From the IMG/VR virus record IMGVR_UViG_3300046653_000093, positions 151,809-215,808 of that record: a stretch of 64,000 nt of DNA. One strand, written 5' to 3'. The position numbers and the translations under genes were made by a program. Positions 1 to 64,000 of the stretch are shown piece by piece. The notes under the pieces are model-generated. The model worked only from the letters and a program-made list of their open reading frames with translations. It did not search any database and had not been told where the DNA came from. Each line of letters starts with the position of its first letter. Positions within the stretch are counted from its first letter, which is position 1.

Positions 1-1907
1 TCGCCAAGCGTTGGTACTGTCGGCAACGTTATCTTGTGTACATCTGGGAGAGATGGAAGACCAAGATCTGACCGATGTCCTGGGGCTATATTAGAAACTC
101 CGGCTTCTGCCCCTGGAGGTGGCTGATGTATCATTGTATTCTGTGTCGGTGAGGTTGCAGCAGCGTGTTTGCCACCAGATAACATAGAAAAGAAATCGTT
201 CTTAATGCCTTCTCCAGCCCCAGCCTTTACATTGAAAGCATTCCCCATCATCTCTCCCCAGTCTGGGTTTTGCTGTTGACTGCGTTCTTTACCATGGGAA
301 AGCATCTCAACTCCGGCATGCATTGCACCGCCTCTATTATCTCTAATACTAGAAAGCCCCATATTTTCAGCGATTGCTCCTAAGTACTTATCGACCTCTT
401 TGAACTCAGTATTATAAAACTTATCCTGTCTCAGACGAGCAACTTCCAATGTCTGATGAATTTTCATCATTGTAGTTTGCGTTTGCTCTTGAAGGCTAGC
501 TCCCTTTCCAAGCTGTCTTTCTAGCGCCAATCCCTTTTCACCTTCAGCGGCACCTGGCTTCAACATATCCATTACACCAGTCTTCATGGCCTCTAAAATT
601 CTATAAGCTTCCTCATCATTCTTAGCAATACCAGCAACACCAGTTAGATATTGCATTTGCTTATACAACTCTCCAGCAAGAGCCGGATTATCAACGGCAT
701 CTTTCCTGGTAAGAACTGGTCCTCCAAATTGGCTTTGCATTGCCGTCATTGTCTTCTTTACTACCTCATCCATGTGTCCAGTCGCAATAAGCTCATCAAT
801 TTGAAACTTACCAGCCAAGCCACCAGGGCCTCCAGTAGCTCCTGATATAAAGGCCTTCTTGGCTGTATCCATTTTTTCTATACCTTCACCAACACTAGTA
901 ATTACTTCCTTCATAGCCTCTGGGCTAATCTTACTGTCTGCGAATGCCCTATCAAACGCATTTACAAAATTAGTAGTTGCATTGGTGTTGTCGCCTAACA
1001 TCTTGAAGCTACCAGCAATGTTTAATACTGTCTGATTGAAACTCTCCATTCGGAGCTTAGAATCACCAGCTTTGTCGTGCATGTATGCCAGTGCCTCAGT
1101 GGCATCTTTCTCACTAGTGCCAAGGCGCGTATACATATCAGCTACTTGTTTTGCTGCCTCTAGCTCATTCATTTTGGCAGCGGCTGCCATTTGTGACACT
1201 CTTACAGTTTGTTCAGTATCACTCAATGATCCCGGAATTGAAGAAAGGGCTTTATTCAATTCCATTATAGAAGCAACTGTGTGCCCAGTTTCAGAAGCCG
1301 CCTTGATAGACATGTTTACGTAGCCCATATAAGCTTCGCTCATATCTTTGAATCTTTCACCCGATTGATCGGTAACGTCAGCAGCTCGTCCTTGAGCTAG
1401 AGACATACTAATCAATTCTCTTTCCAAGCTAATTACTCGATCTCTCCCTTCCAAAACAGCATTTGAAAAGTTCATTATCTTGGAGTTGCTTCCGAATATA
1501 TTATTCAATACTGGCGAAATACTCTTGAAGGCCGTTGTGATTTTTTCTCCAGCTTCTAAGCCAGATTCTCCCAACTTACCCATTCCAGTAATGTTTTTAT
1601 CAATTACCCCAAGCAAATCAAAGGTTCCCTCCATTACCCCAAGCAAATCAAAGGTTCCCTCCTTTACTTTCTGCCCAACAGATGTAAGAGACGTAAAACT
1701 GCTGAATAAATTTTGAGCGGCTTCTGCTAGCTGATGTATATGATCAGCGCCTTCTTTCCCTACATTTTTGAGTATGTCTGAAAATTTTACTGTAACTCCA
1801 GACAGGCCCTCGAATCTCTTGGCAAATTCACTCACAGCCTCCAAGGTCTTTCCCCCAAGAGCTTCAGCGAACTTTTTTAGATTCTCAAGAGAAATTGTTT
1901 CATCCAT
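1..1907 (-). CDS. Tape measure protein (partial, runs off left edge)
   Basis: ATG at 1907 overlaps the previous stop (TAATG). Hand translation gives an open, helical, Ala/Gly/Met-rich frame (MDETISLENLKKFAEALGG...). It follows sheath-tube-chaperones. Missing from the ORF track, probably because no stop lies within the window. Confidence 0.75.
   Translation of the reverse strand, partial: MDETISLENLKKFAEALGGKTLEAVSEFAKRFEGLSGVTVKFSDILKNVGKEGADHIHQLAEAAQNLFSSFTSLTSVGQKVKEGTFDLLGVMEGTFDLLGVIDKNITGMGKLGESGLEAGEKITTAFKSISPVLNNIFGSNSKIMNFSNAVLEGRDRVISLERELISMSLAQGRAADVTDQSGERFKDMSEAYMGYVNMSIKAASETGHTVASIMELNKALSSIPGSLSDTEQTVRVSQMAAAAKMNELEAAKQVADMYTRLGTSEKDATEALAYMHDKAGDSKLRMESFNQTVLNIAGSFKMLGDNTNATTNFVNAFDRAFADSKISPEAMKEVITSVGEGIEKMDTAKKAFISGATGGPGGLAGKFQIDELIATGHMDEVVKKTMTAMQSQFGGPVLTRKDAVDNPALAGELYKQMQYLTGVAGIAKNDEEAYRILEAMKTGVMDMLKPGAAEGEKGLALERQLGKGASLQEQTQTTMMKIHQTLEVARLRQDKFYNTEFKEVDKYLGAIAENMGLSSIRDNRGGAMHAGVEMLSHGKERSQQQNPDWGEMMGNAFNVKAGAGEGIKNDFFSMLSGGKHAAATSPTQNTMIHQPPPGAEAGVSNIAPGHRSDLGLPSLPDVHKITLPTVPTLG
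1603..1662. repeat. Perfect 30-bp tandem duplication (in frame) in tape measure gene
   Basis: attaccccaagcaaatcaaaggttccctcc x2; encodes EGTFDLLGV(M/I) twice. Confidence 0.95.
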
Positions 1908-2311
1908 TAACTAACCACCTTGCGCTTCTTGCGTTTTTTCTTCCCAACTTTATTGGACTCAAGAATTTGTTCACGAACCTTCTTGCTGGTTTCATCCAAA
2001 TTCGTGGCCTGCACATTTGGATTCTCCTGACGGATCATTCCTTGAGCCATTTCAAGATTGGAGAAAGATCCAATAAGAATAGCCTGGTTTCTTAGCTTCT
2101 GAGCCTCTAGCTCTTGATCATGAAGCCAACTTTCATATAACCATACCTTTAAATATGCGTTAATATCCTCATAGAAAGGATCATCTGGCAACTTATGAAA
2201 CAATTTCATTAGATATCTAATGAATTGATGCTCAGGTGTCCTGACCACTTTTGGAGATGGTTTCCGCCACCTCCTTCGCCTCTTCAACGGTCTTTGGAAT
2301 ATAACCGTCAT
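1907..2311 (-). CDS. Tail assembly chaperone, second (gpT-like) ORF; start uncertain, possibly reached by frameshift
   Basis: Lies between chaperone and tape measure and overlaps the end of the upstream gene in the +1 frame. Confidence 0.55.
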   Translation of the reverse strand: MTVIFQRPLKRRRRWRKPSPKVVRTPEHQFIRYLMKLFHKLPDDPFYEDINAYLKVWLYESWLHDQELEAQKLRNQAILIGSFSNLEMAQGMIRQENPNVQATNLDETSKKVREQILESNKVGKKKRKKRKVVS

Positions 2312-2891
2312 AGGTTTCTTGAGTTAAGGCTTCATAGTTGTTGAATAAATGGCTTATAAGCGCATGATCCATTTCATCAATCAGATCTTTACGAGCTAGT
2401 ACTTGCTCCTCATATGGAGAATTAGATGTACCAAGAATAATATCTATTGATTGATTATCTATCAAAAACAAAGAGTGCGACAGTGCTTCAACCCTAATTT
2501 TTGATAGGCTTGTTGGCGCGAATATCAATCGACCTTCCGAAGTTGTCAAACGCTCTGATTGTTCAACGACCTGAGCTAAGCAATTCTGCTCAAACGTCTT
2601 GAGCGTTCTCAAGCTGAAAACAACTGTGCCATTAGATGTGTCGATAGGAACATCTCTAGTCTTTCTCCCAAGTCCAGTAATAATATCTATACGACGCCTG
2701 GCATCACCAAGACTCTTATTATCAATCTGTTCCTGATGCTCCTGGGCCTGCCTGCGTAATGTGCTGGCTAGCTCTGGAGTCATCTGAGCTGGTGGCGGCA
2801 CTTGAGTTTCTTTGTCGTTTGAAACTACAAACCGCCTCTGTCCCGTTCCAGCGAAATTACTCTCACCAATTGTGCTGCTAATTCTACTCAT
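2232..2891 (-). CDS. Tail assembly chaperone (gpG-like)
   Basis: Position directly after tail tube; GGAG RBS; 219 aa. Confidence 0.6.
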   Translation of the reverse strand: MSRISSTIGESNFAGTGQRRFVVSNDKETQVPPPAQMTPELASTLRRQAQEHQEQIDNKSLGDARRRIDIITGLGRKTRDVPIDTSNGTVVFSLRTLKTFEQNCLAQVVEQSERLTTSEGRLIFAPTSLSKIRVEALSHSLFLIDNQSIDIILGTSNSPYEEQVLARKDLIDEMDHALISHLFNNYEALTQETYDGYIPKTVEEAKEVAETISKSGQDT

Positions 2892-2910
2892 AGATCACTC
2901 CTGTACAGCA

Positions 2911-2920
2911 CTATATATCA
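2911..2920 (-). promoter_or_regulatory. Second upstream motif TGATATATAG (representative copy)
   Basis: Related G(A/T)TATA(TA)G motifs lie upstream of iscS, portal, terminase, 52378 and 45398 genes. Confidence 0.4.
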
Positions 2921-2929
2921 GGAATTTGA

Positions 2930-3580
2930 TTATGGAAGGATGTTATCAACCACATTAATCAAACCTGCTGCATCAAGAGAGCCACGGCGCTTTCCAAGAT
3001 CTGTCTGCCTTTCAAATGCATCATTATCAATGATGGGAATCTGACGAGCATTTGGAGCAGGAACAACGTTCTGGCCTTGACCGAGATATGAATAAATATG
3101 CTCAGCTACCCAACCCATCGTTTCAGAAATAACATAATCAGAAACCTGATATGTAACTCCTAAGTTACGAATCCAAACATTCTTGATAACAGTGGTTATT
3201 ACGTTATCTGAGCCATTGAATCCATCAGCATCGCTTTCGTCTGCTGCAAAAATATCCAGAATGACAATATCAAAAGGAATACGCTGAGAAGCGGCATGAA
3301 TAAAGCCACGCGAAAATGCGGAAGCCATCCTCAAATTGTCGAATCTAACACGAGTGCAATCACCAGAAATATCAGTTGACTTCTGAGGAACTGAATCGAT
3401 GTGGCCATCAGTTCCGACCTCATCTATCATATGAATGTTTCGGTCTTCCTTGTAGGATATGCTCTGGATAGCGCCGATTGGATTACCATCGACTTGAATA
3501 ATGATCTCAGTTGAAACGCCCGTGCGGGTAACGTTACGACCTGCATCTGTAAGAATTGAACCAGTATGTGGATATACCAT
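2930..3580 (-). CDS. Tail tube protein
   Basis: Follows the sheath gene; beta-rich tube-like segments (IIIQVDGNPIGAIQSISYKEDR, TVIKNVWIRNLGVTY..DYVISE). Confidence 0.75.
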   Translation of the reverse strand: MVYPHTGSILTDAGRNVTRTGVSTEIIIQVDGNPIGAIQSISYKEDRNIHMIDEVGTDGHIDSVPQKSTDISGDCTRVRFDNLRMASAFSRGFIHAASQRIPFDIVILDIFAADESDADGFNGSDNVITTVIKNVWIRNLGVTYQVSDYVISETMGWVAEHIYSYLGQGQNVVPAPNARQIPIIDNDAFERQTDLGKRRGSLDAAGLINVVDNILP

Positions 3581-3594
3581 TTATCACCTTTAAT

Positions 3595-6060
3595 TTAGCT
3601 ATTAAGCTTACCAACGTTGATCAAAATATAAATCCAATTAGTTGGATATACTGGTTGAACAGCCACAGTAATATTCCACTGCCTTGGCTCTACTGAATCT
3701 CTATTTACAGTCAAACCTCCATAAGTAGTGATCAACCTCTGTTGAATGAAGGTTTGCATTAGAGACTGAGCAACAGCAAACAAAGTAGCTTTGAATGTTG
3801 GAGTCTCTGCTCGTCCAATGTATGGAGCGTAAGCTCTGCGCATAGAGAAGGAGATATAATCGCGAATAAATACAATGCTAATTTCCTCTTCAGTTGGCTC
3901 AAGAGAAGAAACTGTCGTCTTGCCCCAGATTACATTACCACCACCCTGGACAGGAGTAAGTACAGTAATTCCAGAGTTTACGATATTTTCTACAACCAAT
4001 GGAGAGAAAAGCTTGTTACGCAGAATACTAAATCCAACCAATCTCTTATTCGTAAGAGGTTCTTGAATTTGTGTATTACCAGAGAAATAACCTGCTACTG
4101 CCGCCGCAATAAAGAATCCGTCAATGAGAATGTTGTTTGCCCCAGCCTGAACGACAATCTGATCAGGATAGAAGTATACAACTCGGTACGAATCTCCAAA
4201 TGCATCTGGAACACTATAGTTAGCCAAATCCTCGGTATTTCCTACCAAAATATCCGCAACTGATGCGCCTTGAATACCTTCAAGAATACCGATGTCTTCA
4301 ACTGCTGCAGGTTTATTACCAATTACATTATCCGGCGTAAGGCCCTGAATAGCGCCTATGAACAAAAGCCTTTCATGTTTATTGCGGATGTCGCTCTGTG
4401 TCTCAACATGCACTTTTCCATTCTGGAAAATAGCACTAATCGTCTGGCTTGGTAGAGGCACAACCATATCGATATCGATTGCTTCCGCTGCTGTATAAGC
4501 TTCTAGCCATCCGGCATCATAAAAGTCAGCGTCCTTGGCATCTATTAAGGTGCAACGTAGCGACTGACCAAGGCTAAGTGCCATGTCTCTGGTCCAAAGG
4601 ATTCGAGCACTAGATAATGATGAATCAACAACTTCGAACTGAATACCATTCTCACTAACAAATGGGGTGGCACGCTTGATTTTTAGCTGATCTTGAACAA
4701 CTGCAACAATCTCAAATGTTCCATCGTTTCCATTTATAGAATCGAATATTACCACCGAGCGTGTAGCGGCAAGGTCTTCAAGGCCAAACGCAACGGTAGC
4801 ACTTGATAGCTGAGCATAATAACCATCTACCAAGTAGCCATCGCTTACCAAAACACCATCAGCTCCTTCTTTTTGTACCGAAGACTCTTCGACAACCGTA
4901 TAGGAATATGCAAAGTTATCCAAGAATGTAGCTGGATTTTCTGTGTAGAAAGGCTCCTTATTTGGAATAATTTGAGTCTCTAGCTTGGTAACTGGATCAG
5001 TTACAAAGAAATGAATATCGTTATCAGAATCTGGGGTAACATTCAAAGGAAGAATGAATGTAACATCATCAACATCATTGAAGCCATCGGCTGATTTAAC
5101 AAGATCATATGATAAGCGTCTTGGAACTGAAGGCTTGGCTTGAATTGTATAGATGCCAGGAGTTCCGTTTGCCCATGCTAATTGAGCACCCAACGATACT
5201 CTATTGGTAACCGATGGTTGTCCATGCTTTGCAATTACAGCATTCAAATCTGAGAAGAACTGTGGATCATTGAGTGATGCAAAAGAGATATAACGAGCAG
5301 TAAGATTATCTCCACTTACCAAAGTTCCGCTTTGAACTTCAACAACAAAGTTGTCTCCTTCAATGAACGGCGTAGCGCCTTCCGAGATTGAAAAACTCAA
5401 AACTCCATTAGAAATAAGTATTCCATTTGATTGCCAAGTGATTTGATTTCCGTAACCGTCTAGTAGAGTTCCGCTTACCGAACCACGAGCAATAAACTTT
5501 GCGTAACCATCGATTGGTTGTCCCATCGAATTTCGACGAACGCTTGAGCAACGAATCGTCCAAGTTTCTGGCGGGGCATTCACATCAACGAGCGTCAGAT
5601 TTGAGATAGTTCCATTTCCAGAATTGCTTCCAGCCGCCAAATAGAACGAGCCTCCCTGATCTACTAATGAAGCACCCTGCAACAAAATCTCTCCAGTTGT
5701 TGGGTCTACCTCGGCATCATATCCGGGGAAGTTCCCATCAATGGTATGTTCAAACACCTTAAGTGTGATACCATTCTTGAAAAGCAAAGATCTGTTTTGA
5801 ACAACTGGAGCTACGACAGTCTGCCCTTTCCCAAAAAGGAAGCGACGCCCATCAGAGCCTTTGGTTGTGGAATAAGTTGGGTCAAACCCATCGTTGCCCT
5901 TGCCATTAGCTGATCCAACAAGAACTTCTTCCGTTAAACCTTCACCAATAATAACTGGTATACGATTACCAACTGGTACGCTAACACCGGTCTGAATCGT
6001 TCTGGTTTCGGAATACGCACCAGGTACAACGCTAGAGGCTCCAGGTATGTCGGCTGCCAT
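3595..6060 (-). CDS. Contractile tail sheath protein
   Basis: N-terminal PGAYSET; sheath-type C-terminus (GITVLTP..VIWGKTT..EISIVFIRDYI..WNITVAVQPVYPTNWIYILINV); 821 aa. Confidence 0.88.
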   Translation of the reverse strand: MAADIPGASSVVPGAYSETRTIQTGVSVPVGNRIPVIIGEGLTEEVLVGSANGKGNDGFDPTYSTTKGSDGRRFLFGKGQTVVAPVVQNRSLLFKNGITLKVFEHTIDGNFPGYDAEVDPTTGEILLQGASLVDQGGSFYLAAGSNSGNGTISNLTLVDVNAPPETWTIRCSSVRRNSMGQPIDGYAKFIARGSVSGTLLDGYGNQITWQSNGILISNGVLSFSISEGATPFIEGDNFVVEVQSGTLVSGDNLTARYISFASLNDPQFFSDLNAVIAKHGQPSVTNRVSLGAQLAWANGTPGIYTIQAKPSVPRRLSYDLVKSADGFNDVDDVTFILPLNVTPDSDNDIHFFVTDPVTKLETQIIPNKEPFYTENPATFLDNFAYSYTVVEESSVQKEGADGVLVSDGYLVDGYYAQLSSATVAFGLEDLAATRSVVIFDSINGNDGTFEIVAVVQDQLKIKRATPFVSENGIQFEVVDSSLSSARILWTRDMALSLGQSLRCTLIDAKDADFYDAGWLEAYTAAEAIDIDMVVPLPSQTISAIFQNGKVHVETQSDIRNKHERLLFIGAIQGLTPDNVIGNKPAAVEDIGILEGIQGASVADILVGNTEDLANYSVPDAFGDSYRVVYFYPDQIVVQAGANNILIDGFFIAAAVAGYFSGNTQIQEPLTNKRLVGFSILRNKLFSPLVVENIVNSGITVLTPVQGGGNVIWGKTTVSSLEPTEEEISIVFIRDYISFSMRRAYAPYIGRAETPTFKATLFAVAQSLMQTFIQQRLITTYGGLTVNRDSVEPRQWNITVAVQPVYPTNWIYILINVGKLNS

Positions 6061-6746
6061 TAGACCACCTCATGAATAAGTTTGTTTGTTTTGTTGTTGA
6101 TACGCTTCATGCTAGCTCCCAAAATGATATTCTCTTTCGATCTGAGCGGTCTAAGATTCTCCAATCTCCATGCGTCTTTAAACCCAGGATCGGACTCGCA
6201 ACTATATACATGAGTAGCCATAGGTTTGATATGATCTAATTGCCAAGTCCAAGTATTTGAATCATTTTCGCCCCATGTTTTTGGATTGTAGTTGCCCCAA
6301 TTGTTCCAATTCATCCAAGGTTCGAATTTTGATTCTAAATGCAATTTCAATTCCTCAATAGAATACGGCAAAAATGCCAGAGTATCTATAATCTTAGCGA
6401 TGTTGCGGCTAGTGAGGGCATGCTTGATGCGCCTAGATACTCTTTTCTTCAACTTAATATGAACTTGATTTTCGTAATTTTCTCTATAAACCCTAACACG
6501 GTCTATATTTTTCATCTTCCAATTTTTCTTATAATCAGGATTTTCTTTGGTAAAATTTTTGGTTCTTTCTCTGGCCACGTCTGAGTTTTTTCTCTGAAAA
6601 TCGCGACACTCTTCTCTCTCACAATCTATACATTTATTTCTAAAGTAAAGTGGTACTTTGTTCCTGCTTAGGCATTGCCGAAAATTTTTAGATATCAAGT
6701 CCTTTTTGACGCCACATTTGACGCATATTCTAAGTATATTCTCCAT
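6060..6746 (-). CDS. Free-standing HNH homing endonuclease
   Basis: N-terminal CxxC pairs; LESKFEPWMNWNNWG..WQLDHIKP..LENLRPL..EN; paralog of 43916..44695. Confidence 0.8.
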   Translation of the reverse strand: MENILRICVKCGVKKDLISKNFRQCLSRNKVPLYFRNKCIDCEREECRDFQRKNSDVARERTKNFTKENPDYKKNWKMKNIDRVRVYRENYENQVHIKLKKRVSRRIKHALTSRNIAKIIDTLAFLPYSIEELKLHLESKFEPWMNWNNWGNYNPKTWGENDSNTWTWQLDHIKPMATHVYSCESDPGFKDAWRLENLRPLRSKENIILGASMKRINNKTNKLIHEVV

Positions 6747-6786
6747 ACAATCTCAGCTTTGCATTAAACTTATGCTCAGATATGCG

Positions 6787-7596
6787 TTACAAAGCCTCGA
6801 TTTGATCCAGAATCGATATGGACTCACTTATTGCAATATTGGGATTTGTAACGGTTTCAGATCCCCATGCCCTGAAATCTACGCAAAAATTGATACGCTC
6901 TACTATATTTTCTATTGGAATTAGGCGTCTCCACTCTGTACGAATATCCACGGTAATGGTTGCTTTGTAGAGTTTATCTTGTTGCCTATCTTCGCCTTCA
7001 GAAATTCCGCCAAGGGTTGGCTGCCCAGATTTCACTAACACACCGGCTTTTCTCAAACTATCAAATCTGATATCGGTAAAAAGCAGCATCACCATACTTA
7101 CCAAATTATCCCTATCTAAAATATCTCGGCTTATTACATCAATTGAAATTGTGCCTTCCCATGCACCGGCAAGGTCAATATATTTTGGAATGAAGAATTC
7201 TTTAGCATTACCGTAGCCATCAACTACGAGTTGCTTTTCATGTTCCACCACATCCCTATTTCTGTTTATTGAAATAGGAACGGATCTGGCCGAAATCATT
7301 TTTACCAGAAGAGCAGGGTAGAATATTGCATCGAACCTGAACGCCTCGCCGATGAAGATACGAGTGGTTTGTTCATCATTATTGAGTCCCGCCTCTAATG
7401 ACAGATCTGTATGATCAGGAACTTTTGGATAGCCCCACTCATCAGCTACATAATGAAACCAAGAATCCTTCGCAAACTCTTCCCGGAGCATCCCGATGAT
7501 GAGTTCCTTAGGATAGGCCATCAGGGTGTTTTGAACAACATGATGGATCTGGTTCAGGTCATGCCTTACAAAGCTTCCAGTTCCCGGGGTGGTCAT
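6787..7596 (-). CDS. Putative tail completion/terminator protein
   Basis: Located upstream of sheath; YPALLV and WEGTISIDVISRDILDRDNL pattern reminiscent of tail terminators. Confidence 0.5.
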   Translation of the reverse strand: MTTPGTGSFVRHDLNQIHHVVQNTLMAYPKELIIGMLREEFAKDSWFHYVADEWGYPKVPDHTDLSLEAGLNNDEQTTRIFIGEAFRFDAIFYPALLVKMISARSVPISINRNRDVVEHEKQLVVDGYGNAKEFFIPKYIDLAGAWEGTISIDVISRDILDRDNLVSMVMLLFTDIRFDSLRKAGVLVKSGQPTLGGISEGEDRQQDKLYKATITVDIRTEWRRLIPIENIVERINFCVDFRAWGSETVTNPNIAISESISILDQIEAL

Positions 7597-7629
7597 ACCG
7601 AAATGCTGGATTATGGCGATACGAATAAT

Positions 7630-10600
7630 TTAGCCAAAGAATGGTCTTGGCCTATAAATTGTGATATTTGCCCACTTTGGATTTGATACATATACATTAC
7701 TTACAGTTATAAATCCAGTAGTTGTAGCCCCACCGACATATACATTGAGATCAAAAAAACCATCGGAAGCCATTACGTGATGTATTGGCATTATCACGGT
7801 ATACGTACCAGGAGTAAGTGGAGACATACTATATGTCTCCACTGGTACGGAATTTTCCGACGCAGCTGCGCTCAAAAACAAATCGCCACCTGATGGTACG
7901 AAAACCCTTAGATAAATTTCTGCAAAGATAGTATCGCCAGTCAAAAGACTTGTAGAATACTTAACATCATTTGATGATGTATCAGGTAGCGCTGTTGTTG
8001 GGATTGTTACCGGAGCCGTTGGGCTTTGATATGCAATTCTATTATTTCCAAAAGCTAAGCCATTGGTCGTAATTATATATTGGTCATCTATAACAAGATG
8101 ACTGAAAGCATTATCTCGCACCACGCTGTTTGGAGCATGAATCCAACCACCAAAACCAAGCGTGCCATTCTGATGCTCTAACGTATTTCCAACAACTACT
8201 GTAGGTTGCTCTGTTGCTATCGGGGGAGTAAAGAAATATATTCCCCAGCCATTTGTTGGAATATTCTTTATAACGTTACCAGTGATTGTGCCACCACAAC
8301 CCCAAATTGTTAGGTTGTAATCGAATCCATCAATCTGGTTTCCTGAGCATACAACAGAACCACCATCATTACTAGTAATAATTAGGCCAATTGGCGTAAA
8401 TGGATTTGGGGGGCCTGGAATCGGTATAAGCGACAAGAACATTCCTGTATAACCAAGAATGACAACATTTCCAGACACAACACTCTTGAATAATCCACTA
8501 CTAGAAGTAGCATCAGCCTTCAAGAAATATGCATGGTTGTTAGTTACAATATTCTCAACCGGGAACTCTGGTACATCTGTAACTCCAATGCCATATGTAT
8601 ATGGAGCCGCAAAGATATTTGCCGTTGCAGAAACGCCAGAATAAATAACCTCGGCTATATTATCCTGCACAAAGAATGATCCGCTCATAGCAACATTGAA
8701 TGGACTTCCCTGAACCATCCATCCTATGTATCCGAACCTGTTATTTCGAATGGATACATTAGAAACCAAAGCTCTGCTGCGTTGAAGATACTGTCCAGCA
8801 TTAAGGTTATCTGGAATCCATCTTGATGTGATAATCATTCCCTGTTGAGCATCAACAGTATTTCCTGATATTACAGTATCTATAAATAACTGACCATCAT
8901 TAGCTGGGTCTGTTTCTGTATTTATAAAAGCAAGTGCCAAAGCAGTAGTCGAATTACCAAGGCCAACTGGCGTGCCACCAACAACAACAGTTCCACTATC
9001 AGAAAACCTATTGTTTGTAAATTTTCCGTTAGCAAACTCAGACCCATTTCCATAAACAGCTATGAATGGAGGCCTTTTATTTGAATCTGCAAAGAAAACA
9101 CAATTATCCACTCCATAGTTATCAATGAATCCAAGATTGACCATATCTACCAATACAGCTCCCCAGTTTCCATCAGTGCCTGTCAGGCCAATCGCGCTGG
9201 TATTGAAGAACTCATCAGGATATGTAGTCGCATAGCTAGAAAATGAAGCATCACGGTGTGGATGGTAATTTATAGTAGCTTCTTCAATTCTCCAATTACC
9301 ACTCTTAAATGATAGCCCTTTGGCGCTATTTATCTCGTATGTTCCACCTTTAAGTGTAACAAAATTATTGAAGGCTAGTTGCATCTCGGAATTGATCGTT
9401 ACAGTTTTGACCTTTACCTCAGCAACTCCATATTCATTCACCCAGTTCACCAAAGCCTGTGGAGTAATAAAGTTGGCATTGTATCCGGCAACTTGTTCCG
9501 TTGATGCCCAGGTGAAAGAACCGATATCCTGGTTGATGACATGTCTACGGGCATCAGTCACCAACAATGAAGAGAAGCCACCAGGATCTCCAATAGTTAC
9601 CATGGCTTTAGCTATAATTGTAAGGTCTTTCCTAGTATCTACAATATTTCTAAATGACAGAGATTCCACAAAGTATAGGCTATTTACCTCAAAGAATTCT
9701 ACACCGGTATCTTTTACAATGGCTTTTAGCTGTCCCGTTTCAGTCACGCAAATGAAGAACTCAACAACGTTAGTGATAGAAGATCTAACTTCTGGCAGTT
9801 TTACTTCTAGAGAATCAACCGGAACAAATGCGCCATTTACAAGCGCCATACCACCATTAAAGGTTAGCACGGAATTTGTAGCATCTGAAAATCCAAACGT
9901 AAAGCCTCTAACAACACCATTGGTATGAAGATAACGCTCACCAGCCTCAATAAATTTGATAGCTGAATCTGTAAAGTTTTCCTCTGATAATGTACCAAAT
10001 TCTCTCAAATCTGTAACAGACATGAAAGCTTGATCATTGTGACTTACACCGGCTATAACGAAGTATTCCTCATTCTCTATTAGACTACCGAATAGCTCAA
10101 TGTACGTCCATCCCAAGGATGGTATCGTGGTACCAGGATCAGCAACATCGTCTCTAAACTCAATATCAATGAAATTAACAAAGGTAACATCATAAAGTCT
10201 AATTATGGAATTCTTCTTACCATTGACAACATTACCAATATTTGCGCCATTCAAATCGCTAAGGTATATAGTAAATTCACCAGTTGATGAGTTGTATCCA
10301 ATAACGTTAAGTGTAATGTAATTGCGGAAATTAGAGCCGCCATAACCCTTCAACTTTGGTGAGACTCTTCGAATATTCCATCCGGAAAGACCAGCAACTC
10401 CAGTGCCTCCAACACCACCAGATGCTGCACCTGGTATACCTGGCGTGTTAGTAATGCTATCACTCTTGGGAATTCTAGCGCGCTCAACAGAAACAGACTT
10501 ACCAAGGTTATTTATGAATACTTCATGATAGTGGTTGTATCCTAACGGATCGTCACCGACCATATTATTCAAATTGAAAAATACAGAATCATCTGAAAGA

Positions 10601-12705
10601 TAAATCTTAACAGGGCTAGGAATACTAGATAGTGTAGGATCCCCCGTTCCATGAACACCATTTATAACTGTAATGTCTGTTTCTCCAACACCACCACAAG
10701 TGAACGAAACACTATCAATAATAAATCTTCCATATGCTGTAATATCTGGATTAGTAGGATCTATAGGTTGAACCACAATGGTTCTTCCAGCATTCAACCC
10801 CTCAGTTGCCAGATCTAATGGAATGGTATATTTTACTGCGTTTGGATAACCAGTTACATTACTAGCTGTGGCAACCCAATATCCATCACCTTCGGTAAAT
10901 CTTGGCTTTGCCAAAGAGTCTCTACGATTTCCATTGACAAAAACATTACGCCCACTAACAGGCATAATGATTAGCGTTGAAAAGTTTGCTGCTGCATCAG
11001 CACTTGCAAAAGTACCAATATGGACCGGGGTTGCAAAACCAGCACGGTGTCCACCAAGGCCTAATGCGTCATTGCCATCAACCGCATCTCCTACAACATT
11101 TCTTACATATATTCCTGGCACCAGTGATAGTGGCGGGGCGTATTGGCCAGAAATAATGCTAAAGGCAGCTCCTCCAATAGAATCCGCCAGCATAACACCA
11201 AACTCACCCTTGTAATTGAATGCAATAAAACGATAATTGTATCCGGCCTTTCTGAATTGTTTATTTGTCTCCTCAACAATGATATCAAGATTATATTTAC
11301 CAGGAGTTGCTCCAGCATTTCCAGTAATATCGATAGGGGCCAAATTTACAAAAGAAGATGGATTTCCATTTGGATACAATCTAAGATACAACAAGTAATG
11401 AGTTGCATCTATCTTATTAGCATCAAAACCAATACCAATAGCTACAGCTCCGCGCGGACTTCCTAAAATAACACTATCAACACGAAGGTCTGAAGATATA
11501 CTGGTATCTGGGTGAGCACCGGCCGCTGCAACAACGCCCCAAGTATCAATATTGAAATTTGGGCGATCAATTCTAGCAGATCCAAAGTATCCGTCAGTCC
11601 CATCGGCTCTAAATAGATTTGTTGATGTGACTCTAACAGACCAAGAAGATCCTGGCACAAAATTAATGGACTTTATTGGAAGCATTGCCTCAACGCCAAA
11701 GCCGTAATTAATCCTAACAATATCTCCAACTTTTACATTTGTAAATATATTATCAAAAGAGAAGCTTGTATTTGTTGGGATGAATGTTATAACATCATCT
11801 CCGTTTCCTATGTTATCATTTGGAGCCAACTGACTAGGCTCTGCCAAATATGCCTGAACTTTTGTTACTGGCACAACATTTACTGTGTATCCATCAGACA
11901 TCAAGTCTTGAATTAGTGCCTTCCTAGAAATTCCATTTGAATTTAGAGTTGCCCGATCAACCCCAATAGATAGGGTTTCTTGATTATCAATGAAATCTAG
12001 AGCCTCTTGAACATTTTGTGTGGTTACTGGAAGCTGCACGAATGTAGAGGCATCCACAGAAATAGCAGCTGCTGTATGAGCTAGAGCTGTAGCATTTTCG
12101 TGCCCAACCAACTCATTATTTATCTCAAGCAATGCTTCGGCGACTTGCGTGGCTGGACGAAGATGATTGTTTCTATCTAATAAACCAGTCCACGAATAAG
12201 TATCCCTGGAATCAACATGCACTGCATTTATGTCAATATGGCTAGCAACATGTCTCGCTTTAGTCAAATTATCTACGAGAAGTACGCCACCAGAAATATG
12301 AATTAGCAAATTGCTGTTTTCTTCTGCTACAAGCTCTTGAACCAATGCAAGTTGAGACTCAGCCACTGTAATAGCCGAATGCAAATCTGTGGTGGAATAA
12401 CTCAGGGCAAGCTTTGTCTCTTGAATTCCGGCATTTGACCCAACTTGATTATCGCTAATTGGAAGAGTAGCCAAACCAATAGCTTGCAAAGCCTCTGCTC
12501 TAGCATTGCCATCAGGGCCAATTAGAACAGAAATACGATCATTCACGCTAGACTTCGATCCTTGCGGATTGATACCAAGCGTTTTCTCAATTGCAAAAAC
12601 GGCATCTCTAAGTTGATTGATAGCCTGAGTACCAAACTCAGAGAGATTGTCATCAATCCTCAAAATTGTCGTATCATTATCTAATGAATTTGGATATCTT
12701 ATCAT
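7630..12705 (-). CDS. Large virion protein (fibre/collar-like) with C-terminal beta-helix (pectin-lyase-like) repeats
   Basis: 1691 aa; N-terminal YPNSLD..AINQLRDAVFAIEKTLG anchor; repeated ISGN/ITGN/VVGN/VRDN in the C-terminal third. Confidence 0.6.
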   Translation of the reverse strand: MIRYPNSLDNDTTILRIDDNLSEFGTQAINQLRDAVFAIEKTLGINPQGSKSSVNDRISVLIGPDGNARAEALQAIGLATLPISDNQVGSNAGIQETKLALSYSTTDLHSAITVAESQLALVQELVAEENSNLLIHISGGVLLVDNLTKARHVASHIDINAVHVDSRDTYSWTGLLDRNNHLRPATQVAEALLEINNELVGHENATALAHTAAAISVDASTFVQLPVTTQNVQEALDFIDNQETLSIGVDRATLNSNGISRKALIQDLMSDGYTVNVVPVTKVQAYLAEPSQLAPNDNIGNGDDVITFIPTNTSFSFDNIFTNVKVGDIVRINYGFGVEAMLPIKSINFVPGSSWSVRVTSTNLFRADGTDGYFGSARIDRPNFNIDTWGVVAAAGAHPDTSISSDLRVDSVILGSPRGAVAIGIGFDANKIDATHYLLYLRLYPNGNPSSFVNLAPIDITGNAGATPGKYNLDIIVEETNKQFRKAGYNYRFIAFNYKGEFGVMLADSIGGAAFSIISGQYAPPLSLVPGIYVRNVVGDAVDGNDALGLGGHRAGFATPVHIGTFASADAAANFSTLIIMPVSGRNVFVNGNRRDSLAKPRFTEGDGYWVATASNVTGYPNAVKYTIPLDLATEGLNAGRTIVVQPIDPTNPDITAYGRFIIDSVSFTCGGVGETDITVINGVHGTGDPTLSSIPSPVKIYLSDDSVFFNLNNMVGDDPLGYNHYHEVFINNLGKSVSVERARIPKSDSITNTPGIPGAASGGVGGTGVAGLSGWNIRRVSPKLKGYGGSNFRNYITLNVIGYNSSTGEFTIYLSDLNGANIGNVVNGKKNSIIRLYDVTFVNFIDIEFRDDVADPGTTIPSLGWTYIELFGSLIENEEYFVIAGVSHNDQAFMSVTDLREFGTLSEENFTDSAIKFIEAGERYLHTNGVVRGFTFGFSDATNSVLTFNGGMALVNGAFVPVDSLEVKLPEVRSSITNVVEFFICVTETGQLKAIVKDTGVEFFEVNSLYFVESLSFRNIVDTRKDLTIIAKAMVTIGDPGGFSSLLVTDARRHVINQDIGSFTWASTEQVAGYNANFITPQALVNWVNEYGVAEVKVKTVTINSEMQLAFNNFVTLKGGTYEINSAKGLSFKSGNWRIEEATINYHPHRDASFSSYATTYPDEFFNTSAIGLTGTDGNWGAVLVDMVNLGFIDNYGVDNCVFFADSNKRPPFIAVYGNGSEFANGKFTNNRFSDSGTVVVGGTPVGLGNSTTALALAFINTETDPANDGQLFIDTVISGNTVDAQQGMIITSRWIPDNLNAGQYLQRSRALVSNVSIRNNRFGYIGWMVQGSPFNVAMSGSFFVQDNIAEVIYSGVSATANIFAAPYTYGIGVTDVPEFPVENIVTNNHAYFLKADATSSSGLFKSVVSGNVVILGYTGMFLSLIPIPGPPNPFTPIGLIITSNDGGSVVCSGNQIDGFDYNLTIWGCGGTITGNVIKNIPTNGWGIYFFTPPIATEQPTVVVGNTLEHQNGTLGFGGWIHAPNSVVRDNAFSHLVIDDQYIITTNGLAFGNNRIAYQSPTAPVTIPTTALPDTSSNDVKYSTSLLTGDTIFAEIYLRVFVPSGGDLFLSAAASENSVPVETYSMSPLTPGTYTVIMPIHHVMASDGFFDLNVYVGGATTTGFITVSNVYVSNPKWANITIYRPRPFFG

Positions 12706-12716
12706 ATTCTTCTCAA

Positions 12717-14531
12717 TTATATTCGAATAAACTCAAAATCTCCCCAATTGTTATTACTAACAAACATTTGAGTAATAATACCTGAATCTGAAACTCCAGC
12801 AGATGCCCAAACCTGCACACCAAATGCACCAGGTGATGACTGCGCTTGCCAATAAATAGGAATCGTAACATATTCAAGTGCAGTCGCTGCTATTTGAAGA
12901 GTAAAGTCAGCAACATCAACTGCATCTTCATAAACTCTAATATTAAGCAAAATAGTACCGGAGGTTACATTAACCTTGAAATATATATTTCCTCTAATAA
13001 TATCACCAGTAAGTACACCTGCCCAAGCAACATTTACAAAATTAGCATCAGTATCTTGTATTTGTATATATCCACCAGTGTTACTCACGGTAAAATTAAT
13101 TCCATTAGTCGGAAAACCTGATTGAGCCGCAACTGTTGGTTGTTGAATAACATTTCCGCCGGAAAGACGAGTTAGAATTGTATCTAATCCCTGCGAAAAA
13201 AGAACGCCGCCATTAACAAATAAATAAACGCCAGACGGAGCTGTAACCGGAACAGCAGCGCTTTCTGTTATCTGCAGCGTACTACCAGCAAAACTAACTT
13301 TCCCAAGATTTGAGTTTATGTTTACGTTACCATCGCCACTAAGATTGACACTGAATCCAGCGTTCAAATTTAAGTCTCCACCAATTCCGGTATTGCTATT
13401 TTGAGCTTGAATAGTTAATGGTTGACCAGTGGCTAATGAAACTTGAGTAGTATCTTGAGATATTGTTGGGGTAACATCATCTGCACTAAATATGACGTTA
13501 GATATGATATCACCTAAAAATGATATCCCTCCACCAGGCGAACTATATATATAAACATTTCCAGCCACATTGGTGTTCGGGTTATACCCAGACTCTAGCC
13601 ACAAATTACCAGGGCTTCCACCTGGGAAATGTGGTGCACCATTGATAATTGACTGAGCCCTAATAAACATATCAGTGGCAATTTCTACATCATGGTCCCC
13701 TTGCGATAATAGAGCCGGATAAGCCTTATCAAACATCAGGCCAGTAGCAATAACATCAACAATACCTGGATAGCTAGTTAGATATACATTTCCTTTTTGG
13801 CCATTAAGAGTATCTCCAGATTCAAGAAATAAATTGCTAGGAGATCCAGAAGTATTCGTATTTCTCTGAGAAACGATGCGTAAATCGTTAGCTGCTCCTG
13901 AAGTGCTAATGTCGGCTTGTGTTATAACCGGATCAATAACAGAACTATTGAATTGTAAAATAGGCGAAGTCAAATCAATTGGAGCATCTCCACTTATCAA
14001 ACGTAAAGTTCCCCAATTGGCCGATGTTGAAATATTAGTGCCAGAAGCCAGCCATAATTCACCACCAGTACCTGAGAAAACAGAGTCTAAATTACTTTGT
14101 GCTTGAATTAGAAAATATGGAGCCCCACCAGGATAATTAGCAGAATCTTGAGATATTAATGGATACGCAGCACTAGCATCAAATATCAAACCAGAATATC
14201 CTCCATCATAGCTTATCTTGAGAGGCGATGGCTCAATATCATTAGTAGTTGTGAACTCAATATCATTAGTAGTTGTGAACATCGGAATTGATCCGGGGTT
14301 CGTGTCGATACTCCACGGTGTTCCAAGAGTCACAACATTTCCAAGCGTAATTAATAGGTTGTACAAATCAACCAACGCTTGTTGAACGTTTCCTGAATAA
14401 ATCTCAGAGATATTGCTGGCTGGATGAATCCAATCCCCGCCGGTCACGTGGGCATTAAAGTCCTGCTTAGCCGTAGCGGAAAATCCAGCTTGAATAGTCC
14501 GATTAGAACCTATGAATCTAGTCCTTGCCAT
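12717..14531 (-). CDS. Fibre-like virion protein with internal ~70-aa repeats
   Basis: Recurring I-x-A-Q-S..G(N/E)LWLESG..GNVY; 604 aa. Confidence 0.55.
   Translation of the reverse strand: MARTRFIGSNRTIQAGFSATAKQDFNAHVTGGDWIHPASNISEIYSGNVQQALVDLYNLLITLGNVVTLGTPWSIDTNPGSIPMFTTTNDIEFTTTNDIEPSPLKISYDGGYSGLIFDASAAYPLISQDSANYPGGAPYFLIQAQSNLDSVFSGTGGELWLASGTNISTSANWGTLRLISGDAPIDLTSPILQFNSSVIDPVITQADISTSGAANDLRIVSQRNTNTSGSPSNLFLESGDTLNGQKGNVYLTSYPGIVDVIATGLMFDKAYPALLSQGDHDVEIATDMFIRAQSIINGAPHFPGGSPGNLWLESGYNPNTNVAGNVYIYSSPGGGISFLGDIISNVIFSADDVTPTISQDTTQVSLATGQPLTIQAQNSNTGIGGDLNLNAGFSVNLSGDGNVNINSNLGKVSFAGSTLQITESAAVPVTAPSGVYLFVNGGVLFSQGLDTILTRLSGGNVIQQPTVAAQSGFPTNGINFTVSNTGGYIQIQDTDANFVNVAWAGVLTGDIIRGNIYFKVNVTSGTILLNIRVYEDAVDVADFTLQIAATALEYVTIPIYWQAQSSPGAFGVQVWASAGVSDSGIITQMFVSNNNWGDFEFIRI
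14232..14279. repeat. Perfect 24-bp tandem duplication (in frame)
   Basis: ctcaatatcattagtagttgtgaa x2; encodes FTTTNDIE twice. Confidence 0.95.
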
Positions 14532-14555
14532 ATTCTAATGCCCCAATATTGCGAG

Positions 14556-15368
14556 TTAAAGAATATCTTTGACAATATCAAATTTACGCCTCAAATACCT
14601 ATCGGAATCTATAATATCTGAATACAGCCAATTAGCAATCTGTCTGCATATGTTGTTTCCATTATATTGTAAAAGTGAAGTTCTCCATCCGTTCAAAGAC
14701 TTTTCTAAACATCTATCTGGTAAGCCTCCATACTCAACAAAGCAAGAATTCATTCCCCTTAAAAAATCTTCAGTACCTCTTGTAGAAAATACCATCTGCC
14801 CTTTGTGATTTGGTCTGGATTTAGCTTTGTGAATTGCCCAACATCCATCTCCGTCAAAATAACCACGACAAAAAGCAGATAACATATCTTGTTGTATATT
14901 TGGAAATTTTAGAATCTTTGTTTTCCTTGGTAAAATGCCAAACCTCTGTAAATCAACAACCATTTTTGGAGAACAAAAAGCAAATGAATAGCATACGGAA
15001 TTTTCAGACTCAACACGTGTTAATTTGTGTTCTGATCCAAGGTCTTTTTTAAATAACCTTAAATGATCAATATCCTTTTCGGCTAATGCAAGCCTAACTT
15101 GATTCTTGAAAACACACCCATCAGCAGCAATAAAACCAGCCCAATAACAAGATTTTAAAGTGTCATTTGAAAAGAAATCATGATTTACTGGCAGATTACC
15201 ATGATTATTGGACTTATAAACAATACCAAAACGCCTCATCATTGAGGATACAACGGCGTGTGAGGTATTATATTTTTCAGCTACTAACCTAAGAGAGCCT
15301 AATAATTCATAATCATTCAACAAAGATATTTTGGTTATTTCTTGAGAATTTTCAAATCTAGCATTCAT
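14556..15368 (-). CDS. Free-standing LAGLIDADG homing endonuclease
   Basis: Two LAGLIDADG motifs (YWAGFIAADGC, FCRGYFDGDGC) plus an HTH-like N-terminus. Confidence 0.88.
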   Translation of the reverse strand: MNARFENSQEITKISLLNDYELLGSLRLVAEKYNTSHAVVSSMMRRFGIVYKSNNHGNLPVNHDFFSNDTLKSCYWAGFIAADGCVFKNQVRLALAEKDIDHLRLFKKDLGSEHKLTRVESENSVCYSFAFCSPKMVVDLQRFGILPRKTKILKFPNIQQDMLSAFCRGYFDGDGCWAIHKAKSRPNHKGQMVFSTRGTEDFLRGMNSCFVEYGGLPDRCLEKSLNGWRTSLLQYNGNNICRQIANWLYSDIIDSDRYLRRKFDIVKDIL

Positions 15369-15382
15369 AAAATAATACTGAA

Positions 15383-17476
15383 CTATTCCATGTTTGATAG
15401 TATTATTGTGTGCGAATGATTTAAAACGGTACCCACAATACCCGCCGAGATCGGGTGGTTGTGCCCACGATCTATACTTGTCATTTGATTTATTTGGGAA
15501 ATATGCCTAATCTTCTCATTAATGGTGATTCTATGCATATGGGCGGGTATGCCTCCAGGGCCCATTACCATTCCAATGGAAGTAAGAATCTCAGATGGAA
15601 GAGTACTAGTGTCACGAATTGAACGAACTTGATAAATAGGATCTGTCTTACGTACACGTACTGCGGTGAACTTCTGAGCACCTGACTCAAAAAGCATAGT
15701 CCTATTTCTATCTACATCGATGATTTCATAACGCCATTCTTCAGTTCCATCTTGATTGAATCTGATTATAAAATCCCCATCCTTGACTGTTGGTGTCACC
15801 AACGTCCAACAATTAGCAATATAGGTATTCTCAATACCTGCGTCTTCACGTTTGAAATCTTCCTTGGTTGGTCCAAAGCGAACCAAAATCTTGCCGTCAC
15901 TTTCACGTGGATTGAAATATTGTTCATATCCAGTTACCAAAGAAGTTCCATAAGTATCTATTCCGCGATACGTTGTATTTTCGCGTGTAGAGCTGGTATG
16001 CCGCGATTGCTTTCCTGACCATTGACGTCGAAACAAAACTACCCGCTCTCCAGTGACCTGAAGTAGATACTCCTCTCTCATATCCATGTGTTCTTGAACG
16101 CTCAACCCGCGTACGGACCCATCACATTCCGATCCATCGGCATACTCTCCACCAAAATAGGTTCCTACGCACTTTCCTGATAACCAATCTGGCAAGAATG
16201 TACGATCCCAACCCGCTTGATCGTAGATTGGAAATCCGGCATTTGCAACATCTACAACATTGAGGTTGCCAGTTCCTGATAAGATATCTGTACGTTCCCG
16301 GAACCCATCTTTATTGGTTCTAGCATACTGCTCATCAAATCTGATGGTAACCATACCAATGGCCACATTAAGATCCTGCCAACCTTCCCAAAGGCGCACA
16401 AATGGATTGTCGTGATGATGTCGGTATCCGTCATATCCATCGATAGTATGCGGACGAGCACCGCTAGGGCCTCCATTAACCACATACCCATCAACATCCA
16501 CTAGAAAGTAGTCCCCACGTTTGAATGGAATCGTTCCATTATTAATGGCAAAACTCAAAATACCATTAGAAACAATAACTCCATCAGGATTCCATATTAC
16601 AGGATCTCCGTAGCCATCTAAAGCAGAGCCTGTTAGAGATCCAATCGCCCCAAACTTAGCATAGCCATCATTTTCAGAACCATCTAGCGAACAGAAAATC
16701 TTCCAATCTTGAATTATAGATTTTCCATCTATCAATTCCAAATTTGAAATATAGCCATTACCAACATTATTTCCAACACTATAACCATCTATATAAGATA
16801 GACTACTCAAAATATCATCTGATAAATAACCACGTTGTAATCCAGATAGATTTGGGAAAATCAAATATTCTGGACAATGACAATGATGCTCACGACGTTC
16901 TGAGCAATGGCAATGATGTCCCTTATCGCAATGGTGCTCTTCTGAGCAATTGCATTTTGGCCTTAATGTTCCAACATCAACATGAGAATAGAATATTAGT
17001 TCGTGTCCAATTTTGACAACTCCAATTGGCGGGAACCCGGCAACATCATTCAAATACATGATGTCATCGGTAGCTGTCATATTCTGAACCAAAACAGCTT
17101 CTGGGGCTATTTTAGATCCTGGATCGCCATCTAAGAGCTGATCGTATAGAAGCGTTCCGGATGCATATGCAGATCCCTTTACAGCAAAATAATAGGTTCT
17201 TCCAGGGCTAAATGCATCAAAAATATTAAGGGACAGAAACTGATCTTTGGTATTCGGCCTAACTATTAGCTTTACGCCCTCATCATAAATCTTAGTCTGA
17301 TTTGTAGACCAATATATGTTGTAAAAAAGATCCCAATTACCAGGCTGCTTTTGCTGAATGTATTCCTTGTACCATTGAAGCGCAACAGTATACCCATCCC
17401 CACCACATACCACTGTACGAACGCCATGGAGTGATGCGTCAAATGTACGCAGAAATACTGGAGGGTTGCATGCCAT
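15383..17476 (-). CDS. Putative neck/head-closure protein, multidomain
   Basis: FN3-like N-terminus (LQW..YNIYWS..PGRTYYFAVKG), His/Cys insert, a domain shared with the sheath, closure-like core (WTLVTPTVKDGDFIIR..WRYEI) and C-terminal HxH repeats. Confidence 0.5.
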   Translation of the reverse strand: MACNPPVFLRTFDASLHGVRTVVCGGDGYTVALQWYKEYIQQKQPGNWDLFYNIYWSTNQTKIYDEGVKLIVRPNTKDQFLSLNIFDAFSPGRTYYFAVKGSAYASGTLLYDQLLDGDPGSKIAPEAVLVQNMTATDDIMYLNDVAGFPPIGVVKIGHELIFYSHVDVGTLRPKCNCSEEHHCDKGHHCHCSERREHHCHCPEYLIFPNLSGLQRGYLSDDILSSLSYIDGYSVGNNVGNGYISNLELIDGKSIIQDWKIFCSLDGSENDGYAKFGAIGSLTGSALDGYGDPVIWNPDGVIVSNGILSFAINNGTIPFKRGDYFLVDVDGYVVNGGPSGARPHTIDGYDGYRHHHDNPFVRLWEGWQDLNVAIGMVTIRFDEQYARTNKDGFRERTDILSGTGNLNVVDVANAGFPIYDQAGWDRTFLPDWLSGKCVGTYFGGEYADGSECDGSVRGLSVQEHMDMREEYLLQVTGERVVLFRRQWSGKQSRHTSSTRENTTYRGIDTYGTSLVTGYEQYFNPRESDGKILVRFGPTKEDFKREDAGIENTYIANCWTLVTPTVKDGDFIIRFNQDGTEEWRYEIIDVDRNRTMLFESGAQKFTAVRVRKTDPIYQVRSIRDTSTLPSEILTSIGMVMGPGGIPAHMHRITINEKIRHISQINQMTSIDRGHNHPISAGIVGTVLNHSHTIILSNME

Positions 17477-17490
17477 AATTACATGCTGGA

Positions 17491-18078
17491 TTATCCTACA
17501 ACATTAATATCAACGTTGAATAGGCTCGCTAATTCCAGCAGTTTTTCACGTCTCTCATCTCTTTTTTTATCATCATCTTTATCACGTGTATGATGATCGA
17601 GCACCTGATCTACGTACTCCTCTGCCTCATCATCGCTTTTGGTATCAGAAATGTACTTAGTCTGATTGCGAAATCCTTCTTGTTCGGTAGGATTATCAAG
17701 ATAATTATCGTCAGTTGAACCAGGAGTTGCCTTGCTACCAGTAGTTTGCTGGCAAACATGAGTCATCTCATGCGGAAGATAATGATCATTTTCCTTCATC
17801 TTTTCATCGATATGAAGCCTTTCATGTGCAAGGTAATTATCATCATCTCCGCCGGTAAACAGGTCAACGTTCAAATAGATGACACCATGATCTGTACGCG
17901 CCGAAACTGGAATTTTGGCAACACAAATTGGCCACAAATCAAGCTCTTCTCTCTTGATATCATACTCCTTAAGCATGTCTTTGACTACATCGCTGTCAAA
18001 AACTCGCTTCTTGAGCTTATCAATAACAGGGGCCAGCTTCTTGTGTGGAAGGCCTTTGGTTACAATCTCTTCCGGCAT
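17491..18078 (-). CDS. Zn metallopeptidase-like protein (HExxH)
   Basis: GVIYLN..YLPHEMTHVCQ..YLDNPTEQEGF; start refined to MPEEIV. Confidence 0.65.
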   Translation of the reverse strand: MPEEIVTKGLPHKKLAPVIDKLKKRVFDSDVVKDMLKEYDIKREELDLWPICVAKIPVSARTDHGVIYLNVDLFTGGDDDNYLAHERLHIDEKMKENDHYLPHEMTHVCQQTTGSKATPGSTDDNYLDNPTEQEGFRNQTKYISDTKSDDEAEEYVDQVLDHHTRDKDDDKKRDERREKLLELASLFNVDINVVG

Positions 18079-18103
18079 AATAAAGTGCGGGAATATGCAG
18101 GGA

Positions 18104-18535
18104 TTATTCCTGGATGAAATCCTCGTAGAAACTATCACTCTGCTTCAGATTACTTACCTGGGAATCCCAATTGTTCCATAATTCACGGGCAAGATTGGTA
18201 AAGTCATAAAAGTTTAAAACTCCAGGATTATAGCTAATGCCATTATCAGATATAGCTGGCCCTGGAATTTTGCTAGCTACCTCAGATGCTTTCTTGGCCA
18301 GCAACACATAAGCCGCATAAGTTACCAAGATGTCTGAAAGTTGGGCTACATTCTCCTCGTCTTCATCAAAAGAAAAATATGTTATAGCTGGTACCATATT
18401 GAACGCGCTCAGCGCTAATTGAAGAGCCAACCTAACATCATTGGTGTTGGTTTCATCACTATCAAGCCCAATACGAAATTTAACTACCTCTACAAGATTA
18501 TCTAAAACTGACATGCGAACCTCCAATGGGTTCAT
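18104..18535 (-). CDS. Neck/adaptor paralog
   Basis: ALSAFNMVPAITYFSFD..SDILV..ISDNGISY aligns with 18847..19758. Confidence 0.5.
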   Translation of the reverse strand: MNPLEVRMSVLDNLVEVVKFRIGLDSDETNTNDVRLALQLALSAFNMVPAITYFSFDEDEENVAQLSDILVTYAAYVLLAKKASEVASKIPGPAISDNGISYNPGVLNFYDFTNLARELWNNWDSQVSNLKQSDSFYEDFIQE

Positions 18536-18538
18536 ATA

Positions 18539-18826
18539 TCAGCCTGGCGGCGGAGGTGGAGGCGGAGGTACATCTAGAGCATTTACAATTGGCATTAGCT
18601 TTGCCGGCAAGGTTCCCTTAAGTAATAAGGTTGTGCCTTGCAGTATCAACCATGGATCTCCTGGTAGAGCGCCACGAATTACCTTGAGAAACCCTCCCAG
18701 TTTAGGATGCTTAAGAACCCAAGTATCCAGTTGACTTCGATGTCCTAATAGTAGATTGCAAATATACAGTGAAATGATCGCAATCCAAACATAATGAACT
18801 GTAATAAATGTAATTATCTGCTGCAT
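18539..18826 (-). CDS. Small membrane protein (holin-like)
   Basis: Hydrophobic N-terminus, Pro-rich tail; start refined to MQQIITF. Confidence 0.4.
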   Translation of the reverse strand: MQQIITFITVHYVWIAIISLYICNLLLGHRSQLDTWVLKHPKLGGFLKVIRGALPGDPWLILQGTTLLLKGTLPAKLMPIVNALDVPPPPPPPPG

Positions 18827-18846
18827 ATAAATATGCACTGATATTA

Positions 18847-19758
18847 TTAGAATATTTGACGTTCGCGGAGATGGCGTAAACGGCGCACTTGAGGACTTGC
18901 ACCACCAACGAATGATAGGGTTCCAAGACCGAGGGGTGAGGGTTTCATGTTGTGCTTAATCAACTTACATTTTTCGTACCAAGCATCCATTTCACTTTTG
19001 TACTGAGTATTCAAAAGCTCTGCCTGTTGTGGTGGTGTAAATCCAATACCATTATCATTGATAGTGAACTCTCTACCACGCTCAATCAGAGCCTGGGCAC
19101 CTAAAGCCAAATACAACGATCCTTGAACCAAAATGTCATGGAATTGCTCAATAATTGGAGTATCATCCCAAGTGAATAGGGTAAAATGAGGTATCTCGTT
19201 GAACATGGTAAGAGATTCGCAGATAAAGGCTACCAATTCATCAACTGTAAATACATCGCAATCCTTGTAAATTGGATTGCCATGCTCATCCATTCTACGC
19301 GCCTTGCCACGAGCCTTGAGCCTTGCCCTTAGTGATTTCACTACATTGTTGATGTTACAGATGGCAATTTGACTAAAATTAAAGCCTGGGTCATCTCCTA
19401 GTTTATGTAACCCATCAGTATTGAGTCCTGGAAGCTGGGAGTTGAATGTAGTGAATGTATATTCACCAAGTATATTATATTCCTGATAGAGGCCACTCCA
19501 AGCATCTCTCCAAGTTCCAACTGGGGGATAAAGACCAACACAGTAATTGAATTGATATGTACCTACACCAATTCTCATGACGCCAGAACTGGTTGGACCA
19601 ACAGCAACGCCACCACTAGGCTGAATAACCGTGACAGTTGGAAAGCTGTCCAAGTCAACAGGAGATCCATCAATAGCGAATTTAGCCGCAAGAGCTACAA
19701 TGTCATTTGGTTGTATAATCTCTGAGCGAGGAAGAGTGGCCATACTTCTATGCGCCAT
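18847..19758 (-). CDS. Putative head-tail adaptor/neck protein
   Basis: Ig-like N-terminus (GVGTYQFNY..GTWRDAW) plus helical adaptor-like C-terminus; position in neck region. Confidence 0.5.
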   Translation of the reverse strand: MAHRSMATLPRSEIIQPNDIVALAAKFAIDGSPVDLDSFPTVTVIQPSGGVAVGPTSSGVMRIGVGTYQFNYCVGLYPPVGTWRDAWSGLYQEYNILGEYTFTTFNSQLPGLNTDGLHKLGDDPGFNFSQIAICNINNVVKSLRARLKARGKARRMDEHGNPIYKDCDVFTVDELVAFICESLTMFNEIPHFTLFTWDDTPIIEQFHDILVQGSLYLALGAQALIERGREFTINDNGIGFTPPQQAELLNTQYKSEMDAWYEKCKLIKHNMKPSPLGLGTLSFVGGASPQVRRLRHLRERQIF

Positions 19759-19779
19759 TAAGCGAAGAACTTTGCGTCT

Positions 19780-22700
19780 TCAATACAGCGAGCTAAGTCC
19801 AGTATATAGTTCGGTTGCTTCGCCAAGCACATCAGCTTGTGTTGGAGTTTTAATCATCAATCGTCGTACAGACATATCTCCAGTTGATTGGCCACCAAAA
19901 TGTCCAGCATTTATATATAAACGATCTACGCCAATTAAAGTACCTCCGAAATCATTCACTATAGATGTTCCTGATGGATCAATTTTCCAACAATGAGTGC
20001 CATCAGCAGCATAAACAGCATATTGTAGGGTAGTGTCTGCTACAATTGTATTTCCTATAACAGTTTCAACGCTGCCTCCTTGGCCATAACGGATAGCTAA
20101 TAGAGTAGTACCGCTTTGCGCCAACGTAAAGCTCTGAGCAATACCAGAATCAATCTGGCCTAAATAAATTGTATTCCCAGCTTCTGTAACACCAGTCCAC
20201 CACATAATACCAATTATAAATGGTGGTGTACTGCTTCCGCCATATACTCCCCAATGATAGCCATCAATCAAACTAAGAATCTTACCAGGAGCCATTGTAG
20301 CTATGCGTCGGCCTCCAACAGGATCTGTTGTCATTTGAGGTGTGCTAGTAGCAGTAAGCACCGCAGTGCCCTCACGACTTGCCCATGATGTAATCGTGGT
20401 ACCAGTCAATGATACCCCATGTTCCATATCCCAATAACCACCAGTACTCCACGTTCCACGTTGTGGCAGATCCGGTTCAATGATAGCAAGTCGTGCTGAT
20501 TGTTGATGCCTGACACGCCAAGCCTCTCGACCAATTTCAACACATTGAGGTGCTGAATAATGTATCTGCCACAGCGTGCGATCTCCACCATCCAATCGCG
20601 TTAGATATGTACCAGGAACTGTTGCGGCAACCTGATCTTGTGCTGCGCGTACTGCATCAGAACTCATGTATGTCACAGTTGGTGTTGTGGTATTCGGGCC
20701 TAACCATTCATTCAGACGATGAATTCCGAATTGAATATTCGCACCATATAATCCACGAATCCACGAAATAAGGGCAGTCAAATCTGCGGCATAGGTAGCG
20801 GCAAGTGTACCAATTGTATTTGCCTCTGCTTCTCCCTGGATCCATAGAGCGTCCGTGAACTCATATAGACTAGTACCAAGTGCAGCGAGTGCACCGGCCA
20901 CAGTAGCCGGCAAATATACATAATCTGCACCGCTTGGCAACCAAGAAGTAATGGGTGTGCCGCCATGCCCACAATTAATTACAATAGCAGGAATATTATT
21001 TTTAACTGCCTCTGCCTGCCAACCTGTTCGTATGCCGGAGCCACTAGGGCCTGAAATTGGATCTGTATCCCATCCAGTCGTTGTAAGATATCCGCCATTG
21101 TCTCCTAGATAAAATGCATATCCAGGACGAGCTAGTATACCATTACCAACTAGTGTATTAGCGCCTGCCTTGATTGATACCGCGTTACTCTGACCAAAAA
21201 CCAATGTAATTGGCCATTGTGTAGGTAAGTAAGCCATTGCACGCAACTCAGTACATGATACAGTTAATTGTGGAACTGTCCACGCTGATCCGAAATGCTC
21301 TGCCAAATTTTCAACAACTGATCTTGCATTACCACCAAACAGCGTTCTGCTCGTGAAAGTTGCCGTAGTTGATGTGGCCATCACTCCACCAGCCGCCAAA
21401 GTTCCATCAATATATAAGGAGACTGAACTTGGGCCCGCAACAAGCTGCAGACATACCGGGACTGGTGCAACTGGTTGGGTTGTTAATTGAGTGACAGTGG
21501 CTCCGGCATCATTGGTTCGAGTGATAGACCAGACTCCAGTTGGATCGACACTCACTGCAAGACGGCTTGTCGTGCCATTGAGTGAGTATACCTGTCGCGC
21601 AGTACTAGTTGGGCTATGCTCTCGAACCCAAATACACATTTCGATTGTAGCTAATGTACAAGATGGTATTGAGTAGGTTAGAGCACATGAATTACCATAT
21701 CCTTCAACAAGTGCCGAATGACCAAACCAAATATCAGGTGAGAGTACAGGGCAGTAGCCATCAGTCCCCTGGGCCAGGATTAAATCAGTACTACCACGAG
21801 CAGGAGTAATATAGGATACTTTATCTTGTTGTAAATGCACATTAGATACTGTAATTACTGGGCCAGTTAGAGGAAATCTAGATGCGCCTCTGGTGCCTAT
21901 ATCACACAACTGCCCTTCAGCAACATTAACTGGAATAAGATTCGTTTCATAAATAACGTCAATCCATCCATCAGTTCTCGCACTAAAGCTGTATCCATTA
22001 TGATATCCAGATGGAGTTGTTAATTCATAAATTGTATAAGAAGTATCGCTACTTGGATATCTTAAACTTTGCAATGAAGGCAATTCAATAAATTGTGTAG
22101 ATGAAAATTCAAAAAATAGATGTTTTGCGTCGTATTCAGCTCCCGGTAAATACGAGAATGTAGCCCGTATCCAGCCAACGCTAGCTAGATTTCCCGGAGC
22201 AAGTCTAGCAAGACGACTACTGGTACCTGATTCAGTCAATGCAGATGCACGCGGAATTCCATCTTTATCAAATAAACTATTGACCGCAGTAAGCCCAGTC
22301 AATGTCCACGTGCCAGCAACTGGATTATTTCCAGACAGCGGCTTAATCTGAACCGTCTGCGTCTGAGAAAAATCAAAGAGCGTTGATGTGTACTCAGCTA
22401 GAGTGGCAATGGGCGGTGGGCCTTGCCATTCTGCCTCTGTTGCACTTATAGCAGTCAAAACTTGCCCAGGAGTTGGTGCCGCTGAGGCAGATATAGAAAC
22501 TACCGTAGTAGCAGTCTGTAATCCAGTAGCGTATTGAGCCACACCAATTGGTGTATGTACATGAGACGCATTAGTATTATCCTGTAGATATAGAGTTACA
22601 ACGGTTGTGCCGCTTCCGCCAATTTTTATAGCTTTATATTTGATTACCAATCTATCTGTTGATGTTACAGGGAACATTCCTTCGAACGGATTTGAATTAT

Positions 22701-23283
22701 ATAAAGTAGACGTATTACCAGTAATAATTGGTGTTGTTGTAGAAAATAAATAAGTATCGATATTACTAAGGTTACGAGAATATCCATCAATTTCTACAAC
22801 TACATATCCATCATTATTATCGACGCTTATAAAAGTATCAAATGCCCATTCTCCCTGTTGCACAAAAGGCTCTCCAATTGGTACTTCTGAAACGAACGTA
22901 CCAAGGACTACCGTTTGTCCAGAAGATATTGGTGACTTTAGAGTAATTTCAGAGCCAGGAGTATATTGACTAGTTGGAGTTAGCTGATAACCATCAGGCA
23001 ACGCATACCCATCAAGATAGAATACCTCTCCTGCTGCAATGCTTGGAACTGGTGTCTGCCATTGAGCAGATGTGCCATTTATAGCCGTTACAACTTGTCC
23101 AACGGTTGGCGCTGTCGCTGAAGAAACCGAAACTACGGTAGATGATGTTCTGATTCCGGAGGAAATCCGATCATTTGAAAGGCGAGAGTCGTTTTGTGAA
23201 ACATAACCATCCGACATACTATCAAGTTTGGCGCTATCTTCAACGGTCATGAATCCAAAATCATCAGTGAATTTCTTTAACAT
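19780..23283 (-). CDS. Fibre/spike protein with LamG-like domains and SGNH (SASA-type) carbohydrate acetylesterase domain
   Basis: FGQSNA, GGTPITSW, WIQGEAEA, D..IHY SGNH blocks; SLYIDG LamG signature; N-terminal fibre anchor shared with the 34684 gene. Confidence 0.72.
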   Translation of the reverse strand: MLKKFTDDFGFMTVEDSAKLDSMSDGYVSQNDSRLSNDRISSGIRTSSTVVSVSSATAPTVGQVVTAINGTSAQWQTPVPSIAAGEVFYLDGYALPDGYQLTPTSQYTPGSEITLKSPISSGQTVVLGTFVSEVPIGEPFVQQGEWAFDTFISVDNNDGYVVVEIDGYSRNLSNIDTYLFSTTTPIITGNTSTLYNSNPFEGMFPVTSTDRLVIKYKAIKIGGSGTTVVTLYLQDNTNASHVHTPIGVAQYATGLQTATTVVSISASAAPTPGQVLTAISATEAEWQGPPPIATLAEYTSTLFDFSQTQTVQIKPLSGNNPVAGTWTLTGLTAVNSLFDKDGIPRASALTESGTSSRLARLAPGNLASVGWIRATFSYLPGAEYDAKHLFFEFSSTQFIELPSLQSLRYPSSDTSYTIYELTTPSGYHNGYSFSARTDGWIDVIYETNLIPVNVAEGQLCDIGTRGASRFPLTGPVITVSNVHLQQDKVSYITPARGSTDLILAQGTDGYCPVLSPDIWFGHSALVEGYGNSCALTYSIPSCTLATIEMCIWVREHSPTSTARQVYSLNGTTSRLAVSVDPTGVWSITRTNDAGATVTQLTTQPVAPVPVCLQLVAGPSSVSLYIDGTLAAGGVMATSTTATFTSRTLFGGNARSVVENLAEHFGSAWTVPQLTVSCTELRAMAYLPTQWPITLVFGQSNAVSIKAGANTLVGNGILARPGYAFYLGDNGGYLTTTGWDTDPISGPSGSGIRTGWQAEAVKNNIPAIVINCGHGGTPITSWLPSGADYVYLPATVAGALAALGTSLYEFTDALWIQGEAEANTIGTLAATYAADLTALISWIRGLYGANIQFGIHRLNEWLGPNTTTPTVTYMSSDAVRAAQDQVAATVPGTYLTRLDGGDRTLWQIHYSAPQCVEIGREAWRVRHQQSARLAIIEPDLPQRGTWSTGGYWDMEHGVSLTGTTITSWASREGTAVLTATSTPQMTTDPVGGRRIATMAPGKILSLIDGYHWGVYGGSSTPPFIIGIMWWTGVTEAGNTIYLGQIDSGIAQSFTLAQSGTTLLAIRYGQGGSVETVIGNTIVADTTLQYAVYAADGTHCWKIDPSGTSIVNDFGGTLIGVDRLYINAGHFGGQSTGDMSVRRLMIKTPTQADVLGEATELYTGLSSLY

Positions 23284-23294
23284 GTTTATCCTAT

Positions 23295-24200
23295 TTAGAC
23301 GGGACTAACCGAAGTAACACCAAATGGCCTTGATGCATTGATTGCATATGTTTCCCATTTGAATTTATATTCATTAAATGAGCTTTGTCCGCTGTTCCAT
23401 GTCCAAGCAATAATAGATTCATCGTATGAACTTGTACTCGCAAAAGCAAATTGTGTTGTTGTCTGAGATCCAGGGACAATGGTTATTTCACCAATAGAAC
23501 CAATAGAGGTCTCTCGGCTAAATGTGATTACAGCATCCTCTGGTAACCCTCCGGGAGGAGTTACTAACACGTAACCGTCAACCAGCGTGGCATATCCAAA
23601 ACCAACATCACTGCGTACTTCAACATCCTTTTCTGTCCAAGAAACAGAAGCTATGTATGTTCCAATCGCTGGGACACCATTAGGTATACACAGCCCATGT
23701 ATATATAATCCTGTGCCTATTCGAGTCATTAGCCTTGGATAATGAACGGCCTTTGAAAGGTCTGGAAATATTACTTGCTGAACAACTGGAACATAATATC
23801 CATCATTTGGCCCACGATGATTAACGTGAAAACAATCGTGATGATGACGGCGATGATGGTCATGACAATGATAACCATCAAAACAACTATCATGATCAAA
23901 ATGATTATGATAGTTGTGGTTATTCCACCATCTGTGCCATTCGTGACGATCTGTGGTGTGTCTTACACATGCCGTCCATAAATGATGGTGATGATGATGG
24001 TTAGAATATCCATCATATCCATCTGGATAGTATCCATCCGGTGGATCTGAATAATATCCGTCTGGCAGAAGATAGCCATAGCCATCTAGCCAATTTCCAT
24101 AGCCGTCCAAATCAGCAGGGTATCCGTTACTATCTAGCACTTGAACTATCAAACGAACCGTCTGTCCAGTATTAGCAAATATGTAATTTACAGAACCCAT
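23295..24200 (-). CDS. Virion protein with DGY-repeat and His-rich insertion
   Basis: 9 DGY motifs; His-rich segment including a His6 run; Ig-like segment (GTGLYIH..GTYIASVSW). Confidence 0.6.
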   Translation of the reverse strand: MGSVNYIFANTGQTVRLIVQVLDSNGYPADLDGYGNWLDGYGYLLPDGYYSDPPDGYYPDGYDGYSNHHHHHHLWTACVRHTTDRHEWHRWWNNHNYHNHFDHDSCFDGYHCHDHHRRHHHDCFHVNHRGPNDGYYVPVVQQVIFPDLSKAVHYPRLMTRIGTGLYIHGLCIPNGVPAIGTYIASVSWTEKDVEVRSDVGFGYATLVDGYVLVTPPGGLPEDAVITFSRETSIGSIGEITIVPGSQTTTQFAFASTSSYDESIIAWTWNSGQSSFNEYKFKWETYAINASRPFGVTSVSPV

Positions 24201-24214
24201 GCCTATATGCCCGG

Positions 24215-24781
24215 TTATTCGTCGTCAATATTTTTCTTGAAAATAGGATCTACGGCCAAAATCGGAGCACGATCTGCCGCATCCATATCTGCATTTTCTG
24301 CGGCAAAATCTTCAGCAGACCCCTCATCCATATCCAAATCAGGAAACTCAACTTGTTCAATCTCTGGTGGTTTCCTAACAGTACGAGTTGAACCCATATC
24401 CAAAACATGAGCCACTTCAATCTTCTTGGTAAATATCTGGGGCGCTACAGACCTAATCTTGATATGCTGTCCTTTCTTGTAAATTGAACCGCTTTGAATG
24501 CTATCATCAATCTGCTTTTTTGTGATATTATACATGGATAAGCCATTTTTCTTTTTAGCAAGCAAATTTAAGCTTTGCCCACGGCGAACTGTAATGGCTA
24601 GATCACTAATTGTAATATCTTGAAAACGATTTATATTCGTAACCCAAAGCTCTTCCGGCTTGGCTAGAGGATAAAACCTTTCCTGCAATCTCTGGCTACT
24701 ACTTTTCAACTTTATCCTCAGATACAATGGCACAATCGCAGACGGTTGTGCTGTCAGCTTCGCTGACAACAGATACTTCAA
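24215..24781 (-). CDS. Hypothetical protein (start uncertain)
   Basis: 188-aa ORF in operon orientation; acidic C-terminus. Confidence 0.5.
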   Translation of the reverse strand: MKYLLSAKLTAQPSAIVPLYLRIKLKSSSQRLQERFYPLAKPEELWVTNINRFQDITISDLAITVRRGQSLNLLAKKKNGLSMYNITKKQIDDSIQSGSIYKKGQHIKIRSVAPQIFTKKIEVAHVLDMGSTRTVRKPPEIEQVEFPDLDMDEGSAEDFAAENADMDAADRAPILAVDPIFKKNIDDE

Positions 24782-24977
24782 TCGCCTTTGGTTGCTTTCG
24801 ATTATTCAAACCAACAGAGAATATGACCTCTTGACCTTTCTTCAAAGTCTTGAAACCTTCGGTGATAATGTCAGACCAATGTATAAATAAATCGGCTTCA
24901 TCTACTCTGGAGATAAATCCGTAACCAAGCTTGGCATCAAACCAAACAACCTTTCCAACATACTTTTCTTCTTGCAT
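24699..24977 (-). CDS. cspA: Cold-shock domain protein (CspA family)
   Basis: GKVVWFDAKLGYGFI (RNP1), DLFIHWSDI (RNP2), EGFKTLKKGQEV. Confidence 0.9.
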   Translation of the reverse strand: MQEEKYVGKVVWFDAKLGYGFISRVDEADLFIHWSDIITEGFKTLKKGQEVIFSVGLNNRKQPKAIEVSVVSEADSTTVCDCAIVSEDKVEK

Positions 24978-25021
24978 AATCTTCCTCTTAGCAGGTATAA
25001 CCTGCGGCTTTCAGAATTATG

Positions 25022-25321
25022 CTAATATATTGCCTTCTTTTTGAGACCAATCTTAATTTCCAAAATCTCTCGCATTAGCAGACATGCAGCAAATTCTGCC
25101 AAATCACTATAATGTTTCTCAAGAAAAGCCGTATCGTCCCATGCGAAATTGGTAAAGGGCAGAATAGAATTGAATCTAGAAAGTGCTTGATTGGCAAATT
25201 CCACCAATTGGTCTGTTGTATACACGTCATATTCACGATGACATGTATCTAGTCTCAATTTAATCAGCTTCAGAACAATATTGATATTGTTAATGGCTAC
25301 TTGACTATAATCATCAATCAT
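25022..25321 (-). CDS. Short neck/adaptor paralog
   Basis: DVYTTDQLVEFANQALSRFNSILPFTNFAWDD aligns with DVFTVDELVAFICESLTMFNEIPHFTLFTWDD of 18847..19758; start refined to MIDDYSQ. Confidence 0.55.
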   Translation of the reverse strand: MIDDYSQVAINNINIVLKLIKLRLDTCHREYDVYTTDQLVEFANQALSRFNSILPFTNFAWDDTAFLEKHYSDLAEFAACLLMREILEIKIGLKKKAIY

Positions 25322-25322
25322 A

Positions 25323-25616
25323 TTAATCCACCCGAACCATTCCCTTATGTTGATCAATGGCTTCTTGATATCCGGTATCTGGTGGCAAAACACCAACGCC
25401 ATCAACTACCAAACCACCTACACAACCAATGGTCTTATGAATTTCTGCTATTCCCAGGGCAGCGATTTGATGACGCTCAAGATCAGACTTCGCTCCCTTA
25501 GCTGCATTCTGAAACTTCTCAAGAAGCTTCCTTACTTTATCTTCGCAGCCTTGCTGACGCGCCAACTGCAAAATGATTCTGATAGTCTCTCGCTCTGATT
25601 GAATTCTTCTTGTCAT
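25323..25616 (-). CDS. Hypothetical protein
   Basis: 97-aa ORF coupled to the upstream gene by ATGA overlap. Confidence 0.6.
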   Translation of the reverse strand: MTRRIQSERETIRIILQLARQQGCEDKVRKLLEKFQNAAKGAKSDLERHQIAALGIAEIHKTIGCVGGLVVDGVGVLPPDTGYQEAIDQHKGMVRVD

Positions 25617-25942
25617 AAAAATACCTTCATTGATTCAGCTTTGGATTTGAAAGGAGGGTTGGCCAAACCAGGGATATTGCTTTTACCATTCTCTTCATAT
25701 ACCAATGTACGTTTATATGGCAATTTAGTAGATGGAAAAATTCCAATGATCTTGATCTGCGGAGGGGCTGCGTGAATTAGATTATGACAATTACTACAGA
25801 TGATTGCGATATTCATCTCGTGATTGCTAGTATCCGGGTCCGTCCGCTCTACAATATGATGCTTGTGAAGAACAGCTGTATTATTCTCTTCACATATCTC
25901 ACATACACTAGGAACCAGCCTTACTTTCTTACGCCTTCCCAT
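25613..25942 (-). CDS. Small HNH endonuclease
   Basis: CEIC..LHKHHI..NHEMNIAIICSNCHNLIH; start refined to MGRRKK. Confidence 0.8.
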   Translation of the reverse strand: MGRRKKVRLVPSVCEICEENNTAVLHKHHIVERTDPDTSNHEMNIAIICSNCHNLIHAAPPQIKIIGIFPSTKLPYKRTLVYEENGKSNIPGLANPPFKSKAESMKVFL

Positions 25943-25943
25943 A

Positions 25944-27032
25944 TTATGTGAATATATCAGGCTTTGGACAATATTTAACGATGGCCTGAGCTGCAACTCT
26001 AGCCTCTCTATCTCCGTAATCTCCCCATTGGGAAATTCGAATATTGTCCTGAGAACTTCCACCATAACCAAGCGCCGTCATGATTGGATTCGTATTTGAG
26101 TGCAAAGATCCACAAGCAGAACCAAGGCCCACAAATATTCCTTCAGCTTCCAATTGAGCCATTACATGTGGACCCATCTTTTTCCCGATGTTCAAGAAAG
26201 TAGCATGTGGAACTCTAGTTGAATTCTCGCCAATTATTTCAATACCAATTGAACTTACTGCTGATTCAATTATAGAGCGAAATGTCAATGCCCTATGATA
26301 TCTTGGCTGTAATGTCTTGATAGCTTCTTCTAATGCCACAGAAGCGGCTATAATCATTCCAGCATCAGGTGTTCCTGGCCGATCAAAGTAATATCTACTT
26401 CCAGTCCCAAATTCTCTCCACCATTTATTATCTCTTATATATAAGAAACCAACATTTACAGGACCACCAAATTTATGAGCCCCAAATGCAGCTATCATCA
26501 AATTTGGTATACTAGAAACATTAACTGGAATCTTACCAAGTGATTGGCTCATATCACAAAAGAATGGAACCTTAATGTTCTCTATATCTTGTATTGTGCC
26601 AGTTTCATTCTGTACATGAATACATATAAAAGCAGACTTTTCAGGAGGTGTAAATGTACAAGCTACAATTCCGTCTTTATTTACAAATAAATCATTGTTA
26701 CCAAAGAGTTCTCTAGCTTTTATTGCCACTGATTTATGTTCGATTGTAGAACAGTATACATTCTTGAAATTCTGTTCGCGTAGAAGTTCCAGGCCCCATT
26801 CGCAGGCTTGAGTGCAGGACGAAGTAAATATGATTTGATTGGGATTTTCTGCGCCGATCAATTTGGCAATTTTGGTTCTAGCTGCCTCAATTTCAGAAGC
26901 TGCTTGCCGTCCTGGCATTGAAATTGACATAGCATGGCCATGTCCCCCAATGGACTTATTGAAGTTTATGTATGCTTCAAGAGCTTTTGGATGAAGTGGA
27001 ATATGAGCATTCGAGTCAAGAAATAATTGCAT
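25944..27032 (-). CDS. iscS: Cysteine desulfurase (IscS/NifS family, PLP-dependent)
   Basis: FLDSNA, IEHKSV, NETGTIQ, DMSQSLGKIP, GAHKFGGP (PLP Lys), RPGT, GSAC (catalytic Cys). Confidence 0.9.
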   Translation of the reverse strand: MQLFLDSNAHIPLHPKALEAYINFNKSIGGHGHAMSISMPGRQAASEIEAARTKIAKLIGAENPNQIIFTSSCTQACEWGLELLREQNFKNVYCSTIEHKSVAIKARELFGNNDLFVNKDGIVACTFTPPEKSAFICIHVQNETGTIQDIENIKVPFFCDMSQSLGKIPVNVSSIPNLMIAAFGAHKFGGPVNVGFLYIRDNKWWREFGTGSRYYFDRPGTPDAGMIIAASVALEEAIKTLQPRYHRALTFRSIIESAVSSIGIEIIGENSTRVPHATFLNIGKKMGPHVMAQLEAEGIFVGLGSACGSLHSNTNPIMTALGYGGSSQDNIRISQWGDYGDREARVAAQAIVKYCPKPDIFT

Positions 27033-27052
27033 TAATAGTCTATATATCCCGA

Positions 27053-27565
27053 TTATACGGTGACTTCTTGAATCATTATGCTGGCATGTTCATTAACGGT
27101 AGCAACTGGACGACATTGAGCTGTATTGGTTGCCGTTCTCCATTGAAGAAGAATGGTATGCGCTCCTGCAGCTAATCCTGTTTTCCTATATACAATAGAA
27201 GCCACATTTGGTTGATTTGCTGCCGATGGACGAAGACCCGCTCCACGAACAGCAGCAGCATCAATATTAAGTTGTATATCCATATTTATATTAGGATTTG
27301 TATTACTAATACTTGCAGAAACTTCAATAAGTAAAACAGATCCTGCCGAAATAGTAATGGATTGAGTAAGTAACGTAACAAAAGCAGCTGAGCCTGTTGT
27401 TGTATTTGTGGCTTGTTCAGTAAATGTGCTTTGAAGTAATGTAGCTAATTGGATGGGAGTTTTAAATTCCCAACCGTCATTGGTAGCATTGCGTTTTAAT
27501 ATAGCATTAGCCACCCCTGCAGGTACGACCTCTGTATTAGTACAATAAAGAGCATGATCTGACAT
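27053..27565 (-). CDS. Small fibre-associated protein
   Basis: N-terminal ILKRNATNDGWE shared with 27620..29248; beta-sandwich-like C-terminus (GLAAGAHTILLQWR). Confidence 0.5.
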   Translation of the reverse strand: MSDHALYCTNTEVVPAGVANAILKRNATNDGWEFKTPIQLATLLQSTFTEQATNTTTGSAAFVTLLTQSITISAGSVLLIEVSASISNTNPNINMDIQLNIDAAAVRGAGLRPSAANQPNVASIVYRKTGLAAGAHTILLQWRTATNTAQCRPVATVNEHASIMIQEVTV

Positions 27566-27619
27566 AATTTACCTTGTAAAGTTTAATTTATTGCTGAAGA
27601 TTAATTTTTCTCGACTATA

Positions 27620-29248
27620 TTATGGAGCAATAACTACACTTCCTTGGGCTCTCCAAGCAATCGTAGTACCTACCACACCGGTAACGTTGATATTGACTGC
27701 CGTGCCAGTGATGGTGAATGTTGCATCTACTGTAAAACCAGTATCAGCCACAGTAGCTTCTACTTTAGTTGTTCCAACCTGAGTTACAGTTCCACCAGCT
27801 CTTCGGAAACCACCGAAAAGTTTGAATGATCCAGAAGCAGTACCATCTGATTTTCTAGCAGTAATCAAGACACTCAAAGTAACCGCATGCAAATCTGAGG
27901 GGGTATAAGCAGTTATATCAAATGGAGTAGCATTCGTGGTTGTGGTAGTTACATTAAATGTATCTCCGGCGATATTATCCAACTTGGCTTTATCGGTAGA
28001 GATCATGAATCCATTAACACTCTGCGTAACCGCTGCGTGAATGGTTCCACCACCTCTGGTGCCGTGTTGAGCATCAGTAGCTAGAATGCCAACCTGAATG
28101 TCATCTGGATTGATGATAATAGATCCATCGGCATTAGCCACGGCATTGAGGGTGATATTACCACTTAGGGTACCACCACCAGTGAGACCTGACCCGGCTC
28201 CAACTGTTGTAGTTGTTGGTACGGCACTAGCTGGCAAACCTGAAAGCTTTGTGAACTCAGCTGATGACATAAATCCGTTATTGGATCCATCGGCTAGATT
28301 GTGAGCCAAACCACCTTGGCTTCCAGCCGGTTGTTGCCCATGGCTATGAACATGAGCTGCGTCTGAGAATCTTCCTGTTGTCCCTGCCGCATCAGTAGTT
28401 CCTACATCTTGAACATCAGAAAGCAAACCAGGAACAACACCACTAGCTGCCGCCGTTGATGAAACTTTCCCCAAACCAAAAGCTATTGGAACTGTAGCTA
28501 AAGTACCTACAATTGCTACATATAATGAAACATTTGTTAGAGATGTTGTTGGAGTAAACGAAACAGGAAATCCATCTGATGTTCTTCTGTAATAGAACCA
28601 CAATCTCCATTTTAGATTAGCTCCAAGATCAGATCTATAGCTAAGAACTCCATAAACTTCCTGAGCATCCTGTCCAACAGGTATCGGACTAAGTACATCT
28701 GAGACCTGAGCTAAAGTACCATCAGATGTAGCAACTTGAACTGTAACACCATGCTGACCTGGAAAATCAGTTGGATTGTAAGGTTGGGTTATGGCTGGAG
28801 TAGATCCAAGTCCACCTTGTCCAGTTCCGGTTCCTGTTTCAGCTGCAGCACTAGCAAAAGAAGGCGCAACGACCCCAAGAATACCTGAACCAGCAATTGA
28901 TCCGCCCGGAGATTGACCAACAAATAGAGCGTCTGCAAGTGATAGTGGTTCACTAGTTCCAGTGGTTTGAGTTTCAGTGATTAGTGTGTAAGCCGCACGA
29001 AGTACCGAACTAACACCAACACTATCGGCATAAGAAGTAGTGGCCGCATCAGATGATCCTGGGCTTGGCGAAGCAACATTAACAATCTTCTGGCCATTAA
29101 TATCAATGCTTGAAGCAGCATCATTAAGAATGGTTTCTGGAGACTTCTGTTCCCAGCCATCATTGGTAGTATTGCGCCTTAAAATTCCACGTCCGACATT
29201 GACTGGAAATTCCTCTTTACCTGGACCATATTGTGCAAAACTAGACAT
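27620..29248 (-). CDS. Tail fibre protein
   Basis: Fibre motifs DAATTSYAD, HVHSHG, NGFMS..KL (x2), AGSGLTGGGTLSGNITL. Confidence 0.65.
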   Translation of the reverse strand: MSSFAQYGPGKEEFPVNVGRGILRRNTTNDGWEQKSPETILNDAASSIDINGQKIVNVASPSPGSSDAATTSYADSVGVSSVLRAAYTLITETQTTGTSEPLSLADALFVGQSPGGSIAGSGILGVVAPSFASAAAETGTGTGQGGLGSTPAITQPYNPTDFPGQHGVTVQVATSDGTLAQVSDVLSPIPVGQDAQEVYGVLSYRSDLGANLKWRLWFYYRRTSDGFPVSFTPTTSLTNVSLYVAIVGTLATVPIAFGLGKVSSTAAASGVVPGLLSDVQDVGTTDAAGTTGRFSDAAHVHSHGQQPAGSQGGLAHNLADGSNNGFMSSAEFTKLSGLPASAVPTTTTVGAGSGLTGGGTLSGNITLNAVANADGSIIINPDDIQVGILATDAQHGTRGGGTIHAAVTQSVNGFMISTDKAKLDNIAGDTFNVTTTTTNATPFDITAYTPSDLHAVTLSVLITARKSDGTASGSFKLFGGFRRAGGTVTQVGTTKVEATVADTGFTVDATFTITGTAVNINVTGVVGTTIAWRAQGSVVIAP

Positions 29249-29259
29249 TTGATACTCCT

Positions 29260-29814
29260 TTAAGAAACAACTTCCACATGTGCGTGCCAGTCAATAGTAC
29301 CAGATAAGCCTGTAACTATGATAACTATATTGGGCCCACTTACCGAATCGGAAACAGATAAATTTGGATCTTCTATATAATCAGGACTTGGCACTAAATC
29401 TTGCAATATTGCAGGAGATCCTGCTCCAATACGTTTGGCAGTAAACTCCCTAACAAACTTACCAATAACAACGCCAGAGCTGCGTATTGCAATAATAGTT
29501 GCCCGAACCGATATAGATCCACCAATAGAAATCGTATGACTATAGAGTGTTGTTGGTACTGAATTGGTTGTTGTAATAGATACAAAATCTTCATCTGGTG
29601 ATGATAAAAATTGAGTATCATCACCCCATTGAACGCTATCTTGACCGTCTATGACATGGAGACCATCAGCTGTTCCAAAAGTACCAGAAGGAGCCGCTGT
29701 GTATCTACCATATCCGTCAATCCAAGCTATAAAACCTGCTTGAACAGCCGTTTGCAAAGCTAATAAATCAAGATTAGCCAAATGAAAGCTTTGCTTAATA
29801 TATAGTTCTGTCAT
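29260..29814 (-). CDS. Fibre-associated protein
   Basis: C-terminal domain (TTTNSVPT..IIAIRSSG..KRIGAG..IDWHA) similar to C-terminus of 27620..29248; start refined to MTELYIK. Confidence 0.5.
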   Translation of the reverse strand: MTELYIKQSFHLANLDLLALQTAVQAGFIAWIDGYGRYTAAPSGTFGTADGLHVIDGQDSVQWGDDTQFLSSPDEDFVSITTTNSVPTTLYSHTISIGGSISVRATIIAIRSSGVVIGKFVREFTAKRIGAGSPAILQDLVPSPDYIEDPNLSVSDSVSGPNIVIIVTGLSGTIDWHAHVEVVS

Positions 29815-29852
29815 ATCTACAACATGCATAAATATTAGGTATACAATTATAA

Positions 29853-31211
<1,359 letters not shown>

Positions 31212-31580
31212 TTACGTTCCTATATGCCAAATATGAACGTCTACAGTACCAATACCAGCAAAATATATCTCATTCTCTCCTCTTGGTCCAAAGTCAAGAG
31301 TTTGCCCAGAGCTAATACGCCCATGGATATTGTAACCAGAGAAAGAATATATTACGTCTGTTCCGCTAACACCAACCAACATTATTCTACGAGCCCCGCG
31401 AAAAGCTGTACGAACTTGAGGTGTTATTGGGAAAAGCGGATAGTAACCGTCATAGCCATCATAAGGTGTTCCTATCGGCGCAACATATCCATCACCCCAT
31501 GTACCACTTGTTACAGATGTGTTTGTACTTACGACCTTAAAAAAATTGTAATCCTTTCCTGTATTAACTGGCTTGCCCAT
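31212..31580 (-). CDS. Small virion protein (3 DGY motifs)
   Basis: GAGG RBS before MGKPVN; beta-rich. Confidence 0.55.
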   Translation of the reverse strand: MGKPVNTGKDYNFFKVVSTNTSVTSGTWGDGYVAPIGTPYDGYDGYYPLFPITPQVRTAFRGARRIMLVGVSGTDVIYSFSGYNIHGRISSGQTLDFGPRGENEIYFAGIGTVDVHIWHIGT

Positions 31581-31662
31581 TATAACCTCAAATACATACA
31601 AAAATATACCATTGAGCCTTCTAAAACTTAAATATCAAGCTAGAACATCCATATCTATTATA

Positions 31663-32445
31663 TCATGGCAAGCTCTGCCAAATTATATAGACAGTTACAG
31701 CTCCAGTTGTCGGAGAATTAGTTTCTGTTACATTTGCGAATATCGCCTGAGATGCTGGGTATATCGCTTCAAATCCAGTTGACTGAGACATATCACTGCC
31801 TAATGATGTTAGCGCAAATCCGCCAACAATAGATCCTACCGCTACAGATGGTATTATTGTTTGAGAAACAACTATTTGCTGCCCACCAGAAGTGGAGCCT
31901 ATACTAATCGCTGAGCTAGGACTACCGCCACCAGTAATTGCTGTCTTCACTCTCAAATCAATTGATATCAATTTCCATCGACCGGAACCAGATGGACTAG
32001 AAGTCCTAGTATCAATAAGAGTATTGGCAGTAGTTGTAAGATCAATATCAAAAGAAACAGCTATATATGGAGATGGAGCCGCTTGACCAAGACGAGTATC
32101 TATTCTTGCAATATGTTCGCCAATATATCCGTCTATCGGAGGTGCATAGTTAACTGGTAAATATGATAGCTCTATAAAGTATCCATCAACAGGATCACTT
32201 CCACCAGCCTCATGGGTGCTTGCGTGTGTTGCTGGTGTTCTTGAATTTACATAACCTATCGTCGCATAACCATCGATAGCTAAAAGAATTTCATTATCCA
32301 CAGCCTCTACCATTTCCAGGGCGGCTGAATACCCATCCAATACAGCTCCTAGGCCATCAAGTTTAACCTTATCTGCGGCTGACATTTCTCCATTAGCTAA
32401 TTGAGAAGAAAGAAGACTTGGATCTTTGTAATTTATTGTACCCAT
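31663..32445 (-). CDS. Fibre/adaptor protein
   Basis: GEMSAADKVKLDG fibre motif; HASTHEAGGSDP module shared with the collagen fibre; start refined to MGTINY (GAGG RBS). Confidence 0.6.
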   Translation of the reverse strand: MGTINYKDPSLLSSQLANGEMSAADKVKLDGLGAVLDGYSAALEMVEAVDNEILLAIDGYATIGYVNSRTPATHASTHEAGGSDPVDGYFIELSYLPVNYAPPIDGYIGEHIARIDTRLGQAAPSPYIAVSFDIDLTTTANTLIDTRTSSPSGSGRWKLISIDLRVKTAITGGGSPSSAISIGSTSGGQQIVVSQTIIPSVAVGSIVGGFALTSLGSDMSQSTGFEAIYPASQAIFANVTETNSPTTGAVTVYIIWQSLP

Positions 32446-32516
32446 AAAACCCCTCGCACATGCTGGCGTAGCCGCTGGTTTATCAACAACATACAAAAAT
32501 ATCCGTTGCGCTTCAT

Positions 32517-34684
32517 TTATTGAGCATAGATGCTGTATACATCATTATTTCCTGATTCAGCCACAAGCGATACAGCATTGAGTCCAGTAAGTGATAGGTT
32601 TGAAATTACGAAGGAAGCTCCATTGCCTGTATATGACAAGGTGTTATCAGCTGTAGCCATCCAGATTGTGGCTACATTTGTGGCCATATCTGGTGCAAGC
32701 ATGACACAATCTACAGAACCATCAGCATTAACCGTTGCATAGCCTGAAGCCCCACCAACAACTGTACCTAAGGCACCGGTGATCAGGTTGAAGTTGGCAA
32801 ATCCAGAGCCTCCACCTACTGCTAAAGCCACCCAATTTCTACCGGTTGGCTTGATACGCACTCGGAAGACAACTGGTCCTCTCACATAACCTGGTATTGT
32901 ACCAACCACAGTAGATATATCATGACCGCCAGTGCTATTATCCTCTACCAGTGTTGTGTTGTTCCAAGAAGCGACTCCTGCATCAATAAGGAATGAAAGA
33001 GTGCCTGTCACAGCCATTGTGCTTGCTACAAGCGAATAGCTTGGTATTCCATGAGCCGAGCCACCAGGAGCCGTTCTCGCCAAAGATACAGAGCTATTAG
33101 GGGTAGTCCAAGGCGCTGGAAAGAATACTGGCGTTGTTCCGTTTAGCGTGACCGAACCACTATTAGTGTAGCGGAACTGTGTTCCCGCCGGATTTGGTGG
33201 CGTTACTAAATTAACTTTACCGTATGTAACAATATTTCCTGAACCTATAGAGTTAATATTTTCAGGCACAGCTAACTGTCCTCTAACGTTTCTGATGTCT
33301 AAACTGTGGCCCGACACTCCAGTAGTAACCAAGGTAGTTGAACTATCCACAATTAATGCATCGACAATATTATCTTTGCTGATACAAGCATCACCATAGA
33401 TGATACCTGCTGAGATTCCGGACACAAGCAACTTCCCAAAGTGGTTTCTGTTGCACCCAAGAGTTCCATTTGCACCCAAGACTACGAGCGCTGTAACTAG
33501 ACCTGGAGTTTGTGCACTCGCATTCAAGTCTGAGATATCATTATCACAGAAATCAGAGCCAGTCCAAAACACGCCTGCAGTACCAATTACATTGACAGCC
33601 TTGAGTCCGCGAATCGTATTTCGATGGCACCCACACTCATCTGCTGGGATATCAATATTGATCGAAGTTGCGATAAATGGTCCACAGCAGTTCTCACCAG
33701 TGGCCCCATCAATAGTTGAATCCCAAGTAGTATTTAACCATACCGTGTATCCAATATTCTCACTCTTGACATTGCGAACAACAGCACCACGTTGCCCTTC
33801 GATAGCAAACCCAGAACGATTCGAATCAGTGCCATCCAACCCTATCGTAATAACATTATCAACCAAGTTATCTCTACCACTAATATCAAAGCCAACTAGT
33901 GAGGTACTGGATGTTCCTGCTGTTTGCTGGATAATTCCAGGACCAATTACTGAGCATCTCCAAACAGAGATCAACTCAATGAATCGATTGTCCGCATAGG
34001 AACCATCAAAAGCACATAAAATTTTGGCATTATTCAACTTTACATTGAAATTGATTACTGGTGAATATTTATAAATGTTACTTGCAGGTATGGAGAACAA
34101 TACAGGGGCATCCAAATTGACAGTTGTGCCAACAACCGATATTGCCTGAAACGAGACCCGTGCACCTTTGTTCGTACTGATCCAAAAATAATCTCCAGCT
34201 ACCAATGGTGTACCAGACCATGTAACTGTGAGACTATTAACTCTAGCCGCAGTAGCTCCAATAGATCCTATTGTGGCGGGAGTTCCTGGGTTGGCTACAA
34301 TCGGGCAAGTTCCAAGACCAAAAGTAGTAGTTGTAATTATCGTATTTCCATTAAGATCTAGCGTAATATTAGAACGATATTTCCATTAAGATCTAGCGTA
34401 ATATTAGAACGAGCAGCGATAATGGTGTGATTACAAATATAAGGAAGTGTAGATTTTCTCAACTTTACGGTAGATCCATAAGGTGCCGCTTGTACAATTG
34501 TATTGATTGCAGACCAGTCATCTGTTGTCGAACCATCAATTGGAGGCCCAGCCCAAACGATTACGGAATCATTTCTAGAAACATAACCATCTGATATGTT
34601 ATTAAGCTTGATGCTATCTTCCGCTTGAAAGAAACCAAAAGATTCTTCCTTCACATGTCCCGGGAATTTCTGGAATTTAGACAA
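32517..34684 (-). pseudogene. Tailspike/fibre gene (beta-helix) split by a 35-bp tandem duplication
   Basis: Removing one repeat copy fuses ORFs 34358..34684 and 32517..34205 into a single 710-aa frame (..RSNITLDLNGNTIITTTTFGLG..PLVAGDYFW..); DGSTTDDWSAIN tailspike-like motif. Confidence 0.8.
34343..34412. repeat. Perfect 35-bp tandem duplication (frameshifting)
   Basis: tatttccattaagatctagcgtaatattagaacga x2. Confidence 0.95.
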
Positions 34685-34730
34685 GTTAACCTCAAATATT
34701 TAGCTCCATATATTTACTTACAACAATGAT

Positions 34731-34743
34731 ATGCAAAAATATT
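34731..34743 (-). promoter_or_regulatory. Putative late promoter element AATA-N5-GCAT (representative copy)
   Basis: TA-N5-GCAT found upstream of at least 12 gene starts; see findings. Confidence 0.6.
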
Positions 34744-34751
34744 CGTTGCAT

Positions 34752-34782
34752 AAACAAAAAGCCCCGGTTTGCACCGAGGCTC
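34752..34782 (-). terminator. Rho-independent terminator after major capsid gene
   Basis: Minus strand GCCTCGGT-GCAA-ACCGGGGC followed by TTTTTGTTT. Confidence 0.85.
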
Positions 34783-34813
34783 TCTGTATTCATTTTGAAC
34801 TAACTAGCTAGCA

Positions 34814-35815
34814 TTATCCGACGATTGTTGACTTGCGAGAAGCAGCAACGGCGCGTGGGTTCACGATACCGATACCAATCTCTTCCGACACAACCCATCC
34901 TAGTTTTAACTGTTTTGGTTCATCAGCTGGGATAACTTCGATGTCCTGACGGATTGGAAGCACACCAACGAACTCTGGGTCAGAGGCACCGTAGACTGTT
35001 CCTGGTGGAACGATCTTCGAAACCATAATGTCAGCGCCCCAGATGTGAGCATACAGACCTGTCTGAAGAATCTCACGCTGCGTAACTGGATCAATTTCAC
35101 CAGCCGAGGTTCCGGAAGATGCCCAGTTAAGGATGTCCGTAAACTCATTGATGTTCATGAAGTACTTCGTTGTTACAAGGTCCCAACGATCAATCTGAAC
35201 CTTGATCTCAACCAAGTCTCTCTTCAACAGACCGCTGTCTGTGATGTCCTGCAACGTGTTTTCAACACTCGATGCTGCGTCGATAGCCGCAAAGATGTTT
35301 GCATCTTCTTGAGCCATCAATTCTTGACGGGCCTTTTGAACGGCACGGTCAATAACGTTGAATCGACGACGACGAACCTCAGAGATACGAACTGTTGGGT
35401 TCGAATAAAGCTCGAACGTTGGCACAACGATACGATCACCGAACACACGAGACTCACCACCGGTACCATTGCTGGAAATGACGGTAGCTGCTACGTCAAT
35501 ATCACGCTCATACTTCGGGTCAACGCCTTGTGGAAGAGGATCAACCACCAACAGACGACGGGCAATTCCCTGATAATCCAAGTTACGACGAATTGGGTTC
35601 GCCATAGCCTGAGCAAGAGCAAGCTTTCCTTCCTGTGTCATAATCGCACGAGCAATAAGCTCATCGCGCTTTTCGTCATTCAAACCTGGTTGGCCCGAAA
35701 GAGCCATATTTGAAGGCTGGCCCTCTTCGAGGATCGCAGCGTACTTAACTAGCGTATTCAATGCATCCTTTACGGATGTGGCATTCATACCACCACGGGT
35801 ATCAAATAAAGACAT
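34814..35815 (-). CDS. Major capsid protein (HK97 fold)
   Basis: 333 aa from MSLFDTRGG with AGGAG RBS; LAQAMANPIRRNLDYQGIARR, IDRAVQKARQELMAQED, GWVVSEEIGIGIVNPRAVA; followed by terminator. Confidence 0.85.
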   Translation of the reverse strand: MSLFDTRGGMNATSVKDALNTLVKYAAILEEGQPSNMALSGQPGLNDEKRDELIARAIMTQEGKLALAQAMANPIRRNLDYQGIARRLLVVDPLPQGVDPKYERDIDVAATVISSNGTGGESRVFGDRIVVPTFELYSNPTVRISEVRRRRFNVIDRAVQKARQELMAQEDANIFAAIDAASSVENTLQDITDSGLLKRDLVEIKVQIDRWDLVTTKYFMNINEFTDILNWASSGTSAGEIDPVTQREILQTGLYAHIWGADIMVSKIVPPGTVYGASDPEFVGVLPIRQDIEVIPADEPKQLKLGWVVSEEIGIGIVNPRAVAASRKSTIVG

Positions 35816-35874
35816 ATATAATCTCCTAATGTTTGTTTGTAAGCTGCCAAAATCCATCAACAGCTAGCGGAAGA

Positions 35875-35895
35875 GGAGGGGAATTCCACCCCTCC
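35875..35895. promoter_or_regulatory. Intergenic stem-loop upstream of the capsid gene
   Basis: ggagggg-aattcca-cccctcc inverted repeat without a U-tract. Confidence 0.45.
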
Positions 35896-35914
35896 AAATC
35901 CATATATCGATCAA

Positions 35915-36610
35915 TTATGTAAGCGGAGGCGAGAAGTAGAACAGAGCACGGAATGCTCCACCACTTGGGTTCAGGATTGTTCCTGATGGGCTCAAGGCAG
36001 CCGTTACCAATGTGACCGGGGTTGTTACCAAGCTTCCACCCTTATAAGATTCGAAGTTCAAGAACCTTCCGACAATTGCATAACCATCAGAGTCAAAGTT
36101 CACCGAAGCGTTAGGTGTCAACAGACCAGCAGCCGTTGCGTACAACGGAGCACCAATCTTGAGGCTTGAGTTAGTTGGTACCAAGCCCGTGAGGACCGTG
36201 GTGTCAACTGCATCCAAAGTCACAGCGTATGTACCTGGCTTGTCCCACAGAGTGACCTTGCCAGAAGCGTATGCCGTGTGTGGGCCCAAGTTAACTGCTG
36301 GAGCCTGCAGACCATATGAATACTGTCCGGCGATTCCACCAATTAATGAACCAAACAAAGTTCCATATCCAAAGATACCTTCGTCAACCAACATAAGAGG
36401 ACGATCACCAGGAACCAAAACCGTAGTAACAACTGGTCGAGATGTTCCTACGTATCCGTCCTGATTCACATCAGCAGCTGCTTTATCAGCAGTGCGTGAT
36501 ACACCCTTAATCGTCGCGACTTCTCCACCCTTTAGGGTGATATAGATACCATCTGCGCCGTCAAATTGTCCTAGCGGTTGAATGCCAGGCTGAACAAGTT
36601 CTAATGCCAT
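35915..36610 (-). CDS. Capsid decoration/cement-like protein
   Basis: Directly upstream of MCP; VTLWDKPGTY..LKIGAPLYATAAGLLT similar to the 44703 and 43512 paralogs. Confidence 0.6.
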   Translation of the reverse strand: MALELVQPGIQPLGQFDGADGIYITLKGGEVATIKGVSRTADKAAADVNQDGYVGTSRPVVTTVLVPGDRPLMLVDEGIFGYGTLFGSLIGGIAGQYSYGLQAPAVNLGPHTAYASGKVTLWDKPGTYAVTLDAVDTTVLTGLVPTNSSLKIGAPLYATAAGLLTPNASVNFDSDGYAIVGRFLNFESYKGGSLVTTPVTLVTAALSPSGTILNPSGGAFRALFYFSPPLT

Positions 36611-36774
36611 AATTATTTCCTATTTGCACCACTTCTTTGGTGCGCCATGCGTCTTACATCTTTAGGTCTTACTTAAGTCGGTTTATGGGAACCGAGACAC
36701 CATAGTCTCGATTTATAAGGTATCGAGCAACCTCTATAATAAATGCAACTGTAGTAGTAGATGAGAAATTATTT

Positions 36775-37284
36775 TTATACATTTTCTATCAAATTCGTCA
36801 GCTGCTTCATACGCTCATCAATACTCATAGTTTTTGGCTGTTTTTCAGGGATTTTTGGAACACTTTTTTTACCAGAAGAAGGTATTTTTCTAGGTGTGGT
36901 ACTGCCCTCGGTGCCCTGATTTTGATTACCCGTTGGGCTCCACTCATCAGAATTTGCGTCATCTTGTGAAATGAACATACTGTTCATTGGTGTTCCGCTA
37001 AGGCGATTAGGGTCGCTTGGATCACCAAGGTCATCAAGATTAGCTTGGCCAAACTTTGATAGTAGTGTGAGTGCGGCATCCACATCAGATATGGATGCAT
37101 TTGGATTTAGCTGTCCATTGCGCCAAATCATTCCCCTTACAGATGGAACGCTTGCTGCAATTAGATTGTCGAGTCCCCTCATGACTCTGCGAAACTTCAA
37201 ATCAGAATCAATAGCAATGCTAGGAGATTTACTGTGTAAGTATCTCTTCCAGTCTTCTATTGTGTTCTGAGATCTCTCATCCAT
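36775..37284 (-). CDS. Hypothetical protein (putative internal head protein)
   Basis: 169 aa, translationally coupled block. Confidence 0.5.
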   Translation of the reverse strand: MDERSQNTIEDWKRYLHSKSPSIAIDSDLKFRRVMRGLDNLIAASVPSVRGMIWRNGQLNPNASISDVDAALTLLSKFGQANLDDLGDPSDPNRLSGTPMNSMFISQDDANSDEWSPTGNQNQGTEGSTTPRKIPSSGKKSVPKIPEKQPKTMSIDERMKQLTNLIENV

Positions 37285-38524
37285 TTAATCCTAAATTAGC
37301 AAGCAATTCGTTATTAAGATCACCCATCGATGGCTTTTGTGGGGTTGGCTGATTTGAGGCAATTTGAGCGTTAGTATTCGTCGGCTTTGGTTGCGCTTCT
37401 TTCGATGCGGCCTGAGCTAATGTCTCATGAATTTCTGGAGTCTTTTCTTTGGCGACATCAATAGCGCCTTGGAACTTTACAAGCTCTTGATCAATCGCCC
37501 CCAACAAACCTCCACTTGTGCTCTCTTGCTTTCCAGGGGCAAATTGCTTGATGGTAGAAAATACATCGGCTTTACCTTCAAGGGCATAGATAAGTGTCTC
37601 TTCTGGAGTATCTGTGAATGAACGTGTAAGAGCGTGCAGCTTTGCTGACCAGGAACCTCTTTCCTCGGTATCTTCACTAGCCATAATACGAATCGCACTA
37701 GCCCATCCTTTGATAGCTCCTTTGATTTTGGCCAATTGATTCATGTAATTTGTAACTATTTGATGAGCGGCTTCAGCCTTCTTCTTTTCATCTTCTTGCT
37801 GAGCGGCAGAAATTGATTCATCAACAGAATGAATTGGAACAAGTTGAGTCTTTACATTGTATACTTGCTTTGCCATATTCATTGCATTAATCATATCTCT
37901 TCTGATTGGAGCTGCATAGGCTCGATCAGATAATGGATTAAGTGCAGTTATTACCTTCTGAGCATTTTGATAAACGTCCTCAGCTGGAGGAGCTCCCGAG
38001 AAGAAATAATAACCCAGCCCCAATACTGCTGCCGCTATGCCGGCTACTGCTAAAGGGGCAATTGCCTCCTTTTTCATCTGGCGCTCTTCCAAACGCTGAG
38101 CACAAGAATCAGCAAGTACCATCAACTTCTCTTCTTCTTGACTGTCAAGCGTAAACGCTGACCTTATCAAAGAATCTAAAAGTTCTTTTTTTGCCGCAAC
38201 ATATCGCCTTTGTGTCAGTTGCCCATTCGGCATCTTCAACGCAATATAGGCCATCATGTCCTGATGCTGTTGTTCATTTTCAACAACAGAATTCATTGCA
38301 TCATAAGCACGACCAACTGTAGCTGTTTCTGGATGAGCAAATTCAACAATGTTCTTTTTCTTTTCCGGCTCTGGCTCGATGTTGTATAGCAAACGAATAG
38401 CATCGTCGGAAAGTGAGTCATAACTTCGCGGCAAAGTGCCAGATTGGCCATCCTCTTCGGCCACCGAAATTAGCCCTTGAGCAACGGCTATCTTTTCAAA
38501 TTCATCCCAAATATCATGGCTCAT
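37277..38524 (-). CDS. Putative internal head/ejection protein with TM segment
   Basis: KKEA followed by hydrophobic IAPLAVAGIAAAVLGLGYYFF; start refined to MSHDIW. Confidence 0.5.
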   Translation of the reverse strand: MSHDIWDEFEKIAVAQGLISVAEEDGQSGTLPRSYDSLSDDAIRLLYNIEPEPEKKKNIVEFAHPETATVGRAYDAMNSVVENEQQHQDMMAYIALKMPNGQLTQRRYVAAKKELLDSLIRSAFTLDSQEEEKLMVLADSCAQRLEERQMKKEAIAPLAVAGIAAAVLGLGYYFFSGAPPAEDVYQNAQKVITALNPLSDRAYAAPIRRDMINAMNMAKQVYNVKTQLVPIHSVDESISAAQQEDEKKKAEAAHQIVTNYMNQLAKIKGAIKGWASAIRIMASEDTEERGSWSAKLHALTRSFTDTPEETLIYALEGKADVFSTIKQFAPGKQESTSGGLLGAIDQELVKFQGAIDVAKEKTPEIHETLAQAASKEAQPKPTNTNAQIASNQPTPQKPSMGDLNNELLANLGLNG

Positions 38525-38525
38525 A

Positions 38526-39599
38526 TTATTTTCTCCCTTCATTCACGGATTTGAAAACATCATCAATGAACAGCTTCACAACCTCATCCCTTGATTTGTA
38601 GGGATCTGGAATAACCACTTCAAGTTGCCCAGGTTTCCAGTCCTCTGTTATTTCACGGACGGCATTCCAAAAAGAAGGTGTATTCAATATAATGCTTTTA
38701 TATTGGTCTAGACTTGGATATGACTGCAATGCCCATTTCAAAAGCATTTCGTGAGGTTGCTGTCCATTTAGTTCTTCAACCCACATGTCACCTGGTTTTG
38801 TTTTGTAAACATAAGAATTCACACCAGTAGGAGCTGGCGTCTGAGAACTACTAACCTGAGGTGCAGATGCTGCTGGTGTAATAGATCCTTGTCCAACTTC
38901 ACCTGGCTTCTTTGAAAATGCTGAGGTAGCAACTCCAGCTACCGCAAGCAAACCAGCAGATAGAAGTATCGTTTTCAAGAACCACGACAGCAAGCCAACA
39001 ATTATATTGCCCCTTCGTCTCGCACTAAATAGATTAAGTAAACCCTTCAATGGATTAAGCCAACCGCCTTCTGCACGATTGCGCTCAAGATATGAATTAC
39101 TTTTACCTATTGCTTCTTTGGTAAGTTGGCCTTTATTCCTCATCGCTCGTAATGGATAGAAAAGGTCATCAGCTTCGCCCTCTTCTGGCTGAGGTTCTGT
39201 TGAAGAGGTCTCTGAAGCTTCAGGTATGGCGGCTTGAGCTGCATTATTAATCTGCTCAGCGGTTACTGGTTTACCAGCCTCGATATCCGGCAAAATGGCA
39301 TTCTTAATTTTCTCGTAGATTGCTGTAAGATCATATCCAAAATGCTCTGCTATAGCAACCAAAGCGCCTAGTAAGGGATGAATACCAAAAAACAATGCTG
39401 GGGCTAAAAGATCTACAATCTTTCTTGGAGTGCTATAGTTTCCACCTACCAACGAAGAAACTTCATTACCAATACTTGGCAGAATAGCCGCTAGATCAAA
39501 AGCGTACTTCTCAAACCGATTGTCATTAAATTCAGCAAGAACCTGAAACGTTTCTTCAAGCAGAATTGTATCGGATACATACTGAATATCACCATTCAT
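38526..39599 (-). CDS. Putative internal head/ejection protein with TM segments
   Basis: Hydrophobic LLAPALFFGIHPLLGALVAIA and IIVGLLSWFLKTILLSAGLLAVAGVA; KYA and KEA motifs. Confidence 0.5.
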   Translation of the reverse strand: MNGDIQYVSDTILLEETFQVLAEFNDNRFEKYAFDLAAILPSIGNEVSSLVGGNYSTPRKIVDLLAPALFFGIHPLLGALVAIAEHFGYDLTAIYEKIKNAILPDIEAGKPVTAEQINNAAQAAIPEASETSSTEPQPEEGEADDLFYPLRAMRNKGQLTKEAIGKSNSYLERNRAEGGWLNPLKGLLNLFSARRRGNIIVGLLSWFLKTILLSAGLLAVAGVATSAFSKKPGEVGQGSITPAASAPQVSSSQTPAPTGVNSYVYKTKPGDMWVEELNGQQPHEMLLKWALQSYPSLDQYKSIILNTPSFWNAVREITEDWKPGQLEVVIPDPYKSRDEVVKLFIDDVFKSVNEGRK

Positions 39600-41401
39600 T
39601 ATTGTCCTTTTCTAGCCCTTTCCATTCTTTCTTTATACTCTCTTCCCCAAACGCCAAGCAGACCCCTAATCTTATCTTCCCACTTACCAAGAAAATCATG
39701 CTGCTTTTCAAGGGTTGATTGAAGTTCATTATACTTTTGCTCCAGCAATCTATCATCATGCTTACCGCGCTCTTTCCAATCATTAAACTGATTGATTGCA
39801 GTAGTGCTCCACTCATTATAGATGTCCCTCAATGAGTCCCTAACCGCCGCTGCCCATGGCCCAAAATTCGCATATTTTTCAGCATCATTAGTACCAGCTA
39901 CATTACTTAGAGCTATTTGTTCCCATCCACCAAATGACCAATCCTTAATATTTAGTTGTGGTAACAAACCTCCAATAGTCAAATCAGAAACAGATTTGCT
40001 TTGTCTGCTAGGAAAGTTCTGCATGATGATAAAATTACCAAGAGGTGGCCCTTGATTTGTTCTACCATAAGTATGTCCACTACTACCCTCACCTTCGCCC
40101 TCATCGCGTCGCTGATGAGCTTTACCAGTAGTTCCACCAGCTCCAGTGCCATGCAAAAGTTCCCTAATCATCTTCCTGGTTACAACTGGAACTTTTGGAT
40201 TACCACTAGCTTTGATAGCTTTTATTAGATCGTTCTTTATATCATTCCAAGCATTGGATATACTTTCCATTTGTTGGGCATAAAACTTACCAAGTTGAGC
40301 ATCATATTTATTTGCAATCTTACCTTTCCTATCTGGTCGTGGACTTGGCAAAGATCCTGGCTTTCCAGCGGTTCCATTCCACGCCCCATATAGTGCATCA
40401 AATTCTGCGTTTGCTCTTTGCAAAAACCATTTGATACTATCTTCAATAACACTCAGGCAGTGTGAATCAGAAGATTGAGCAGGGGCAACTGGAGCGGCCA
40501 CGACTGGAGCAGCGTCTTGTCCTAATCGGAAAATAGTTCTATCCAAAATCTCACTTGCCAATTTTCCGAAATAATCATCTAATGCCGCAGTAGCTGGAGC
40601 TTTAGCGGGAGCTAGTTTAGGAGCAGGCTGAGGTTCGGAATCTAATGGATTACAAGGGAAGTGAGGTTTCAGCCCACTCATAAAATCAAAGAAGCTTAGA
40701 AGATCTGCTAAATCTCCCATTGTTACTGGATGACGTCCCCAACCAACACCAAACGGATCTGATAAACCAGAATCTGGAAGAGATGGATCAATAACATCAA
40801 CAACAATCATTCCAGATCCCTCGGCAACAGATTCAACAGATGTTTGAATGCCAAGCGCACCGAATATTCTTGAGATGTTGTTTATGTTCTCACGAGCCTT
40901 CTCAATCAACTCTGCATCTTTCATTGATTGATATGGAATCGTACCAGTGCCTTCAGAAATTATTACGTCCTTGATGTTTAGCTGGGTCACCAAAGTCTTA
41001 ATTGCAACAAGTGCATCATGGGTATTCTTTCCCCATACACCATCGGCAGCTGCTGCACGCGATGAAGCCGACGATCCTGTTCTGGCAAAATGCACAGCCT
41101 GATCTGTAATGAGCTTAGCAGTCACCTTGGTATTTGGATCTTGTTGCTGTAAAGTGATAACAACTGATTGAGCAACATCTGGTTTACTTAGCTGAGTTCC
41201 TAAATCAACCATTAGGTTTTGCATTGTAGCAACTGTGCCATCAACATCTTTGTTGGTTGATTTAACGCCACCGGCAGGGGCTCCTCCACCACTAGGTGCG
41301 GCTCCGCCATGTCCACCAGGAATATGAGCCTTTCCTGTAACGCCACCACCGCCGACGCCAACCCAAGAGGCTACGTCCTGCCCAGCAAACTTAGAAGTCA
41401 T
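39599..41401 (-). CDS. Putative ejection protein with peptidoglycan-binding-like motif
   Basis: ADGVWGKNTHDAL (DGxxGxxT pattern of PG_binding_1 domains); 600 aa. Confidence 0.45.
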   Translation of the reverse strand: MTSKFAGQDVASWVGVGGGGVTGKAHIPGGHGGAAPSGGGAPAGGVKSTNKDVDGTVATMQNLMVDLGTQLSKPDVAQSVVITLQQQDPNTKVTAKLITDQAVHFARTGSSASSRAAAADGVWGKNTHDALVAIKTLVTQLNIKDVIISEGTGTIPYQSMKDAELIEKARENINNISRIFGALGIQTSVESVAEGSGMIVVDVIDPSLPDSGLSDPFGVGWGRHPVTMGDLADLLSFFDFMSGLKPHFPCNPLDSEPQPAPKLAPAKAPATAALDDYFGKLASEILDRTIFRLGQDAAPVVAAPVAPAQSSDSHCLSVIEDSIKWFLQRANAEFDALYGAWNGTAGKPGSLPSPRPDRKGKIANKYDAQLGKFYAQQMESISNAWNDIKNDLIKAIKASGNPKVPVVTRKMIRELLHGTGAGGTTGKAHQRRDEGEGEGSSGHTYGRTNQGPPLGNFIIMQNFPSRQSKSVSDLTIGGLLPQLNIKDWSFGGWEQIALSNVAGTNDAEKYANFGPWAAAVRDSLRDIYNEWSTTAINQFNDWKERGKHDDRLLEQKYNELQSTLEKQHDFLGKWEDKIRGLLGVWGREYKERMERARKGQ

Positions 41402-43122
41402 TATTTTCTCCCTTTGGCAGATTCTACAATTTTTCTCACACTGGACAAGAATATGTTCTTGTTAGGAGCATCAATGCCCATATCAGAAAGAGCCTCTTGA
41501 AGTTCAACCCATGGCTTGTTCTGATACTCATCAATAATTTCTTTGAGTTGTTGTATCTTGTTAGAAATATTCACTGCTTTCTTAGCCACGTCTATATCTT
41601 CGCTTTGTGTTTGTTCGCCCCAATATGTAGATGCCGCTTCAAGCTGTGATGTATCCATAGTAAATGGCTGAAGCTGATCTGAGCTCGCCATAGACTTGTA
41701 TTGATCCGAAATGGAGGTTCTTATACCATTTACCCAATTAACTATCTGATCAATAAGACCGGCATTCACTGCTCTCATTTGGCTGAATGTTGGTTCCTTG
41801 CTAAACTTAGCTAAAGCATCACTAATATCTTTTCCAATTCTAATCAATTGCCTCAGCGCAGTACTTACATCAGTTAGCCTGTCACCAGTCTTGATAGCAT
41901 TCAACTCGGTATACAATCTTTCAGGAAGACTTCTCATTACTGTTTGAGCTTTCACAATCGTATCGTTGTTTTCTCCAAAAGCAGATACATATACAGCTCT
42001 AACCTGTTGGGCTAGCCATTGACAAGCGGCCCAAGCATTATCATTATTTGTAGCAAACTGAATTCCGCCAGCAAAAATGTAGGATGAATCGTTGTTAGGA
42101 TTCATATAAGTAGATTCAAAAACCTGGCCAATACCAATGGCAGTAGATATCTTGCGAAGTGTATCTACTTGTGCCGTTGGAATAAGAGCATGAGCATTTT
42201 GTAGTTTTGTATATAGCGCTTCTGCAGTAACAGCTGGAACTTCGCCTTGCGTCAAAACACCTTCTGCGACAGCAACCTGTGCTACATTATTCCAAGAAGT
42301 AATGCTTCTTGGATTAACCTGAATGCCAGCTAAACGAGCAAAATAAATATATGCCGCTTGTTGCTCTGTGCCTGCCGGATCTGTAAGAATAAATGCGTCT
42401 AAAGACGGAGCGCTCTTTCTGGCAGTGTCAAACTCTTCTAATGTGGTTTGGACATTTGCAAGAATAGCCCTTCTTGTCTTCGGAGTTTCTCTACTTACAG
42501 TTGATGTTATTGGCGATATGCTTTGCTGGGGAGCTGCCTCTGAGGCAGCTGGTCCTCCTTGAGGCGCTCCTCCTTGGGAAGATGTATAATATCCTGGCGC
42601 TCCGCCCTCTTGCGCAACCTTATTAATCATCGAGGCCAATGTGGCCAATCGATTCATAGCCTGCTTTCCTGTAGGCTCCTTACGAGTTACAGCAAGAATT
42701 TTATCAGCGATACTCTGCATCGTTTCAAATGTTCCAAGATCTCCAGAACCCTCAATGAGATTCACGTCTCCATCGCGATGCGCAAAGTTAATCAAATCTT
42801 TATTTGTCTCTTGAGTAACATTATAAAATGCATTTTCTGCTTGCTTGAACATAACCAGCTTTTTTTCAAGATCTTCAGCTTGAACAATAAGACCTTTTCG
42901 TCTCATTGCATAAGCTAAGCGGGCGACATCAACAATGAGATCTTCAGAGGGAGAAGCATCAACTTCTTGATTGATGATTCTGGTTTGTTCAACCTCTTGG
43001 GCTGCAAGCTTAATTAGCTCGGAATCTGTGGGTTTGAAAAATCCCTTCTTCACAGCCTGACGCTCAAGTTCGCGGTATACTTCAGACTGATATAGATTAT
43101 CTGTATATTTTGAAAGCGTCAT
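41401..43122 (-). CDS. Putative internal head/ejection protein
   Basis: Helical; KLA and KVA motifs; FAHRDG resembles FAHPET in the 37277 gene; start refined to MTLSKY. Confidence 0.5.
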   Translation of the reverse strand: MTLSKYTDNLYQSEVYRELERQAVKKGFFKPTDSELIKLAAQEVEQTRIINQEVDASPSEDLIVDVARLAYAMRRKGLIVQAEDLEKKLVMFKQAENAFYNVTQETNKDLINFAHRDGDVNLIEGSGDLGTFETMQSIADKILAVTRKEPTGKQAMNRLATLASMINKVAQEGGAPGYYTSSQGGAPQGGPAASEAAPQQSISPITSTVSRETPKTRRAILANVQTTLEEFDTARKSAPSLDAFILTDPAGTEQQAAYIYFARLAGIQVNPRSITSWNNVAQVAVAEGVLTQGEVPAVTAEALYTKLQNAHALIPTAQVDTLRKISTAIGIGQVFESTYMNPNNDSSYIFAGGIQFATNNDNAWAACQWLAQQVRAVYVSAFGENNDTIVKAQTVMRSLPERLYTELNAIKTGDRLTDVSTALRQLIRIGKDISDALAKFSKEPTFSQMRAVNAGLIDQIVNWVNGIRTSISDQYKSMASSDQLQPFTMDTSQLEAASTYWGEQTQSEDIDVAKKAVNISNKIQQLKEIIDEYQNKPWVELQEALSDMGIDAPNKNIFLSSVRKIVESAKGRK

Positions 43123-43123
43123 A

Positions 43124-43447
43124 TTAATCCTCAAGGTCAAGCAGTGCTAAGCCATTCAAAAAGTTTGGATCTACCTTATCTTTCAGCTCTGGGTGTTGCT
43201 TTATTGCATCCGCCGCCTTTTTGAGATATGCTTTCAACGCGGGGTCACTGGCAACCTTCTCGCGAAAAGCTTCAATATCAGCCATCACTTGGTTCTCATG
43301 ATCGATAGCAGCGGTAACAGCATTCACCTTCTGAAGTTGCTCTCGCGCAAGCTCAGCTTGAGAATAGTTTCTCCACACTTCCGAGCTATTCATCACTCGT
43401 CTAGTCTGGTCATCGTCGAAAAAATCCTTCCAAACCTGATCGTTCAT
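43124..43447 (-). CDS. Hypothetical protein
   Basis: SSEVWRNY resembles QSEVYREL in the next gene; preceded by TA-N5-GCAT motif. Confidence 0.55.
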   Translation of the reverse strand: MNDQVWKDFFDDDQTRRVMNSSEVWRNYSQAELAREQLQKVNAVTAAIDHENQVMADIEAFREKVASDPALKAYLKKAADAIKQHPELKDKVDPNFLNGLALLDLED

Positions 43448-43511
43448 GTAAAACACCTTTAAATATGGCTATGGCAAACCTATTGGTATGCTTAGTTAGT
43501 GATAGTTTTCC

Positions 43512-43913
43512 TCAAAGCCACAAAATCTGCATGTAGTTCTTTTTAGAACCAGCCGGAGTAATAACCTTGGCCAATAAAAGAGCGCCCTCAAATGGTTGCC
43601 TACTGCTCAAAACACCATATTCATTACAGTATAGAGAGCTTCCAACTTTGATATCACTTTCCCTATCAAATCTATTCAAATCTACAATCATTCTTTGGGG
43701 ATATACATTTGCCATCTGCCTAAAATCTACAACATTACCACCAAAACAACGATTTCCTACCAATCCAAATGGAGCGCTTCCATCACATAAATCTATTACT
43801 AAATTATCTTTGTATTCAACAATACTAACAACATGACCCGGAGAAACGCTAACCCCTGGTTTTACGGGAAAGTGTATAGGATCTACGAATAAAGACTCGA
43901 TAAGTTTGAACAT
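43512..43913 (-). CDS. Decoration-like protein, short paralog of 44703..45398
   Basis: CDGSAPFGLV vs SDGRAPFGII; SLYCNEYGVLSSRQP vs ILFVSENGKLTTSQP; both end in ..WL. Confidence 0.55.
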   Translation of the reverse strand: MFKLIESLFVDPIHFPVKPGVSVSPGHVVSIVEYKDNLVIDLCDGSAPFGLVGNRCFGGNVVDFRQMANVYPQRMIVDLNRFDRESDIKVGSSLYCNEYGVLSSRQPFEGALLLAKVITPAGSKKNYMQILWL

Positions 43914-43915
43914 TG

Positions 43916-44695
43916 CTAAACCCCTGACGCTCTTTTTTGAGTCTCATCTGCTAGGGATACCGGCTTATTGCCCTTTTTGATATTGGCAATCGTTTCAAGC
44001 GGGCGAAGATTCTCTAGAGCCCATAGCTTTTGAAAGTTCTCGCAATCAAGTGAATCAAAGGTAAGTTTGCTTTTAGGGATTATATGATCTATCTGCCAGG
44101 TAAGTTTGCTTTTATCATAAACGCCATAATTATCCCAATTCATCCATGTCTCCCACAAAGATTCGATGTGAGATTTCAATTCCGCTGCAGTATACGGTAA
44201 TCGTTTGAATATTTCTTTTTCAAGACTTTTGCTAACATGAAATGGTTTAGTGGCCAGAATAGATCTTCTTATATAGGCCGACACATTCATACTCAATCTA
44301 TAAACAGGCTCAAGCCTTCGTTTGGAATAATACACCTTATGTGATTTCTTGATTACATCAGCATTATTAATAACCCAATTCTTGTAACTTTCTCCTTGAC
44401 AAATTTTACACCAGCTATAAACTCCAAGATTTGAACAGTTGGTTTTATGATATTGATCAATTGTTTTATATTGATTGCAATTGCTGCAAATTTTTCCATC
44501 AAGCTTTGGCTTTGCTCTCTTTTTTAGAGTTTGGTAATGCTGTTTTTGTTTGATTAAGATGATACTTCTATTCTCGGCATGATACTGATTATGGCATATT
44601 TTACATTGAGCCGACATACCATCAGACATAGACTTGTTTTTGTAAAATTCGCTTAAAGACTTAACCTCCTTGCATTTACAGCATTTCTTATCCAT
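43916..44695 (-). CDS. Free-standing HNH homing endonuclease
   Basis: Two CxxC..CKxC zinc modules; IESLWETWMNWDNYG..WQIDHIIP..LENLRPL; start refined to MDKKCC. Confidence 0.8.
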   Translation of the reverse strand: MDKKCCKCKEVKSLSEFYKNKSMSDGMSAQCKICHNQYHAENRSIILIKQKQHYQTLKKRAKPKLDGKICSNCNQYKTIDQYHKTNCSNLGVYSWCKICQGESYKNWVINNADVIKKSHKVYYSKRRLEPVYRLSMNVSAYIRRSILATKPFHVSKSLEKEIFKRLPYTAAELKSHIESLWETWMNWDNYGVYDKSKLTWQIDHIIPKSKLTFDSLDCENFQKLWALENLRPLETIANIKKGNKPVSLADETQKRASGV

Positions 44696-44702
44696 AAACA
44701 CT

Positions 44703-45398
44703 CTATAACCAAACGAATTCCAAAGTGCCAAAGGCAGCCGTTGGTGGCCCGGTCACCATCGCTACTCCAGGATAATCTTCATTTGGTTGTGATGTGGTTA
44801 ATTTTCCATTTTCAGATACAAATAATATAGAATTCAATGGATAACGCTGATTTGTCTCATACATATCGCATTGGAAAATTCCTCGTTGGAACCATACAGT
44901 AACATGGCCACTTCCAAGCGTAGAGTCATCACCAGATACGTTTGGAATTTGATATGTGTAGCTAACAATGGTACGAATCGAATCCGGAATACCATCTCCA
45001 TCAAAATCGAAGTTGAGCACTGTTCCGGCCGGGAATAGAACAACACCATTGCGGGCAATAAGTGCTACATCGACTGGTGATGTAATAAAGCTAGACGGAA
45101 TGATGTTTGGATTGCGAAGTTCCCATTTCAAATCAACCGTAGTAACTAATTGGCCACCCTCTTCAACTGCTGACAAAACCGGAACAATTACTTCTTCATC
45201 AATTGATGGGGCTGTAAAGGCTCTGGTTTTGAAATCATCAATAATACCAAATGGCGCTCTGCCATCACTTACACCACAGACTAAGTTATTTCCACGTAAA
45301 TAAAGCTGGGCAATCATTCCTGGTTCAAACTCAGCTACTGGATCAACTGGATATGATACTGGTATAGCATTTCCTATTTGTACAATCTTTAAACTCAT
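44703..45398 (-). CDS. Capsid decoration/cement-like protein
   Basis: Strong RBS (AAGGAGAGG); DDSTLGSGHVTVW..LFVSENGKLTT. Confidence 0.55.
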   Translation of the reverse strand: MSLKIVQIGNAIPVSYPVDPVAEFEPGMIAQLYLRGNNLVCGVSDGRAPFGIIDDFKTRAFTAPSIDEEVIVPVLSAVEEGGQLVTTVDLKWELRNPNIIPSSFITSPVDVALIARNGVVLFPAGTVLNFDFDGDGIPDSIRTIVSYTYQIPNVSGDDSTLGSGHVTVWFQRGIFQCDMYETNQRYPLNSILFVSENGKLTTSQPNEDYPGVAMVTGPPTAAFGTLEFVWL

Positions 45399-45429
45399 AC
45401 CTCTCCTTGCGAACTATAACAGTATATAT

Positions 45430-45457
45430 AACAAAGCCCCGGCAATACCGAGGCTCT
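45430..45457 (-). terminator. Rho-independent terminator (same stem as the post-MCP terminator)
   Basis: GCCTCGGT-ATT-GCCGGGGC followed by TTTGTT. Confidence 0.75.
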
Positions 45458-45483
45458 GTACTGAAGAAAATATCTTCAAATTA

Positions 45484-46104
45484 TTATGTCATCAATCCAC
45501 TGAGTTGCTGTACGGCAGCTGGGTTTTGAACCTGCTTGCCAATTTCTCCAACAATACGTGGCCAATTCGCTGCAAATGCCCAATCTTCTCCGTGTCCACC
45601 ATTCTTTACATAACTAACAAAATTCTGTGTATCTTCTGGGAGAGGGCCCTTTCCATATTGACCAAAAAGCCAATTTGCAAACTGAGGAGCATTGGCTAGT
45701 CTTGGATTTTCAGCCGCATTCTGGAACTTGAAAATATTGAAGTCGTCAACCTTTTCCATTACTGGAGCATTACCAACATCGCCATCATCAGCTTTTGCTT
45801 TATCTGCGTTTGGATGAAATGGTGTTACTGGTTTTGGTTCCTTCTTGAGCAATCCTATCATTCCAAATTCTTTAGGATCTAGTTTGCCCTTATCTGGCAC
45901 TGTTGATTTTGGCGCTTCTTGTGCAATCTTCAAAATGGCACTGTAAGAAGCAGCCGCTGCAGCTTTTGCGATATCTTCCCAAGTTGGAGAAGTCTTAAAG
46001 CTTCTGCCCGCAACCTTCCAAACTGGTGGGTTGAGAATTGCATTATATGTAGCCAAAGCCGCTGCTTGTGCAGCTTTCTTGGCGATCTGTTCTTTACGTG
46101 TCAT
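45484..46104 (-). CDS. Hypothetical Ala-rich head-region protein
   Basis: Internal repeat IAKxA..AAA..Y.AIL; KVA and KIA motifs; GGAGG RBS. Confidence 0.55.
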   Translation of the reverse strand: MTRKEQIAKKAAQAAALATYNAILNPPVWKVAGRSFKTSPTWEDIAKAAAAASYSAILKIAQEAPKSTVPDKGKLDPKEFGMIGLLKKEPKPVTPFHPNADKAKADDGDVGNAPVMEKVDDFNIFKFQNAAENPRLANAPQFANWLFGQYGKGPLPEDTQNFVSYVKNGGHGEDWAFAANWPRIVGEIGKQVQNPAAVQQLSGLMT

Positions 46105-46121
46105 TATTTCCTCCAATATAT

Positions 46122-46496
46122 TTAGTCAGTGTCAAGTCCTAAAAACTTAAAAACATTCTCGGCTTCCTTCTTATTTGTTTTATCAAAGAAATTCTCACAA
46201 TTTTTTCGATAATCAGGATCCGAATAAAAGCGCATTACATGAGCCTTTTGATTGAATTCTGGTAAAAATTCAACATCAGATGTACTATCTGCTAACGATA
46301 TCATTACTGCAGTTACTTCTTCTGCACGAGCTGTTCTACCAACTCTTTCGAAACTTTCAGCCGCATTATTCAGCGCCTGCATTGCTGCAAAAACTAACTG
46401 ATCATATTGCTGAGACTCTTCTAAAAGAGCTTCCTGTTGGGCATTTTGCATACCCTCAAAAAGCTCCTCTGCGCAAGATCCTTGCTTGAAAATCAT
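46122..46496 (-). CDS. Hypothetical protein
   Basis: 124 aa; ALNNAAESFERVG resembles segments in neighbours (LLKARNLLENAG; LCNASEILDEAG). Confidence 0.55.
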   Translation of the reverse strand: MIFKQGSCAEELFEGMQNAQQEALLEESQQYDQLVFAAMQALNNAAESFERVGRTARAEEVTAVMISLADSTSDVEFLPEFNQKAHVMRFYSDPDYRKNCENFFDKTNKKEAENVFKFLGLDTD

Positions 46497-46708
46497 ATTG
46501 ATACCTCTATAGTACTTTCATCAATAGTTTGTGCTCTTTTGATAATTGCGTCAACAGCAGCACATTGAAGTGTCATACCGGCATTTTCAAGCAAGTTACG
46601 AGCTTTAAGAAGAGAGGATATGGCCTCATCTGCTCCGAGAGATTTCTTAAGATCTCTACTGAGAAAAAAGGCCATATCTTGTTCTATTTTTGTGGTGAAA
46701 TTTTTCAT
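46493..46708 (-). CDS. Hypothetical protein
   Basis: 71 aa, AAGG RBS; shares a helical motif with neighbours. Confidence 0.55.
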   Translation of the reverse strand: MKNFTTKIEQDMAFFLSRDLKKSLGADEAISSLLKARNLLENAGMTLQCAAVDAIIKRAQTIDESTIEVSI

Positions 46709-46715
46709 GTTACCT

Positions 46716-47006
46716 TTATGGGGTCCTTACACCAAGTGATTCCAGAAGTGATACCATAGATGCCTTCTTCTTTTTCTTATCTTTATCAGAAATATCAATA
46801 CTTGGATACTTACTATGTACGGCCCTCTTTACGGCACTTTGTAGTTCTTTCAACGAACCACTCCACCATGGCGGGGCTGACGTATATTGGTGAGATCTGG
46901 CAAGAGCATTTCGAGCACGGCCAATAGTATCAATAGGAAAGTGATCTTTATCATCCTTTACTTTTGGATGCTTATCACCAAATATGGCAGCCGGCTTATT
47001 ACGCAC
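46716..47006 (-). CDS. Basic protein domain (FPIDT..RARNALAR), possibly a -1 frameshift extension of the upstream Lys-rich protein
   Basis: Frame is open upstream of the GTG back to the slippery T TTT TTA at 47045-47051. Confidence 0.55.
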   Translation of the reverse strand: MRNKPAAIFGDKHPKVKDDKDHFPIDTIGRARNALARSHQYTSAPPWWSGSLKELQSAVKRAVHSKYPSIDISDKDKKKKKASMVSLLESLGVRTP

Positions 47007-47038
47007 CTTAGCTTTTGGATCTTTATCTCCAGCTGCCT

Positions 47039-48061
47039 TTATGCTAAAAAACCTTTAGCCAACTCCTCTGCTAACTTCTGTAAAGATGTTTTCTTGCTCG
47101 CAACACTACGAGTCAATTCATCAAGATTAGGCTCTTCTGCCTCTGCATTGCCATCCTCTCCGATACCCTCAACCAATGATTCAATATCTGGATCATCAAG
47201 ATCAAGCTCACCTTCACTAGCACCTTCAGCTTCAGCAGGCTGATCAAGAATAGACCAATCACCTTCGCCCTCAGCAGGCTCTTCAAGTTCTTGCATCAAT
47301 TTCTCGAACTCTTTGTTGTCATCTGAATCTTCGGCCATACCCATATCGCCGCAATCAGCATCGCCGCAATCAATAACTTCGGAGGCATCATCGGACGCTT
47401 TTTTGGTAGTCTTCTTTTTGTCGTCCTTCTTGTCGTCTTTGCCCTTTGGCTTGGCCTTATCGTCTTTCTTGTCGTCCTTCTTCTTCAACCAAGGAGGTAG
47501 CCCTTTGGCATCATTCTTGTCGCCTTTTTTAGCATCTTCCTTTTTCTTGGCATCTTCCTTCTTTTTTTCGGCGGCCTTCTTCTCTTCTTCCTTCTTCTTG
47601 GCTGCGGCTTCTTCCTTCTTGTCTTTGCCCTTGCCTTTTTCTTCCTTCTTCTTGGCAGCGGTTTTTACAAGGTTATCAAGAGCTAACAATGTGAGAGCTG
47701 ATGCCTTAGAGAGTCCTGCCTCGTCCAAAATTTCGGAAGCGTTGCACAAACTCTTAATACAAGATTCGTACTTGGTCATAGCCTTCTTTTTTGCAGCTTT
47801 GGCCTTAGCCTTCTCTTTCTCGGCCTTCTCCTTTGCCTTCTCTTTTTCAGCTTTGGCCTTGGCCTTTTCCTTGTCAGCCTTTGCCTTCTCTTTTTCAGCT
47901 TCGGCCTTAGCCTTCGCCTTTTCTTTGGCAGCCTTTTCCTTATCGTCTTCTTTCTTTGCAGCCATCTTTGTGAATTGTGGTTCTGCCTTTGTGAAAATAG
48001 ACTGATATACTGGGCTGGCCATAATACCATTCATCTCTGTAGCAATATCAAATTTAGACAT
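47039..48061 (-). CDS. Lys/Ala/Glu-rich low-complexity protein (histone-like, putative DNA-condensing) with acidic tail
   Basis: KEKAKAKAE repeats, KKEDAKK, acidic C-terminus; start refined to MSKFDIA (GAGG RBS). Confidence 0.6.
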   Translation of the reverse strand: MSKFDIATEMNGIMASPVYQSIFTKAEPQFTKMAAKKEDDKEKAAKEKAKAKAEAEKEKAKADKEKAKAKAEKEKAKEKAEKEKAKAKAAKKKAMTKYESCIKSLCNASEILDEAGLSKASALTLLALDNLVKTAAKKKEEKGKGKDKKEEAAAKKKEEEKKAAEKKKEDAKKKEDAKKGDKNDAKGLPPWLKKKDDKKDDKAKPKGKDDKKDDKKKTTKKASDDASEVIDCGDADCGDMGMAEDSDDNKEFEKLMQELEEPAEGEGDWSILDQPAEAEGASEGELDLDDPDIESLVEGIGEDGNAEAEEPNLDELTRSVASKKTSLQKLAEELAKGFLA

Positions 48062-48079
48062 ATTTACCTCATTATGGAT

Positions 48080-48102
48080 GGGCGGGGCCTTCAACCCCGC
48101 CC
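48080..48102. promoter_or_regulatory. GC-rich intergenic stem-loop
   Basis: gggcgggg-ccttcaa-ccccgccc; no U-tract on the coding strand. Confidence 0.5.
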
Positions 48103-48113
48103 GGCCCAGAAAA

Positions 48114-51100
48114 TTAGAACTTCAAACCTTTTGACTCAAAGTAGTTATCAAAGAAACTCTTGATATCTTGCTCGCCTTCTTGTGCAACCTTGGCCATTGG
48201 TAGAATTACTTCGCCTGAACTTAGAAGACCAACCATAGGAATGGAAGCCTGCTTGTTCATAGATGGTTGTCGTGCCAAAATATTCTTGATGCTCTCAAAT
48301 CCCGCGTCATTCCACTTCATAATGTCGTTGACTTGTGAATCAAGCTGACCCTCAGTAATCATGCCTTTAGCAATCATTTGATGGGCAACTTCATAAGCTC
48401 TCTTGATACGTCCCTTGTAAGACTCAACTTCCTCAGCTTGCTTGGCTTTGGCATGTTCCTGTGTCAACTTGGTTGCGAAATCTTTACTTTCTGTATCGCC
48501 CTGACCAAACAGTTCCTTCCAATATTTAACTGCTTCCGCGTCAACACCATGGGAAACCAACTTATCAACATCATCAGCCTTCATCTTGCCTTCTGCAACT
48601 AGAGCCTGAATCATCTCAGCTTGCTTACGTACACGAGGTGGCATATTGGCCAACTCAAGCATGTAGCTTTGAATATCCTTTGGCACATGGAATTCAGCAC
48701 CTGGAACATTTGGCTTTACATCCAAGTTACCGGCGTCAACTGCACTAACACTGCCACCTGGATGCGCATCGTTAGACAATTCATTAAACCCAAGCAAGCC
48801 CTTTTCAGCTAGCTTTATACGTGCCTGGGCACGCCCTTCTTTAGTTGATAGTTCCAAAGTTCCTCCTGCTGTTACTGTTACCTCTCCTAGTTGCTGAGTT
48901 GTTCCATCTGGAGTCTTCAACGACAACTTGGCATCTGCCTTATCCGAAGCTCCCTTGCCCTTGATGTTAGCTAACCAGCTATCGAATGTACCTCCGTCTT
49001 CCGCCGCACCTTCATCAGCACATGGCAATTCACCAGTTGCTGCGTCTGCAGACTCTTCTTCAGCTCCATCCTTTGCATCGGCGCATTCTTCATCTTCTGC
49101 TCCGTCTTTTGCATCAGCGGCATCAGCACATTCCTCGGTTCCGTCAGCTGCATCTGCAGTCTCTTCGGTTTCTTCTTCCGAAGCGAAAATTGCGTCAAGA
49201 AGATCTTTTTCTGGATCTTTCTGTGAAGCGCGCTTCTCCAACTCAGCAGTTCCGTAAGCATACTTAACAACAGCCTCCATCAACTTACCAGCATCAACCA
49301 ACATGGCCTTTGCATCTTTGACTGCCGAAATTGTTAGTGCGTTCAGATATTCACGCTGCTCTTCGGTCATAGAAGCATAAGTTTCCTTATAGACCCTCTT
49401 TGCTGTGTTGATTTCACGCATGTGCTTCGCCAAAGAAGTAATCGTCTCATCGACGCCCTCTTGCAACATACCATTCACGCGCTTACGCATTGACTGAAGT
49501 TGAGACGCGGTCTTTGGCCCTTCCGAGAACTCTGCATCACCTGCAGGCTCAACGTCTGGCATAGCATCTGCATCTTCAGAAACAGCACCACTGACCTTGT
49601 CACGAAGATCACTAAGTTTGCCACCCATCTCATCAAACAAAGACTGAAGGTCATCGACGATTTCATCAGTATTCCCGCCCTTTCCGCCAACATTCTTTGG
49701 TGGCTCAAGTGGAGGAAGATCTGCGCCGCCTGCAGCACCATCGACTGGAGGAGCTGGAGGAGCAGCTGGAGCTGCTTGTGCGTTCTTTAATAGAGCGTCT
49801 GCTGTAGCCTGAAAGCCCTCGGTCTGAATGCGATTCAGCAATGACTTACCAAAACGCTCAGTAGCAACGGCGTCATAAAGAGACTCTGAATTACCCTTGG
49901 TAATTTGATCAACAGAGGCGCGAAGAATTGCTTTATCATTAGCATAAACGACCCAGCTCGAAGCTGACTTATTGACACGGCCATCAGGAAGAGCAACCTT
50001 CTCAAAACGAGCCTTCACCAACGAAGCACGAAGCAACTTCTCCTTCTCTTTCTCGTCGTCATCATAAAGACCTTCGACATCGCCAACGCCTGGGAATGGT
50101 TTTTCACCAACCATTTGCTTATCAAGCATACGGTCTTTCTCATTCAAAGGATCCTTTGAATATTGAACTTTACCTGGCTTTGGCTCTTCTGTGCCTAGGT
50201 AATATCCCTTGCTCTGCAGTTGTTCCTTTGCCTTCTTAAGAGCGGCTTCGCGGAACAATGCGCGCTCGTGCTCATCAGCTAAACGCTGAAGTTCTTTCTT
50301 TACCTTCTCGTCACCTGGGTACATACCCTCTTCGTCACCTGTGTTTGGGAAAGGAGCCGGACCATGTAAATTCTTGTCCATCAATCTCGCCTTCTCATTC
50401 AAAGGATCCTTTGAATATTGAGCCTGTCCCGGCTTTGGTTCTTCTGTACCTTGAAAATATGCATTCTTCTTTGTCATGGTTGGTTCCTCATTATTAGATA
50501 CTACTCTAAGTAAATTCTCCTGTAGGCTAGCCAGTTTCGTCTGCGCTCCCAAAATTGCTCTCTGTAACTCTGAGGCGTAAGTTGGGAAAGCCTCAGGCGG
50601 ATTTATCTGAGTCGATGGTTCTGCACCAGATTCTTCCATCGACCAGCTAGAGCGAGTTGGGCCAACCGCATCGCTCTCATCACTTTCATCAAAGTCATTG
50701 GCCATAGATTCGATCTTGCCCATCAGACTTTGAAGGTCTTTCTGAATAGATGTCAAATCTTGCCTAGACAAACCTTTCTTTACTTCCAAATAATCTGAAA
50801 GTAACCCGGCAGCCTTAGCAATATCACTGGCAATAATATGCTTAACCTTGGCTTTTGGGTCTGCTCCGGAAACAACTAATGACAGTTCAATCGGAGTCAA
50901 ATCTAGGTTGATTTCACCGTAGCAGCTCTTGTTCTTCATATGTTGGCAGAAATCTTTTTCAGTTCTGGCGACTCTGTGGCAGTCGGAACATACAGCTCGC
51001 CCTACGGCTGTACCCATCGAAACATTGTTGGCAACCCCTGTCTTAACCTTATCGGCCAAGTCACCATAATTTTTCGCATCAAGAGCACAAAGAGCAATTA

Positions 51101-51575
51101 CTCTCTTTCTACGGTCATCATATACGGTGTCAACAATAACGCCTCGAATCTTATCAACCGACTGTGATTGATGATCGAGGCATAATGGACGACCGACCCA
51201 ATTTTTATATGCTACTTTCAACTCTGCTTCTGGAAAGATGTCTCGGTTATTATTCCGATAAGGCATAAGGGTTTTTTCATTACAAACCCACTTTACACCG
51301 CCTTCCTTAGTAGATTCCCAAGCAGCTTCGACATCTTTTCCTTGTGATGTCTTCTTTGGGGTTCCATCATCATTAATGCAAGCTGCCTCAGCGGCATGCA
51401 TCATCACGCAAGTAAAATATAAGAAGTCTTTTGCTTTTGGAGCGATAACCTTCAACTCTTGAGCAAACTTGTACATGCGGTTTTCAATATCCAAATCCAT
51501 ATCATCTGCCAATTTCTCAATTGGCTTGATATCCTCTGGTCTGATGAAAACCGATTCTCCTAGTTTAATAAGCAT
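48114..51575 (-). CDS. Prohead protease fused to long scaffold/internal region
   Basis: N-terminal protease-like block NNNRDIF..GRPLCLDH..RGVIVD..VSMGT..CSDC..CQHM..IELSLVVSGADPKA, followed by coiled-coil, acidic and repeat regions; 1153 aa. Confidence 0.75.
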   Translation of the reverse strand: MLIKLGESVFIRPEDIKPIEKLADDMDLDIENRMYKFAQELKVIAPKAKDFLYFTCVMMHAAEAACINDDGTPKKTSQGKDVEAAWESTKEGGVKWVCNEKTLMPYRNNNRDIFPEAELKVAYKNWVGRPLCLDHQSQSVDKIRGVIVDTVYDDRRKRVIALCALDAKNYGDLADKVKTGVANNVSMGTAVGRAVCSDCHRVARTEKDFCQHMKNKSCYGEINLDLTPIELSLVVSGADPKAKVKHIIASDIAKAAGLLSDYLEVKKGLSRQDLTSIQKDLQSLMGKIESMANDFDESDESDAVGPTRSSWSMEESGAEPSTQINPPEAFPTYASELQRAILGAQTKLASLQENLLRVVSNNEEPTMTKKNAYFQGTEEPKPGQAQYSKDPLNEKARLMDKNLHGPAPFPNTGDEEGMYPGDEKVKKELQRLADEHERALFREAALKKAKEQLQSKGYYLGTEEPKPGKVQYSKDPLNEKDRMLDKQMVGEKPFPGVGDVEGLYDDDEKEKEKLLRASLVKARFEKVALPDGRVNKSASSWVVYANDKAILRASVDQITKGNSESLYDAVATERFGKSLLNRIQTEGFQATADALLKNAQAAPAAPPAPPVDGAAGGADLPPLEPPKNVGGKGGNTDEIVDDLQSLFDEMGGKLSDLRDKVSGAVSEDADAMPDVEPAGDAEFSEGPKTASQLQSMRKRVNGMLQEGVDETITSLAKHMREINTAKRVYKETYASMTEEQREYLNALTISAVKDAKAMLVDAGKLMEAVVKYAYGTAELEKRASQKDPEKDLLDAIFASEEETEETADAADGTEECADAADAKDGAEDEECADAKDGAEEESADAATGELPCADEGAAEDGGTFDSWLANIKGKGASDKADAKLSLKTPDGTTQQLGEVTVTAGGTLELSTKEGRAQARIKLAEKGLLGFNELSNDAHPGGSVSAVDAGNLDVKPNVPGAEFHVPKDIQSYMLELANMPPRVRKQAEMIQALVAEGKMKADDVDKLVSHGVDAEAVKYWKELFGQGDTESKDFATKLTQEHAKAKQAEEVESYKGRIKRAYEVAHQMIAKGMITEGQLDSQVNDIMKWNDAGFESIKNILARQPSMNKQASIPMVGLLSSGEVILPMAKVAQEGEQDIKSFFDNYFESKGLKF

Positions 51576-51742
51576 TAGCTCTCCATTGAATTTTTATCTT
51601 TAACTCCAGACTCTTTTGCAGAAATGCGTTCTTGCGCTTTCTCTAAGGCTGTAGCTAAAGCAGATTTGCGTTCGGTATCATCCTCAATTTCGTAAGGATC
51701 AACAACGCTAATAATTTCTGCATCGCCAGTTTTTACTAACAT
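51575..51742 (-). CDS. Small hypothetical protein (55 aa; not in ORF track)
   Basis: MLVKTGDAEIISVVDPYEIEDDTERKSALATALEKAQERISAKESGVKDKNSMES; GGAG RBS; TAATG coupling to the protease gene. Confidence 0.65.
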   Translation of the reverse strand: MLVKTGDAEIISVVDPYEIEDDTERKSALATALEKAQERISAKESGVKDKNSMES

Positions 51743-51754
51743 ACCAATCTCCAA

Positions 51755-52378
51755 TTAGCTCTCTTGCAAAGCTTTCTGCCTTTCCTTGAAGAGCTGAACG
51801 ACCAACGGGACTCGTTCCTCAATGGGCTCACTATCACCGTCCGAAATATCCTTTGCCCAATTCTTTGCCAAAATATTACTGTCTATGTGCTCCAAAATAC
51901 GATCTCTAATCAACTGCTCAATTTGATTCATCTGCTTCTTGAGCGAGTCAATCGTCGAAATCAAGTGATCTCGGAACTCGGAACTATTAAGATTCGAGAA
52001 TATTGACACAAAAGTATCAACATATTTATCTAATTCTCTAATAGCTCCAATAAATGATTCCATTATCTCTTCGGTAGCGGTATCCGTGCTGAAAGAATTC
52101 ATCAAGGCCACACACTTATAAGCCTTCTTTACTATTTTCCTGAACTTCAATTTCACCTGGTCACGGTATTCCCTGAAAGTTTTTCTGTAATCTGTAACCA
52201 TCTCCATATCAATATTTTGATGCTTCTGGAATGGAACATAGATTAGATCAAGATAATCTTTTGTATCTTGTAACCCCGAGATAAGCTGCTCAAAATATTC
52301 CTCTGCCTTTTCCGCAACCCTCTTTTCAGATTCCGGAACACCAAAATGCATTTGAATAGAGTAAGCTTTTCGATACAT
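51755..52378 (-). CDS. Hypothetical helical protein
   Basis: 207-aa ORF in operon orientation. Confidence 0.55.
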   Translation of the reverse strand: MYRKAYSIQMHFGVPESEKRVAEKAEEYFEQLISGLQDTKDYLDLIYVPFQKHQNIDMEMVTDYRKTFREYRDQVKLKFRKIVKKAYKCVALMNSFSTDTATEEIMESFIGAIRELDKYVDTFVSIFSNLNSSEFRDHLISTIDSLKKQMNQIEQLIRDRILEHIDSNILAKNWAKDISDGDSEPIEERVPLVVQLFKERQKALQES

Positions 52379-52410
52379 TATTTATTAATCCTATATCACA
52401 GTATTACCAT

Positions 52411-53493
52411 TTATACCTGTCCAGGTCCCGAATATGGCAGCTGAACAATGCCAGCCGCGCCATCCGGCATTCCACCTACTCCGGCTCCACTTCCTGGATA
52501 TACAAATGTATAATCTGTAGAATTATCCCTAAGACCAACTTCAACAACATCACCAATTCCGGCAACATCATTTACATCATCTTCTTCTTGTATATCTACT
52601 AAAACATCAGGGTCAATTACCAAATATTGATTATATCTGAGAATAGCCACATCAATATCTTTGGTAAGAATATCATGTATTAAAGTATCTGTAATAGGTT
52701 TATCAAATTTCTCAAAAATAGCTGATGAATCTAGATTGGCAGAAAACATTTTACCAGAAGAGTCTTTTTGTTTTTTATTAGCCGCCTCCATTGAGGTGCA
52801 CCAATAATTGCCTGGTTTGAGCAAATCTGAAGCCTTACATCTAATGTAAATGCGAACATATGCATTCTTATTCAAGGAAGCTATTTTCGCAATTCTACTA
52901 AGCTGACTGAACTCTATATCTGTGCCAGGCGGCAGATTGAAATTAACCGGCCTCGTAATAGTCATGTCATTAACAGCCGGATTTTGCGGAGAGAATGAAT
53001 TCGTCTCCCGTGTCAGAGACACCGCATCGATAGCATTGCTTTTATCGTCTTCCAATTCATTAGCAAATTGCTTGACGGCATCATAATAGCTTCGCGTAAC
53101 CTTTGGAGGTAGGTATGCACCCATTCCGAATTCAGCTGCCTCTTTGAGAGCTTTCTCAACTGGCCATCCTGTGTAGATACGATACATCGCCACACTCATT
53201 CCAGTTCGATCCTTGCCATGAAGGCAATGAATGTATGTAGGCCCATCATGCGTGAGGGTTGGAATGATTCTTTTCTTTAAGGCGGCTACCTTTGGATCGC
53301 TTCCATCGCCCAAGCCCCAAATAATATGCTTGAGCCCAAGCTCTTCACAAATCGAATCTATATTGTGTCCACACTCATCATCCAAACTAACAATCTTATT
53401 TATTCCCAATCCCTTGAGAAAAATCAAATCATGAGCAGACGGACATCCTCCTCTGTATAAATTCTTGGATACTTGTGAAAATCTAGCTGGCAT
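52411..53493 (-). CDS. Cys-dependent protein-tyrosine/dual-specificity phosphatase-like protein with extra C-terminal domain
   Basis: NLYRGGCP, GINKIVSL, YIHCLHGKDRTG (HCx5R P-loop); start refined to MPARF. Confidence 0.85.
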   Translation of the reverse strand: MPARFSQVSKNLYRGGCPSAHDLIFLKGLGINKIVSLDDECGHNIDSICEELGLKHIIWGLGDGSDPKVAALKKRIIPTLTHDGPTYIHCLHGKDRTGMSVAMYRIYTGWPVEKALKEAAEFGMGAYLPPKVTRSYYDAVKQFANELEDDKSNAIDAVSLTRETNSFSPQNPAVNDMTITRPVNFNLPPGTDIEFSQLSRIAKIASLNKNAYVRIYIRCKASDLLKPGNYWCTSMEAANKKQKDSSGKMFSANLDSSAIFEKFDKPITDTLIHDILTKDIDVAILRYNQYLVIDPDVLVDIQEEDDVNDVAGIGDVVEVGLRDNSTDYTFVYPGSGAGVGGMPDGAAGIVQLPYSGPGQV

Positions 53494-53791
53494 CTTCATC
53501 CTTGAAATCAATTGCTTTTATAGCAACCATCAAGGCAATTTCAGCCGGCTCATCTACATCCTCATTTAAAGCTCTATCAAATGCTACCTTAAATGCCTTT
53601 TGAAACTTCAATCGCCGATCATCATCGCCTTTTCGTAGCTTTCTCATTACATAACTATAGCTCAGATCTGCCCTTGGATTTTCTGTATCAGTTATCGCAG
53701 CATAAGCAAAAAGAGCATCCTTCGTTAGCTCGGACTCGCCAAGCAACCTCAAATCTTTGCAAATGGATGCTAATTCACTGGCTATGCTCAT
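53483..53791 (-). CDS. Hypothetical protein
   Basis: 102 aa ORF. Confidence 0.55.
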   Translation of the reverse strand: MSIASELASICKDLRLLGESELTKDALFAYAAITDTENPRADLSYSYVMRKLRKGDDDRRLKFQKAFKVAFDRALNEDVDEPAEIALMVAIKAIDFKDEDAS

Positions 53792-53793
53792 TA

Positions 53794-54216
53794 TTAAATT
53801 CCCTTACTCTTAATCTTCTTCACCCTACCTTTGAAGCAATTCATAACATCAACTCCATCTAATGGAGACACCAAATAAACATTGTAGGAATTGAATAATA
53901 TAACTGTCTTGAATTTCCTAATAGGTGTTTCTACTTCGCATTCTATGGCGAAAACCTCGCCTCTTCCCCAAAGAACTTTACCTTCAACAAATAGATTGTT
54001 GGATATCTCGAAATCAGCATAATTGGTAGTTCCGCCAGATTCTCCCCAGTAAACCTGAATAGTTTTACCTTTGTAGAAATGGCCAACTGCCTCTGCTAAA
54101 GAAGTGATGTGTGAATATTTAGCTTCATCAGATTCATAAACATTTTCTGCGGCATAGATATTTGAACCATCTTCCGCAATATTGATTATGTCATTTTTGT
54201 TGTTTTCATCACTCAT
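53794..54216 (-). CDS. Hypothetical protein
   Basis: GGAG RBS before MSDENN. Confidence 0.55.
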   Translation of the reverse strand: MSDENNKNDIINIAEDGSNIYAAENVYESDEAKYSHITSLAEAVGHFYKGKTIQVYWGESGGTTNYADFEISNNLFVEGKVLWGRGEVFAIECEVETPIRKFKTVILFNSYNVYLVSPLDGVDVMNCFKGRVKKIKSKGI

Positions 54217-55568
54217 CTTATTCTCCAACAATCAAAGGCAACCTTCCTAAAACTTTTGTCTAGAACTTCAGATTCAATTACCTCTAGTTCCGAAATGCCG
54301 GGAACAACCTCAACGTCAATTCCCATTTTAGTGAGATTCAAAAACTCATCAGCTAGATACTTAGATATGCCAAAAATTGCAGGTAGGGAAGCCATCTTGC
54401 TTCCATAAACTTCCACTTGCACTTCTATATCATCATCTTGGTGTCTTACCGAGCACGTAGCATCAATTTCTTGCCTCAACGCACTGGCTAATACTCGCGC
54501 AAATTGAGCTTTGTAATCAAAAGTTTGCCCATTGACTTTGATCAATGCCTGGGTTTTGGGCAGTGCCTTTTTTAGTAGAGCTCTTTTGACAATTCTTGTA
54601 ATTGGTCCATCAGACGCAACTGTTGGCTCTGGCTCTGCTGGTACTGGTTTTGGCTCCACAATAGGCTCAGACGGAGGTTTGTAATTTTTGAGACTATTCG
54701 ATGGATCAGTAGAGAGCCAAACTCCTAACATAGATAATTGATCCCTTTTAGGAATTCTAGTGCCTAAATCTGTTAGGATAACCTTATCAATAGGAATTAG
54801 AATCTCATTAGTCCCTGTAGGAAATGCTACAGGCGGCAAATGCAATTCAACTCTCATTTCATTCGAATATCTATTTTTTACCTGTTCAGAAACTGGAGAG
54901 AAGTTCACCACTTCCAACATTGAATCATTTAGGATGGAAAACTTAAGGTTCTCCAAAAATTGATTATAGTATGGAGCCATATAATCAAGCATACTGGCAT
55001 CAAACAAACGCCCTAGATTTCGCCATATAGTTTCTTTGACATTGGTACTTATAGAAATGTTTTCTGGGCCATATTTTCGATACCAAGAAAACATAGATAT
55101 TGGTTGGTTGATTCGCCTGCCAATTGGAACTTCAGACCTAAACTCTTCTGGTAACTGTTCCCATAGCTTCTGAACTAAGGTCTTATCTTTATGATAATCC
55201 TTCGCTACCCAACGAAGATTCTTGCCAGCTAAGGTATTTCCGCCTTTACCAACATATTCCTCTTGATGTTCCAACATTGCATCTCGAAGCGTCTCAATTT
55301 TTCTGACACTATCAGAAAGCAAAGATGGAAGTACTTCAGAAGTAATACGGTCAACAGCTTCAGCATCCTGACTTCTAACAGCCTCATCTAATCTCTTGAA
55401 TGTTCGTTCAACTGGTTCTCTAAGGGCTTTGAGTGCTTTTCTGTTTTTTCGAGTAGCAAACCAATCCTTAACTTTTTGAACGACTCCAGCAATTTTAACT
55501 AGATCTCCAGTATTCGCCTGTAGCTCTAAAGCTGCATATCGCAATATCTGAAGATCTTCGTTCTCCAT
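54213..55568 (-). CDS. Hypothetical head-region protein
   Basis: 451 aa; multiple K-x-A motifs. Confidence 0.55.
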   Translation of the reverse strand: MENEDLQILRYAALELQANTGDLVKIAGVVQKVKDWFATRKNRKALKALREPVERTFKRLDEAVRSQDAEAVDRITSEVLPSLLSDSVRKIETLRDAMLEHQEEYVGKGGNTLAGKNLRWVAKDYHKDKTLVQKLWEQLPEEFRSEVPIGRRINQPISMFSWYRKYGPENISISTNVKETIWRNLGRLFDASMLDYMAPYYNQFLENLKFSILNDSMLEVVNFSPVSEQVKNRYSNEMRVELHLPPVAFPTGTNEILIPIDKVILTDLGTRIPKRDQLSMLGVWLSTDPSNSLKNYKPPSEPIVEPKPVPAEPEPTVASDGPITRIVKRALLKKALPKTQALIKVNGQTFDYKAQFARVLASALRQEIDATCSVRHQDDDIEVQVEVYGSKMASLPAIFGISKYLADEFLNLTKMGIDVEVVPGISELEVIESEVLDKSFRKVAFDCWRIR

Positions 55569-56776
55569 TATTTGACTTCCTTTCCATCGACCATAACTTT
55601 TGGAGTGCCAACGTACCGGAGGTACTGTTCTGGATTTTTGTATCCACGATTAAATGCTTCAGCAACTCTCTCTTTTGAAAAGCGAGGAAGATCTTGTACT
55701 ACATCATAAATACAAACATCTATGGCTTGCCCTCTAATACGGTCCAAATCAACAGCTGTTTTCAGCAAACTAATGCTGCGCTGCTCATCACCAAGCTGAT
55801 CACAGAGCTCAGATGCTTGGGCCAATAGAGCAGTGCCAATACCAACATGACCATTCAATATCGCTGTCCTGGCATTAGCGATCATATCATTTACATCCTT
55901 GGCTGCTTTCTGACTTGGAGGATTACCAGAAAGGATTGGTCCCGCTGATGGCACTGGTGGCGGTGTAGGTGGCACCGGTGAAGTTGGAGCAGCTGCTGGC
56001 GGGGTTATTTGAGGCTGAGATACTTCGGCAGGTTTAGCAGGCTCAGCTGGAAAGTTGGCTATATACATACGCTTCAGATGCTCTTTTTCATTACCTAGCT
56101 TCTTTTGATATTCTCTAGCAAGTCGCACATACTCCATGATATTTCTACGATTGTCATCCAATACAGCAAATGCCTGATCGATTAGAGCGTATGTGCTTTC
56201 AGCAATGGCCATTGCTTCTCGCGCCGCATTTTGTTGCTTGCCTTGTATATTTTTGAAAATCTTATCGAAAAGAACTCCCTCTAATTCTTTTTTGGTAGGT
56301 ATTTTTTCCTGAAGCCATTGGGTAACGCCAGCTTCAATAATCAATTCTGGGTCTGGTGAAGCTGCTACTCGTGGAACTTTTCGAACACCAAGCTGTTCTT
56401 CAAGCTGTTGTCTCTCAAAATCATCCATCGTATTTTGAGAAAACTCAGAATATATTTCACTACCGATAGTATCCAACTCATCTATCTGATCAATGAAAAC
56501 GCCATTAACAGAATCTAAAATAGAATTGGCATATTGGAAAACTCTTAAGAAATCACGATTCTTCATTGCCATTCGAGCTTGATGTAACTGATCGCGCAAG
56601 CTAGGCTTCAATCTCGTAATATTATCACGCATCGCCTTATCAACGGCATCTACAGCTGCAATTAACCTGCGATATTTGCTGGAGGACATCTGCCGAATCC
56701 ATTCCATTGGATTTAGGGATCTCCCAAGCATCTTAGTTACAGATCTCTTTTGAGCTTCTTTTTCAAAGTTATTCAT
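55568..56776 (-). CDS. Hypothetical head-region protein
   Basis: Follows portal; Pro-rich linker; KEA and KTA motifs. Confidence 0.55.
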   Translation of the reverse strand: MNNFEKEAQKRSVTKMLGRSLNPMEWIRQMSSSKYRRLIAAVDAVDKAMRDNITRLKPSLRDQLHQARMAMKNRDFLRVFQYANSILDSVNGVFIDQIDELDTIGSEIYSEFSQNTMDDFERQQLEEQLGVRKVPRVAASPDPELIIEAGVTQWLQEKIPTKKELEGVLFDKIFKNIQGKQQNAAREAMAIAESTYALIDQAFAVLDDNRRNIMEYVRLAREYQKKLGNEKEHLKRMYIANFPAEPAKPAEVSQPQITPPAAAPTSPVPPTPPPVPSAGPILSGNPPSQKAAKDVNDMIANARTAILNGHVGIGTALLAQASELCDQLGDEQRSISLLKTAVDLDRIRGQAIDVCIYDVVQDLPRFSKERVAEAFNRGYKNPEQYLRYVGTPKVMVDGKEVK

Positions 56777-56817
56777 GTAGCGCTCCAACTATAAGAAGCC
56801 AAAATATGCGCTGTGTG

Positions 56818-58728
56818 TTATCCTGGAGGAGCTGGTGGTTTCGGTGCTCCACCGCCGCCTCCGCCAATCGGAGATGGTGGTGGTGATCCAGACATTGGAC
56901 CAGGTCCGGGAGGTGCTCCTAATCCCCCACCTAATCCACCTGGTGCCGCTCCTCCACCTGGTGGAGTTATGAATGGACTTTCTCCTGGTACTGGTTGATC
57001 AATCTGAGTCACCTCATCAATCTCATCGCCAGGTCCAAGAGCCCTTAGCTCATGAAGATCATATTGTGCTAGAGAGGCTAGTTCTTTGATTCGAATTGCA
57101 TCTTGAATATCTTCGTAGCGAATCTTTCTCTGCTCTTCTTCGTATTCAAGACCAAGGCTTCTATATAGCGTTTGCAATGAAGCGCGCTTAGCCACACCTT
57201 CGCCGGTTGTAAGCTGAACCATCTGATTGATGTAACTATCCATATCAAACAATGACATGTGATTCCAATCAATCTCTGGAACAATAAGAGTCTTCTCTCC
57301 GTCAATTAGGTCATAAAAGTCCTGGATTTGTGCAATTGGAGCGAAGATTTTTCTCTTCAACCAACTAGACATCATTTGACGGAATTGCATGTATCTCTGT
57401 CGCAACACATCCAAAGCAACAGATCCTGTTGCATAAGTGGTATCACTGCCATCCATAATAACCGATGGAACCATCAAGCCAATATAGATCTCTTTGATAA
57501 GCTGAGTCACGTCAGCCGAAGTATCATAAATACCCTGGCCATATCCAATACGATCAACGGTTACGGCATCATGGGTGAAAATCTTGAAGTCCCTATCGTA
57601 TTGAGCTTGCTCGAATACGTGTCTCCAGTTCTCAAGATCAACTGGGCTTGGACGGAATTCCTGGTTTCCAATCTTAACCAATGTCAATGGATTGACCATG
57701 TTATCTGCTTGTGCATACTTAGATTCGCGCAATTTGTCCCACAACATAAGAGCTCGGAAACACGAAACAATAAGGCCCGTTCCACGAATTTCGTATGGGG
57801 AAATTCTTCTAGCCATATGATGCACATAGAAGTTGTTTAGGGGGATTTGCTCATTCTTTCGTACATGCTCAATGATCGAAGGGTCCAGCTGCTTGCGCTG
57901 TTGTAGATCTGATGGTTGATTACCAAAAACTACTCGTCTAAGATTCTCATCTGGGCGCATACTAATGATTGGCTCTGCCGCAATTACGCTACGCTGTACG
58001 TTGACATAATCCGGATTGAGAATCATCAGGCGGCTCCAACTTCCCTTGCTCTCGTCTAACTCGCAATAAGTAAAGGCCTCACCAAGAATCCAAAATTCTT
58101 GGGCTGCCATACAGGCAATATTCATTAGATCAATTTCCTCCGACATTTGGGAGAAGAACTTCTCTACCTTCGGATTCTTTGATTTGATATTCAACTTAGC
58201 AATTGGATAAGTTGAGTGTAATGTAATTGCATTATGAACAATTGGATTCAATGCAAAAAAGCTGCGGCTCCAAGCATTGATAGTTGGACGGTCTCTTGGT
58301 AAGTTGAGGTTCGAGTTCAACCATAGAGGAGAGTAGACTTCGGGAACTTGCCTTACAGAATCGTTAGAGCCACGCCAGCCCCCACCAGCAGAAGAGGCAA
58401 CATTGCCGACCCCACTGGCCATTTTATACATACCCTTGCCATTGTGAGTAACTACACCTAAACTAGTTTGAGCATTCCGAACTTCGCTGCGGCCACTCCT
58501 AGAAGATGAGAAACCAGACCCTTGCTCTCTCAGCTCTCCAGCATCAATCTGCATTTCCATAATATCTCGGCGTTGATCACTAACGCCACGAGCCATTCGA
58601 TTGGAAACCTCAGGAATACTAGAGAGAGCTATATTTTTGGCCATTAAGCTTTCAGAACGAGAAGCTATCTTAGCATTCCTTTCAATAAGGTCTTGCGCAC
58701 GTGTTTTGGTATTATTAATATCCATCAT
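56818..58728 (-). CDS. Portal protein
   Basis: Follows terminase; NPIVHNAITLH, EFWILGEAF, ILNPDYV, PYEIRGTGLIVSCFRAL, IYIGLMVP; Gly/Pro-rich tail. Confidence 0.8.
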   Translation of the reverse strand: MMDINNTKTRAQDLIERNAKIASRSESLMAKNIALSSIPEVSNRMARGVSDQRRDIMEMQIDAGELREQGSGFSSSRSGRSEVRNAQTSLGVVTHNGKGMYKMASGVGNVASSAGGGWRGSNDSVRQVPEVYSPLWLNSNLNLPRDRPTINAWSRSFFALNPIVHNAITLHSTYPIAKLNIKSKNPKVEKFFSQMSEEIDLMNIACMAAQEFWILGEAFTYCELDESKGSWSRLMILNPDYVNVQRSVIAAEPIISMRPDENLRRVVFGNQPSDLQQRKQLDPSIIEHVRKNEQIPLNNFYVHHMARRISPYEIRGTGLIVSCFRALMLWDKLRESKYAQADNMVNPLTLVKIGNQEFRPSPVDLENWRHVFEQAQYDRDFKIFTHDAVTVDRIGYGQGIYDTSADVTQLIKEIYIGLMVPSVIMDGSDTTYATGSVALDVLRQRYMQFRQMMSSWLKRKIFAPIAQIQDFYDLIDGEKTLIVPEIDWNHMSLFDMDSYINQMVQLTTGEGVAKRASLQTLYRSLGLEYEEEQRKIRYEDIQDAIRIKELASLAQYDLHELRALGPGDEIDEVTQIDQPVPGESPFITPPGGGAAPGGLGGGLGAPPGPGPMSGSPPPSPIGGGGGGAPKPPAPPG

Positions 58729-58757
58729 TATCCTCTATATCACTACACGGCCAGTAC

Positions 58758-60626
58758 TTATCCACGGCCACCAAACATCTTAGGAATATACCCAACAACT
58801 GCCTGGATTGGACGTGCGCTTGTAGCTAGTTCGTATTTCATATATTGTGGATTGCTAATCGTGAATCCCTGGGTTACATCGAATTTCCAAGCCAAATAGG
58901 CATTCAATAGCGCCATCAAACCGTCGTTAGCTACAGACCCTTTTACATACTTTTTTAAAGGCTCCCCTGACTTATCCCTAGTAACTTTAATCTCCATACT
59001 TGCGCAATGTTCGATTAGCCATTCGATTCGGTCTAAGCTCCCACCTGGAAACTTGATACGGCCTTCTTTCAAAAGCCCAAGCAACTCTGAAATATAATAG
59101 TCTTTTTCGAATACAACTGTCTTTGGCCACTCATCATTTGAATATTTTATGCGTCCATTTACCTTATGCGAAGAACGAGATGCCAAAAACTTCTCATCAT
59201 AAATTAGTTGCAATTTATGTGTCAAGTCATATGCATCACCAATGTCGCCGATGGATAATGTCATATTGTAGCGCCTAAACATTTCCTCAACTGTATTCAT
59301 CTTCGTCTCTGGATCTGGTCTAAGCAACCGAGTGGCAAATTCAACATTGAATACATTTCCAGAGGCAGTTAAAATAACAGCACAACTATAGGAACCTTTA
59401 CGTCCTCGCCCAGACATCTGTTCAAGCGCTCCTCTCTGGCCCCAGTCGAATCCTGCATAAACTCGACGACCTTCATCAGGATAAATATACTTGACCATCT
59501 TGCGACCCTTATCGATGCACTTATCGCGAATCTCTTGGGACGTAATTGTTCCGCCTTCGCCGTCGTAGAATTCACCAAGAACTTCGTTCATGTAAACGCG
59601 CTCGGTATTAATTGGACTACGCTCTGGCTTTGCTTTCTCTATGGTCTCTTTGGTAAAATTTGGAATGTATAATTGATTGATGTGATAGCCAACAAAATCA
59701 CACTTCTCAGGATCGTTGATTGGAATCCATCGGCCACGTTCCTGAGCTTCAAGCTTATCTTGTTCGCAATGACACTCAGTACATCGAACAATCAAGCCAT
59801 AGAGCCATACCTCTTCCCAGTTCACACCAGGATGATATAGAGGAAAATATTTTCCACATCTTTCACAGCGCAAATGAAAGTAATTCTGTGAAGAATTCTG
59901 CCACATATTCCAATAAGATCCGCCTTTGGTCTTGGGCGTTCCATAATATACTTGAACACCTTCACCAGCCATTCCGTATCTGGATTGCGCTAGAATCTTT
60001 GTAGCTGCACCGATAGCAGCGTCGGACATGTCTTGTACCTCATCAAAGAAAGTACCATCACAAGTACGACCACGAATTCTATCGCCGTCGATACCGGTCG
60101 ATTCAATCCAAATCTGATTTCCAAACATGAATTTTTTGAAATGCATGTTGTTATTAGTCGGACTAGACAAATCCAAACGCGCTTCCATGTATGACTTCAG
60201 AATGCCATTGCTCTTCATCATTCCTGGAACTGGAGCCGCGTGACCAATGATTGGATCAAGTTTATCTTTTGTATACGCTGCCGCTAAAGATAACGTCGGG
60301 AACAAATGCATCATGCGCATTGGTGGACGTTCGTTAGTACCAAACAATCCACAGGCACTGAAGTAACACTCAAGAGCTGCCGCCATCGTCGTCGCCCCCA
60401 CCTGCCGTCCTTTCACAAGAACAATGGGTTTTGAGTTTGGCTCAATAGCTTTGAGTGCTATGTATCTGTAAATGTCGGCGAATGGCTTATAGCCAGTACC
60501 TTCTAATTGTAACGGCTTACCATCAACAGTTAAATATTTTGCACAAAAATATACCGGATCAAGACTTAGAATTCCGTCACGAAGTTTATAAAATAACTCA
60601 TTAAATCCTATTTCTGCAGATTTCAT
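58758..60626 (-). CDS. Terminase large subunit (lambda GpA-like with Zn finger)
   Basis: Walker A VLVKGRQVGATT, RIRG, Walker B FFDEVQD, YGTPK, CERC/CTEC, nuclease AGFDWG. Confidence 0.9.
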   Translation of the reverse strand: MKSAEIGFNELFYKLRDGILSLDPVYFCAKYLTVDGKPLQLEGTGYKPFADIYRYIALKAIEPNSKPIVLVKGRQVGATTMAAALECYFSACGLFGTNERPPMRMMHLFPTLSLAAAYTKDKLDPIIGHAAPVPGMMKSNGILKSYMEARLDLSSPTNNNMHFKKFMFGNQIWIESTGIDGDRIRGRTCDGTFFDEVQDMSDAAIGAATKILAQSRYGMAGEGVQVYYGTPKTKGGSYWNMWQNSSQNYFHLRCERCGKYFPLYHPGVNWEEVWLYGLIVRCTECHCEQDKLEAQERGRWIPINDPEKCDFVGYHINQLYIPNFTKETIEKAKPERSPINTERVYMNEVLGEFYDGEGGTITSQEIRDKCIDKGRKMVKYIYPDEGRRVYAGFDWGQRGALEQMSGRGRKGSYSCAVILTASGNVFNVEFATRLLRPDPETKMNTVEEMFRRYNMTLSIGDIGDAYDLTHKLQLIYDEKFLASRSSHKVNGRIKYSNDEWPKTVVFEKDYYISELLGLLKEGRIKFPGGSLDRIEWLIEHCASMEIKVTRDKSGEPLKKYVKGSVANDGLMALLNAYLAWKFDVTQGFTISNPQYMKYELATSARPIQAVVGYIPKMFGGRG

Positions 60627-60683
60627 TTATACCTATCTATATAACACATATATGAAAATACAGATAAATGTATAGAATTACAA

Positions 60684-61562
60684 TTACAGATGGCCTTTAT
60701 CTGGCTCTAATAGGGTAAACGGATCCTTGTTTGAGTCTTTGTCCCCTGAATAATCAACGTGAGTACCCACACCACGTCCAATGTGAGATGGGACATCATT
60801 CCTAGCAACGCCCTTATTAATGAGTCTTCCGTTGATCCAATCTAGCAACTCCCTGTCTGAGAAAATTCGATGGTCAACCCCGTCTCTACTAAAGGTTTCA
60901 ATCAATGAATGGAGAATGGCTGGCATCTGAATGCCAATATTTGTCTCTATTACGTTATTGAGAAAGTGCTCAATAGCCGGATTTTCTACGAGTAAATCTG
61001 GTTTCTCGGCATCATCTGCCTCAGAGATTAATTTTTTTTTTCCAGGGTTAGCCTGTAGTTCCTCTTCGGTCATATCGCGAGCTTCGCCATAATCAAGATT
61101 CCTTCGGAAGGCATCAATGGCATCGTCCTTATCACCATCGTCTTCGTCCTCCTCTTCTTCCTCGTCTTCATCTTCCTCGTCCTCATCATCATCCTCTTCG
61201 TCTTTGTCCTCTTCTTCCTCATCTTCGTCTTCGTCATCTTCGGAAGCTTTGGCAATTATTTCGCTAGCAATGGCACTAAGATCGCTTTCGCTGGCTCGCT
61301 TCATATATTCATCAAGCCCAGTTTGACGCTGATAGTCCTTCACAGCCTCTTCGACAGAGCTATACTTTGGCTTCTGGCCACTAACGATAGCACTCATCAT
61401 TTCATAAATAGAAGGCTGATGCTGACGATCCCTAGCAACTTCAACGGCAGTCTTAGAAGAAGCCATTTTAGTAGCAAGCAGATCAATCCAATCTGGACAC
61501 TGATCGTCAGGCTCTCGGCTAATCTCATCGGTTCTGTAAAAGGCACCCTTGTAATTACGCAT
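60684..61562 (-). CDS. Hypothetical protein with long poly-Asp/Glu tract
   Basis: About 35-residue E/D run; KMA and KRA motifs. Confidence 0.6.
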   Translation of the reverse strand: MRNYKGAFYRTDEISREPDDQCPDWIDLLATKMASSKTAVEVARDRQHQPSIYEMMSAIVSGQKPKYSSVEEAVKDYQRQTGLDEYMKRASESDLSAIASEIIAKASEDDEDEDEEEEDKDEEDDDEDEEDEDEEEEEDEDDGDKDDAIDAFRRNLDYGEARDMTEEELQANPGKKKLISEADDAEKPDLLVENPAIEHFLNNVIETNIGIQMPAILHSLIETFSRDGVDHRIFSDRELLDWINGRLINKGVARNDVPSHIGRGVGTHVDYSGDKDSNKDPFTLLEPDKGHL

Positions 61563-61646
61563 ATTTATCCTCTGTATTATGCAGCAAGCTGTATTATAGA
61601 ATTATTTTTGTATTGTTTAGATAATATTCGGATTTATCGCGCATCA

Positions 61647-62495
61647 TTATCCTCGGTATTGCGCACTCCAATCAAACCCATCATTTCTATAAGTTTCAAT
61701 GTGACTGCCAACAGCATATCCTCTATCCTGAGACATAGGAAATCCCATATCTGCTAATAACTGGGAAAGTTCAGCCTGCTCCCTTTTATCAAGAGTATAT
61801 TCTTCTACTTGACGCTTGAATATATCCTCAATATCATGTCCGGCCGATACCATTCCATTGATACAAACACGCGCAATTCTTGAAATCAACAATGGAACTG
61901 TAATCGTAATACCAGTGATATTTGTGGCCTTTTGAGCCTCTTTGACAATGCCAGAATCTTCTGACCAGCTCTTGCTCTTCTTCTTCTTGTGACGCTTGTA
62001 CTTATCAACCTTCACACTCTCTAGACGGTCTAGTAGGCGCTCAAGTCCATTTTCAATTTGCTCACGAGCCCGCTCGGCCTGTGCGGCATCAATCTCATCT
62101 TTGAAATCGGTACGCATAGCTTTTGATATCTCACGATCCAACGCTTCAAAATAAGCAATTGCCTTTTCCAATCCGGTAGTATCATAACCAGAATGTGGGG
62201 GAACGCCATTGAACATTTTGCTAAGCCAAGGAAGGAAGCTAGAGTGTTCCCATTTCCATGCATCAGAATCTGCAGGATCGGCCTCTACCTCAATATCTTC
62301 GTCATCACCGTCATTCTCTACAATAATATCCTGTGCATCAGGAGCACCCGGAATCTTGTCAAGATTGAAAATGACTTCATGAGGATCTTTTGAGACCTCA
62401 ATATTATCACCTATTTCAAAGGACGGAAAATGATGCCCGCCTCCCATCAAAGGGACAATAACTTCTCCTAAATCTTGTGCGCGTTTTTCTACCAT
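61647..62495 (-). CDS. Hypothetical head-region protein
   Basis: GAGG RBS before MVEKRAQD; KRA and KEA motifs. Confidence 0.6.
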   Translation of the reverse strand: MVEKRAQDLGEVIVPLMGGGHHFPSFEIGDNIEVSKDPHEVIFNLDKIPGAPDAQDIIVENDGDDEDIEVEADPADSDAWKWEHSSFLPWLSKMFNGVPPHSGYDTTGLEKAIAYFEALDREISKAMRTDFKDEIDAAQAERAREQIENGLERLLDRLESVKVDKYKRHKKKKSKSWSEDSGIVKEAQKATNITGITITVPLLISRIARVCINGMVSAGHDIEDIFKRQVEEYTLDKREQAELSQLLADMGFPMSQDRGYAVGSHIETYRNDGFDWSAQYRG

Positions 62496-62530
62496 TACAA
62501 CCTCAATGTTGCTAACAAACCTATTCTGAA

Positions 62531-62769
62531 TTATTCGTATAAATTCTTCCATACCTTGTAAGCCAATATCTTGCGAATATAGTCTTTTGAGACCTTAAAC
62601 CTAATAAATAAATTAGAAACTCCTTGATAATATAGATTTCTAATATTAATAATATCCTCAGATTTTAATTTTATTCTATTTTTCCAGGCATCACTCATCT
62701 TCTTTTTGTTTCTTGGCTAACAATTCTTCCACTAAGCTTTTTGGAGACCTTCTCTTTTTGCTGACTCAT
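62531..62769 (-). pseudogene. Degenerate homing endonuclease relic (NUMOD3-like plus HTH-like tail)
   Basis: SQETKR/(frameshift)/MSDAWKNRIKLKSEDIINIRNLY..FKVSKDYIRKILAYKVWKNL; no nuclease domain. Confidence 0.5.
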
Positions 62770-63251
62770 ATTTTCCTTATAATATCAATTATATAACTAC
62801 CTTGAAGGCTATAAGTTCCAAAGTATAAGTTTCTCGTCACATTGTAGTCGCTGAGGTAACCGGCGGGATAAGTAGTCAGACCTGTGATGATACCATTGAA
62901 CATCTTGGAATAATATGGTGATGGCATCAGTGGTTGAGCCGGACCTTGCCCAGGAGCCGTATCATCGTGATTACATTCTACCGCATCATTATGTTCTAGA
63001 ATATGCCCCGCATACTTACAAGGAGACGGTTCATCTGAGCTTCGTAATAAATTCCAAGCAAGAAGCTTAGCATTAGCGGCAGCTAACATTTCCTTTTCAT
63101 CCTCGGATGCTTCCTTGCCCATAACTCCAAACGGTGCCATTTGGTCTACATAATCGCCGGCATTTTTGCAGGCAAATGGTATTGGAAGACCGAATGGGCA
63201 TTTGTTCTCTTCATTCTTACGAACTTCTGCTATTTTTAAATGACGCTTCAT
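62766..63251 (-). CDS. Hypothetical Cys-containing protein
   Basis: CPFGLPIPFAC..CKYA..VEC; start refined to MKRHLKIA (ATGA overlap). Confidence 0.55.
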   Translation of the reverse strand: MKRHLKIAEVRKNEENKCPFGLPIPFACKNAGDYVDQMAPFGVMGKEASEDEKEMLAAANAKLLAWNLLRSSDEPSPCKYAGHILEHNDAVECNHDDTAPGQGPAQPLMPSPYYSKMFNGIITGLTTYPAGYLSDYNVTRNLYFGTYSLQGSYIIDIIRKI

Positions 63252-63991
63252 AATGCCACCGGTTGTTGCTGTGCAAGAATTCTTGGAATACCAACAACGT
63301 TCCAAAGTTTCATAGTCGAAAGTAACTGCATAGTTTTCTTGACATCAGCCCTTGTGGCATCGGCCAACTTTCTCCTAGAAAATCCAACAGATACTTCTTC
63401 CTTAATCTTGTCGTGGTGATTCAAAACCCACATGATAATGTCTCTTTCAACTGTAAATCCAAGCTTTGCTGCAAGGTAAATCGCTCGCACCACACGCTTC
63501 GGGTCATCTCTAAGAGTGATACGTGGTGGCAATGGGGTCCGGATAATCTTCTTCTTTATATCATCTATAGCCAGACCTGTCGGATCTACAATCTTGCGCA
63601 ATGCCAATGGGATGATAAGAGTGTTACAGGTGAAGTCACGACTGAATAATTCCAACAGCATGCTAGAAGGATCTTTGATGCCGGCCTTTTCTAAAAAGTA
63701 TGCGGCATCTGGAGAATTAAAGTTTGAAGAGAAGTCGAATTTGATTTTGTTTATATACAGCTGATAATGGCCATCAGGAAAGCGTATTGGGTTGACTTTG
63801 AATTGTTGTGCTGTCAACTCTGCTAACTGATGAATGGATTCGTCCCCAGAAGTAATATCAACATCCTCTACTCTATTGATACGATTAAGGATTTTATCAC
63901 GCGGAAGTCCGCCGACAATATATGGCTCAGACAAGCCATTGTCTTTAGCAAGGCGCTTCACGTCCAGTAATACATCCCTAACTCCGGCCAT
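63248..63991 (-). CDS. Class II nucleotidyltransferase (CCA-adding/poly(A) polymerase family)
   Basis: YIVGGLPRD..EDVDI (motif A), SRDFTCNTL (motif B), DPTG..DDI, RDDPKRVVRA (motif D). Confidence 0.85.
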   Translation of the reverse strand: MAGVRDVLLDVKRLAKDNGLSEPYIVGGLPRDKILNRINRVEDVDITSGDESIHQLAELTAQQFKVNPIRFPDGHYQLYINKIKFDFSSNFNSPDAAYFLEKAGIKDPSSMLLELFSRDFTCNTLIIPLALRKIVDPTGLAIDDIKKKIIRTPLPPRITLRDDPKRVVRAIYLAAKLGFTVERDIIMWVLNHHDKIKEEVSVGFSRRKLADATRADVKKTMQLLSTMKLWNVVGIPRILAQQQPVAL

Positions 63992-64000
63992 TCTTCTCCT

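Follow-up and report, generated by a model that had tools for sequence, protein, structure and literature searches.

It is a question of some interest why the tripeptide Asp-Gly-Tyr (DGY) recurs in the outer virion proteins encoded by the window, the 64,000-nucleotide stretch analysed here, which is part of the genome of an uncultured jumbo phage of 392 kb. The initial annotation counted 45 occurrences in 13 proteins and proposed a virion-wide code for tyrosine modification or binding. Independent ORF calls reproduced this count gene by gene, with all in-frame DGY on the minus strand between 2232 and 36610, in the following ORFs:

2232..2891, minus strand: lies downstream of the tube gene; acidic and rich in helix, it may encode a tail assembly chaperone; its only DGY is at aa 195 (nt 2301-2309)
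3595..6060, minus strand: tail sheath; DGY at aa 184 (nt 5503-5511), 201 (nt 5452-5460), 407 (nt 4834-4842) and 412 (nt 4819-4827)
6787..7596, minus strand: conserved gene of the tail, located upstream of the sheath; a single DGY, at aa 126 (nt 7213-7221; VV-DGY-GN)
7630..12705, minus strand: 1,691-aa tail protein of the baseplate or fibre class; DGY at aa 271 (nt 11887-11895), 371 (nt 11587-11595) and 607 (nt 10879-10887)
15383..17476, minus strand: 697-aa protein that contains a copy of a sheath insertion domain; seven DGY, at aa 27, 230, 270, 287, 329, 346 and 349
19780..23283, minus strand: 1,167-aa fibre that includes an acetylesterase domain of SASA/SGNH type; seven DGY, at aa 25, 91, 97, 158, 166, 508 and 1007
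23295..24200, minus strand: 301-aa protein in which DGY is most densely clustered; nine DGY, at aa 32, 39, 47, 55, 60, 63, 108, 133 and 208
29260..29901, minus strand: ORF of 213 aa; DGY at aa 62 (WI-DGY-GR)
29853..31202, minus strand: collagen-repeat tail fibre (Pfam Collagen and PHROG tail-fibre families); DGY at aa 16 and 36
31212..31601, minus strand: ORF of 129 aa; DGY at aa 37, 48 and 51
31663..32496, minus strand: tail fibre with anchor, shaft and C-terminal domain; DGY at aa 54, 75, 104 and 122
34358..34684, minus strand: N-terminal fragment (108 aa) of a fibre or tailspike; DGY at aa 32 (IS-DGY-VS)
35915..36610, minus strand: conserved beta-rich protein whose gene adjoins that of the MCP; its probable role is head decoration; two DGY, at aa 51 (nt 36452-36460) and 175

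Some of the ORF starts are uncertain, and the 31663 protein probably begins 17 aa later, at a conserved MGTINYK. The 31212 ORF is overlapped by a plus-strand ORF (31224-31631); the minus-strand frame was preferred because all neighbouring genes lie on that strand. The ORF at 32517-34205 comes after the 34358 fragment in a different reading frame.

The excess of the tripeptide is large. Composition predicts 2.15 DGY in the 11,272 aa of the left region, as the initial annotation had roughly estimated, against the 45 seen (21-fold, z = 29), and DGY ranks first there of all 8,000 tripeptides. The excess stands against 5,000 per-protein shuffles (mean 2.2, maximum 11) and against a first-order Markov model, which predicts 8.4. 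DGY accounts for 45 of the 107 DG and 45 of the 82 GY pairs in this region, the five other orders of the three residues occur 1-6 times, and neither NGY nor DGF is enriched. Close spacings of 3-9 residues are common, and a tandem DGYDGY is present in the 15383 (aa 346/349), 23295 (aa 60/63) and 31212 (aa 48/51) ORFs. In frame 0, the left genes contain 44 copies of the degenerate sequence GAYGGNTAY, the 45th DGY site lying within an ORF overlap; a further 5 copies are in other frames, and the plus strand has none. Since the motif is thus confined to frame 0 and its codon usage equals that outside the motif, selection targets the peptide and not the DNA, as had been claimed. The called ORFs to the right of 36.7 kb (8,873 aa; head, packaging and other proteins) contain no DGY, with 1.25 expected, and none was found in the MCP, the tube, the IscS-like protein or the homing endonucleases, so the motif is limited to proteins of the tail, fibre and decoration type. 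It is also missing from three proteins of the tail or fibre region that have no family assignment (12717, 27620 and 32517).

DGY is enriched 5-20x throughout the clade, in about 150 related contigs. No enrichment was detected in syntenic outgroup phages or in the tails of T4 and phage G (5 DGY in the T4 tail and fibre proteins vs 2.3 expected), and 64 MCP sequences contained no DGY. The sites are conserved far above their flanking residues. In lineage-specific columns far from conserved sites, new gains of DGY are 3.3x those of its permutations, and NGY and DGF show no excess of new gains. DGF is absent at all 12 conserved DGY columns, F being 53% of the replacements at control Tyr columns. 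Where homologues lack DGY at a conserved site, the Tyr position is mostly still aromatic or aliphatic (72%) and the Asp position still D, N, S or T (74%). No description of a DGY motif turned up in the literature searched, and the initial annotation likewise knew of no such sequon. One related contig of 383 kb was binned with a Chitinophagales (Bacteroidota) genome.

The sheath was identified by PHROG 2839 and Pfam Phage_sheath_1, which match aa 617-813 only, and by Foldseek matches to many solved sheaths. All four DGY are N-terminal of this conserved C-terminal core and would thus fall in inserted domains. The AF2 model (pLDDT 79) places 184 and 201 in loops, 407 at the end of a strand and 412 at a hairpin turn. 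In 27/40 and 30/40 homologues, respectively, columns 184 and 201 have DGY, while 407 and 412 belong to a lineage-specific insertion (4/40 homologues) and are both on one protruding hairpin tip. Residues 233-374 of the 15383 protein match sheath residues 142-277 (E 1e-23); its site 346 is DGY in 6/6 homologues, and its tandem DGYDGY is followed by RHHH. The single site of the 6787 protein is kept as DGY by 40/50 homologues, some as distant as 30% identity, and its outgroup homologues have no DGY; that of the 2232 ORF, which has no match in Pfam or PHROG, is DGY in 14/32. Sites 271, 371 and 607 of the 7630 protein, for which no family match was obtained, are DGY in 28/29, 17/29 and 23/29 homologues, and this family averages 5.9 DGY per protein over 43 distinct alignment columns, many within insertions. 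In the decoration-like family DGY51 is kept in 61/63 homologues, with D51 and G52 invariant and Y53 at >= 90%; the AF2 model (pLDDT 73) places it between helix 46-50 and strand 57-62. Searched against the viral library with Foldseek, the 35915 protein has phage G Gp26 as its best match (E 4.7e-3), and in a phage G preprint the gene next to the MCP is described as encoding the capsid decoration protein. Overall, five of the six modelled sites are coil that either leads straight into a strand or immediately follows a helix, and the sixth ends a strand, so that the expected location in or beside turns and loops holds in both models.

In the fibres, DGY marks the boundaries between shaft modules as their sole invariant element, and its spacings are mostly multiples of 9. 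The 31663 fibre has an N-terminal anchor, MGTINYKDPSLL..KLDG, and all four of its DGY are in the shaft, where they are the only invariant columns (alignment A4). Its C-terminal domain (aa ~150-277) is also found in other phages; the 27 proteins in which it is joined to other N-termini have 0 DGY, and all 33 DGY are within the 6/33 proteins bearing the shaft of the clade, so that the motif tracks the shaft and not the receptor-binding domain. The same layout is found in the L088 fibres, which have 12 and 15 DGY in the pattern ..AL-DGY-A[ST]...ETNRA..AE..I..AL-DGY-ATKAYV-DGY-... The GTINYK anchor is present in eight proteins, which together have 52 DGY in 2,589 aa; of their spacings, 23/42 are multiples of 9. 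The shafts clearly lengthen by tandem duplication of DGY-bounded units. Both DGY of the collagen-repeat fibre are in an N-terminal H..H..GG.D.L-DGY module, and residues 2-69 of this fibre match residues 70-137 of the 31663 protein; the H..GG.D.[ILV] motif runs on into DGY in 7/13 clade proteins carrying it. The 19780 fibre, with a Pfam SASA match (E 3e-7) and a weak Laminin_G_3 (lectin-type) match below the cutoff, has its N-terminus in common with the 34358 ORF. In the 23295 protein the cluster is within a D/G/Y/P-rich stretch, after which come His6 and a segment rich in Cys and His, and 7/9 sites are retained in the sole homologue found (62% identical). Since several carriers have modules in common, among them the fibre shafts and one sheath domain, the initial description of unrelated proteins and folds applies only partly.

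These fibre patterns bear similarities with beta-layers, which are nearly confined to homotrimers, mostly of phages, and are proposed to raise fibre resilience; they follow the consensus [aliphatic]-A-T-K-[polar]-[DE], ahead of which the residues vary (PMC4786415, Hartmann et al. 2016, eLife). In both cases there is a junction between coiled-coil segments, a 9-residue periodicity and a phage fibre context. The tail fibre HylP1 of an S. pyogenes prophage (2C3F) has I-D-G/L-A-T/K in the register abc-bbb-e, with D and G at b and c before the layer, and its neck reads AAT-KAYVD, while Tcar0761 of Thermosinus has nonads IAN-MAT-KDD (PMC4786415). The clade has L-D-G/Y-A-T/K, and the 7-mer ATKAYVD of the HylP1 neck is found identically in clade fibres. 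Unlike in beta-layers, the first layer residue is nearly always Tyr and the preceding pair nearly always Asp-Gly; the tripeptide also occurs in non-fibre proteins, and the trimer is here a prediction. The C-terminal junction of T4 fibritin (1AA0), listed as an unusual beta-layer, reads A-G-YIP, with Gly and then Tyr as first layer residue at the coiled-coil end (PMC4786415), and the 2232 ORF has DGY-IPK followed by a helix-like stretch. The fibritin junction differs from those of the clade in being single, without Asp and not proteome-wide.

We consider it about an even prospect that DGY is a clade-specific structural joint motif of outer virion proteins, serving as fibre joint and as tight turn. 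We infer a trimeric state, a register and a Tyr orientation in which Asp-Gly would end a coiled-coil segment (heptad b, c or f, g) and Tyr would open a three-residue beta-layer, where the three chains would pass across one another in one plane with a rotation of 120 degrees before the next segment restarts at position e. With such a joint recurring at 9-residue intervals (VDG-YAT-KAY nonads) or once in roughly three heptads, the chains would interleave. Each shaft module would be bounded at both ends by the same type of joint, and we propose that modules can for this reason duplicate and swap in register. In globular outer domains (the sheath insertions, the 6787 protein and the decoration-like protein) DGY may form a tight turn, with Asp capping, Gly left-handed and Tyr anchoring the strand after it. 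The conservation (D51/G52 invariant, 28/29, 40/50) resembles that of structural core positions, and the D/N/S/T and hydrophobic residues at homologous sites without DGY would fit a pre-existing turn with a hydrophobic anchor better than the free, exposed Tyr of the initial reading. In the fibres the motif falls on an element already described from structures, the beta-layer junction of trimeric coiled-coil fibres, in which the crossing strand opens with the residue at the Tyr position. A chemical-modification code is less likely than a structural joint, and the initial reading is overall partly supported. Against the joint, generic turn or cap propensities cannot account for the specificity, NGY and DGF not being enriched; spacings of 21 and 29 misfit a simple beta-layer register; the 12717, 27620 and 32517 proteins have no DGY; and there is no obvious need for a joint in the low-complexity D/G/Y/P runs beside His (23295, 15383, 31212) or at the 407/412 tip of the sheath. 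The joint appearance of the motif in unrelated non-fibre proteins of one clade (sheath, 6787, 7630 and decoration-like), and not in the outgroup, T4 or phage G, suggests a shared trans-acting cause.

Because the strict need for Asp and the Tyr hydroxyl and the multi-protein, single-clade pattern are not explained by a joint, a recognition code is possible, though we regard it as doubtful; the unusual specificity of the motif is the one argument for a recognition or sequon function. One form, a docking code, seems unlikely to us. DGY would here be a binding micro-site, with the Asp carboxylate and the Tyr phenol brought to one face via Gly, for a metal ion on three-fold axes, a host envelope or matrix polysaccharide, or a shared virion partner or chaperone, and the outer tail would be multivalently sticky or recognised in assembly. 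Such a code would fit the clustering and tandem arrangement, the pair on the lineage-specific hairpin tip, the clade-wide presence in unrelated outer proteins missing from the outgroup, and the His runs after DGYDGY in the 23295 and 15383 proteins, with an IscS-like gene nearby. The His adjacency is, however, not general: His-rich windows are near 9/859 DGY vs 6.5 expected, in two families only. That the third position is hydrophobic where homologues lack the motif points to partial burial, no DGY is present in the exposed MCP, and the sequence reveals no partner or ligand. T4-type long tail fibres carry HxH metal-binding repeats that form iron sites on their axes (the 'Ferrojan horse' literature), a precedent for a very short motif repeated along phage fibres, and two DGY clusters abut His runs; the ligand set of DGY is different, and its metal binding is putative. 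The YxD motif of trimeric autotransporter adhesin stalks is another short periodic Tyr/Asp motif that punctuates trimeric fibre repeats; it stabilises a particular supercoil and is as such a precedent for a Tyr-Asp structural clamp (PMC2373917, PMC6555100). It is present in helical pentadecads of bacterial adhesins, unlike D-G-Y at helix ends and turns, and there is no homology.

We judge it improbable that DGY is a sequon for covalent Tyr modification (O-glycosylation, phosphorylation, nucleotidylation, hydroxylation or cross-linking), with a writer supplied by the rest of the 392-kb genome or the host. The motif is compact, highly specific, recurrently gained and restricted to outer virion proteins; it arose together in a single clade, and its Tyr hydroxyl seems indispensable. 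The companion enzyme foreseen in the initial annotation did not appear: about 60 ORFs of the window, scanned with Pfam or PHROGs, yielded no domain of a glycosyltransferase, kinase, Fic, oxidase, sulfotransferase or similar writer. A Y_phosphatase2-type gene is present at 52411-53511, but it is found in only four close relatives, vs 172 matches for the sheath and 215 for the MCP, and its product is more likely an internal or ejected protein because the gene is located in the head module. Bacteroidota have an O-glycosylation motif, D-(S/T)-(A/I/L/V/M/T), which is similarly an Asp-first three-residue motif across many surface proteins. Virion assembly is cytoplasmic, whereas this system and known Tyr O-glycosylation act on exported proteins. 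Tyr O-glycosylation does exist in Gram-positive S-layers (PMC2943079). In both systems acceptor and motif differ from those here, no sequon of the DGY form is known, and many DGY sites look structural, being near-invariant and core-like or, in the fibres, part of the chain crossing. Most improbable in our estimate is a purely historical by-product of module duplication, shuffling and low-complexity expansion with no selection on the tripeptide. Modules are common to several carriers, shafts grow by duplication of DGY-bounded units, and the D/G/Y/P-rich stretch of the 23295 protein is of low complexity; detected paralogy nevertheless explains few of the 45 sites. The single conserved sites in the unrelated 6787, 7630, 2232 and 35915 families, the background-like codon variation, the conservation far beyond the flanks and the 3.3x gains all argue for selection on the peptide itself.

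The tripeptide Asp-Gly-Tyr (DGY) was found 45 times in 13 open reading frames (ORFs) of the left region of the window (genes 2232-36610) and in none of the ORFs to its right by a simple ORF call, which reproduces exactly the count in the initial annotation (45 DGY in 13 ORFs, none right of 36.7 kb). All genes of the window are on the minus strand.

Structural genes of the window (coordinates, strand, product)
3595-6060, minus strand, tail sheath, with DGY at residues 184, 201, 407 and 412
19780-23283, minus strand, fibre with SASA/SGNH acetylesterase domain
29853-31202, minus strand, collagen-repeat fibre
34814-35860, minus strand, major head protein (MCP)
48114-51575, minus strand, gene with prohead-protease domain
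56818-58728, minus strand, portal
58758-60626, minus strand, large terminase

The comparison with background models that had been proposed in the initial annotation gave a large excess. Over the 11,272 aa of the left region, composition predicts 2.15 DGY against the 45 observed (21-fold excess, z = 29), a first-order Markov model predicts 8.4, and the count never exceeded 11 in 5,000 per-protein shuffles. DGY is the most over-represented of all tripeptides in this region and accounts for 45 of 107 DG and 45 of 82 GY dipeptides, while look-alikes are present in ordinary numbers (NGY 3, DGF 8, DGW 3, and 1-6 for each of the five D/G/Y permutations). In a phage proteome one can expect few tripeptide signals as strong as this enrichment. 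The corresponding DNA pattern, GAYGGNTAY, has 44 occurrences in frame 0 of the left genes, 5 in the other frames and 0 on the plus strand, and the codons within the motif follow background usage. The restriction to frame 0 and the background codons indicate that selection acts on the peptide, as had been suggested initially, and they exclude a DNA-level motif or repeat. An extended sequence logo gave only weak preferences in the flanks, so that the tripeptide itself is the unit; the position preceding the motif is hydrophobic at 60% of the sites against 34% in the background.

The observation is thus confirmed, and it is stronger than could be known at first reading since the pattern is clade-wide, conserved and recurrently gained. 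The window belongs to the IMG/VR contig 3300021077_000115 of 391,957 bp. No close cultured phage was found; the best GenBank phage matches have 27-29% identity over at most a third of the sheath. IMG/VR holds 172 relatives of the sheath and 215 of the MCP, many of them on contigs of 100-480 kb, and the loci around the related sheath genes have a 5-20-fold excess of DGY. The non-redundant proteins of these sheath-related loci, 334,000 aa in all, have 495 DGY where 55.7 are expected, and here too it ranks first among the tripeptides. Around the MCP genes there are 290 DGY on the fibre side (22.8 expected) and 109 on the head side, at least 61 of the latter at one conserved site of the MCP-adjacent protein (63 distinct homologues). 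The most distant syntenic sheath relatives (37-44% identity; loci L036, L044, L046, L048, L055 and L056) are DGY-poor, in sheath, homologue of the tail-region ORF 6787 and large tail proteins alike. The tail and fibre proteins of T4 (11.5 kaa) have 5 DGY against 2.3 expected and the tail proteins of phage G have 2 against 1.7, which excludes DGY as a generic property of contractile tails. As judged from these comparisons, the DGY-poor syntenic relatives together with the absence of an excess in T4 and phage G make the enrichment a derived trait specific to the clade.

Within the clade, single DGY sites are conserved far beyond their neighbouring residues. The motif is kept at residue 51 of the protein encoded beside the MCP (35915-36610) in 61/63 homologues, at residues 271 and 607 of the tail-region protein 7630 in 28/29 and 23/29, at residue 126 of the 6787 protein in 40/50, and at residues 184 and 201 of the sheath in 27/40 and 30/40. 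Among 64 sequences of the tube, 64 of the MCP and those of several further families, head-side and other, DGY is absent or occurs once. New gains were counted at columns where at most 10% of the sequences hold the motif and the nearest conserved DGY is over 15 columns away; they number 42 for DGY and on average 12.6 for its permutations, with no enrichment of NGY (11) or DGF (20, relative expectation 1.32). At the 12 conserved DGY columns DGF was found in no sequence, and Phe was seen only where Asp-Gly is also lost; at control Tyr columns Phe makes up 53% of the replacements. Replacements that would make a similar turn (N-G for D-G, F for Y) are scarce in the left region as well (NGY 3 and DGF 8 against 45 DGY), and this scarcity, with the lack of DGF at conserved columns and of an enrichment of either among the new gains, makes the motif more specific than a generic turn. 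Where the motif is missing at conserved columns, position 1 is mostly still D, N, S or T (74%) and position 3 still aromatic or aliphatic (72%). From these alignments DGY thus looks like an older turn with a hydrophobic anchor that has been sharpened. Pure paralogy as the main cause of the excess is excluded by module comparisons, by the conserved sites in homologues and by the recurrent gain.

For the fibres, it was the relatives that gave the decisive pattern. The related locus L088 (MCP 98% identical) encodes two fibres in which 12 and 15 DGY serve as punctuation, with the layout ..AL-DGY-(~24 helix-like residues, ETNRA..AE type)-AL-DGY-ATKAYV-DGY-..-DGY-SGGGGS-DGY. The tail fibre 31663-32496 has the same layout after a conserved anchor, MGTINYKDPSLL..KLDG. 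A search of 5.8 billion proteins gave 33 relatives of this fibre, with the C-terminal domain common to all; the 33 DGY among them are confined to six proteins having the clade's own anchor and shaft, and the 27 relatives with other N-termini have zero. When the shaft-type fibres are aligned, no shaft columns but the DGYs are invariant. Pfam gave nothing informative for the L088 fibres, and sequence searches of the PDB yielded no match to either the 31663 protein or an L088 fibre.

The pattern at these sites matches that of the beta-layers of trimeric coiled coils, in which three residues per chain exit the helix and cross in a plane while the chains rotate 120 degrees (Hartmann et al. 2016, PMC4786415). 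Beta-layers arise where heptads are lengthened by 2 or 6 residues to nonads or hexads, are found almost only in homotrimers, mostly of phage, and are characterised by a small central residue, a consensus of [aliphatic]-A-T-K type and placement of the layer after position c or g (PMC4786415). In the Streptococcus pyogenes prophage tail fibre HylP1 (2C3F) the register a-b-c / layer / e reads I-D-G / L-A-T / K and the neck reads AAT-KAYVD, other examples being the IAN-MAT-KDD nonads of Tcar0761 and the A-G-YIP end of T4 fibritin (PMC4786415). The strings ATKAYVD and (I/L)-D-G-x-A-T-K of the clade's fibres agree with the printed HylP1 strings (PMC4786415). The VDG-YAT-KAY nonads of the clade can be fitted to the HylP1 register if Asp-Gly takes positions b and c and Tyr opens the layer; we infer this assignment by analogy, and a crossing of chains in a homotrimer would be predicted from it. 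At the fibre shaft sites, to which this match applies, the beta-layer pattern appears as DGY-ATKAYV-DGY in L088 and as DGY-ATI.YV in the 31663 protein and its relatives P0002, P0030, P0031 and P0033. DGY-DGY spacings in GTINYK-type fibres are multiples of nine in 23 of 42 cases, the spacing of 27 being 6 mod 7; spacings of 29 and of 21 (residues 54 to 75 of the 31663 protein) fall outside a simple beta-layer register.

The globular proteins were examined in two AlphaFold2 monomer models, and of the surface turns expected in the initial annotation the position in or beside turns and loops was largely borne out, with five sites in coil and one, sheath 407, ending a strand. The sheath model has a pLDDT of 79, rising to about 90 in the domain concerned; in it sites 184 and 201 are in loops and 412 is at the turn of a long hairpin, with 407 on the opposite hairpin strand; in the model the Tyr residues of 407 and 412 should be cross-strand neighbours near the hairpin tip. 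In the model of the 35915 protein (pLDDT 73) DGY51 lies between a helix and the strand after it, and sites 51 and 175 are in coil near strands, a tight-turn location shared with sheath sites 184, 201 and 412. Foldseek gave no significant PDB match for this model; the viral library gave no more than a weak match to Gp26 of phage G, which is encoded beside the phage G MCP and is described as a decoration protein in a phage G preprint. The sheath sites are all N-terminal to residues 617-813, the sole region with a sheath-family match. Inserted domains of sheaths face outward in the known sheath architecture, and by analogy the DGY-bearing ones would do the same. The DGY-bearing segment of sheath residues 142-277 has a duplicate in residues 233-374 of the large tail protein 15383-17476 (41% identity, E 1e-23), and a single type of surface module may be displayed by both. 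In the tail- and fibre-region proteins 23295, 15383 and 31212, DGY clusters in D/G/Y/P-rich low-complexity runs that are followed by His runs. An association with His or metal is not general, since only 9 DGY lie near His-rich windows against 6.5 expected, in two protein families; DGY thereby differs from the HxH metal-binding fibre motif, which has a regular association with metal-ligand residues.

The best-supported reading, to which we assign about an even chance of being correct, is that DGY is a clade-specific structural joint, which in fibre shafts forms a beta-layer junction and in the globular domains of the outer virion a tight turn anchored by Tyr. The joint type itself is known; its strict D-G-Y form over the whole outer virion is the new part. 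Such a joint does not explain why Asp and the Tyr hydroxyl are strictly required. The same holds for the presence of DGY in unrelated non-fibre proteins of one clade and for its clusters in the low-complexity runs followed by His. One may therefore consider a recognition code which arose once at the base of the clade and is read by a trans-acting factor, a proposal that we regard as rather doubtful. The factor could be an enzyme that modifies tyrosine, a chaperone or docking partner common to these proteins, or a metal or glycan bound by Asp/Tyr pairs, and the beta-layer and turn positions would simply be places that tolerate the code without damage to the fold.

Taken by itself, a code for binding or docking is unlikely; the strictness of the motif would suit it. 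In the literature searched, a DGY motif of phage tails is undescribed. The tyrosine-modification sequon put forward in the initial annotation is distinctly improbable and received no positive support. No glycosyltransferase, kinase, oxidase or similar writer domain was found among the approximately 60 ORFs of the window (64 kb of a 392-kb genome), and a writer or reader may be encoded elsewhere in the genome. DGY counts do not correlate between families across the ingroup loci because all of these are DGY-rich, and the only contrast is that of ingroup and outgroup, a single evolutionary event. An excess that is a historical by-product appears very improbable beside the new gains at rare columns.

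The enrichment defines a large, uncultured clade of jumbo phages. If the structural joint is correct, the fibres are built of DGY-bounded modules that include nonad alpha/beta coiled coils, for which very few structures have been solved, and DGY would be a marker for module boundaries and for outer virion proteins in metagenomic jumbo phages, suggesting also a design rule for swappable fibre modules. A recognition code, if true, would be a sequon or binding motif of a new kind, centred on tyrosine and spread over the virion, with a bearing on how tails are decorated or stabilised in large phages.

Some further features of the fibre and tail modules were observed. The C-terminal domain of the 31663 fibre (residues ~150-277; window 31663-32112) is found in 27 other metagenomic proteins (P0004-P0029) with wholly different N-terminal anchors, and clearly exemplifies the shuffling of receptor-binding domains from one phage group to another. 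An N-terminal fragment of 108 aa (34358-34684, minus strand), which bears the fibre anchor motif, is followed, after a gap of 152 nt and in another reading frame, by a 562-aa ORF (32517-34205, minus strand); counted here as separate pieces, they seem to be a split fibre or tailspike. The tail-fibre module contains a class-V aminotransferase or cysteine-desulfurase-like gene (25944-27032, minus strand; Pfam Aminotran_5, E 4e-28), 1.7 kb from that of a fibre-module protein (23295-24200, minus strand) in which a His6 run occurs together with a dense cluster of Cys and His, and a phage-encoded supply of sulfur or metal clusters for a virion protein is conceivable. The tail module also encodes a cold-shock-domain protein (24699-24977, minus strand; E 2e-19) and a 215-aa ORF (17491-18138, minus strand) with a weak, below-cutoff match to an eCIS core domain (E 1e-3), whose 6 homologues lack DGY.

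In the head module, between protease and portal, a 366-aa protein (52411-53511, minus strand) matches the tyrosine/dual-specificity phosphatase domain Y_phosphatase2 at E 2.5e-14, which passes the Pfam cutoff, and may be an internal or ejected virion enzyme. It is of eraser type and is excluded as a DGY partner by its occurrence in only four close relatives. A nucleotidyltransferase of PolyA_pol/CCA-adding type (63248-63991, minus strand; E 2e-10) lies beyond the terminase. Genes of homing-endonuclease type are located between structural genes (6060-6746, 14556-15368 and 43916-44731, all minus strand); 14556 is of LAGLIDADG type, and 43916 and 6060 are weak HNH-like paralogues with 33% identity. 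In the related contig L166 (JAIXLO010000160.1, 383 kb; MCP 80% identical) only MCP residues 109-246 match in one piece (L166:10001-10414), and the MCP gene may be interrupted there. This contig is binned in a Chitinophagales (Bacteroidota) MAG, which as a hint to the host phylum is too weak for use, being one mis-binned contig.

Follow-up and report, generated by a model that had tools for sequence, protein, structure and literature searches.

What is the short element that stands before gene starts in a huge uncultivated peat phage, and what reads it? The window analysed here is a stretch of 64,000 nt of IMGVR_UViG_3300046653_000093 (positions 151,809-215,808), with its genes on the minus strand, and the phage that carries it, ~392 kb in size, belongs with related phages to a clade of about 400 kb. 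An earlier note on this DNA had described the element as (A/C/G)(A/C)TA-N5-GCAT and proposed that it is a phage late promoter; its 12 canonical sites were recovered on the minus strand at exactly the same coordinates, and so was a GTAT variant at 15375-15387. The stretch or part of it is present in 20 of the 21 sequencing runs listed, which are mostly labelled peat metagenome and of which none is recorded as RNA. A nucleotide search with 7 kb of the window produced no match in a phage collection, and the window had no hit in Rfam and tRNA scans. The standard genetic code was sufficient, with no alternative code needed, the DNA contained nothing that resembled human sequence, and several of the longest-ORF calls in the window placed the gene start off by 4-20 codons.

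We found that the motif is real and lies far above chance. Using the pattern [ACG][AC]TA-N5-GCAT, we observe 10 minus-strand matches and no plus-strand match in the 1,841 intergenic bases of the window, whereas 0.28 would be expected from the in-gene density (Poisson p = 7e-13). Within the genes of the window there are 13 matches on the minus and 6 on the plus strand, and there the motif occurs at background density only. The comparison with gene interiors and with the opposite strand, which the earlier note had suggested, thus comes out in favour of the motif, which is strictly oriented toward genes. The idea that its TA is merely the stop codon of the upstream gene was rejected, this being true at only 2 window sites.

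The distance to the start codon is also fixed at many genes. In G000, GCAT-N6-ATG occurs at 13 true starts and other spacings at 0-3, while in four related genomes taken together (G1, G2, G4 and G5) TA-N5-GCAT-N6-ATG precedes 25 genuine starts, compared with 4 or fewer at every other spacing from 2 to 25. The N6 peak holds genome by genome (17 in G1, 6 in G2, 4 in G4 and 6 in G5) and recurs in two hold-out genomes of 27.5% GC (G6) and 31% GC, and at the same position before ATG the four genomes also carry TA-N5-GTAT (n = 8) and its ACAT counterpart (n = 7). SD-like cores are present at 3 of the 40 starts that have the motif at N6 and at 508 of the 858 other ATG starts (59%; p = 2e-11), in agreement with the earlier observation of motifs 6 nt before an ATG without an SD. 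The start codon that follows the motif is ATG in 40 cases, GTG in 2 and TTG in none.

The pattern itself proved too loose, as it missed G at -20, A at -18 and the pyrimidine at -1. We define the refined signal as G-(a/c)-A-T-A-W-N4-[G/A][C/T]AT-N5-Y-R, in short form GAATAW-N4-GCAT, with its information spanning -20 to +1: G(-20), A(-18), T(-17), A(-16) and W(-15) are followed by four variable bases, by the tetramer at -10 to -7 (GCAT, less often GTAT, ACAT or ATAT), by five further variable bases and by a pyrimidine-purine step at -1/+1. A pyrimidine occupies -1 at 31 of 33 sites compared with 51% of controls (p = 5e-7), A at -11 is weakly enriched (14 of 33 sites), and the invariance of T at -7 is not an independent result, because this base was fixed by the search pattern. 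A weight matrix of positions -20 to -7, blind to the ATG, returned 28 intergenic, 6 sense and 4 antisense matches at a score of at least 14, with intergenic DNA making up 5.7% of the positions scanned; column-shuffled matrices gave a mean of 0.8 intergenic matches and a maximum of 4 in 200. Sixteen intergenic matches lie outside the training set, most of them upstream of short SD-bearing leaders. Upstream ATATAG words were considered as forms of the same motif, which is partly supported only: orthologous sites exchange GCAT and ATAT, most ATATAG sites lack a suitably spaced TA, and the peak of TA-N5-ATAT lies at N14 instead of N6. Likeness to sigma-54 promoters (-24/-12) and to sporulation-sigma promoters (GCATA at -35) was rejected on spacing.

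The two halves of the signal form a GNAT...GCAT direct repeat with one helical turn between them, and many sites read GCATA...GCAT, as would suit an operator in which a phage activator or repressor binds the 10-bp direct repeat GNATA-N5-GCAT in tandem on one face of the DNA. Such a site would overlap the real promoter and regulate a late regulon, with the polymerase recognising something else; the poor conservation of A at -11 would fit this, as would the putative nature of the link between motif and sigma factor (see below). We regard an operator as unlikely, since from -50 to +12 around the sites no other conserved promoter element is visible, while a fixed distance to the pyrimidine-purine step and to the ATG is what is expected of an element that determines the start site.

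GCAT also sits at the SD position, where it is as frequent as any SD core, and together with the strict N6 spacing and the genes without an SD this would be compatible with a translation signal, either a non-SD element that recruits ribosomes or a RegA-like translational operator at the start codons of internal cistrons. However, the same motif precedes genes that have their own SD, lying 9-100 nt upstream and in part with short leaders of 9-40 nt, and orthologues keep it even where an SD leader has been inserted before the ATG; moreover, no obvious complement of GCAU is known from the anti-SD region. At leader-bearing sites the pyrimidine-purine step falls exactly at N5 in 12 of 26 cases, compared with ~20% for other offsets (p = 0.002). 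These sites stand out only with the fuller matrix; loose TA-N5-GCAT followed by a leader is found 25 times in intergenic DNA genome-wide against about 15 expected, which is not clearly above chance. Upon comparing orthologues, we observe that the motif is kept in 21 of 38 pairs of motif genes but in 39 of 792 control pairs (p = 3e-16), and that orthologous genes retain it while the distance between motif and ATG changes. In the 298-aa gene, examined in eight related contigs, the motif either lies 6 nt from the ATG or is followed by an SD leader of 13-17 nt, with the N-terminus of the protein identical in both forms. A promoter is favoured over a translation signal because of these SD leaders, of the retention in orthologues at changed distance and of a terminator directly upstream of one site, and we judge a translation signal to be highly improbable.

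Table 1. Motif sites and intrinsic terminator in the window, with positions counted from its first base (PWM, weight-matrix score).
Feature	Position	Strand	Sequence and spacing	PWM	Gene and relatives
Leaderless-type site	7596..7616	-	CCATAATCCAGCAT-N6-ATG; predicted start at A of ATG 7596	16.3	Gene 6787-7596 (269 aa); G4 orthologue retains motif and N6 spacing
Leaderless-type site	14531..14551	-	CAATATTGGGGCAT-N6-ATG		Gene 12717-14531 (604 aa); motif kept in L003, L004, L005 (83% identity) and L006 (~65%), flanks diverge
GTAT variant	15368..15388	-	GAATAGTTCAGTAT-N6-ATG		Gene 14556-15368, LAGLIDADG homing endonuclease; G2 orthologue carries an SD in place of the motif
Leaderless-type site	17476..17496	-	GGATAATCCAGCAT-N6-ATG	17.2	Gene 15383-17476 (697 aa); TAA stop of upstream gene falls within motif; G2 TAATCTAGTAT-N6-ATG, G5 motif at N7
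Candidate GCAC variant	18078..18098	-	GCATATTCCCGCAC-N6-ATG at 18078		Weaker than the others
N6 site	18826..18846	-	TAATATCAGTGCAT-N6-ATG at 18826		Gene 18539-18826 (95 aa); L003 relative retains GCAT-N6-ATG, not TA
N6 site, perfect	19743..19763	-	GCTTAATGGCGCAT-N6-ATG at 19743		Gene 18847-19743 (298 aa), highly conserved structural protein
N6 site, C at -1	24200..24220	-	GAATAACCGGGCAT-N6-ATG	16.7	Gene 23295-24200 (301 aa); motif and N6 kept in G2, G4, G5 and G6 (27.5% GC)
Weaker site	29817..29837	-	TAATATTTATGCAT, ATG 9 nt past tetramer; predicted leader 3 nt		Gene 29260-29814
Leader-bearing site	6765..6785	-	GCATATCTGAGCAT-N5-T-A; predicted 19-nt leader to ATG 6746	14.8	Heads 228-aa gene and overlapping tail sheath gene (3595-6060)
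Leader-bearing site	25012..25032	-	CAATATATTAGCAT-N5-T-G; 35-nt leader with hairpin and SD		Gene 24699-24977, cold-shock protein
Candidate GTAT variant	31589..31609	-	9-nt leader starting GAGG	10.4	Gene 31212-31580
Candidate GTAT variant	32484..32504	-	GGATATTTTTGTAT-N5-T-G; 39 nt upstream of ATG 32445		
Leader-bearing site	34724..34744	-	GAATATTTTTGCAT-N5-T-G; 40-nt leader with SD	14.7	Gene 34358-34684
Intrinsic terminator	34752..34786	-	GC-rich hairpin, then U-tract		Directly upstream of motif 34724-34744
Leader-bearing site	43481..43501	-	CACTAACTAAGCAT-N5-T-A; 25-40 nt leader with SD (AAGGTG)	10.3	Gene 43124-43441; weakest of the leader-bearing sites

The refined signal alters the list of sites in the window (Table 1). 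Among those given earlier, 32460-32472 is weak and has a better candidate at 32491-32504, and 36743-36755 lies 130 nt from its gene at the wrong spacing to a T-purine step. The site at 29824-29836, which had been grouped with the others, is 9 nt and not 6 nt from its ATG, and its -1/+1 step is A-G, hence its weaker rating. Two sites had been missed, namely the perfect 19750-19763 (ATG 19743) and the candidate GCAC variant 18085-18098, and the latter marks ATG 18078 as probably the true start of ORF 17491-18138.

The terminator at 34752..34786 is strong (-30.4 kcal/mol, z = -4.15, with 0 of 200 shuffles folding as well), and a motif lies 13 nt downstream of it. Looking systematically for terminators ahead of motif sites, we obtained this one convincing case only; the arrangement is found once because terminators are rare in these genomes (25 among 1,281 genes). 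The same rarity makes long transcripts likely, and the intergenic spacers are very short, with the motif partly within the upstream gene, so that a sequence-specific endoribonuclease might cut polycistronic RNA at the pyrimidine-purine step, which lies at a fixed distance from the tetramer, and thereby produce leaderless or short-leader mRNAs. We hold such processing to be quite unlikely, as at one site, 13 nt past a strong terminator, there would be little upstream RNA to process, and no nuclease is known to us that cuts downstream of a bipartite 14-nt recognition site.

The genes headed by the motif include tail, baseplate, fibre and lysin-like genes, and a late class fits because of them. 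PHROG and Pfam scans gave nothing or weak matches for most of the motif-led proteins; the exceptions are the LAGLIDADG endonuclease, the cold-shock protein, the sheath, a lysin-like glucosaminidase and a collagen-like fibre. We rejected the view that homing endonucleases make up most motif genes, since there is one clear case and one weak one. The proposal of a phage late promoter is supported in part and indirectly, by the orientation, the SD leaders of variable length, the retention in orthologues, the pyrimidine-purine step at a fixed offset, the terminator, the late-type genes and the presence of a conserved sigma gene (see below); the pattern had to be tightened.

Overall, we consider it rather probable that the element serves as a phage-specific promoter of compact build that lacks a -35 box, is common to the huge-peat-phage clade and is read with a phage sigma factor, and it is most likely a promoter that yields leaderless mRNAs. 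Transcription would start 7 nt past the tetramer; at ~40 genes in the four genomes the predicted +1 coincides with the A of the ATG, so that their mRNAs would be leaderless and without an SD, and at other genes the same element would be followed by an SD-bearing leader. With +1 placed on the A of the ATG, -7 is the last base of the tetramer, the pyrimidine stands at -1 and A at +1, and the geometry would fit a sigma-70-type -10 element with a 6-nt discriminator and a pyrimidine-purine start, the upstream extension lying at the extended -10 position. The reader would most likely be the host core RNA polymerase together with the phage's own conserved sigma-70-family factor. Against this reading speak A at -11, which is nearly invariant in -10 elements of the sigma-70 family and weakly enriched here, and the lack of any -35-like element alongside a sigma that appears to retain region 4.

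A sigma-70-family promoter class calls for a cognate sigma, and one phage sigma gene is present, at G000:100304-100963 (219 aa), with Sigma70_r2 and r4_2 domains and a score above the TIGR02937 cut-off. Three relatives (G4, G5 and G6) carry a conserved counterpart of it at 60-62% identity. Its profile matches RpoS/SigA best from region 2 onward, and since the RpoS matches end at profile position 142-144, we read the match as extending to region 3.0. Equally plausible as a target of the only sigma detected is another conserved upstream motif, GTCGAGA(A/G). A scan for consensus promoters and terminators was uninformative except that sigma-70 consensus promoters are underrepresented in the region (27 vs 46 expected). 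In a more far-reaching version, which we put forward tentatively and think doubtful, the direct-repeat promoter would have a new specificity, be read by a divergent phage sigma and serve a dedicated leaderless regulon, with +1 on the start-codon A in dozens of genes for structural proteins, lysis and homing endonucleases.

The earlier note had suggested a phage-encoded sigma factor or RNA polymerase as the reader, and the gene search offers a candidate for the former, a sigma gene conserved in the clade, with no phage RNA polymerase detected. Recognition by a polymerase that escaped detection, either single-subunit and T7-like or divergent and multisubunit (phiKZ, AR9), would agree with the confinement of all information to -20 to +1, as T7-type promoters likewise hold theirs in such a compact span, and the layout resembles that of the AR9 late promoter described below. 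The G1 contig reaches a completeness of only 91%, and the subunits of phiKZ-type enzymes diverge strongly. However, we found no match to the multisubunit families RNA_pol_Rpb2_6 (PF00562) and RNA_pol_Rpb1_2 (PF00623) in G000, G1 or G2, with controls positive in 14 of 14 genomes, and detected no split beta/beta'-like subunits of the phiKZ/AR9 type. T7-type RNA_pol (PF00940) had no match in the same three genomes, with control genomes equally silent, and none of ten large ORFs scanned was polymerase-like. The conserved sigma gene moreover implies use of the host core enzyme, and we regard a separate phage polymerase as very unlikely.

Almost nothing is known of gene regulation in uncultivated huge phages. 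The motif gives this clade its first map of transcription units, a means of correcting gene starts and a concrete DNA target for a conserved phage sigma of unassigned specificity. The ~40 predicted leaderless genes beside SD-led orthologues provide a system in which to study the evolution of interconversion between leaderless and SD-dependent initiation. Were the dedicated leaderless regulon to hold, its genes would be expressed without recourse to SD/anti-SD pairing, and late in infection translation initiation could be the level at which they are controlled or favoured.

Among known systems, T4 late promoters carry TATAAATA at -10 and are read by the sigma-family protein gp55, and T4 late mRNAs carry SD-bearing leaders. 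The promoter proposed here is similarly compact, lacks a -35 box, lies near the start and precedes structural and late genes, and it presumably also depends on the host core polymerase and a phage-encoded sigma-family factor. Its sequence is unrelated, as the earlier note had stated: the consensus does not match that of T4 and is a bipartite GAATAW-N4-GCAT over -20 to -7. In contrast to T4, most copies are fused to the start codon, and the sigma, unlike gp55, combines region 2 with a region 4-like domain. The late class of phage P23-45 is likewise independent of a -35 element and carries a further conserved element immediately before the -10 box, but it relies on host sigma A remodelled by gp39; in the present case the candidate is a phage sigma, TAW at -17 to -15 takes the place of TG at -15/-14, and the tetramer is GCAT and not TATAAT-like. 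T7-type promoters (-17 to +6) share a continuous span of ~20 bp, with AT-rich DNA at its upstream end and, near -10, a specificity tetramer; they differ in that the predicted start here is usually A, not G, and in that no T7-like polymerase gene was found here, in a search whose control was silent.

The late promoter of the AR9 non-virion RNA polymerase is AACA-N6-T-A/G(+1), with 5' UTRs of 26-491 nt (PMC5312081), and the phiKZ late motif is TATG (PMC4666361). These jumbo phages also have a tetranucleotide ~10 bp before a T-purine start and no -35 element. Their promoters depend on a multisubunit polymerase encoded by the phage, and no such enzyme was detected here; AR9 has another tetramer, N6 in place of N5, and mRNAs that are not leaderless. 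The mycobacterial -10 consensus is TANNNT, placed a few bases upstream of the start codon. Leaderless transcripts are abundant in Actinobacteria (PMC4633059). Leaderless genes of Actinobacteria share with those predicted here a -10 element that ends ~7 nt before the ATG, the lack of an SD and an ATG that would serve as the start of both transcription and translation, but their -10 is a different one, whereas the element here forms a phage-specific class beside the many SD-led genes of the same genome.

We found that the upstream pattern (A/C/G)(A/C)TA-N5-GCAT, which an earlier note had proposed as a late phage promoter, is present in the window at all 12 of the canonical sites described there, as is the additional GTAT variant. 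The 1,841 intergenic bases hold 10 copies on the gene strand, against 0.28 expected from the in-gene density (p = 7e-13), and none on the other strand. Genes contain 13 copies on their own strand and 6 on the other, which is the background level; given this and the intergenic excess, the motif is not equally common within genes or on the opposite strand.

The same note had placed several sites 6 nt before an ATG without an SD, and the spacing does peak at 6, with an SD at only 3/40 motif starts compared to 59% of other starts (p = 2e-11). Across the source record (G000), GCAT stands exactly 6 nt before a genuine start ATG 13 times and at other spacings 0-3 times, and at -10 to -7 it matches any SD core in frequency. 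We then combined G1, a longer contig covering the same phage, with the relatives G2, G4 and G5, which were assembled from IMG/VR and share about 60-76% identity with G1 in the proteins tested. TA-N5-GCAT-N(x)-ATG occurs 25 times at x = 6 and at most four times at any other x from 2 to 25, with the tetramer variants GTAT (8) and ACAT (7) also found at x = 6. The peak is visible separately in each of the four genomes, as well as in two hold-out genomes (27.5% and 31% GC) unused in model building. The ATG following the motif is the true start, since the N-termini of the 298-aa and 301-aa proteins align from Met1 with SD-led orthologues; the start codon is otherwise GTG twice and never TTG.

Among unselected positions, G at -20 (21/33), A at -18 (24/33) and A/T at -15 (30/33) are informative, as is T at -14. 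Position -1 holds a pyrimidine at 31/33 motif sites and at 51% of the remaining ATG starts (p = 5e-7), giving the consensus G-(a/c)-A-T-A-W-N4-GCAT-N5-Y-ATG. Its GNAT and GCAT halves lie 10 bp apart, and a rival reading is that the element is an operator for a tandem-binding regulator, overlapping a promoter.

Next, we scanned 1.01 Mb with a weight matrix that was trained on pattern-chosen sites and spans only -20 to -7, being thus blind to the ATG. At a score of at least 14 there were 28 intergenic matches, 6 sense and 4 antisense, although intergenic DNA constitutes 5.7% of positions; 200 column-shuffled matrices gave a mean of 0.8 intergenic matches and a maximum of 4. Sixteen of the 28 lie outside the training set, most of them heading 9-15 nt leaders that begin at or just before the SD (G2, G4 and G5 offer examples). 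At leader sites, a pyrimidine-purine step falls exactly 5 nt past the tetramer in 12/26 cases, and at the remaining offsets in about 20% (p = 0.002). The motif is kept in 21/38 orthologue pairs of motif genes and in 39/792 control pairs (p = 3e-16, the pairs not being fully independent). For the 298-aa gene, it stands 6 nt from the ATG in three lineages, and in four others an SD leader of 13-17 nt separates it from the identical start codon. Finally, a strong intrinsic terminator (-30.4 kcal/mol, z = -4.2) is found 13 nt upstream of the site at 34731-34744. Taken together, these observations show a motif whose action does not depend on how far away the start codon lies and which defines a fixed point 7 nt downstream, as a promoter with a set start site would; we regard it as a putative promoter. 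Where the fixed point falls on the A of the ATG, the mRNA would be leaderless. The terminator and the leader-bearing sites weaken two alternatives, namely an RNA-processing site yielding leaderless mRNAs and a non-SD translation signal.

Most sites in the earlier note are good or plausible, while one is weak, one is wrongly spaced and two were overlooked (table). Gene calls were longest-ORF calls made in this analysis, and motif placement indicates that several of them in the window are wrong, with the true starts predicted at 18826, 19743, 18078 and 29814.

Upstream elements in the window and their assessment
Feature	Position	Strand	Remark
Good leaderless sites	ATG at 7596, 14531, 17476, 18826, 24200	-	motif then N6
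Good leaderless site, GTAT variant	ATG at 15368	-	motif then N6
Good or plausible sites with leaders	6772, 25019, 34731, 43488	-	
Site	29824	-	ATG 9 nt away
Site	32460	-	weak; better candidate 32491-32504
Site	36743	-	wrong spacing
Overlooked site	19750-19763	-	ATG at 19743
Overlooked GCAC variant	before ATG at 18078	-	
GTCGAGA(A/G), single window copy	about 27609-27615	-	upstream of gene 27053-27565
(G)ATATAG(G/A) examples	58729-58757, 60627-60660, 52379-52410, 27033-27052, 2892-2929	-	

A second conserved word, GTCGAGA(A/G), precedes many starts by 30-50 nt and is always oriented with the gene. It occurs chiefly in the non-structural half of the genome (G000:1-125000; likewise in G1 and G5) and is enriched in G5 intergenic DNA as well. 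It probably represents a further promoter class (early or middle) or an element of the 5' UTR. Separately, many SD-led structural genes in the window have a (G)ATATAG(G/A) word 6-20 nt ahead of their start. The peak distance of TA-N5-ATAT from the ATG is 14 nt, and GCAT and ATAT swap for each other in one orthologous gene set; these words may be a leader-bearing form of the putative motif promoter or a late class of their own. Another GC-rich hairpin resembling a terminator (35861-35914, minus strand; GGAGGGG...CCCCTCC, then a T-rich tail) sits between genes 35915-36610 and 34814-35860.

The window is the final 64 kb of the 215,808-bp IMG/VR record, which is 99.997% identical to part of the 391,957-bp G1 (estimated completeness 91%), and the source DNA was found in peat metagenomes, with no RNA run among those that contain it. 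All real genes of the window are on the minus strand, including tail sheath, collagen-like fibre, cold-shock protein, a LAGLIDADG homing endonuclease and a large protein with a carbohydrate-esterase domain. Outside it, G1 includes type I-C-like Cas genes, an intein-bearing ribonucleotide reductase and further genes characteristic of huge phages. In particular, G1:83338-98923 and 4130-6508 encode Cas8c/Csd1 (E = 3e-120), two Cas3-like HD helicases, a SNF2 helicase, an FtsH-like protease, NAD synthase, a major-vault-protein-like protein and the reductase, whose intein has LAGLIDADG domains. The free-standing endonuclease (14556-15368, minus strand) lies between the 697-aa and 604-aa structural genes and has an equivalent place in G2, where an extra copy is found elsewhere in the other orientation (G2:176152-176937); its start has a GTAT leaderless motif in G1 and an SD in the G2 orthologue. 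The cold-shock gene (24699-24977, minus strand), within the tail module, has its own motif and a 35-nt hairpin-containing leader (24978-25012). At 2120-2168 (minus strand), a motif-like site precedes a tiny 9-codon ORF, with near base-for-base conservation in G4, in the overlap of ORFs 1907-2311 and 2232-2891 just downstream of the sheath/tube region; a tail-chaperone frameshift region and a small conserved gene are both possible readings.

The earlier note had suggested recognition by a phage-encoded sigma factor or RNA polymerase, and the genome search yielded the former and no phage polymerase. RNA polymerase beta/beta' domains were not found in G000, G1 and G2, with positive controls; a T7-type polymerase had no match in the same genomes, in a search whose control was silent, and none of ten further large ORFs was a polymerase. 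These searches, together with the presence of a sigma gene, weaken the reading that the motif serves a phage polymerase which escaped detection. The single sigma-70-family gene detected (G000:100304-100963, outside the window) shows matches to regions 2 and 4_2, exceeds the TIGR02937 cut-off, and has orthologues at 60-62% identity in the relatives G4, G5 and G6. When the four sigma orthologues were combined into a profile, its best matches were solved chains of RpoS and SigA, beginning at region 2; the RpoS matches end at profile position 142-144, and we read the match as extending to region 3.0. Region 3.0 of sigma-70 reads extended -10 elements, which agrees with a motif that has a -10-like tetramer with its end at -7, an extension at -17 to -15 and no -35 box, although A at -11 is only weakly conserved. 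We infer that the phage sigma may read the motif, with GTCGAGA(A/G) an equally plausible target of this sigma. Sigma-70 consensus promoters are depleted at 25001-45000 (27 found, 46 +/- 7.5 expected from shuffles).

As the earlier note had stated, the motif differs from both the sigma-70 consensus and the T4 late TATAAATA. P23-45's middle- and late-class promoters are of extended -10 type (PMC7403470) and similar in layout. More striking is the resemblance to the AR9 late promoter, AACA-N6-T-A/G(+1) (PMC5312081), and to phiKZ, where TATG overlaps the transcription start site (PMC4666361). Those promoters are read by phage multisubunit polymerases, of which the present searches revealed none, and the leaders of AR9 transcripts are long, in contrast to the leaderless starts predicted here. 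In its -10-to-ATG geometry the motif corresponds to the leaderless genes of Actinobacteria (PMC4633059). The motif is best filed as a putative phage-specific promoter variant without a -35 box, set apart by being a bipartite direct repeat and by being systematically fused to start codons.

What the first reader, a model, noticed from the sequence alone, without database searches (positions are those of the whole stretch)
36775..63251. Pervasive K-x-A motif in head-region proteins: putative prohead-protease cleavage or packaging tag
Seen: K-x-A, often preceded by a hydrophobic residue and followed by Q/S/A, recurs at N-termini and domain boundaries. Examples: MTSKFAG, FEKEAQ, VEKRAQ, IVKEAQ, MYRKAY, INKVAQ, ILKIAQ, LVKTAA, LLKNAQ, PKTASQ, LEKRASQ, MNKQAS, MAKVAQ, MYKMAS (portal), LVKYAA (MCP N-terminus). 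Established: T4 gp21 and phiKZ gp175 cleave many head proteins at short motifs. Inference: most hypothetical genes from 36.8 to 63 kb encode proteins packaged inside the head and matured at K-x-A. Their distribution is complementary to the DGY proteins (inside versus outside).
Basis: partly seen in the sequence, partly recalled or inferred. Interest (0 to 1): 0.7.

Follow-up and report, generated by a model that had tools for sequence, protein, structure and literature searches.

The report
Predicted capsid-protease cleavage motif Φ-x-K-x-A
A short signature (hydrophobic-x-Lys-x-Ala, usually followed by Gln/Ser/Ala) marks the head proteins of this ~400 kb uncultivated phage and its many relatives, and is most likely the cutting site of the phage's own herpesvirus-like capsid maturation protease, with a specificity I could not find reported for any phage.

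Summary
The signal is Φ-x-K-x-A-[Q/S/A]: 24 vs 3.9 expected in head proteins (z≈10). The reversed motif gives 2 vs 3.5, and swapping K or A removes the excess. In an unbiased scan of ~48,000 patterns, K-x-A-S ranks first. Across the 392 kb contig that contains this record, only the three 20 kb bins covering the head module and its right flank are enriched.

The better sites are conserved islands in divergent sequence: the MCP N-terminus (26-residue propeptide), portal residue 102, 5–8-residue N-terminal peptides on two proteins, and several domain boundaries of a 1153-aa protease–scaffold protein. In 116 family members, Φ-x-K-x-A averages 9.8 vs 3.3 expected. Relatives' head proteins with no homologue here are also enriched (15 vs 4.5).

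Best reading: a prohead-protease cleavage motif, probably cut after Ala. Cleavage and the scissile bond are inferred, not shown. "Most genes" is an overstatement: 12 of 25 proteins carry a strong site, and about 7 sites are conserved. I rate it a new variant of a known kind.

The parts
48114..51575 (-). 1153-aa protease-scaffold fusion protein (P0001): N-terminal capsid maturation protease followed by ~900 aa of coiled-coil, repeat, Pro/Ala-linker and acidic low-complexity sequence
   Evidence: PHROG head maturation protease, E 1.4e-15. 36% identical to phage G gp19, E 2e-29. 1660 homologues, mostly 1100-1300 aa.
50826..51440 (-). Protease domain (residues ~46-250) with the assemblin/T4 gp21 fold. 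His135 = 51171-51173, Ser186 = 51018-51020. Contains a Cys196/Cys199/Cys210 cluster insertion.
51459..51476 (-). Site MYKFA|Q (K36), N-terminal to the protease domain; candidate autoprocessing site
   Evidence: In 115 homologues: PHI 1.00, K 0.83, A 0.86. The whole segment is conserved and modelled as helix, so this is weaker evidence for cleavage than the linker sites.
49776..49793 (-). Site LLKNA|Q (K597), immediately before a hypervariable Pro/Ala linker
   Evidence: PHI 0.91, K 0.87, A 0.88, P1' 0.90, against flank identity 0.35 in 115 homologues. Alignment shown.
49224..49241 (-). Site LEKRA|S (K781), before the acidic low-complexity region
   Evidence: PHI 0.84, K 0.77, A 0.85, against flank identity 0.21.
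48615..48632 (-). Site VRKQA|E (K984)
   Evidence: PHI 0.92, K 0.58, A 0.92, P1' 0.88.
48243..48260 (-). Site MNKQA|S (K1108), ~45 residues from the C-terminus; candidate removal of a C-terminal tail
   Evidence: K 0.70, A 0.77, flank 0.30. Orthologues read K-x-A-G-R-M-P-Q-V-G.
34814..35815 (-). Major capsid protein. The true start is Met16 of the longest ORF 34814-35860.
   Evidence: PHROG major head protein, E 1.9e-76. 53% identical to phage G gp27. Orthologues start at the equivalent of M16.
35735..35752 (-). Site LVKYA|A in the MCP, 24-26 residues from the true N-terminus; predicted 26-residue propeptide
   Evidence: Invariant in 6 de-duplicated orthologues, though the MCP is ~79% conserved overall. 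Phage G MCP lacks this N-terminal segment. Translation checked.
56818..58728 (-). Portal protein
   Evidence: PHROG portal, E 1.3e-46, aligned from residue 88 onward.
58414..58431 (-). Site MYKMA|S (K102) in the portal's variable N-terminal extension; predicted removal of ~104 residues
   Evidence: K 1.00, A 0.75, P1' 0.94, PHI 0.90 in 52 orthologues, with flank identity 0.31 in a heavily gapped region. Phage G portal has RKMA|SP at residue 55.
56750..56767 (-). Site FEKEA|Q at the extreme N-terminus of the 402-aa protein 55568-56776 (true start MNNFEKEA|Q)
   Evidence: K, A and Q all 1.00 in 9 orthologues, whose N-termini read MEKEA|Q, MTFEKEA|Q and MSTDKYA|Q.
62475..62492 (-). Site VEKRA|Q at the N-terminus of protein 61647-62495 (true start MVEKRA|Q)
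   Evidence: A 0.92, Q 0.90 and PHI 0.90, but K only 0.13. Orthologues read MSLQSTA|QEL.
61932..61949 (-). Site IVKEA|Q (K204) in protein 61647-62552
   Evidence: K 1.00, A 0.87, P1' 0.95, PHI 1.00, flank 0.42, next to a gapped region, in 39 orthologues.
45919..46086 (-). Three sites (IAKKA|A K13, IAKAA|A K51, ILKIA|Q K63) in the first 65 residues of the 210-aa protein 45484-46116; candidate multi-cut propeptide
   Evidence: All three kept in 4 orthologues at 34% mean identity.
40553..40570 (-). Site FGKLA|S (K280) in the 600-aa protein 39599-41401
   Evidence: K, A and PHI all 1.00 in 5 orthologues at 29% identity, but P1' is variable (S/R/K/D/E), so it may be structural.
42610..43017 (-). 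Sites LIKLA|A (K44) and INKVA|Q (K174) in the 579-aa protein 41401-43140
   Evidence: Motif matches only; too few orthologues to test.
47654..47974 (-). Sites FTKMA|A (K43) and LVKTA|A (K144) in the Lys/Glu/Ala-rich 351-aa protein 47039-48094
   Evidence: Motif matches only; too few orthologues to test.

Best explanation
PHI-x-K-x-A-[Q/S/A/E/G] is the recognition motif of the phage's own capsid maturation (prohead) protease. That protease is the assemblin/T4-gp21-fold serine protease forming the N-terminal ~250 residues of the 1153-aa protease-scaffold protein (window 48114-51575).

Proposed sequence of events:
1. The fusion protein co-assembles with portal, MCP and accessory or internal proteins into the prohead.
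2. The protease then cuts at the motif. It most likely binds the substrate as an extended strand, so that alternate side chains occupy the subsites (P5 hydrophobic, P3 Lys, P1 Ala), and cleaves after Ala.
3. This removes a 26-residue propeptide from the MCP, ~104 residues from the portal, and 5-65-residue N-terminal peptides from several accessory proteins. It also dissects the scaffold part of the fusion protein at its linkers.
4. The very short N-terminal peptides may also act as capsid-targeting tags, as in T4.

Shown here: the motif's specificity, its confinement to the head module, its conservation, its presence in non-homologous head proteins of relatives, and the protease fold with invariant His and Ser.

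Inferred: that cleavage occurs at all, that this protease performs it, and which bond is cut.
For: 1. Specific enrichment after composition control: 24 vs 3.9, with reversed and substituted motifs flat. It is the top hit of an unbiased pattern scan.
2. Genome-wide, only the head-module bins are enriched.
3. Sites are conserved islands in divergent or gapped sequence: P0001 sites 597, 781, 984 and 1108; portal 102; protein 61647 site 204; protein 55568 site 10. K and A in motif context are more conserved than other K and A residues in the scaffold (p 0.03 and 0.002).
4. 115 of 116 divergent protease-scaffold homologues exceed expectation: 9.8 vs 3.3 per protein.
5. In relatives' head modules, 58 protein clusters with no homologue in this window carry 15 sites vs 4.5 expected, against 3 vs 4.4 for the reversed motif. 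This argues for a common trans-acting reader rather than shared ancestry of the sites.
6. Positions fit known maturation biology: MCP and portal N-termini, 5-8-residue N-terminal peptides, inter-domain linkers, and both ends of the protease. Phage G gp19 has sites at 43, 248 and 274 flanking its catalytic domain.
7. Protease fold and catalytic residues.
8. Phage G's head module is also enriched: 9 vs 1.8.
9. The i, i+2, i+4 spacing and the free P2 match the P3-x-P1 logic of T4 (L/I-x-E) and of SPN3US/phiKZ (A/S/G-x-E; PMC10052503), and of herpesvirus assemblin (own knowledge).
Against: - There is no direct evidence of cleavage: no proteomic or N-terminal data are accessible for this phage or a relative. 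The phage G capsid paper (PMC7316594) was not readable.
- The phage G negative control is not clean. A non-structural 50 kb stretch shows 9 vs 3.3 (z 3.1).
- The N-terminal bias is weak and was not replicated.
- Site 36 and the MCP site lie in generally conserved segments, so their conservation is uninformative.
- Site 280 of protein 39599 has a free P1' and may be structural.
- Bxz1-type mycobacteriophage ET08 has a homologous protease-scaffold protein but no clear K-x-A enrichment, so the specificity is not a property of the whole protease family.
- Complex prediction gave no answer.
Confidence: 0.68

Rival explanations
1. Same protease and same motif, but a different register. The bond cut is after Lys (PHI-x-K|x-A), which mirrors T4's L/I-x-E| with the P1 charge reversed and recalls HK97's cut after Lys. 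Ala and Gln/Ser would then be P2' and P3'.
For: PHI-x-K reproduces the P3-hydrophobic, P1-charged geometry of T4 gp21 sites. K is as conserved as A at most sites.
Against: This register would pair an almost unrestricted P1' (T, A, Y, S, Q, R, F, M, E) with a strict P2' Ala, which is unusual. N-terminal orthologues of protein 61647 lose K but keep L..A-Q. The shortest N-terminal tags (MEKEA|Q, MYKSA|Q) would leave only a 3-residue leaving peptide.
Confidence: 0.2
2. The motif is a docking or capsid-targeting tag that binds the scaffold, portal or MCP interior and directs proteins into the prohead, without being cleaved.
For: The motif is confined to head-module proteins and is present on non-homologous cargo-like proteins. 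Several copies sit at extreme N-termini, as in T4 capsid-targeting sequences.
Against: Many copies sit in linkers inside the scaffold protein and flank the protease domain itself, which is what self-processing predicts. A 5-residue tag is very short for a stand-alone binding epitope. In the known systems (T4), targeting tags end in a cleavage site, so the two roles are not exclusive.
Confidence: 0.12
3. The motif is a by-product of composition or secondary structure (Lys/Ala/Glu/Gln-rich amphipathic helices and coiled coils in scaffold-like proteins) and has no specific reader.
For: Head proteins are richer in K (7.9%) and A (9.2%) than the rest. Some matches lie in predicted helices (site 36). 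A non-structural stretch of phage G shows a mild excess.
Against: Within-protein shuffles already control for composition. The reversed motif, register shifts and K-to-R/E or A-to-S/G/E/L swaps are all flat. The i, i+2, i+4 spacing is not helical. Sites persist as islands in gapped, hypervariable linkers.
Confidence: 0.05
4. The motif is read by a different enzyme, such as a host protease or a lysine-modifying or cross-linking activity acting on head proteins.
For: Nothing specific. It cannot be excluded from sequence. Staphylococcal phage 80alpha uses a host protease for head-protein N-terminal trimming (own knowledge).
Against: The motif co-occurs with this protease family in Bacteroidota-type huge phages and in the Bacillus/Lysinibacillus phage G, whose hosts are very different. 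It also flanks the protease domain itself.
Confidence: 0.04

Closest known systems
T4 gp21 prohead protease and its L/I-x-E sites, including the N-terminal capsid-targeting sequences of the internal proteins
   Different: P1 Glu motifs are not enriched here ([LI]-x-E z 1.9, no higher than in the tail and rest sets). The determinants are Lys and Ala plus a P5 hydrophobic residue. The protease is fused to ~900 aa of scaffold-like sequence and carries a Cys-cluster insertion. The portal is predicted to be trimmed.
phiKZ gp175 / SPN3US gp245 prohead proteases with (S/A/G)-x-E sites (PMC10052503, PMC5694885)
   Same: A giant-phage setting in which many head proteins have N-terminal propeptides, some with several motif copies. 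The portal and MCP are processed. The motif is usable to predict substrates.
   Different: [SAG]-x-E is depleted rather than enriched here (125 vs 144). The motif chemistry is different. Everything here is prediction, whereas those systems have mass-spectrometric proof.
Herpesvirus assemblin (maturational protease), which cleaves (V/L/I)-x-A|S at the M and R sites (own knowledge)
   Different: P3 is Lys rather than an aliphatic residue, and the hydrophobic determinant sits at P5. P1' is Gln as often as Ser. There are many substrates rather than two sites. The catalytic third residue was not identified here.
Bacillus/Lysinibacillus phage G gp19 and its head module
   Same: Closest named relative: MCP 53% and protease 36% identical. 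Its head module shows the same motif excess, with sites on the portal, on gp19 itself and at the N-termini of gp9, gp13 and gp38.
   Different: gp19 is a 300-aa stand-alone protease rather than a 1153-aa fusion. The phage G MCP lacks the N-terminal propeptide segment. The background control in phage G is less clean.

Membership tests
Assemblin / T4 gp21-type capsid maturation protease (MEROPS clan SH) | Characteristic protease fold | tested here: met
Assemblin / T4 gp21-type capsid maturation protease (MEROPS clan SH) | Conserved catalytic His followed by the nucleophilic Ser | tested here: met
   H135 (LDHQS) and S186 (VSMG) are invariant in 69 homologues and conserved in phage G gp19. Their superposition on the T4 or herpes catalytic residues was not checked residue by residue.
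Assemblin / T4 gp21-type capsid maturation protease (MEROPS clan SH) | Third catalytic residue (His in herpesviruses, acidic in phages) | tested here: inconclusive
   Invariant candidates are D149, D166, E221 and E230. No coordinates were available to choose among them.
Assemblin / T4 gp21-type capsid maturation protease (MEROPS clan SH) | Encoded between portal and MCP, with or next to a scaffold | tested here: met
   Gene order is TerL, portal..., protease-scaffold..., MCP on the minus strand. The C-terminal ~900 aa are coiled-coil or low-complexity.
Assemblin / T4 gp21-type capsid maturation protease (MEROPS clan SH) | Proteolytic activity on head proteins | not testable with these tools
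   Needs biochemistry or virion proteomics.
Prohead-protease cleavage-motif systems (T4 L/I-x-E; phiKZ/SPN3US A/S/G-x-E) | A short motif with fixed P3 and P1 and a free P2, over-represented in head proteins only | tested here: met
Prohead-protease cleavage-motif systems (T4 L/I-x-E; phiKZ/SPN3US A/S/G-x-E) | P1 = Glu | tested here: not met
   [SAG]-x-E is 125 vs 144. [LI]-x-E is z 1.9 in head proteins, the same as in the tail and rest sets. This is why I file it as a new variant and not as a member of those motif classes.
Prohead-protease cleavage-motif systems (T4 L/I-x-E; phiKZ/SPN3US A/S/G-x-E) | Mature N-termini map immediately after the motif | not testable with these tools
   No proteomic data are accessible. 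PMC7316594 is not held.
Herpesvirus assemblin site (V/L/I)-x-A|S | P1 Ala and P1' Ser | tested here: inconclusive
   Ala is fixed. The next residue is Q 0.27, E 0.14, S 0.13, A 0.10 in the scaffold family, and S > Q in the window. The scissile bond itself is inferred.
Herpesvirus assemblin site (V/L/I)-x-A|S | Aliphatic P3 | tested here: not met
   P3 is Lys. The hydrophobic residue is at P5.
T4-type capsid-targeting sequence (short N-terminal tag ending in a cleavage site) | A conserved N-terminal peptide of ~5-20 residues ending in the protease motif, on non-shell head proteins | tested here: met
   MNNFEKEA|Q (orthologues MEKEA|Q) and MVEKRA|Q (orthologues MSLQSTA|QEL). MYKSA|Q in a relative. 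Phage G gp13 and gp38 read MKRLISKTA|A and MKRLIKKA|S.
T4-type capsid-targeting sequence (short N-terminal tag ending in a cleavage site) | The tag is sufficient to direct a protein into the capsid | not testable with these tools
   Needs fusion-protein packaging experiments.

The most novel reading that the evidence does not exclude
A very large, mostly uncultivated clade of huge phages (1660 detectable protease homologues, plus phage G) uses an assemblin-fold protease whose specificity is Ala at P1 with Lys at P3. That is closer to the herpesvirus A|S rule than to the Glu-specific phage enzymes. The 5-6-residue motif would be a portable tag that both targets cargo proteins into the capsid and releases them. 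If so, the packaged (and possibly ejected) proteome of uncultivated huge phages could be read directly from sequence.
Probability: 0.35. Interest if true: 0.65.

Novelty: new variant of a known kind. Interest (0 to 1): 0.5.

Why it matters
Proteolytic head maturation at short motifs is well known for T4 and the phiKZ-like phages. Every phage motif I could find documented there ends in Glu. A Lys-x-Ala motif read by a gp21/assemblin-fold enzyme would be a new specificity, and it would narrow the gap between the phage and herpesvirus branches of this protease family.

In practice it offers a sequence-only way to nominate capsid-internal or processed proteins. That matters for a huge-phage lineage of ~400 kb genomes that has no cultured member apart from its distant relative phage G. 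It also yields concrete, cheap tests: semi-tryptic re-searches of existing phage G virion proteomes, and peptide cleavage by the recombinant domain.

The analysis also corrects several gene starts (MCP, 55568, 61647).

Tried and rejected
- **Near-identical DNA search** in the phage collection found nothing.
- **Pfam** gave no protease family for P0001 or phage G gp19, even at E 10.
- **PDB sequence and profile searches** returned only coiled-coil noise.
- **First AF2 model** (21 sequences) was poor (pLDDT 60) and its fold search was non-significant. It was replaced by the 69-sequence model.
- **Complex prediction** of the protease domain with MCP residues 16-75 gave no verdict (score 0.02). 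I do not count it as evidence either way.
- **Literature**: I found no accessible paper reporting a K-x-A or Ala-P1 phage prohead-protease motif. The phage G capsid paper (PMC7316594) is not held, so prior description there cannot be excluded.
- **Phage G negative control**: the 200-250 kb stretch showed a mild excess (z 3.1), so phage G is supporting evidence only, not clean replication.
- **N-terminal position bias** was not replicated in relatives.
- **Bxz1-type phage ET08**: homologous protease-scaffold protein, but no clear K-x-A signal (PHI-x-K-x-A 9 vs 5.2). PHI-x-[KR]-x-A is 28 vs 14.1 (z 3.8), against z 1.7 in its control set, which I leave as inconclusive.
- **Protein 35915-36610** shows no sequence similarity to the phage G decoration protein gp26.
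- **T4-type and phiKZ-type motifs** were rejected for this phage.

Full report
**What the window is**

All long ORFs lie on the minus strand. PHROG searches identify:
- a large terminase (58758-60626);
- a portal (56818-58728);
- a 1153-aa protein with a head-maturation-protease domain (48114-51575);
- a major capsid protein (34814-35860).

About 20 kb of unannotated genes lie between these.

The record holding the window is 215,808 bp. It is a sub-segment (157,445 to about 373,250) of a 391,957-bp IMG/VR contig that CheckV rates 91% complete. The phage is therefore a ~400 kb 'huge phage'.

The nearest named relative is Bacillus/Lysinibacillus phage G: MCP 53% identical and protease 36% identical. 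Metagenomic homologues of the protease carry Cytophagaceae or Flammeovirgaceae labels, which suggests a Bacteroidota host.

All 15 quoted peptides are present. One of them, MYRKAY, is not K-x-A.

Against within-protein shuffles:
- bare K-x-A is only 1.45-fold enriched in head proteins (96 vs 66);
- K-x-A-[QSA] is 40 vs 14;
- [LIVMFY]-x-K-x-A-[QSA] is 23 vs 3.6 (z 10.6);
- the same 6-mer is 3 vs 1.6 in tail proteins and 5 vs 10.7 in the remaining 47,010 aa.

In the head set K-x-A-S ranks first (19 vs 4.2, p 1e-7). K-x-A-Q, A-S-E and L-x-K-x-A are in the top 15. The tail set is topped by DGY and the rest of the record by DGY and CxxC.

Directional and chemical controls are flat. The reversed motif is 2 vs 3.5. 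PHI-x-x-K-x-A, PHI-x-R-x-A, PHI-x-E-x-A and PHI-x-K-x-[S/G/E/L] show no excess.

In 20 kb bins across the full 392 kb contig, only 340-360 kb (17 vs 2.8), 360-380 kb (12 vs 1.9) and 380-392 kb (5 vs 1.2) stand out. Everything outside the head set totals 30 vs 25.6.

It continues about 9 kb beyond the window's right edge, where four more proteins carry seven sites.

**Conservation**

I collected 160 related loci from IMG/VR around the portal and MCP and aligned orthologues de-duplicated at 90% identity. Sites with a hydrophobic residue two positions before Lys are conserved islands:

| Protein and site | n | K | A | PHI | Other | Flank identity |
|---|---|---|---|---|---|---|
| Portal K102 | 52 | 1.00 | 0.75 | 0.90 | P1' 0.94 | 0.31, in a gapped region |
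| Protein 61647 K204 | 39 | 1.00 | 0.87 | 1.00 | | 0.42 |
| Protein 55568 K10 | 9 | 1.00 | 1.00 | | Q 1.00 | |

The three sites in the first 65 residues of protein 45484 are also kept in all or nearly all of its orthologues (n=4).

Bare K-x-A matches without the hydrophobic residue are mostly not conserved.

The alignments also correct three gene starts:
- The MCP begins at Met16 of the longest ORF, which puts LVKYA|A 24-26 residues from the N-terminus.
- Protein 55568 begins MNNFEKEA|Q. Its orthologues begin MEKEA|Q or MTFEKEA|Q.
- Protein 61647 begins MVEKRA|Q. Its orthologues begin MSLQSTA|QEL.

**The protease-scaffold family**

An exhaustive search found 1660 homologues of the protease domain, 191 of them at E<1e-30. 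Nearly all are 1100-1300-aa fusions.

In an alignment of 115 full-length members (33% mean identity), several PHI-x-K-x-A sites are conserved well above their flanks:

| Site | PHI | K | A | Other | Flank identity |
|---|---|---|---|---|---|
| 36 | 1.00 | 0.83 | 0.86 | | 0.42 |
| 597 | 0.91 | 0.87 | 0.88 | P1' 0.90 | 0.35 |
| 781 | 0.84 | 0.77 | 0.85 | | 0.21 |
| 984 | 0.92 | 0.58 | 0.92 | P1' 0.88 | 0.36 |
| 1108 | 0.50 | 0.70 | 0.77 | | 0.30 |

Sites 526 and 771 are conserved less strongly.

Site 597 sits directly before a hypervariable Pro/Ala linker. Site 781 precedes an acidic low-complexity tract. Site 1108 lies ~45 residues from the C-terminus.

K and A in motif context are more conserved than other K and A residues (Mann-Whitney p 0.03 and 0.002). 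115 of 116 sequences carry more PHI-x-K-x-A than expected, with a mean of 9.8 vs 3.3.

The pooled logo is:
- P5: F/L/V/M/I
- P3: K
- P2: free
- P1: A
- P1': Q > E > S > A

**Replication on unrelated proteins**

I took the plus-strand ORFs of 132 divergent relatives' loci and removed orthologues of the scaffold-protease, portal, MCP and TerL. I collapsed the rest to one representative per cluster and kept only the 58 clusters with no homologue in this window (18,792 aa). Among these the motif occurs 15 times vs 4.5 expected (z 5.5). The reversed motif is 3 vs 4.4.

This is the strongest argument for a common reader rather than inherited sequence.

Phage G's gp1-gp27 proteins are also enriched (9 vs 1.8, z 5.3). 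Sites occur on the portal, on both sides of the gp19 catalytic domain, and at the N-termini of gp9, gp13 and gp38. However, a non-structural 50 kb control from phage G shows a mild excess (9 vs 3.3, z 3.1), so phage G is supportive rather than decisive.

A Bxz1-type mycobacteriophage (ET08) has a homologous 1286-aa protease-scaffold protein but no clear signal.

**The enzyme**

His135 and Ser186 are invariant. A Cys196/Cys199/Cys210 cluster forms an insertion that is shared with phage G gp19. The third catalytic residue was not resolved.

**Mechanism proposed**

The fusion protein enters the prohead with portal, MCP and accessory proteins, and then cuts at the motif. The i, i+2, i+4 spacing with a free intervening residue is what an extended substrate strand in a protease cleft gives. 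It matches the P3-x-P1 logic of T4 (L/I-x-E) and of SPN3US/phiKZ (A/S/G-x-E; PMC10052503).

Reading the motif as P5-P3-P1 places the cut after Ala, as in herpesvirus assemblin (own knowledge). Two observations favour this over a cut after Lys:
- the residue following Lys is unrestricted;
- N-terminal orthologues of protein 61647 keep L..A-Q while losing Lys.

I put roughly 0.6 on the after-Ala register, given that cleavage occurs at all. None of this is shown experimentally.

**What is not supported**

TerL, the HNH endonuclease and eleven others have none. 'Most hypothetical genes are packaged and matured' is therefore an overstatement.

The complementarity with DGY-rich (tail or exterior) proteins does hold: 1 of 11 overlap.

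**Novelty**

I found no accessible report of a Lys-x-Ala or Ala-P1 specificity for a phage prohead protease. The phage G capsid paper could not be read. I classify the finding as a new variant of a known kind. It is well supported as a motif, and unproven as a cleavage site.

Noticed in passing
whole record; G001:C1:157445-373252: The 215.8 kb record that holds the window is an internal piece of a 391,957-bp IMG/VR contig (IMGVR_UViG_3300021077_000115, CheckV 91% complete). The phage is therefore ~400 kb, not ~216 kb.
   Followed up: yes
L173:4-9214 (just beyond window position 64000): The motif-rich module continues past the window's right edge. Proteins of 652, 1423, 508 and 163 aa carry seven more PHI-x-K-x-A-[QSA] sites. 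The 652-aa protein has a site pair (YPKLA|Q, FYKLA|Q) that resembles one in a relative's 685-aa protein (L018: YPKLA|S, FYKTA|Q); homology between the two was not tested.
   Followed up: partly
P0004, P0036, P0038, and ~1500-aa homologues such as P0039 and P0088 (insertion near P0001 residue ~109): Many homologues of the protease-scaffold gene match in two stretches, interrupted inside the protease domain. Three shorter homologues carry Hint or homing-endonuclease Pfam domains, so the insertions are probably inteins. The window's copy is uninterrupted.
   Followed up: no
window 52411-53511 (-): A 366-aa protein between the portal and the protease has an N-terminal dual-specificity/tyrosine phosphatase domain (Pfam Y_phosphatase2, E 2.5e-14). 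It is a candidate packaged enzyme. Its K-x-A matches are not conserved.
   Followed up: partly
window 50940-51020 (-), P0001 residues ~186-212: A Cys196/Cys199/Cys210 (+His212) cluster is inserted just after the catalytic Ser of the protease. The three Cys are invariant across the family and shared with phage G gp19. A metal-binding insertion of this kind is not a feature I know from T4 gp21 or the herpesvirus enzymes.
   Followed up: no
window 49926-50455 (-), P0001 residues 374-550: An internal tandem duplication of ~75-85 residues in the scaffold part (residues 374-446 vs 459-529, 55% identical, E 5e-26). Further downstream there is an acidic low-complexity tract (~790-870).
   Followed up: partly
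window 43916-44731 (-) and 63248-63991 (-): An HNH/endonuclease VII-like gene sits inside the head module. A CCA-adding tRNA nucleotidyltransferase homologue lies just upstream of the small genes that precede TerL.
   Followed up: no
window 3595-34205 (-), tail region: The DGY tripeptide is strongly enriched in tail and fibre-region proteins (40 vs 2.0 expected) and also elsewhere in the genome (34 vs 6.9). It almost never co-occurs with the head motif.
   Followed up: partly
window 27053-34684 (-): Genes immediately downstream of the MCP have orthologues only in the identical contig (L082), not in the ~80 other MCP-bearing loci. Gene content beside the MCP seems to turn over quickly in this lineage.
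   Followed up: no
L174 (Mycobacterium phage ET08, 43857-47717 of NC_013650): Bxz1-type mycobacteriophages have the same layout: a 1286-aa protein with the homologous protease at its N-terminus, one small gene, then a 333-aa MCP. There is no clear K-x-A excess. PHI-x-[KR]-x-A is mildly enriched (28 vs 14.1).
   Followed up: partly
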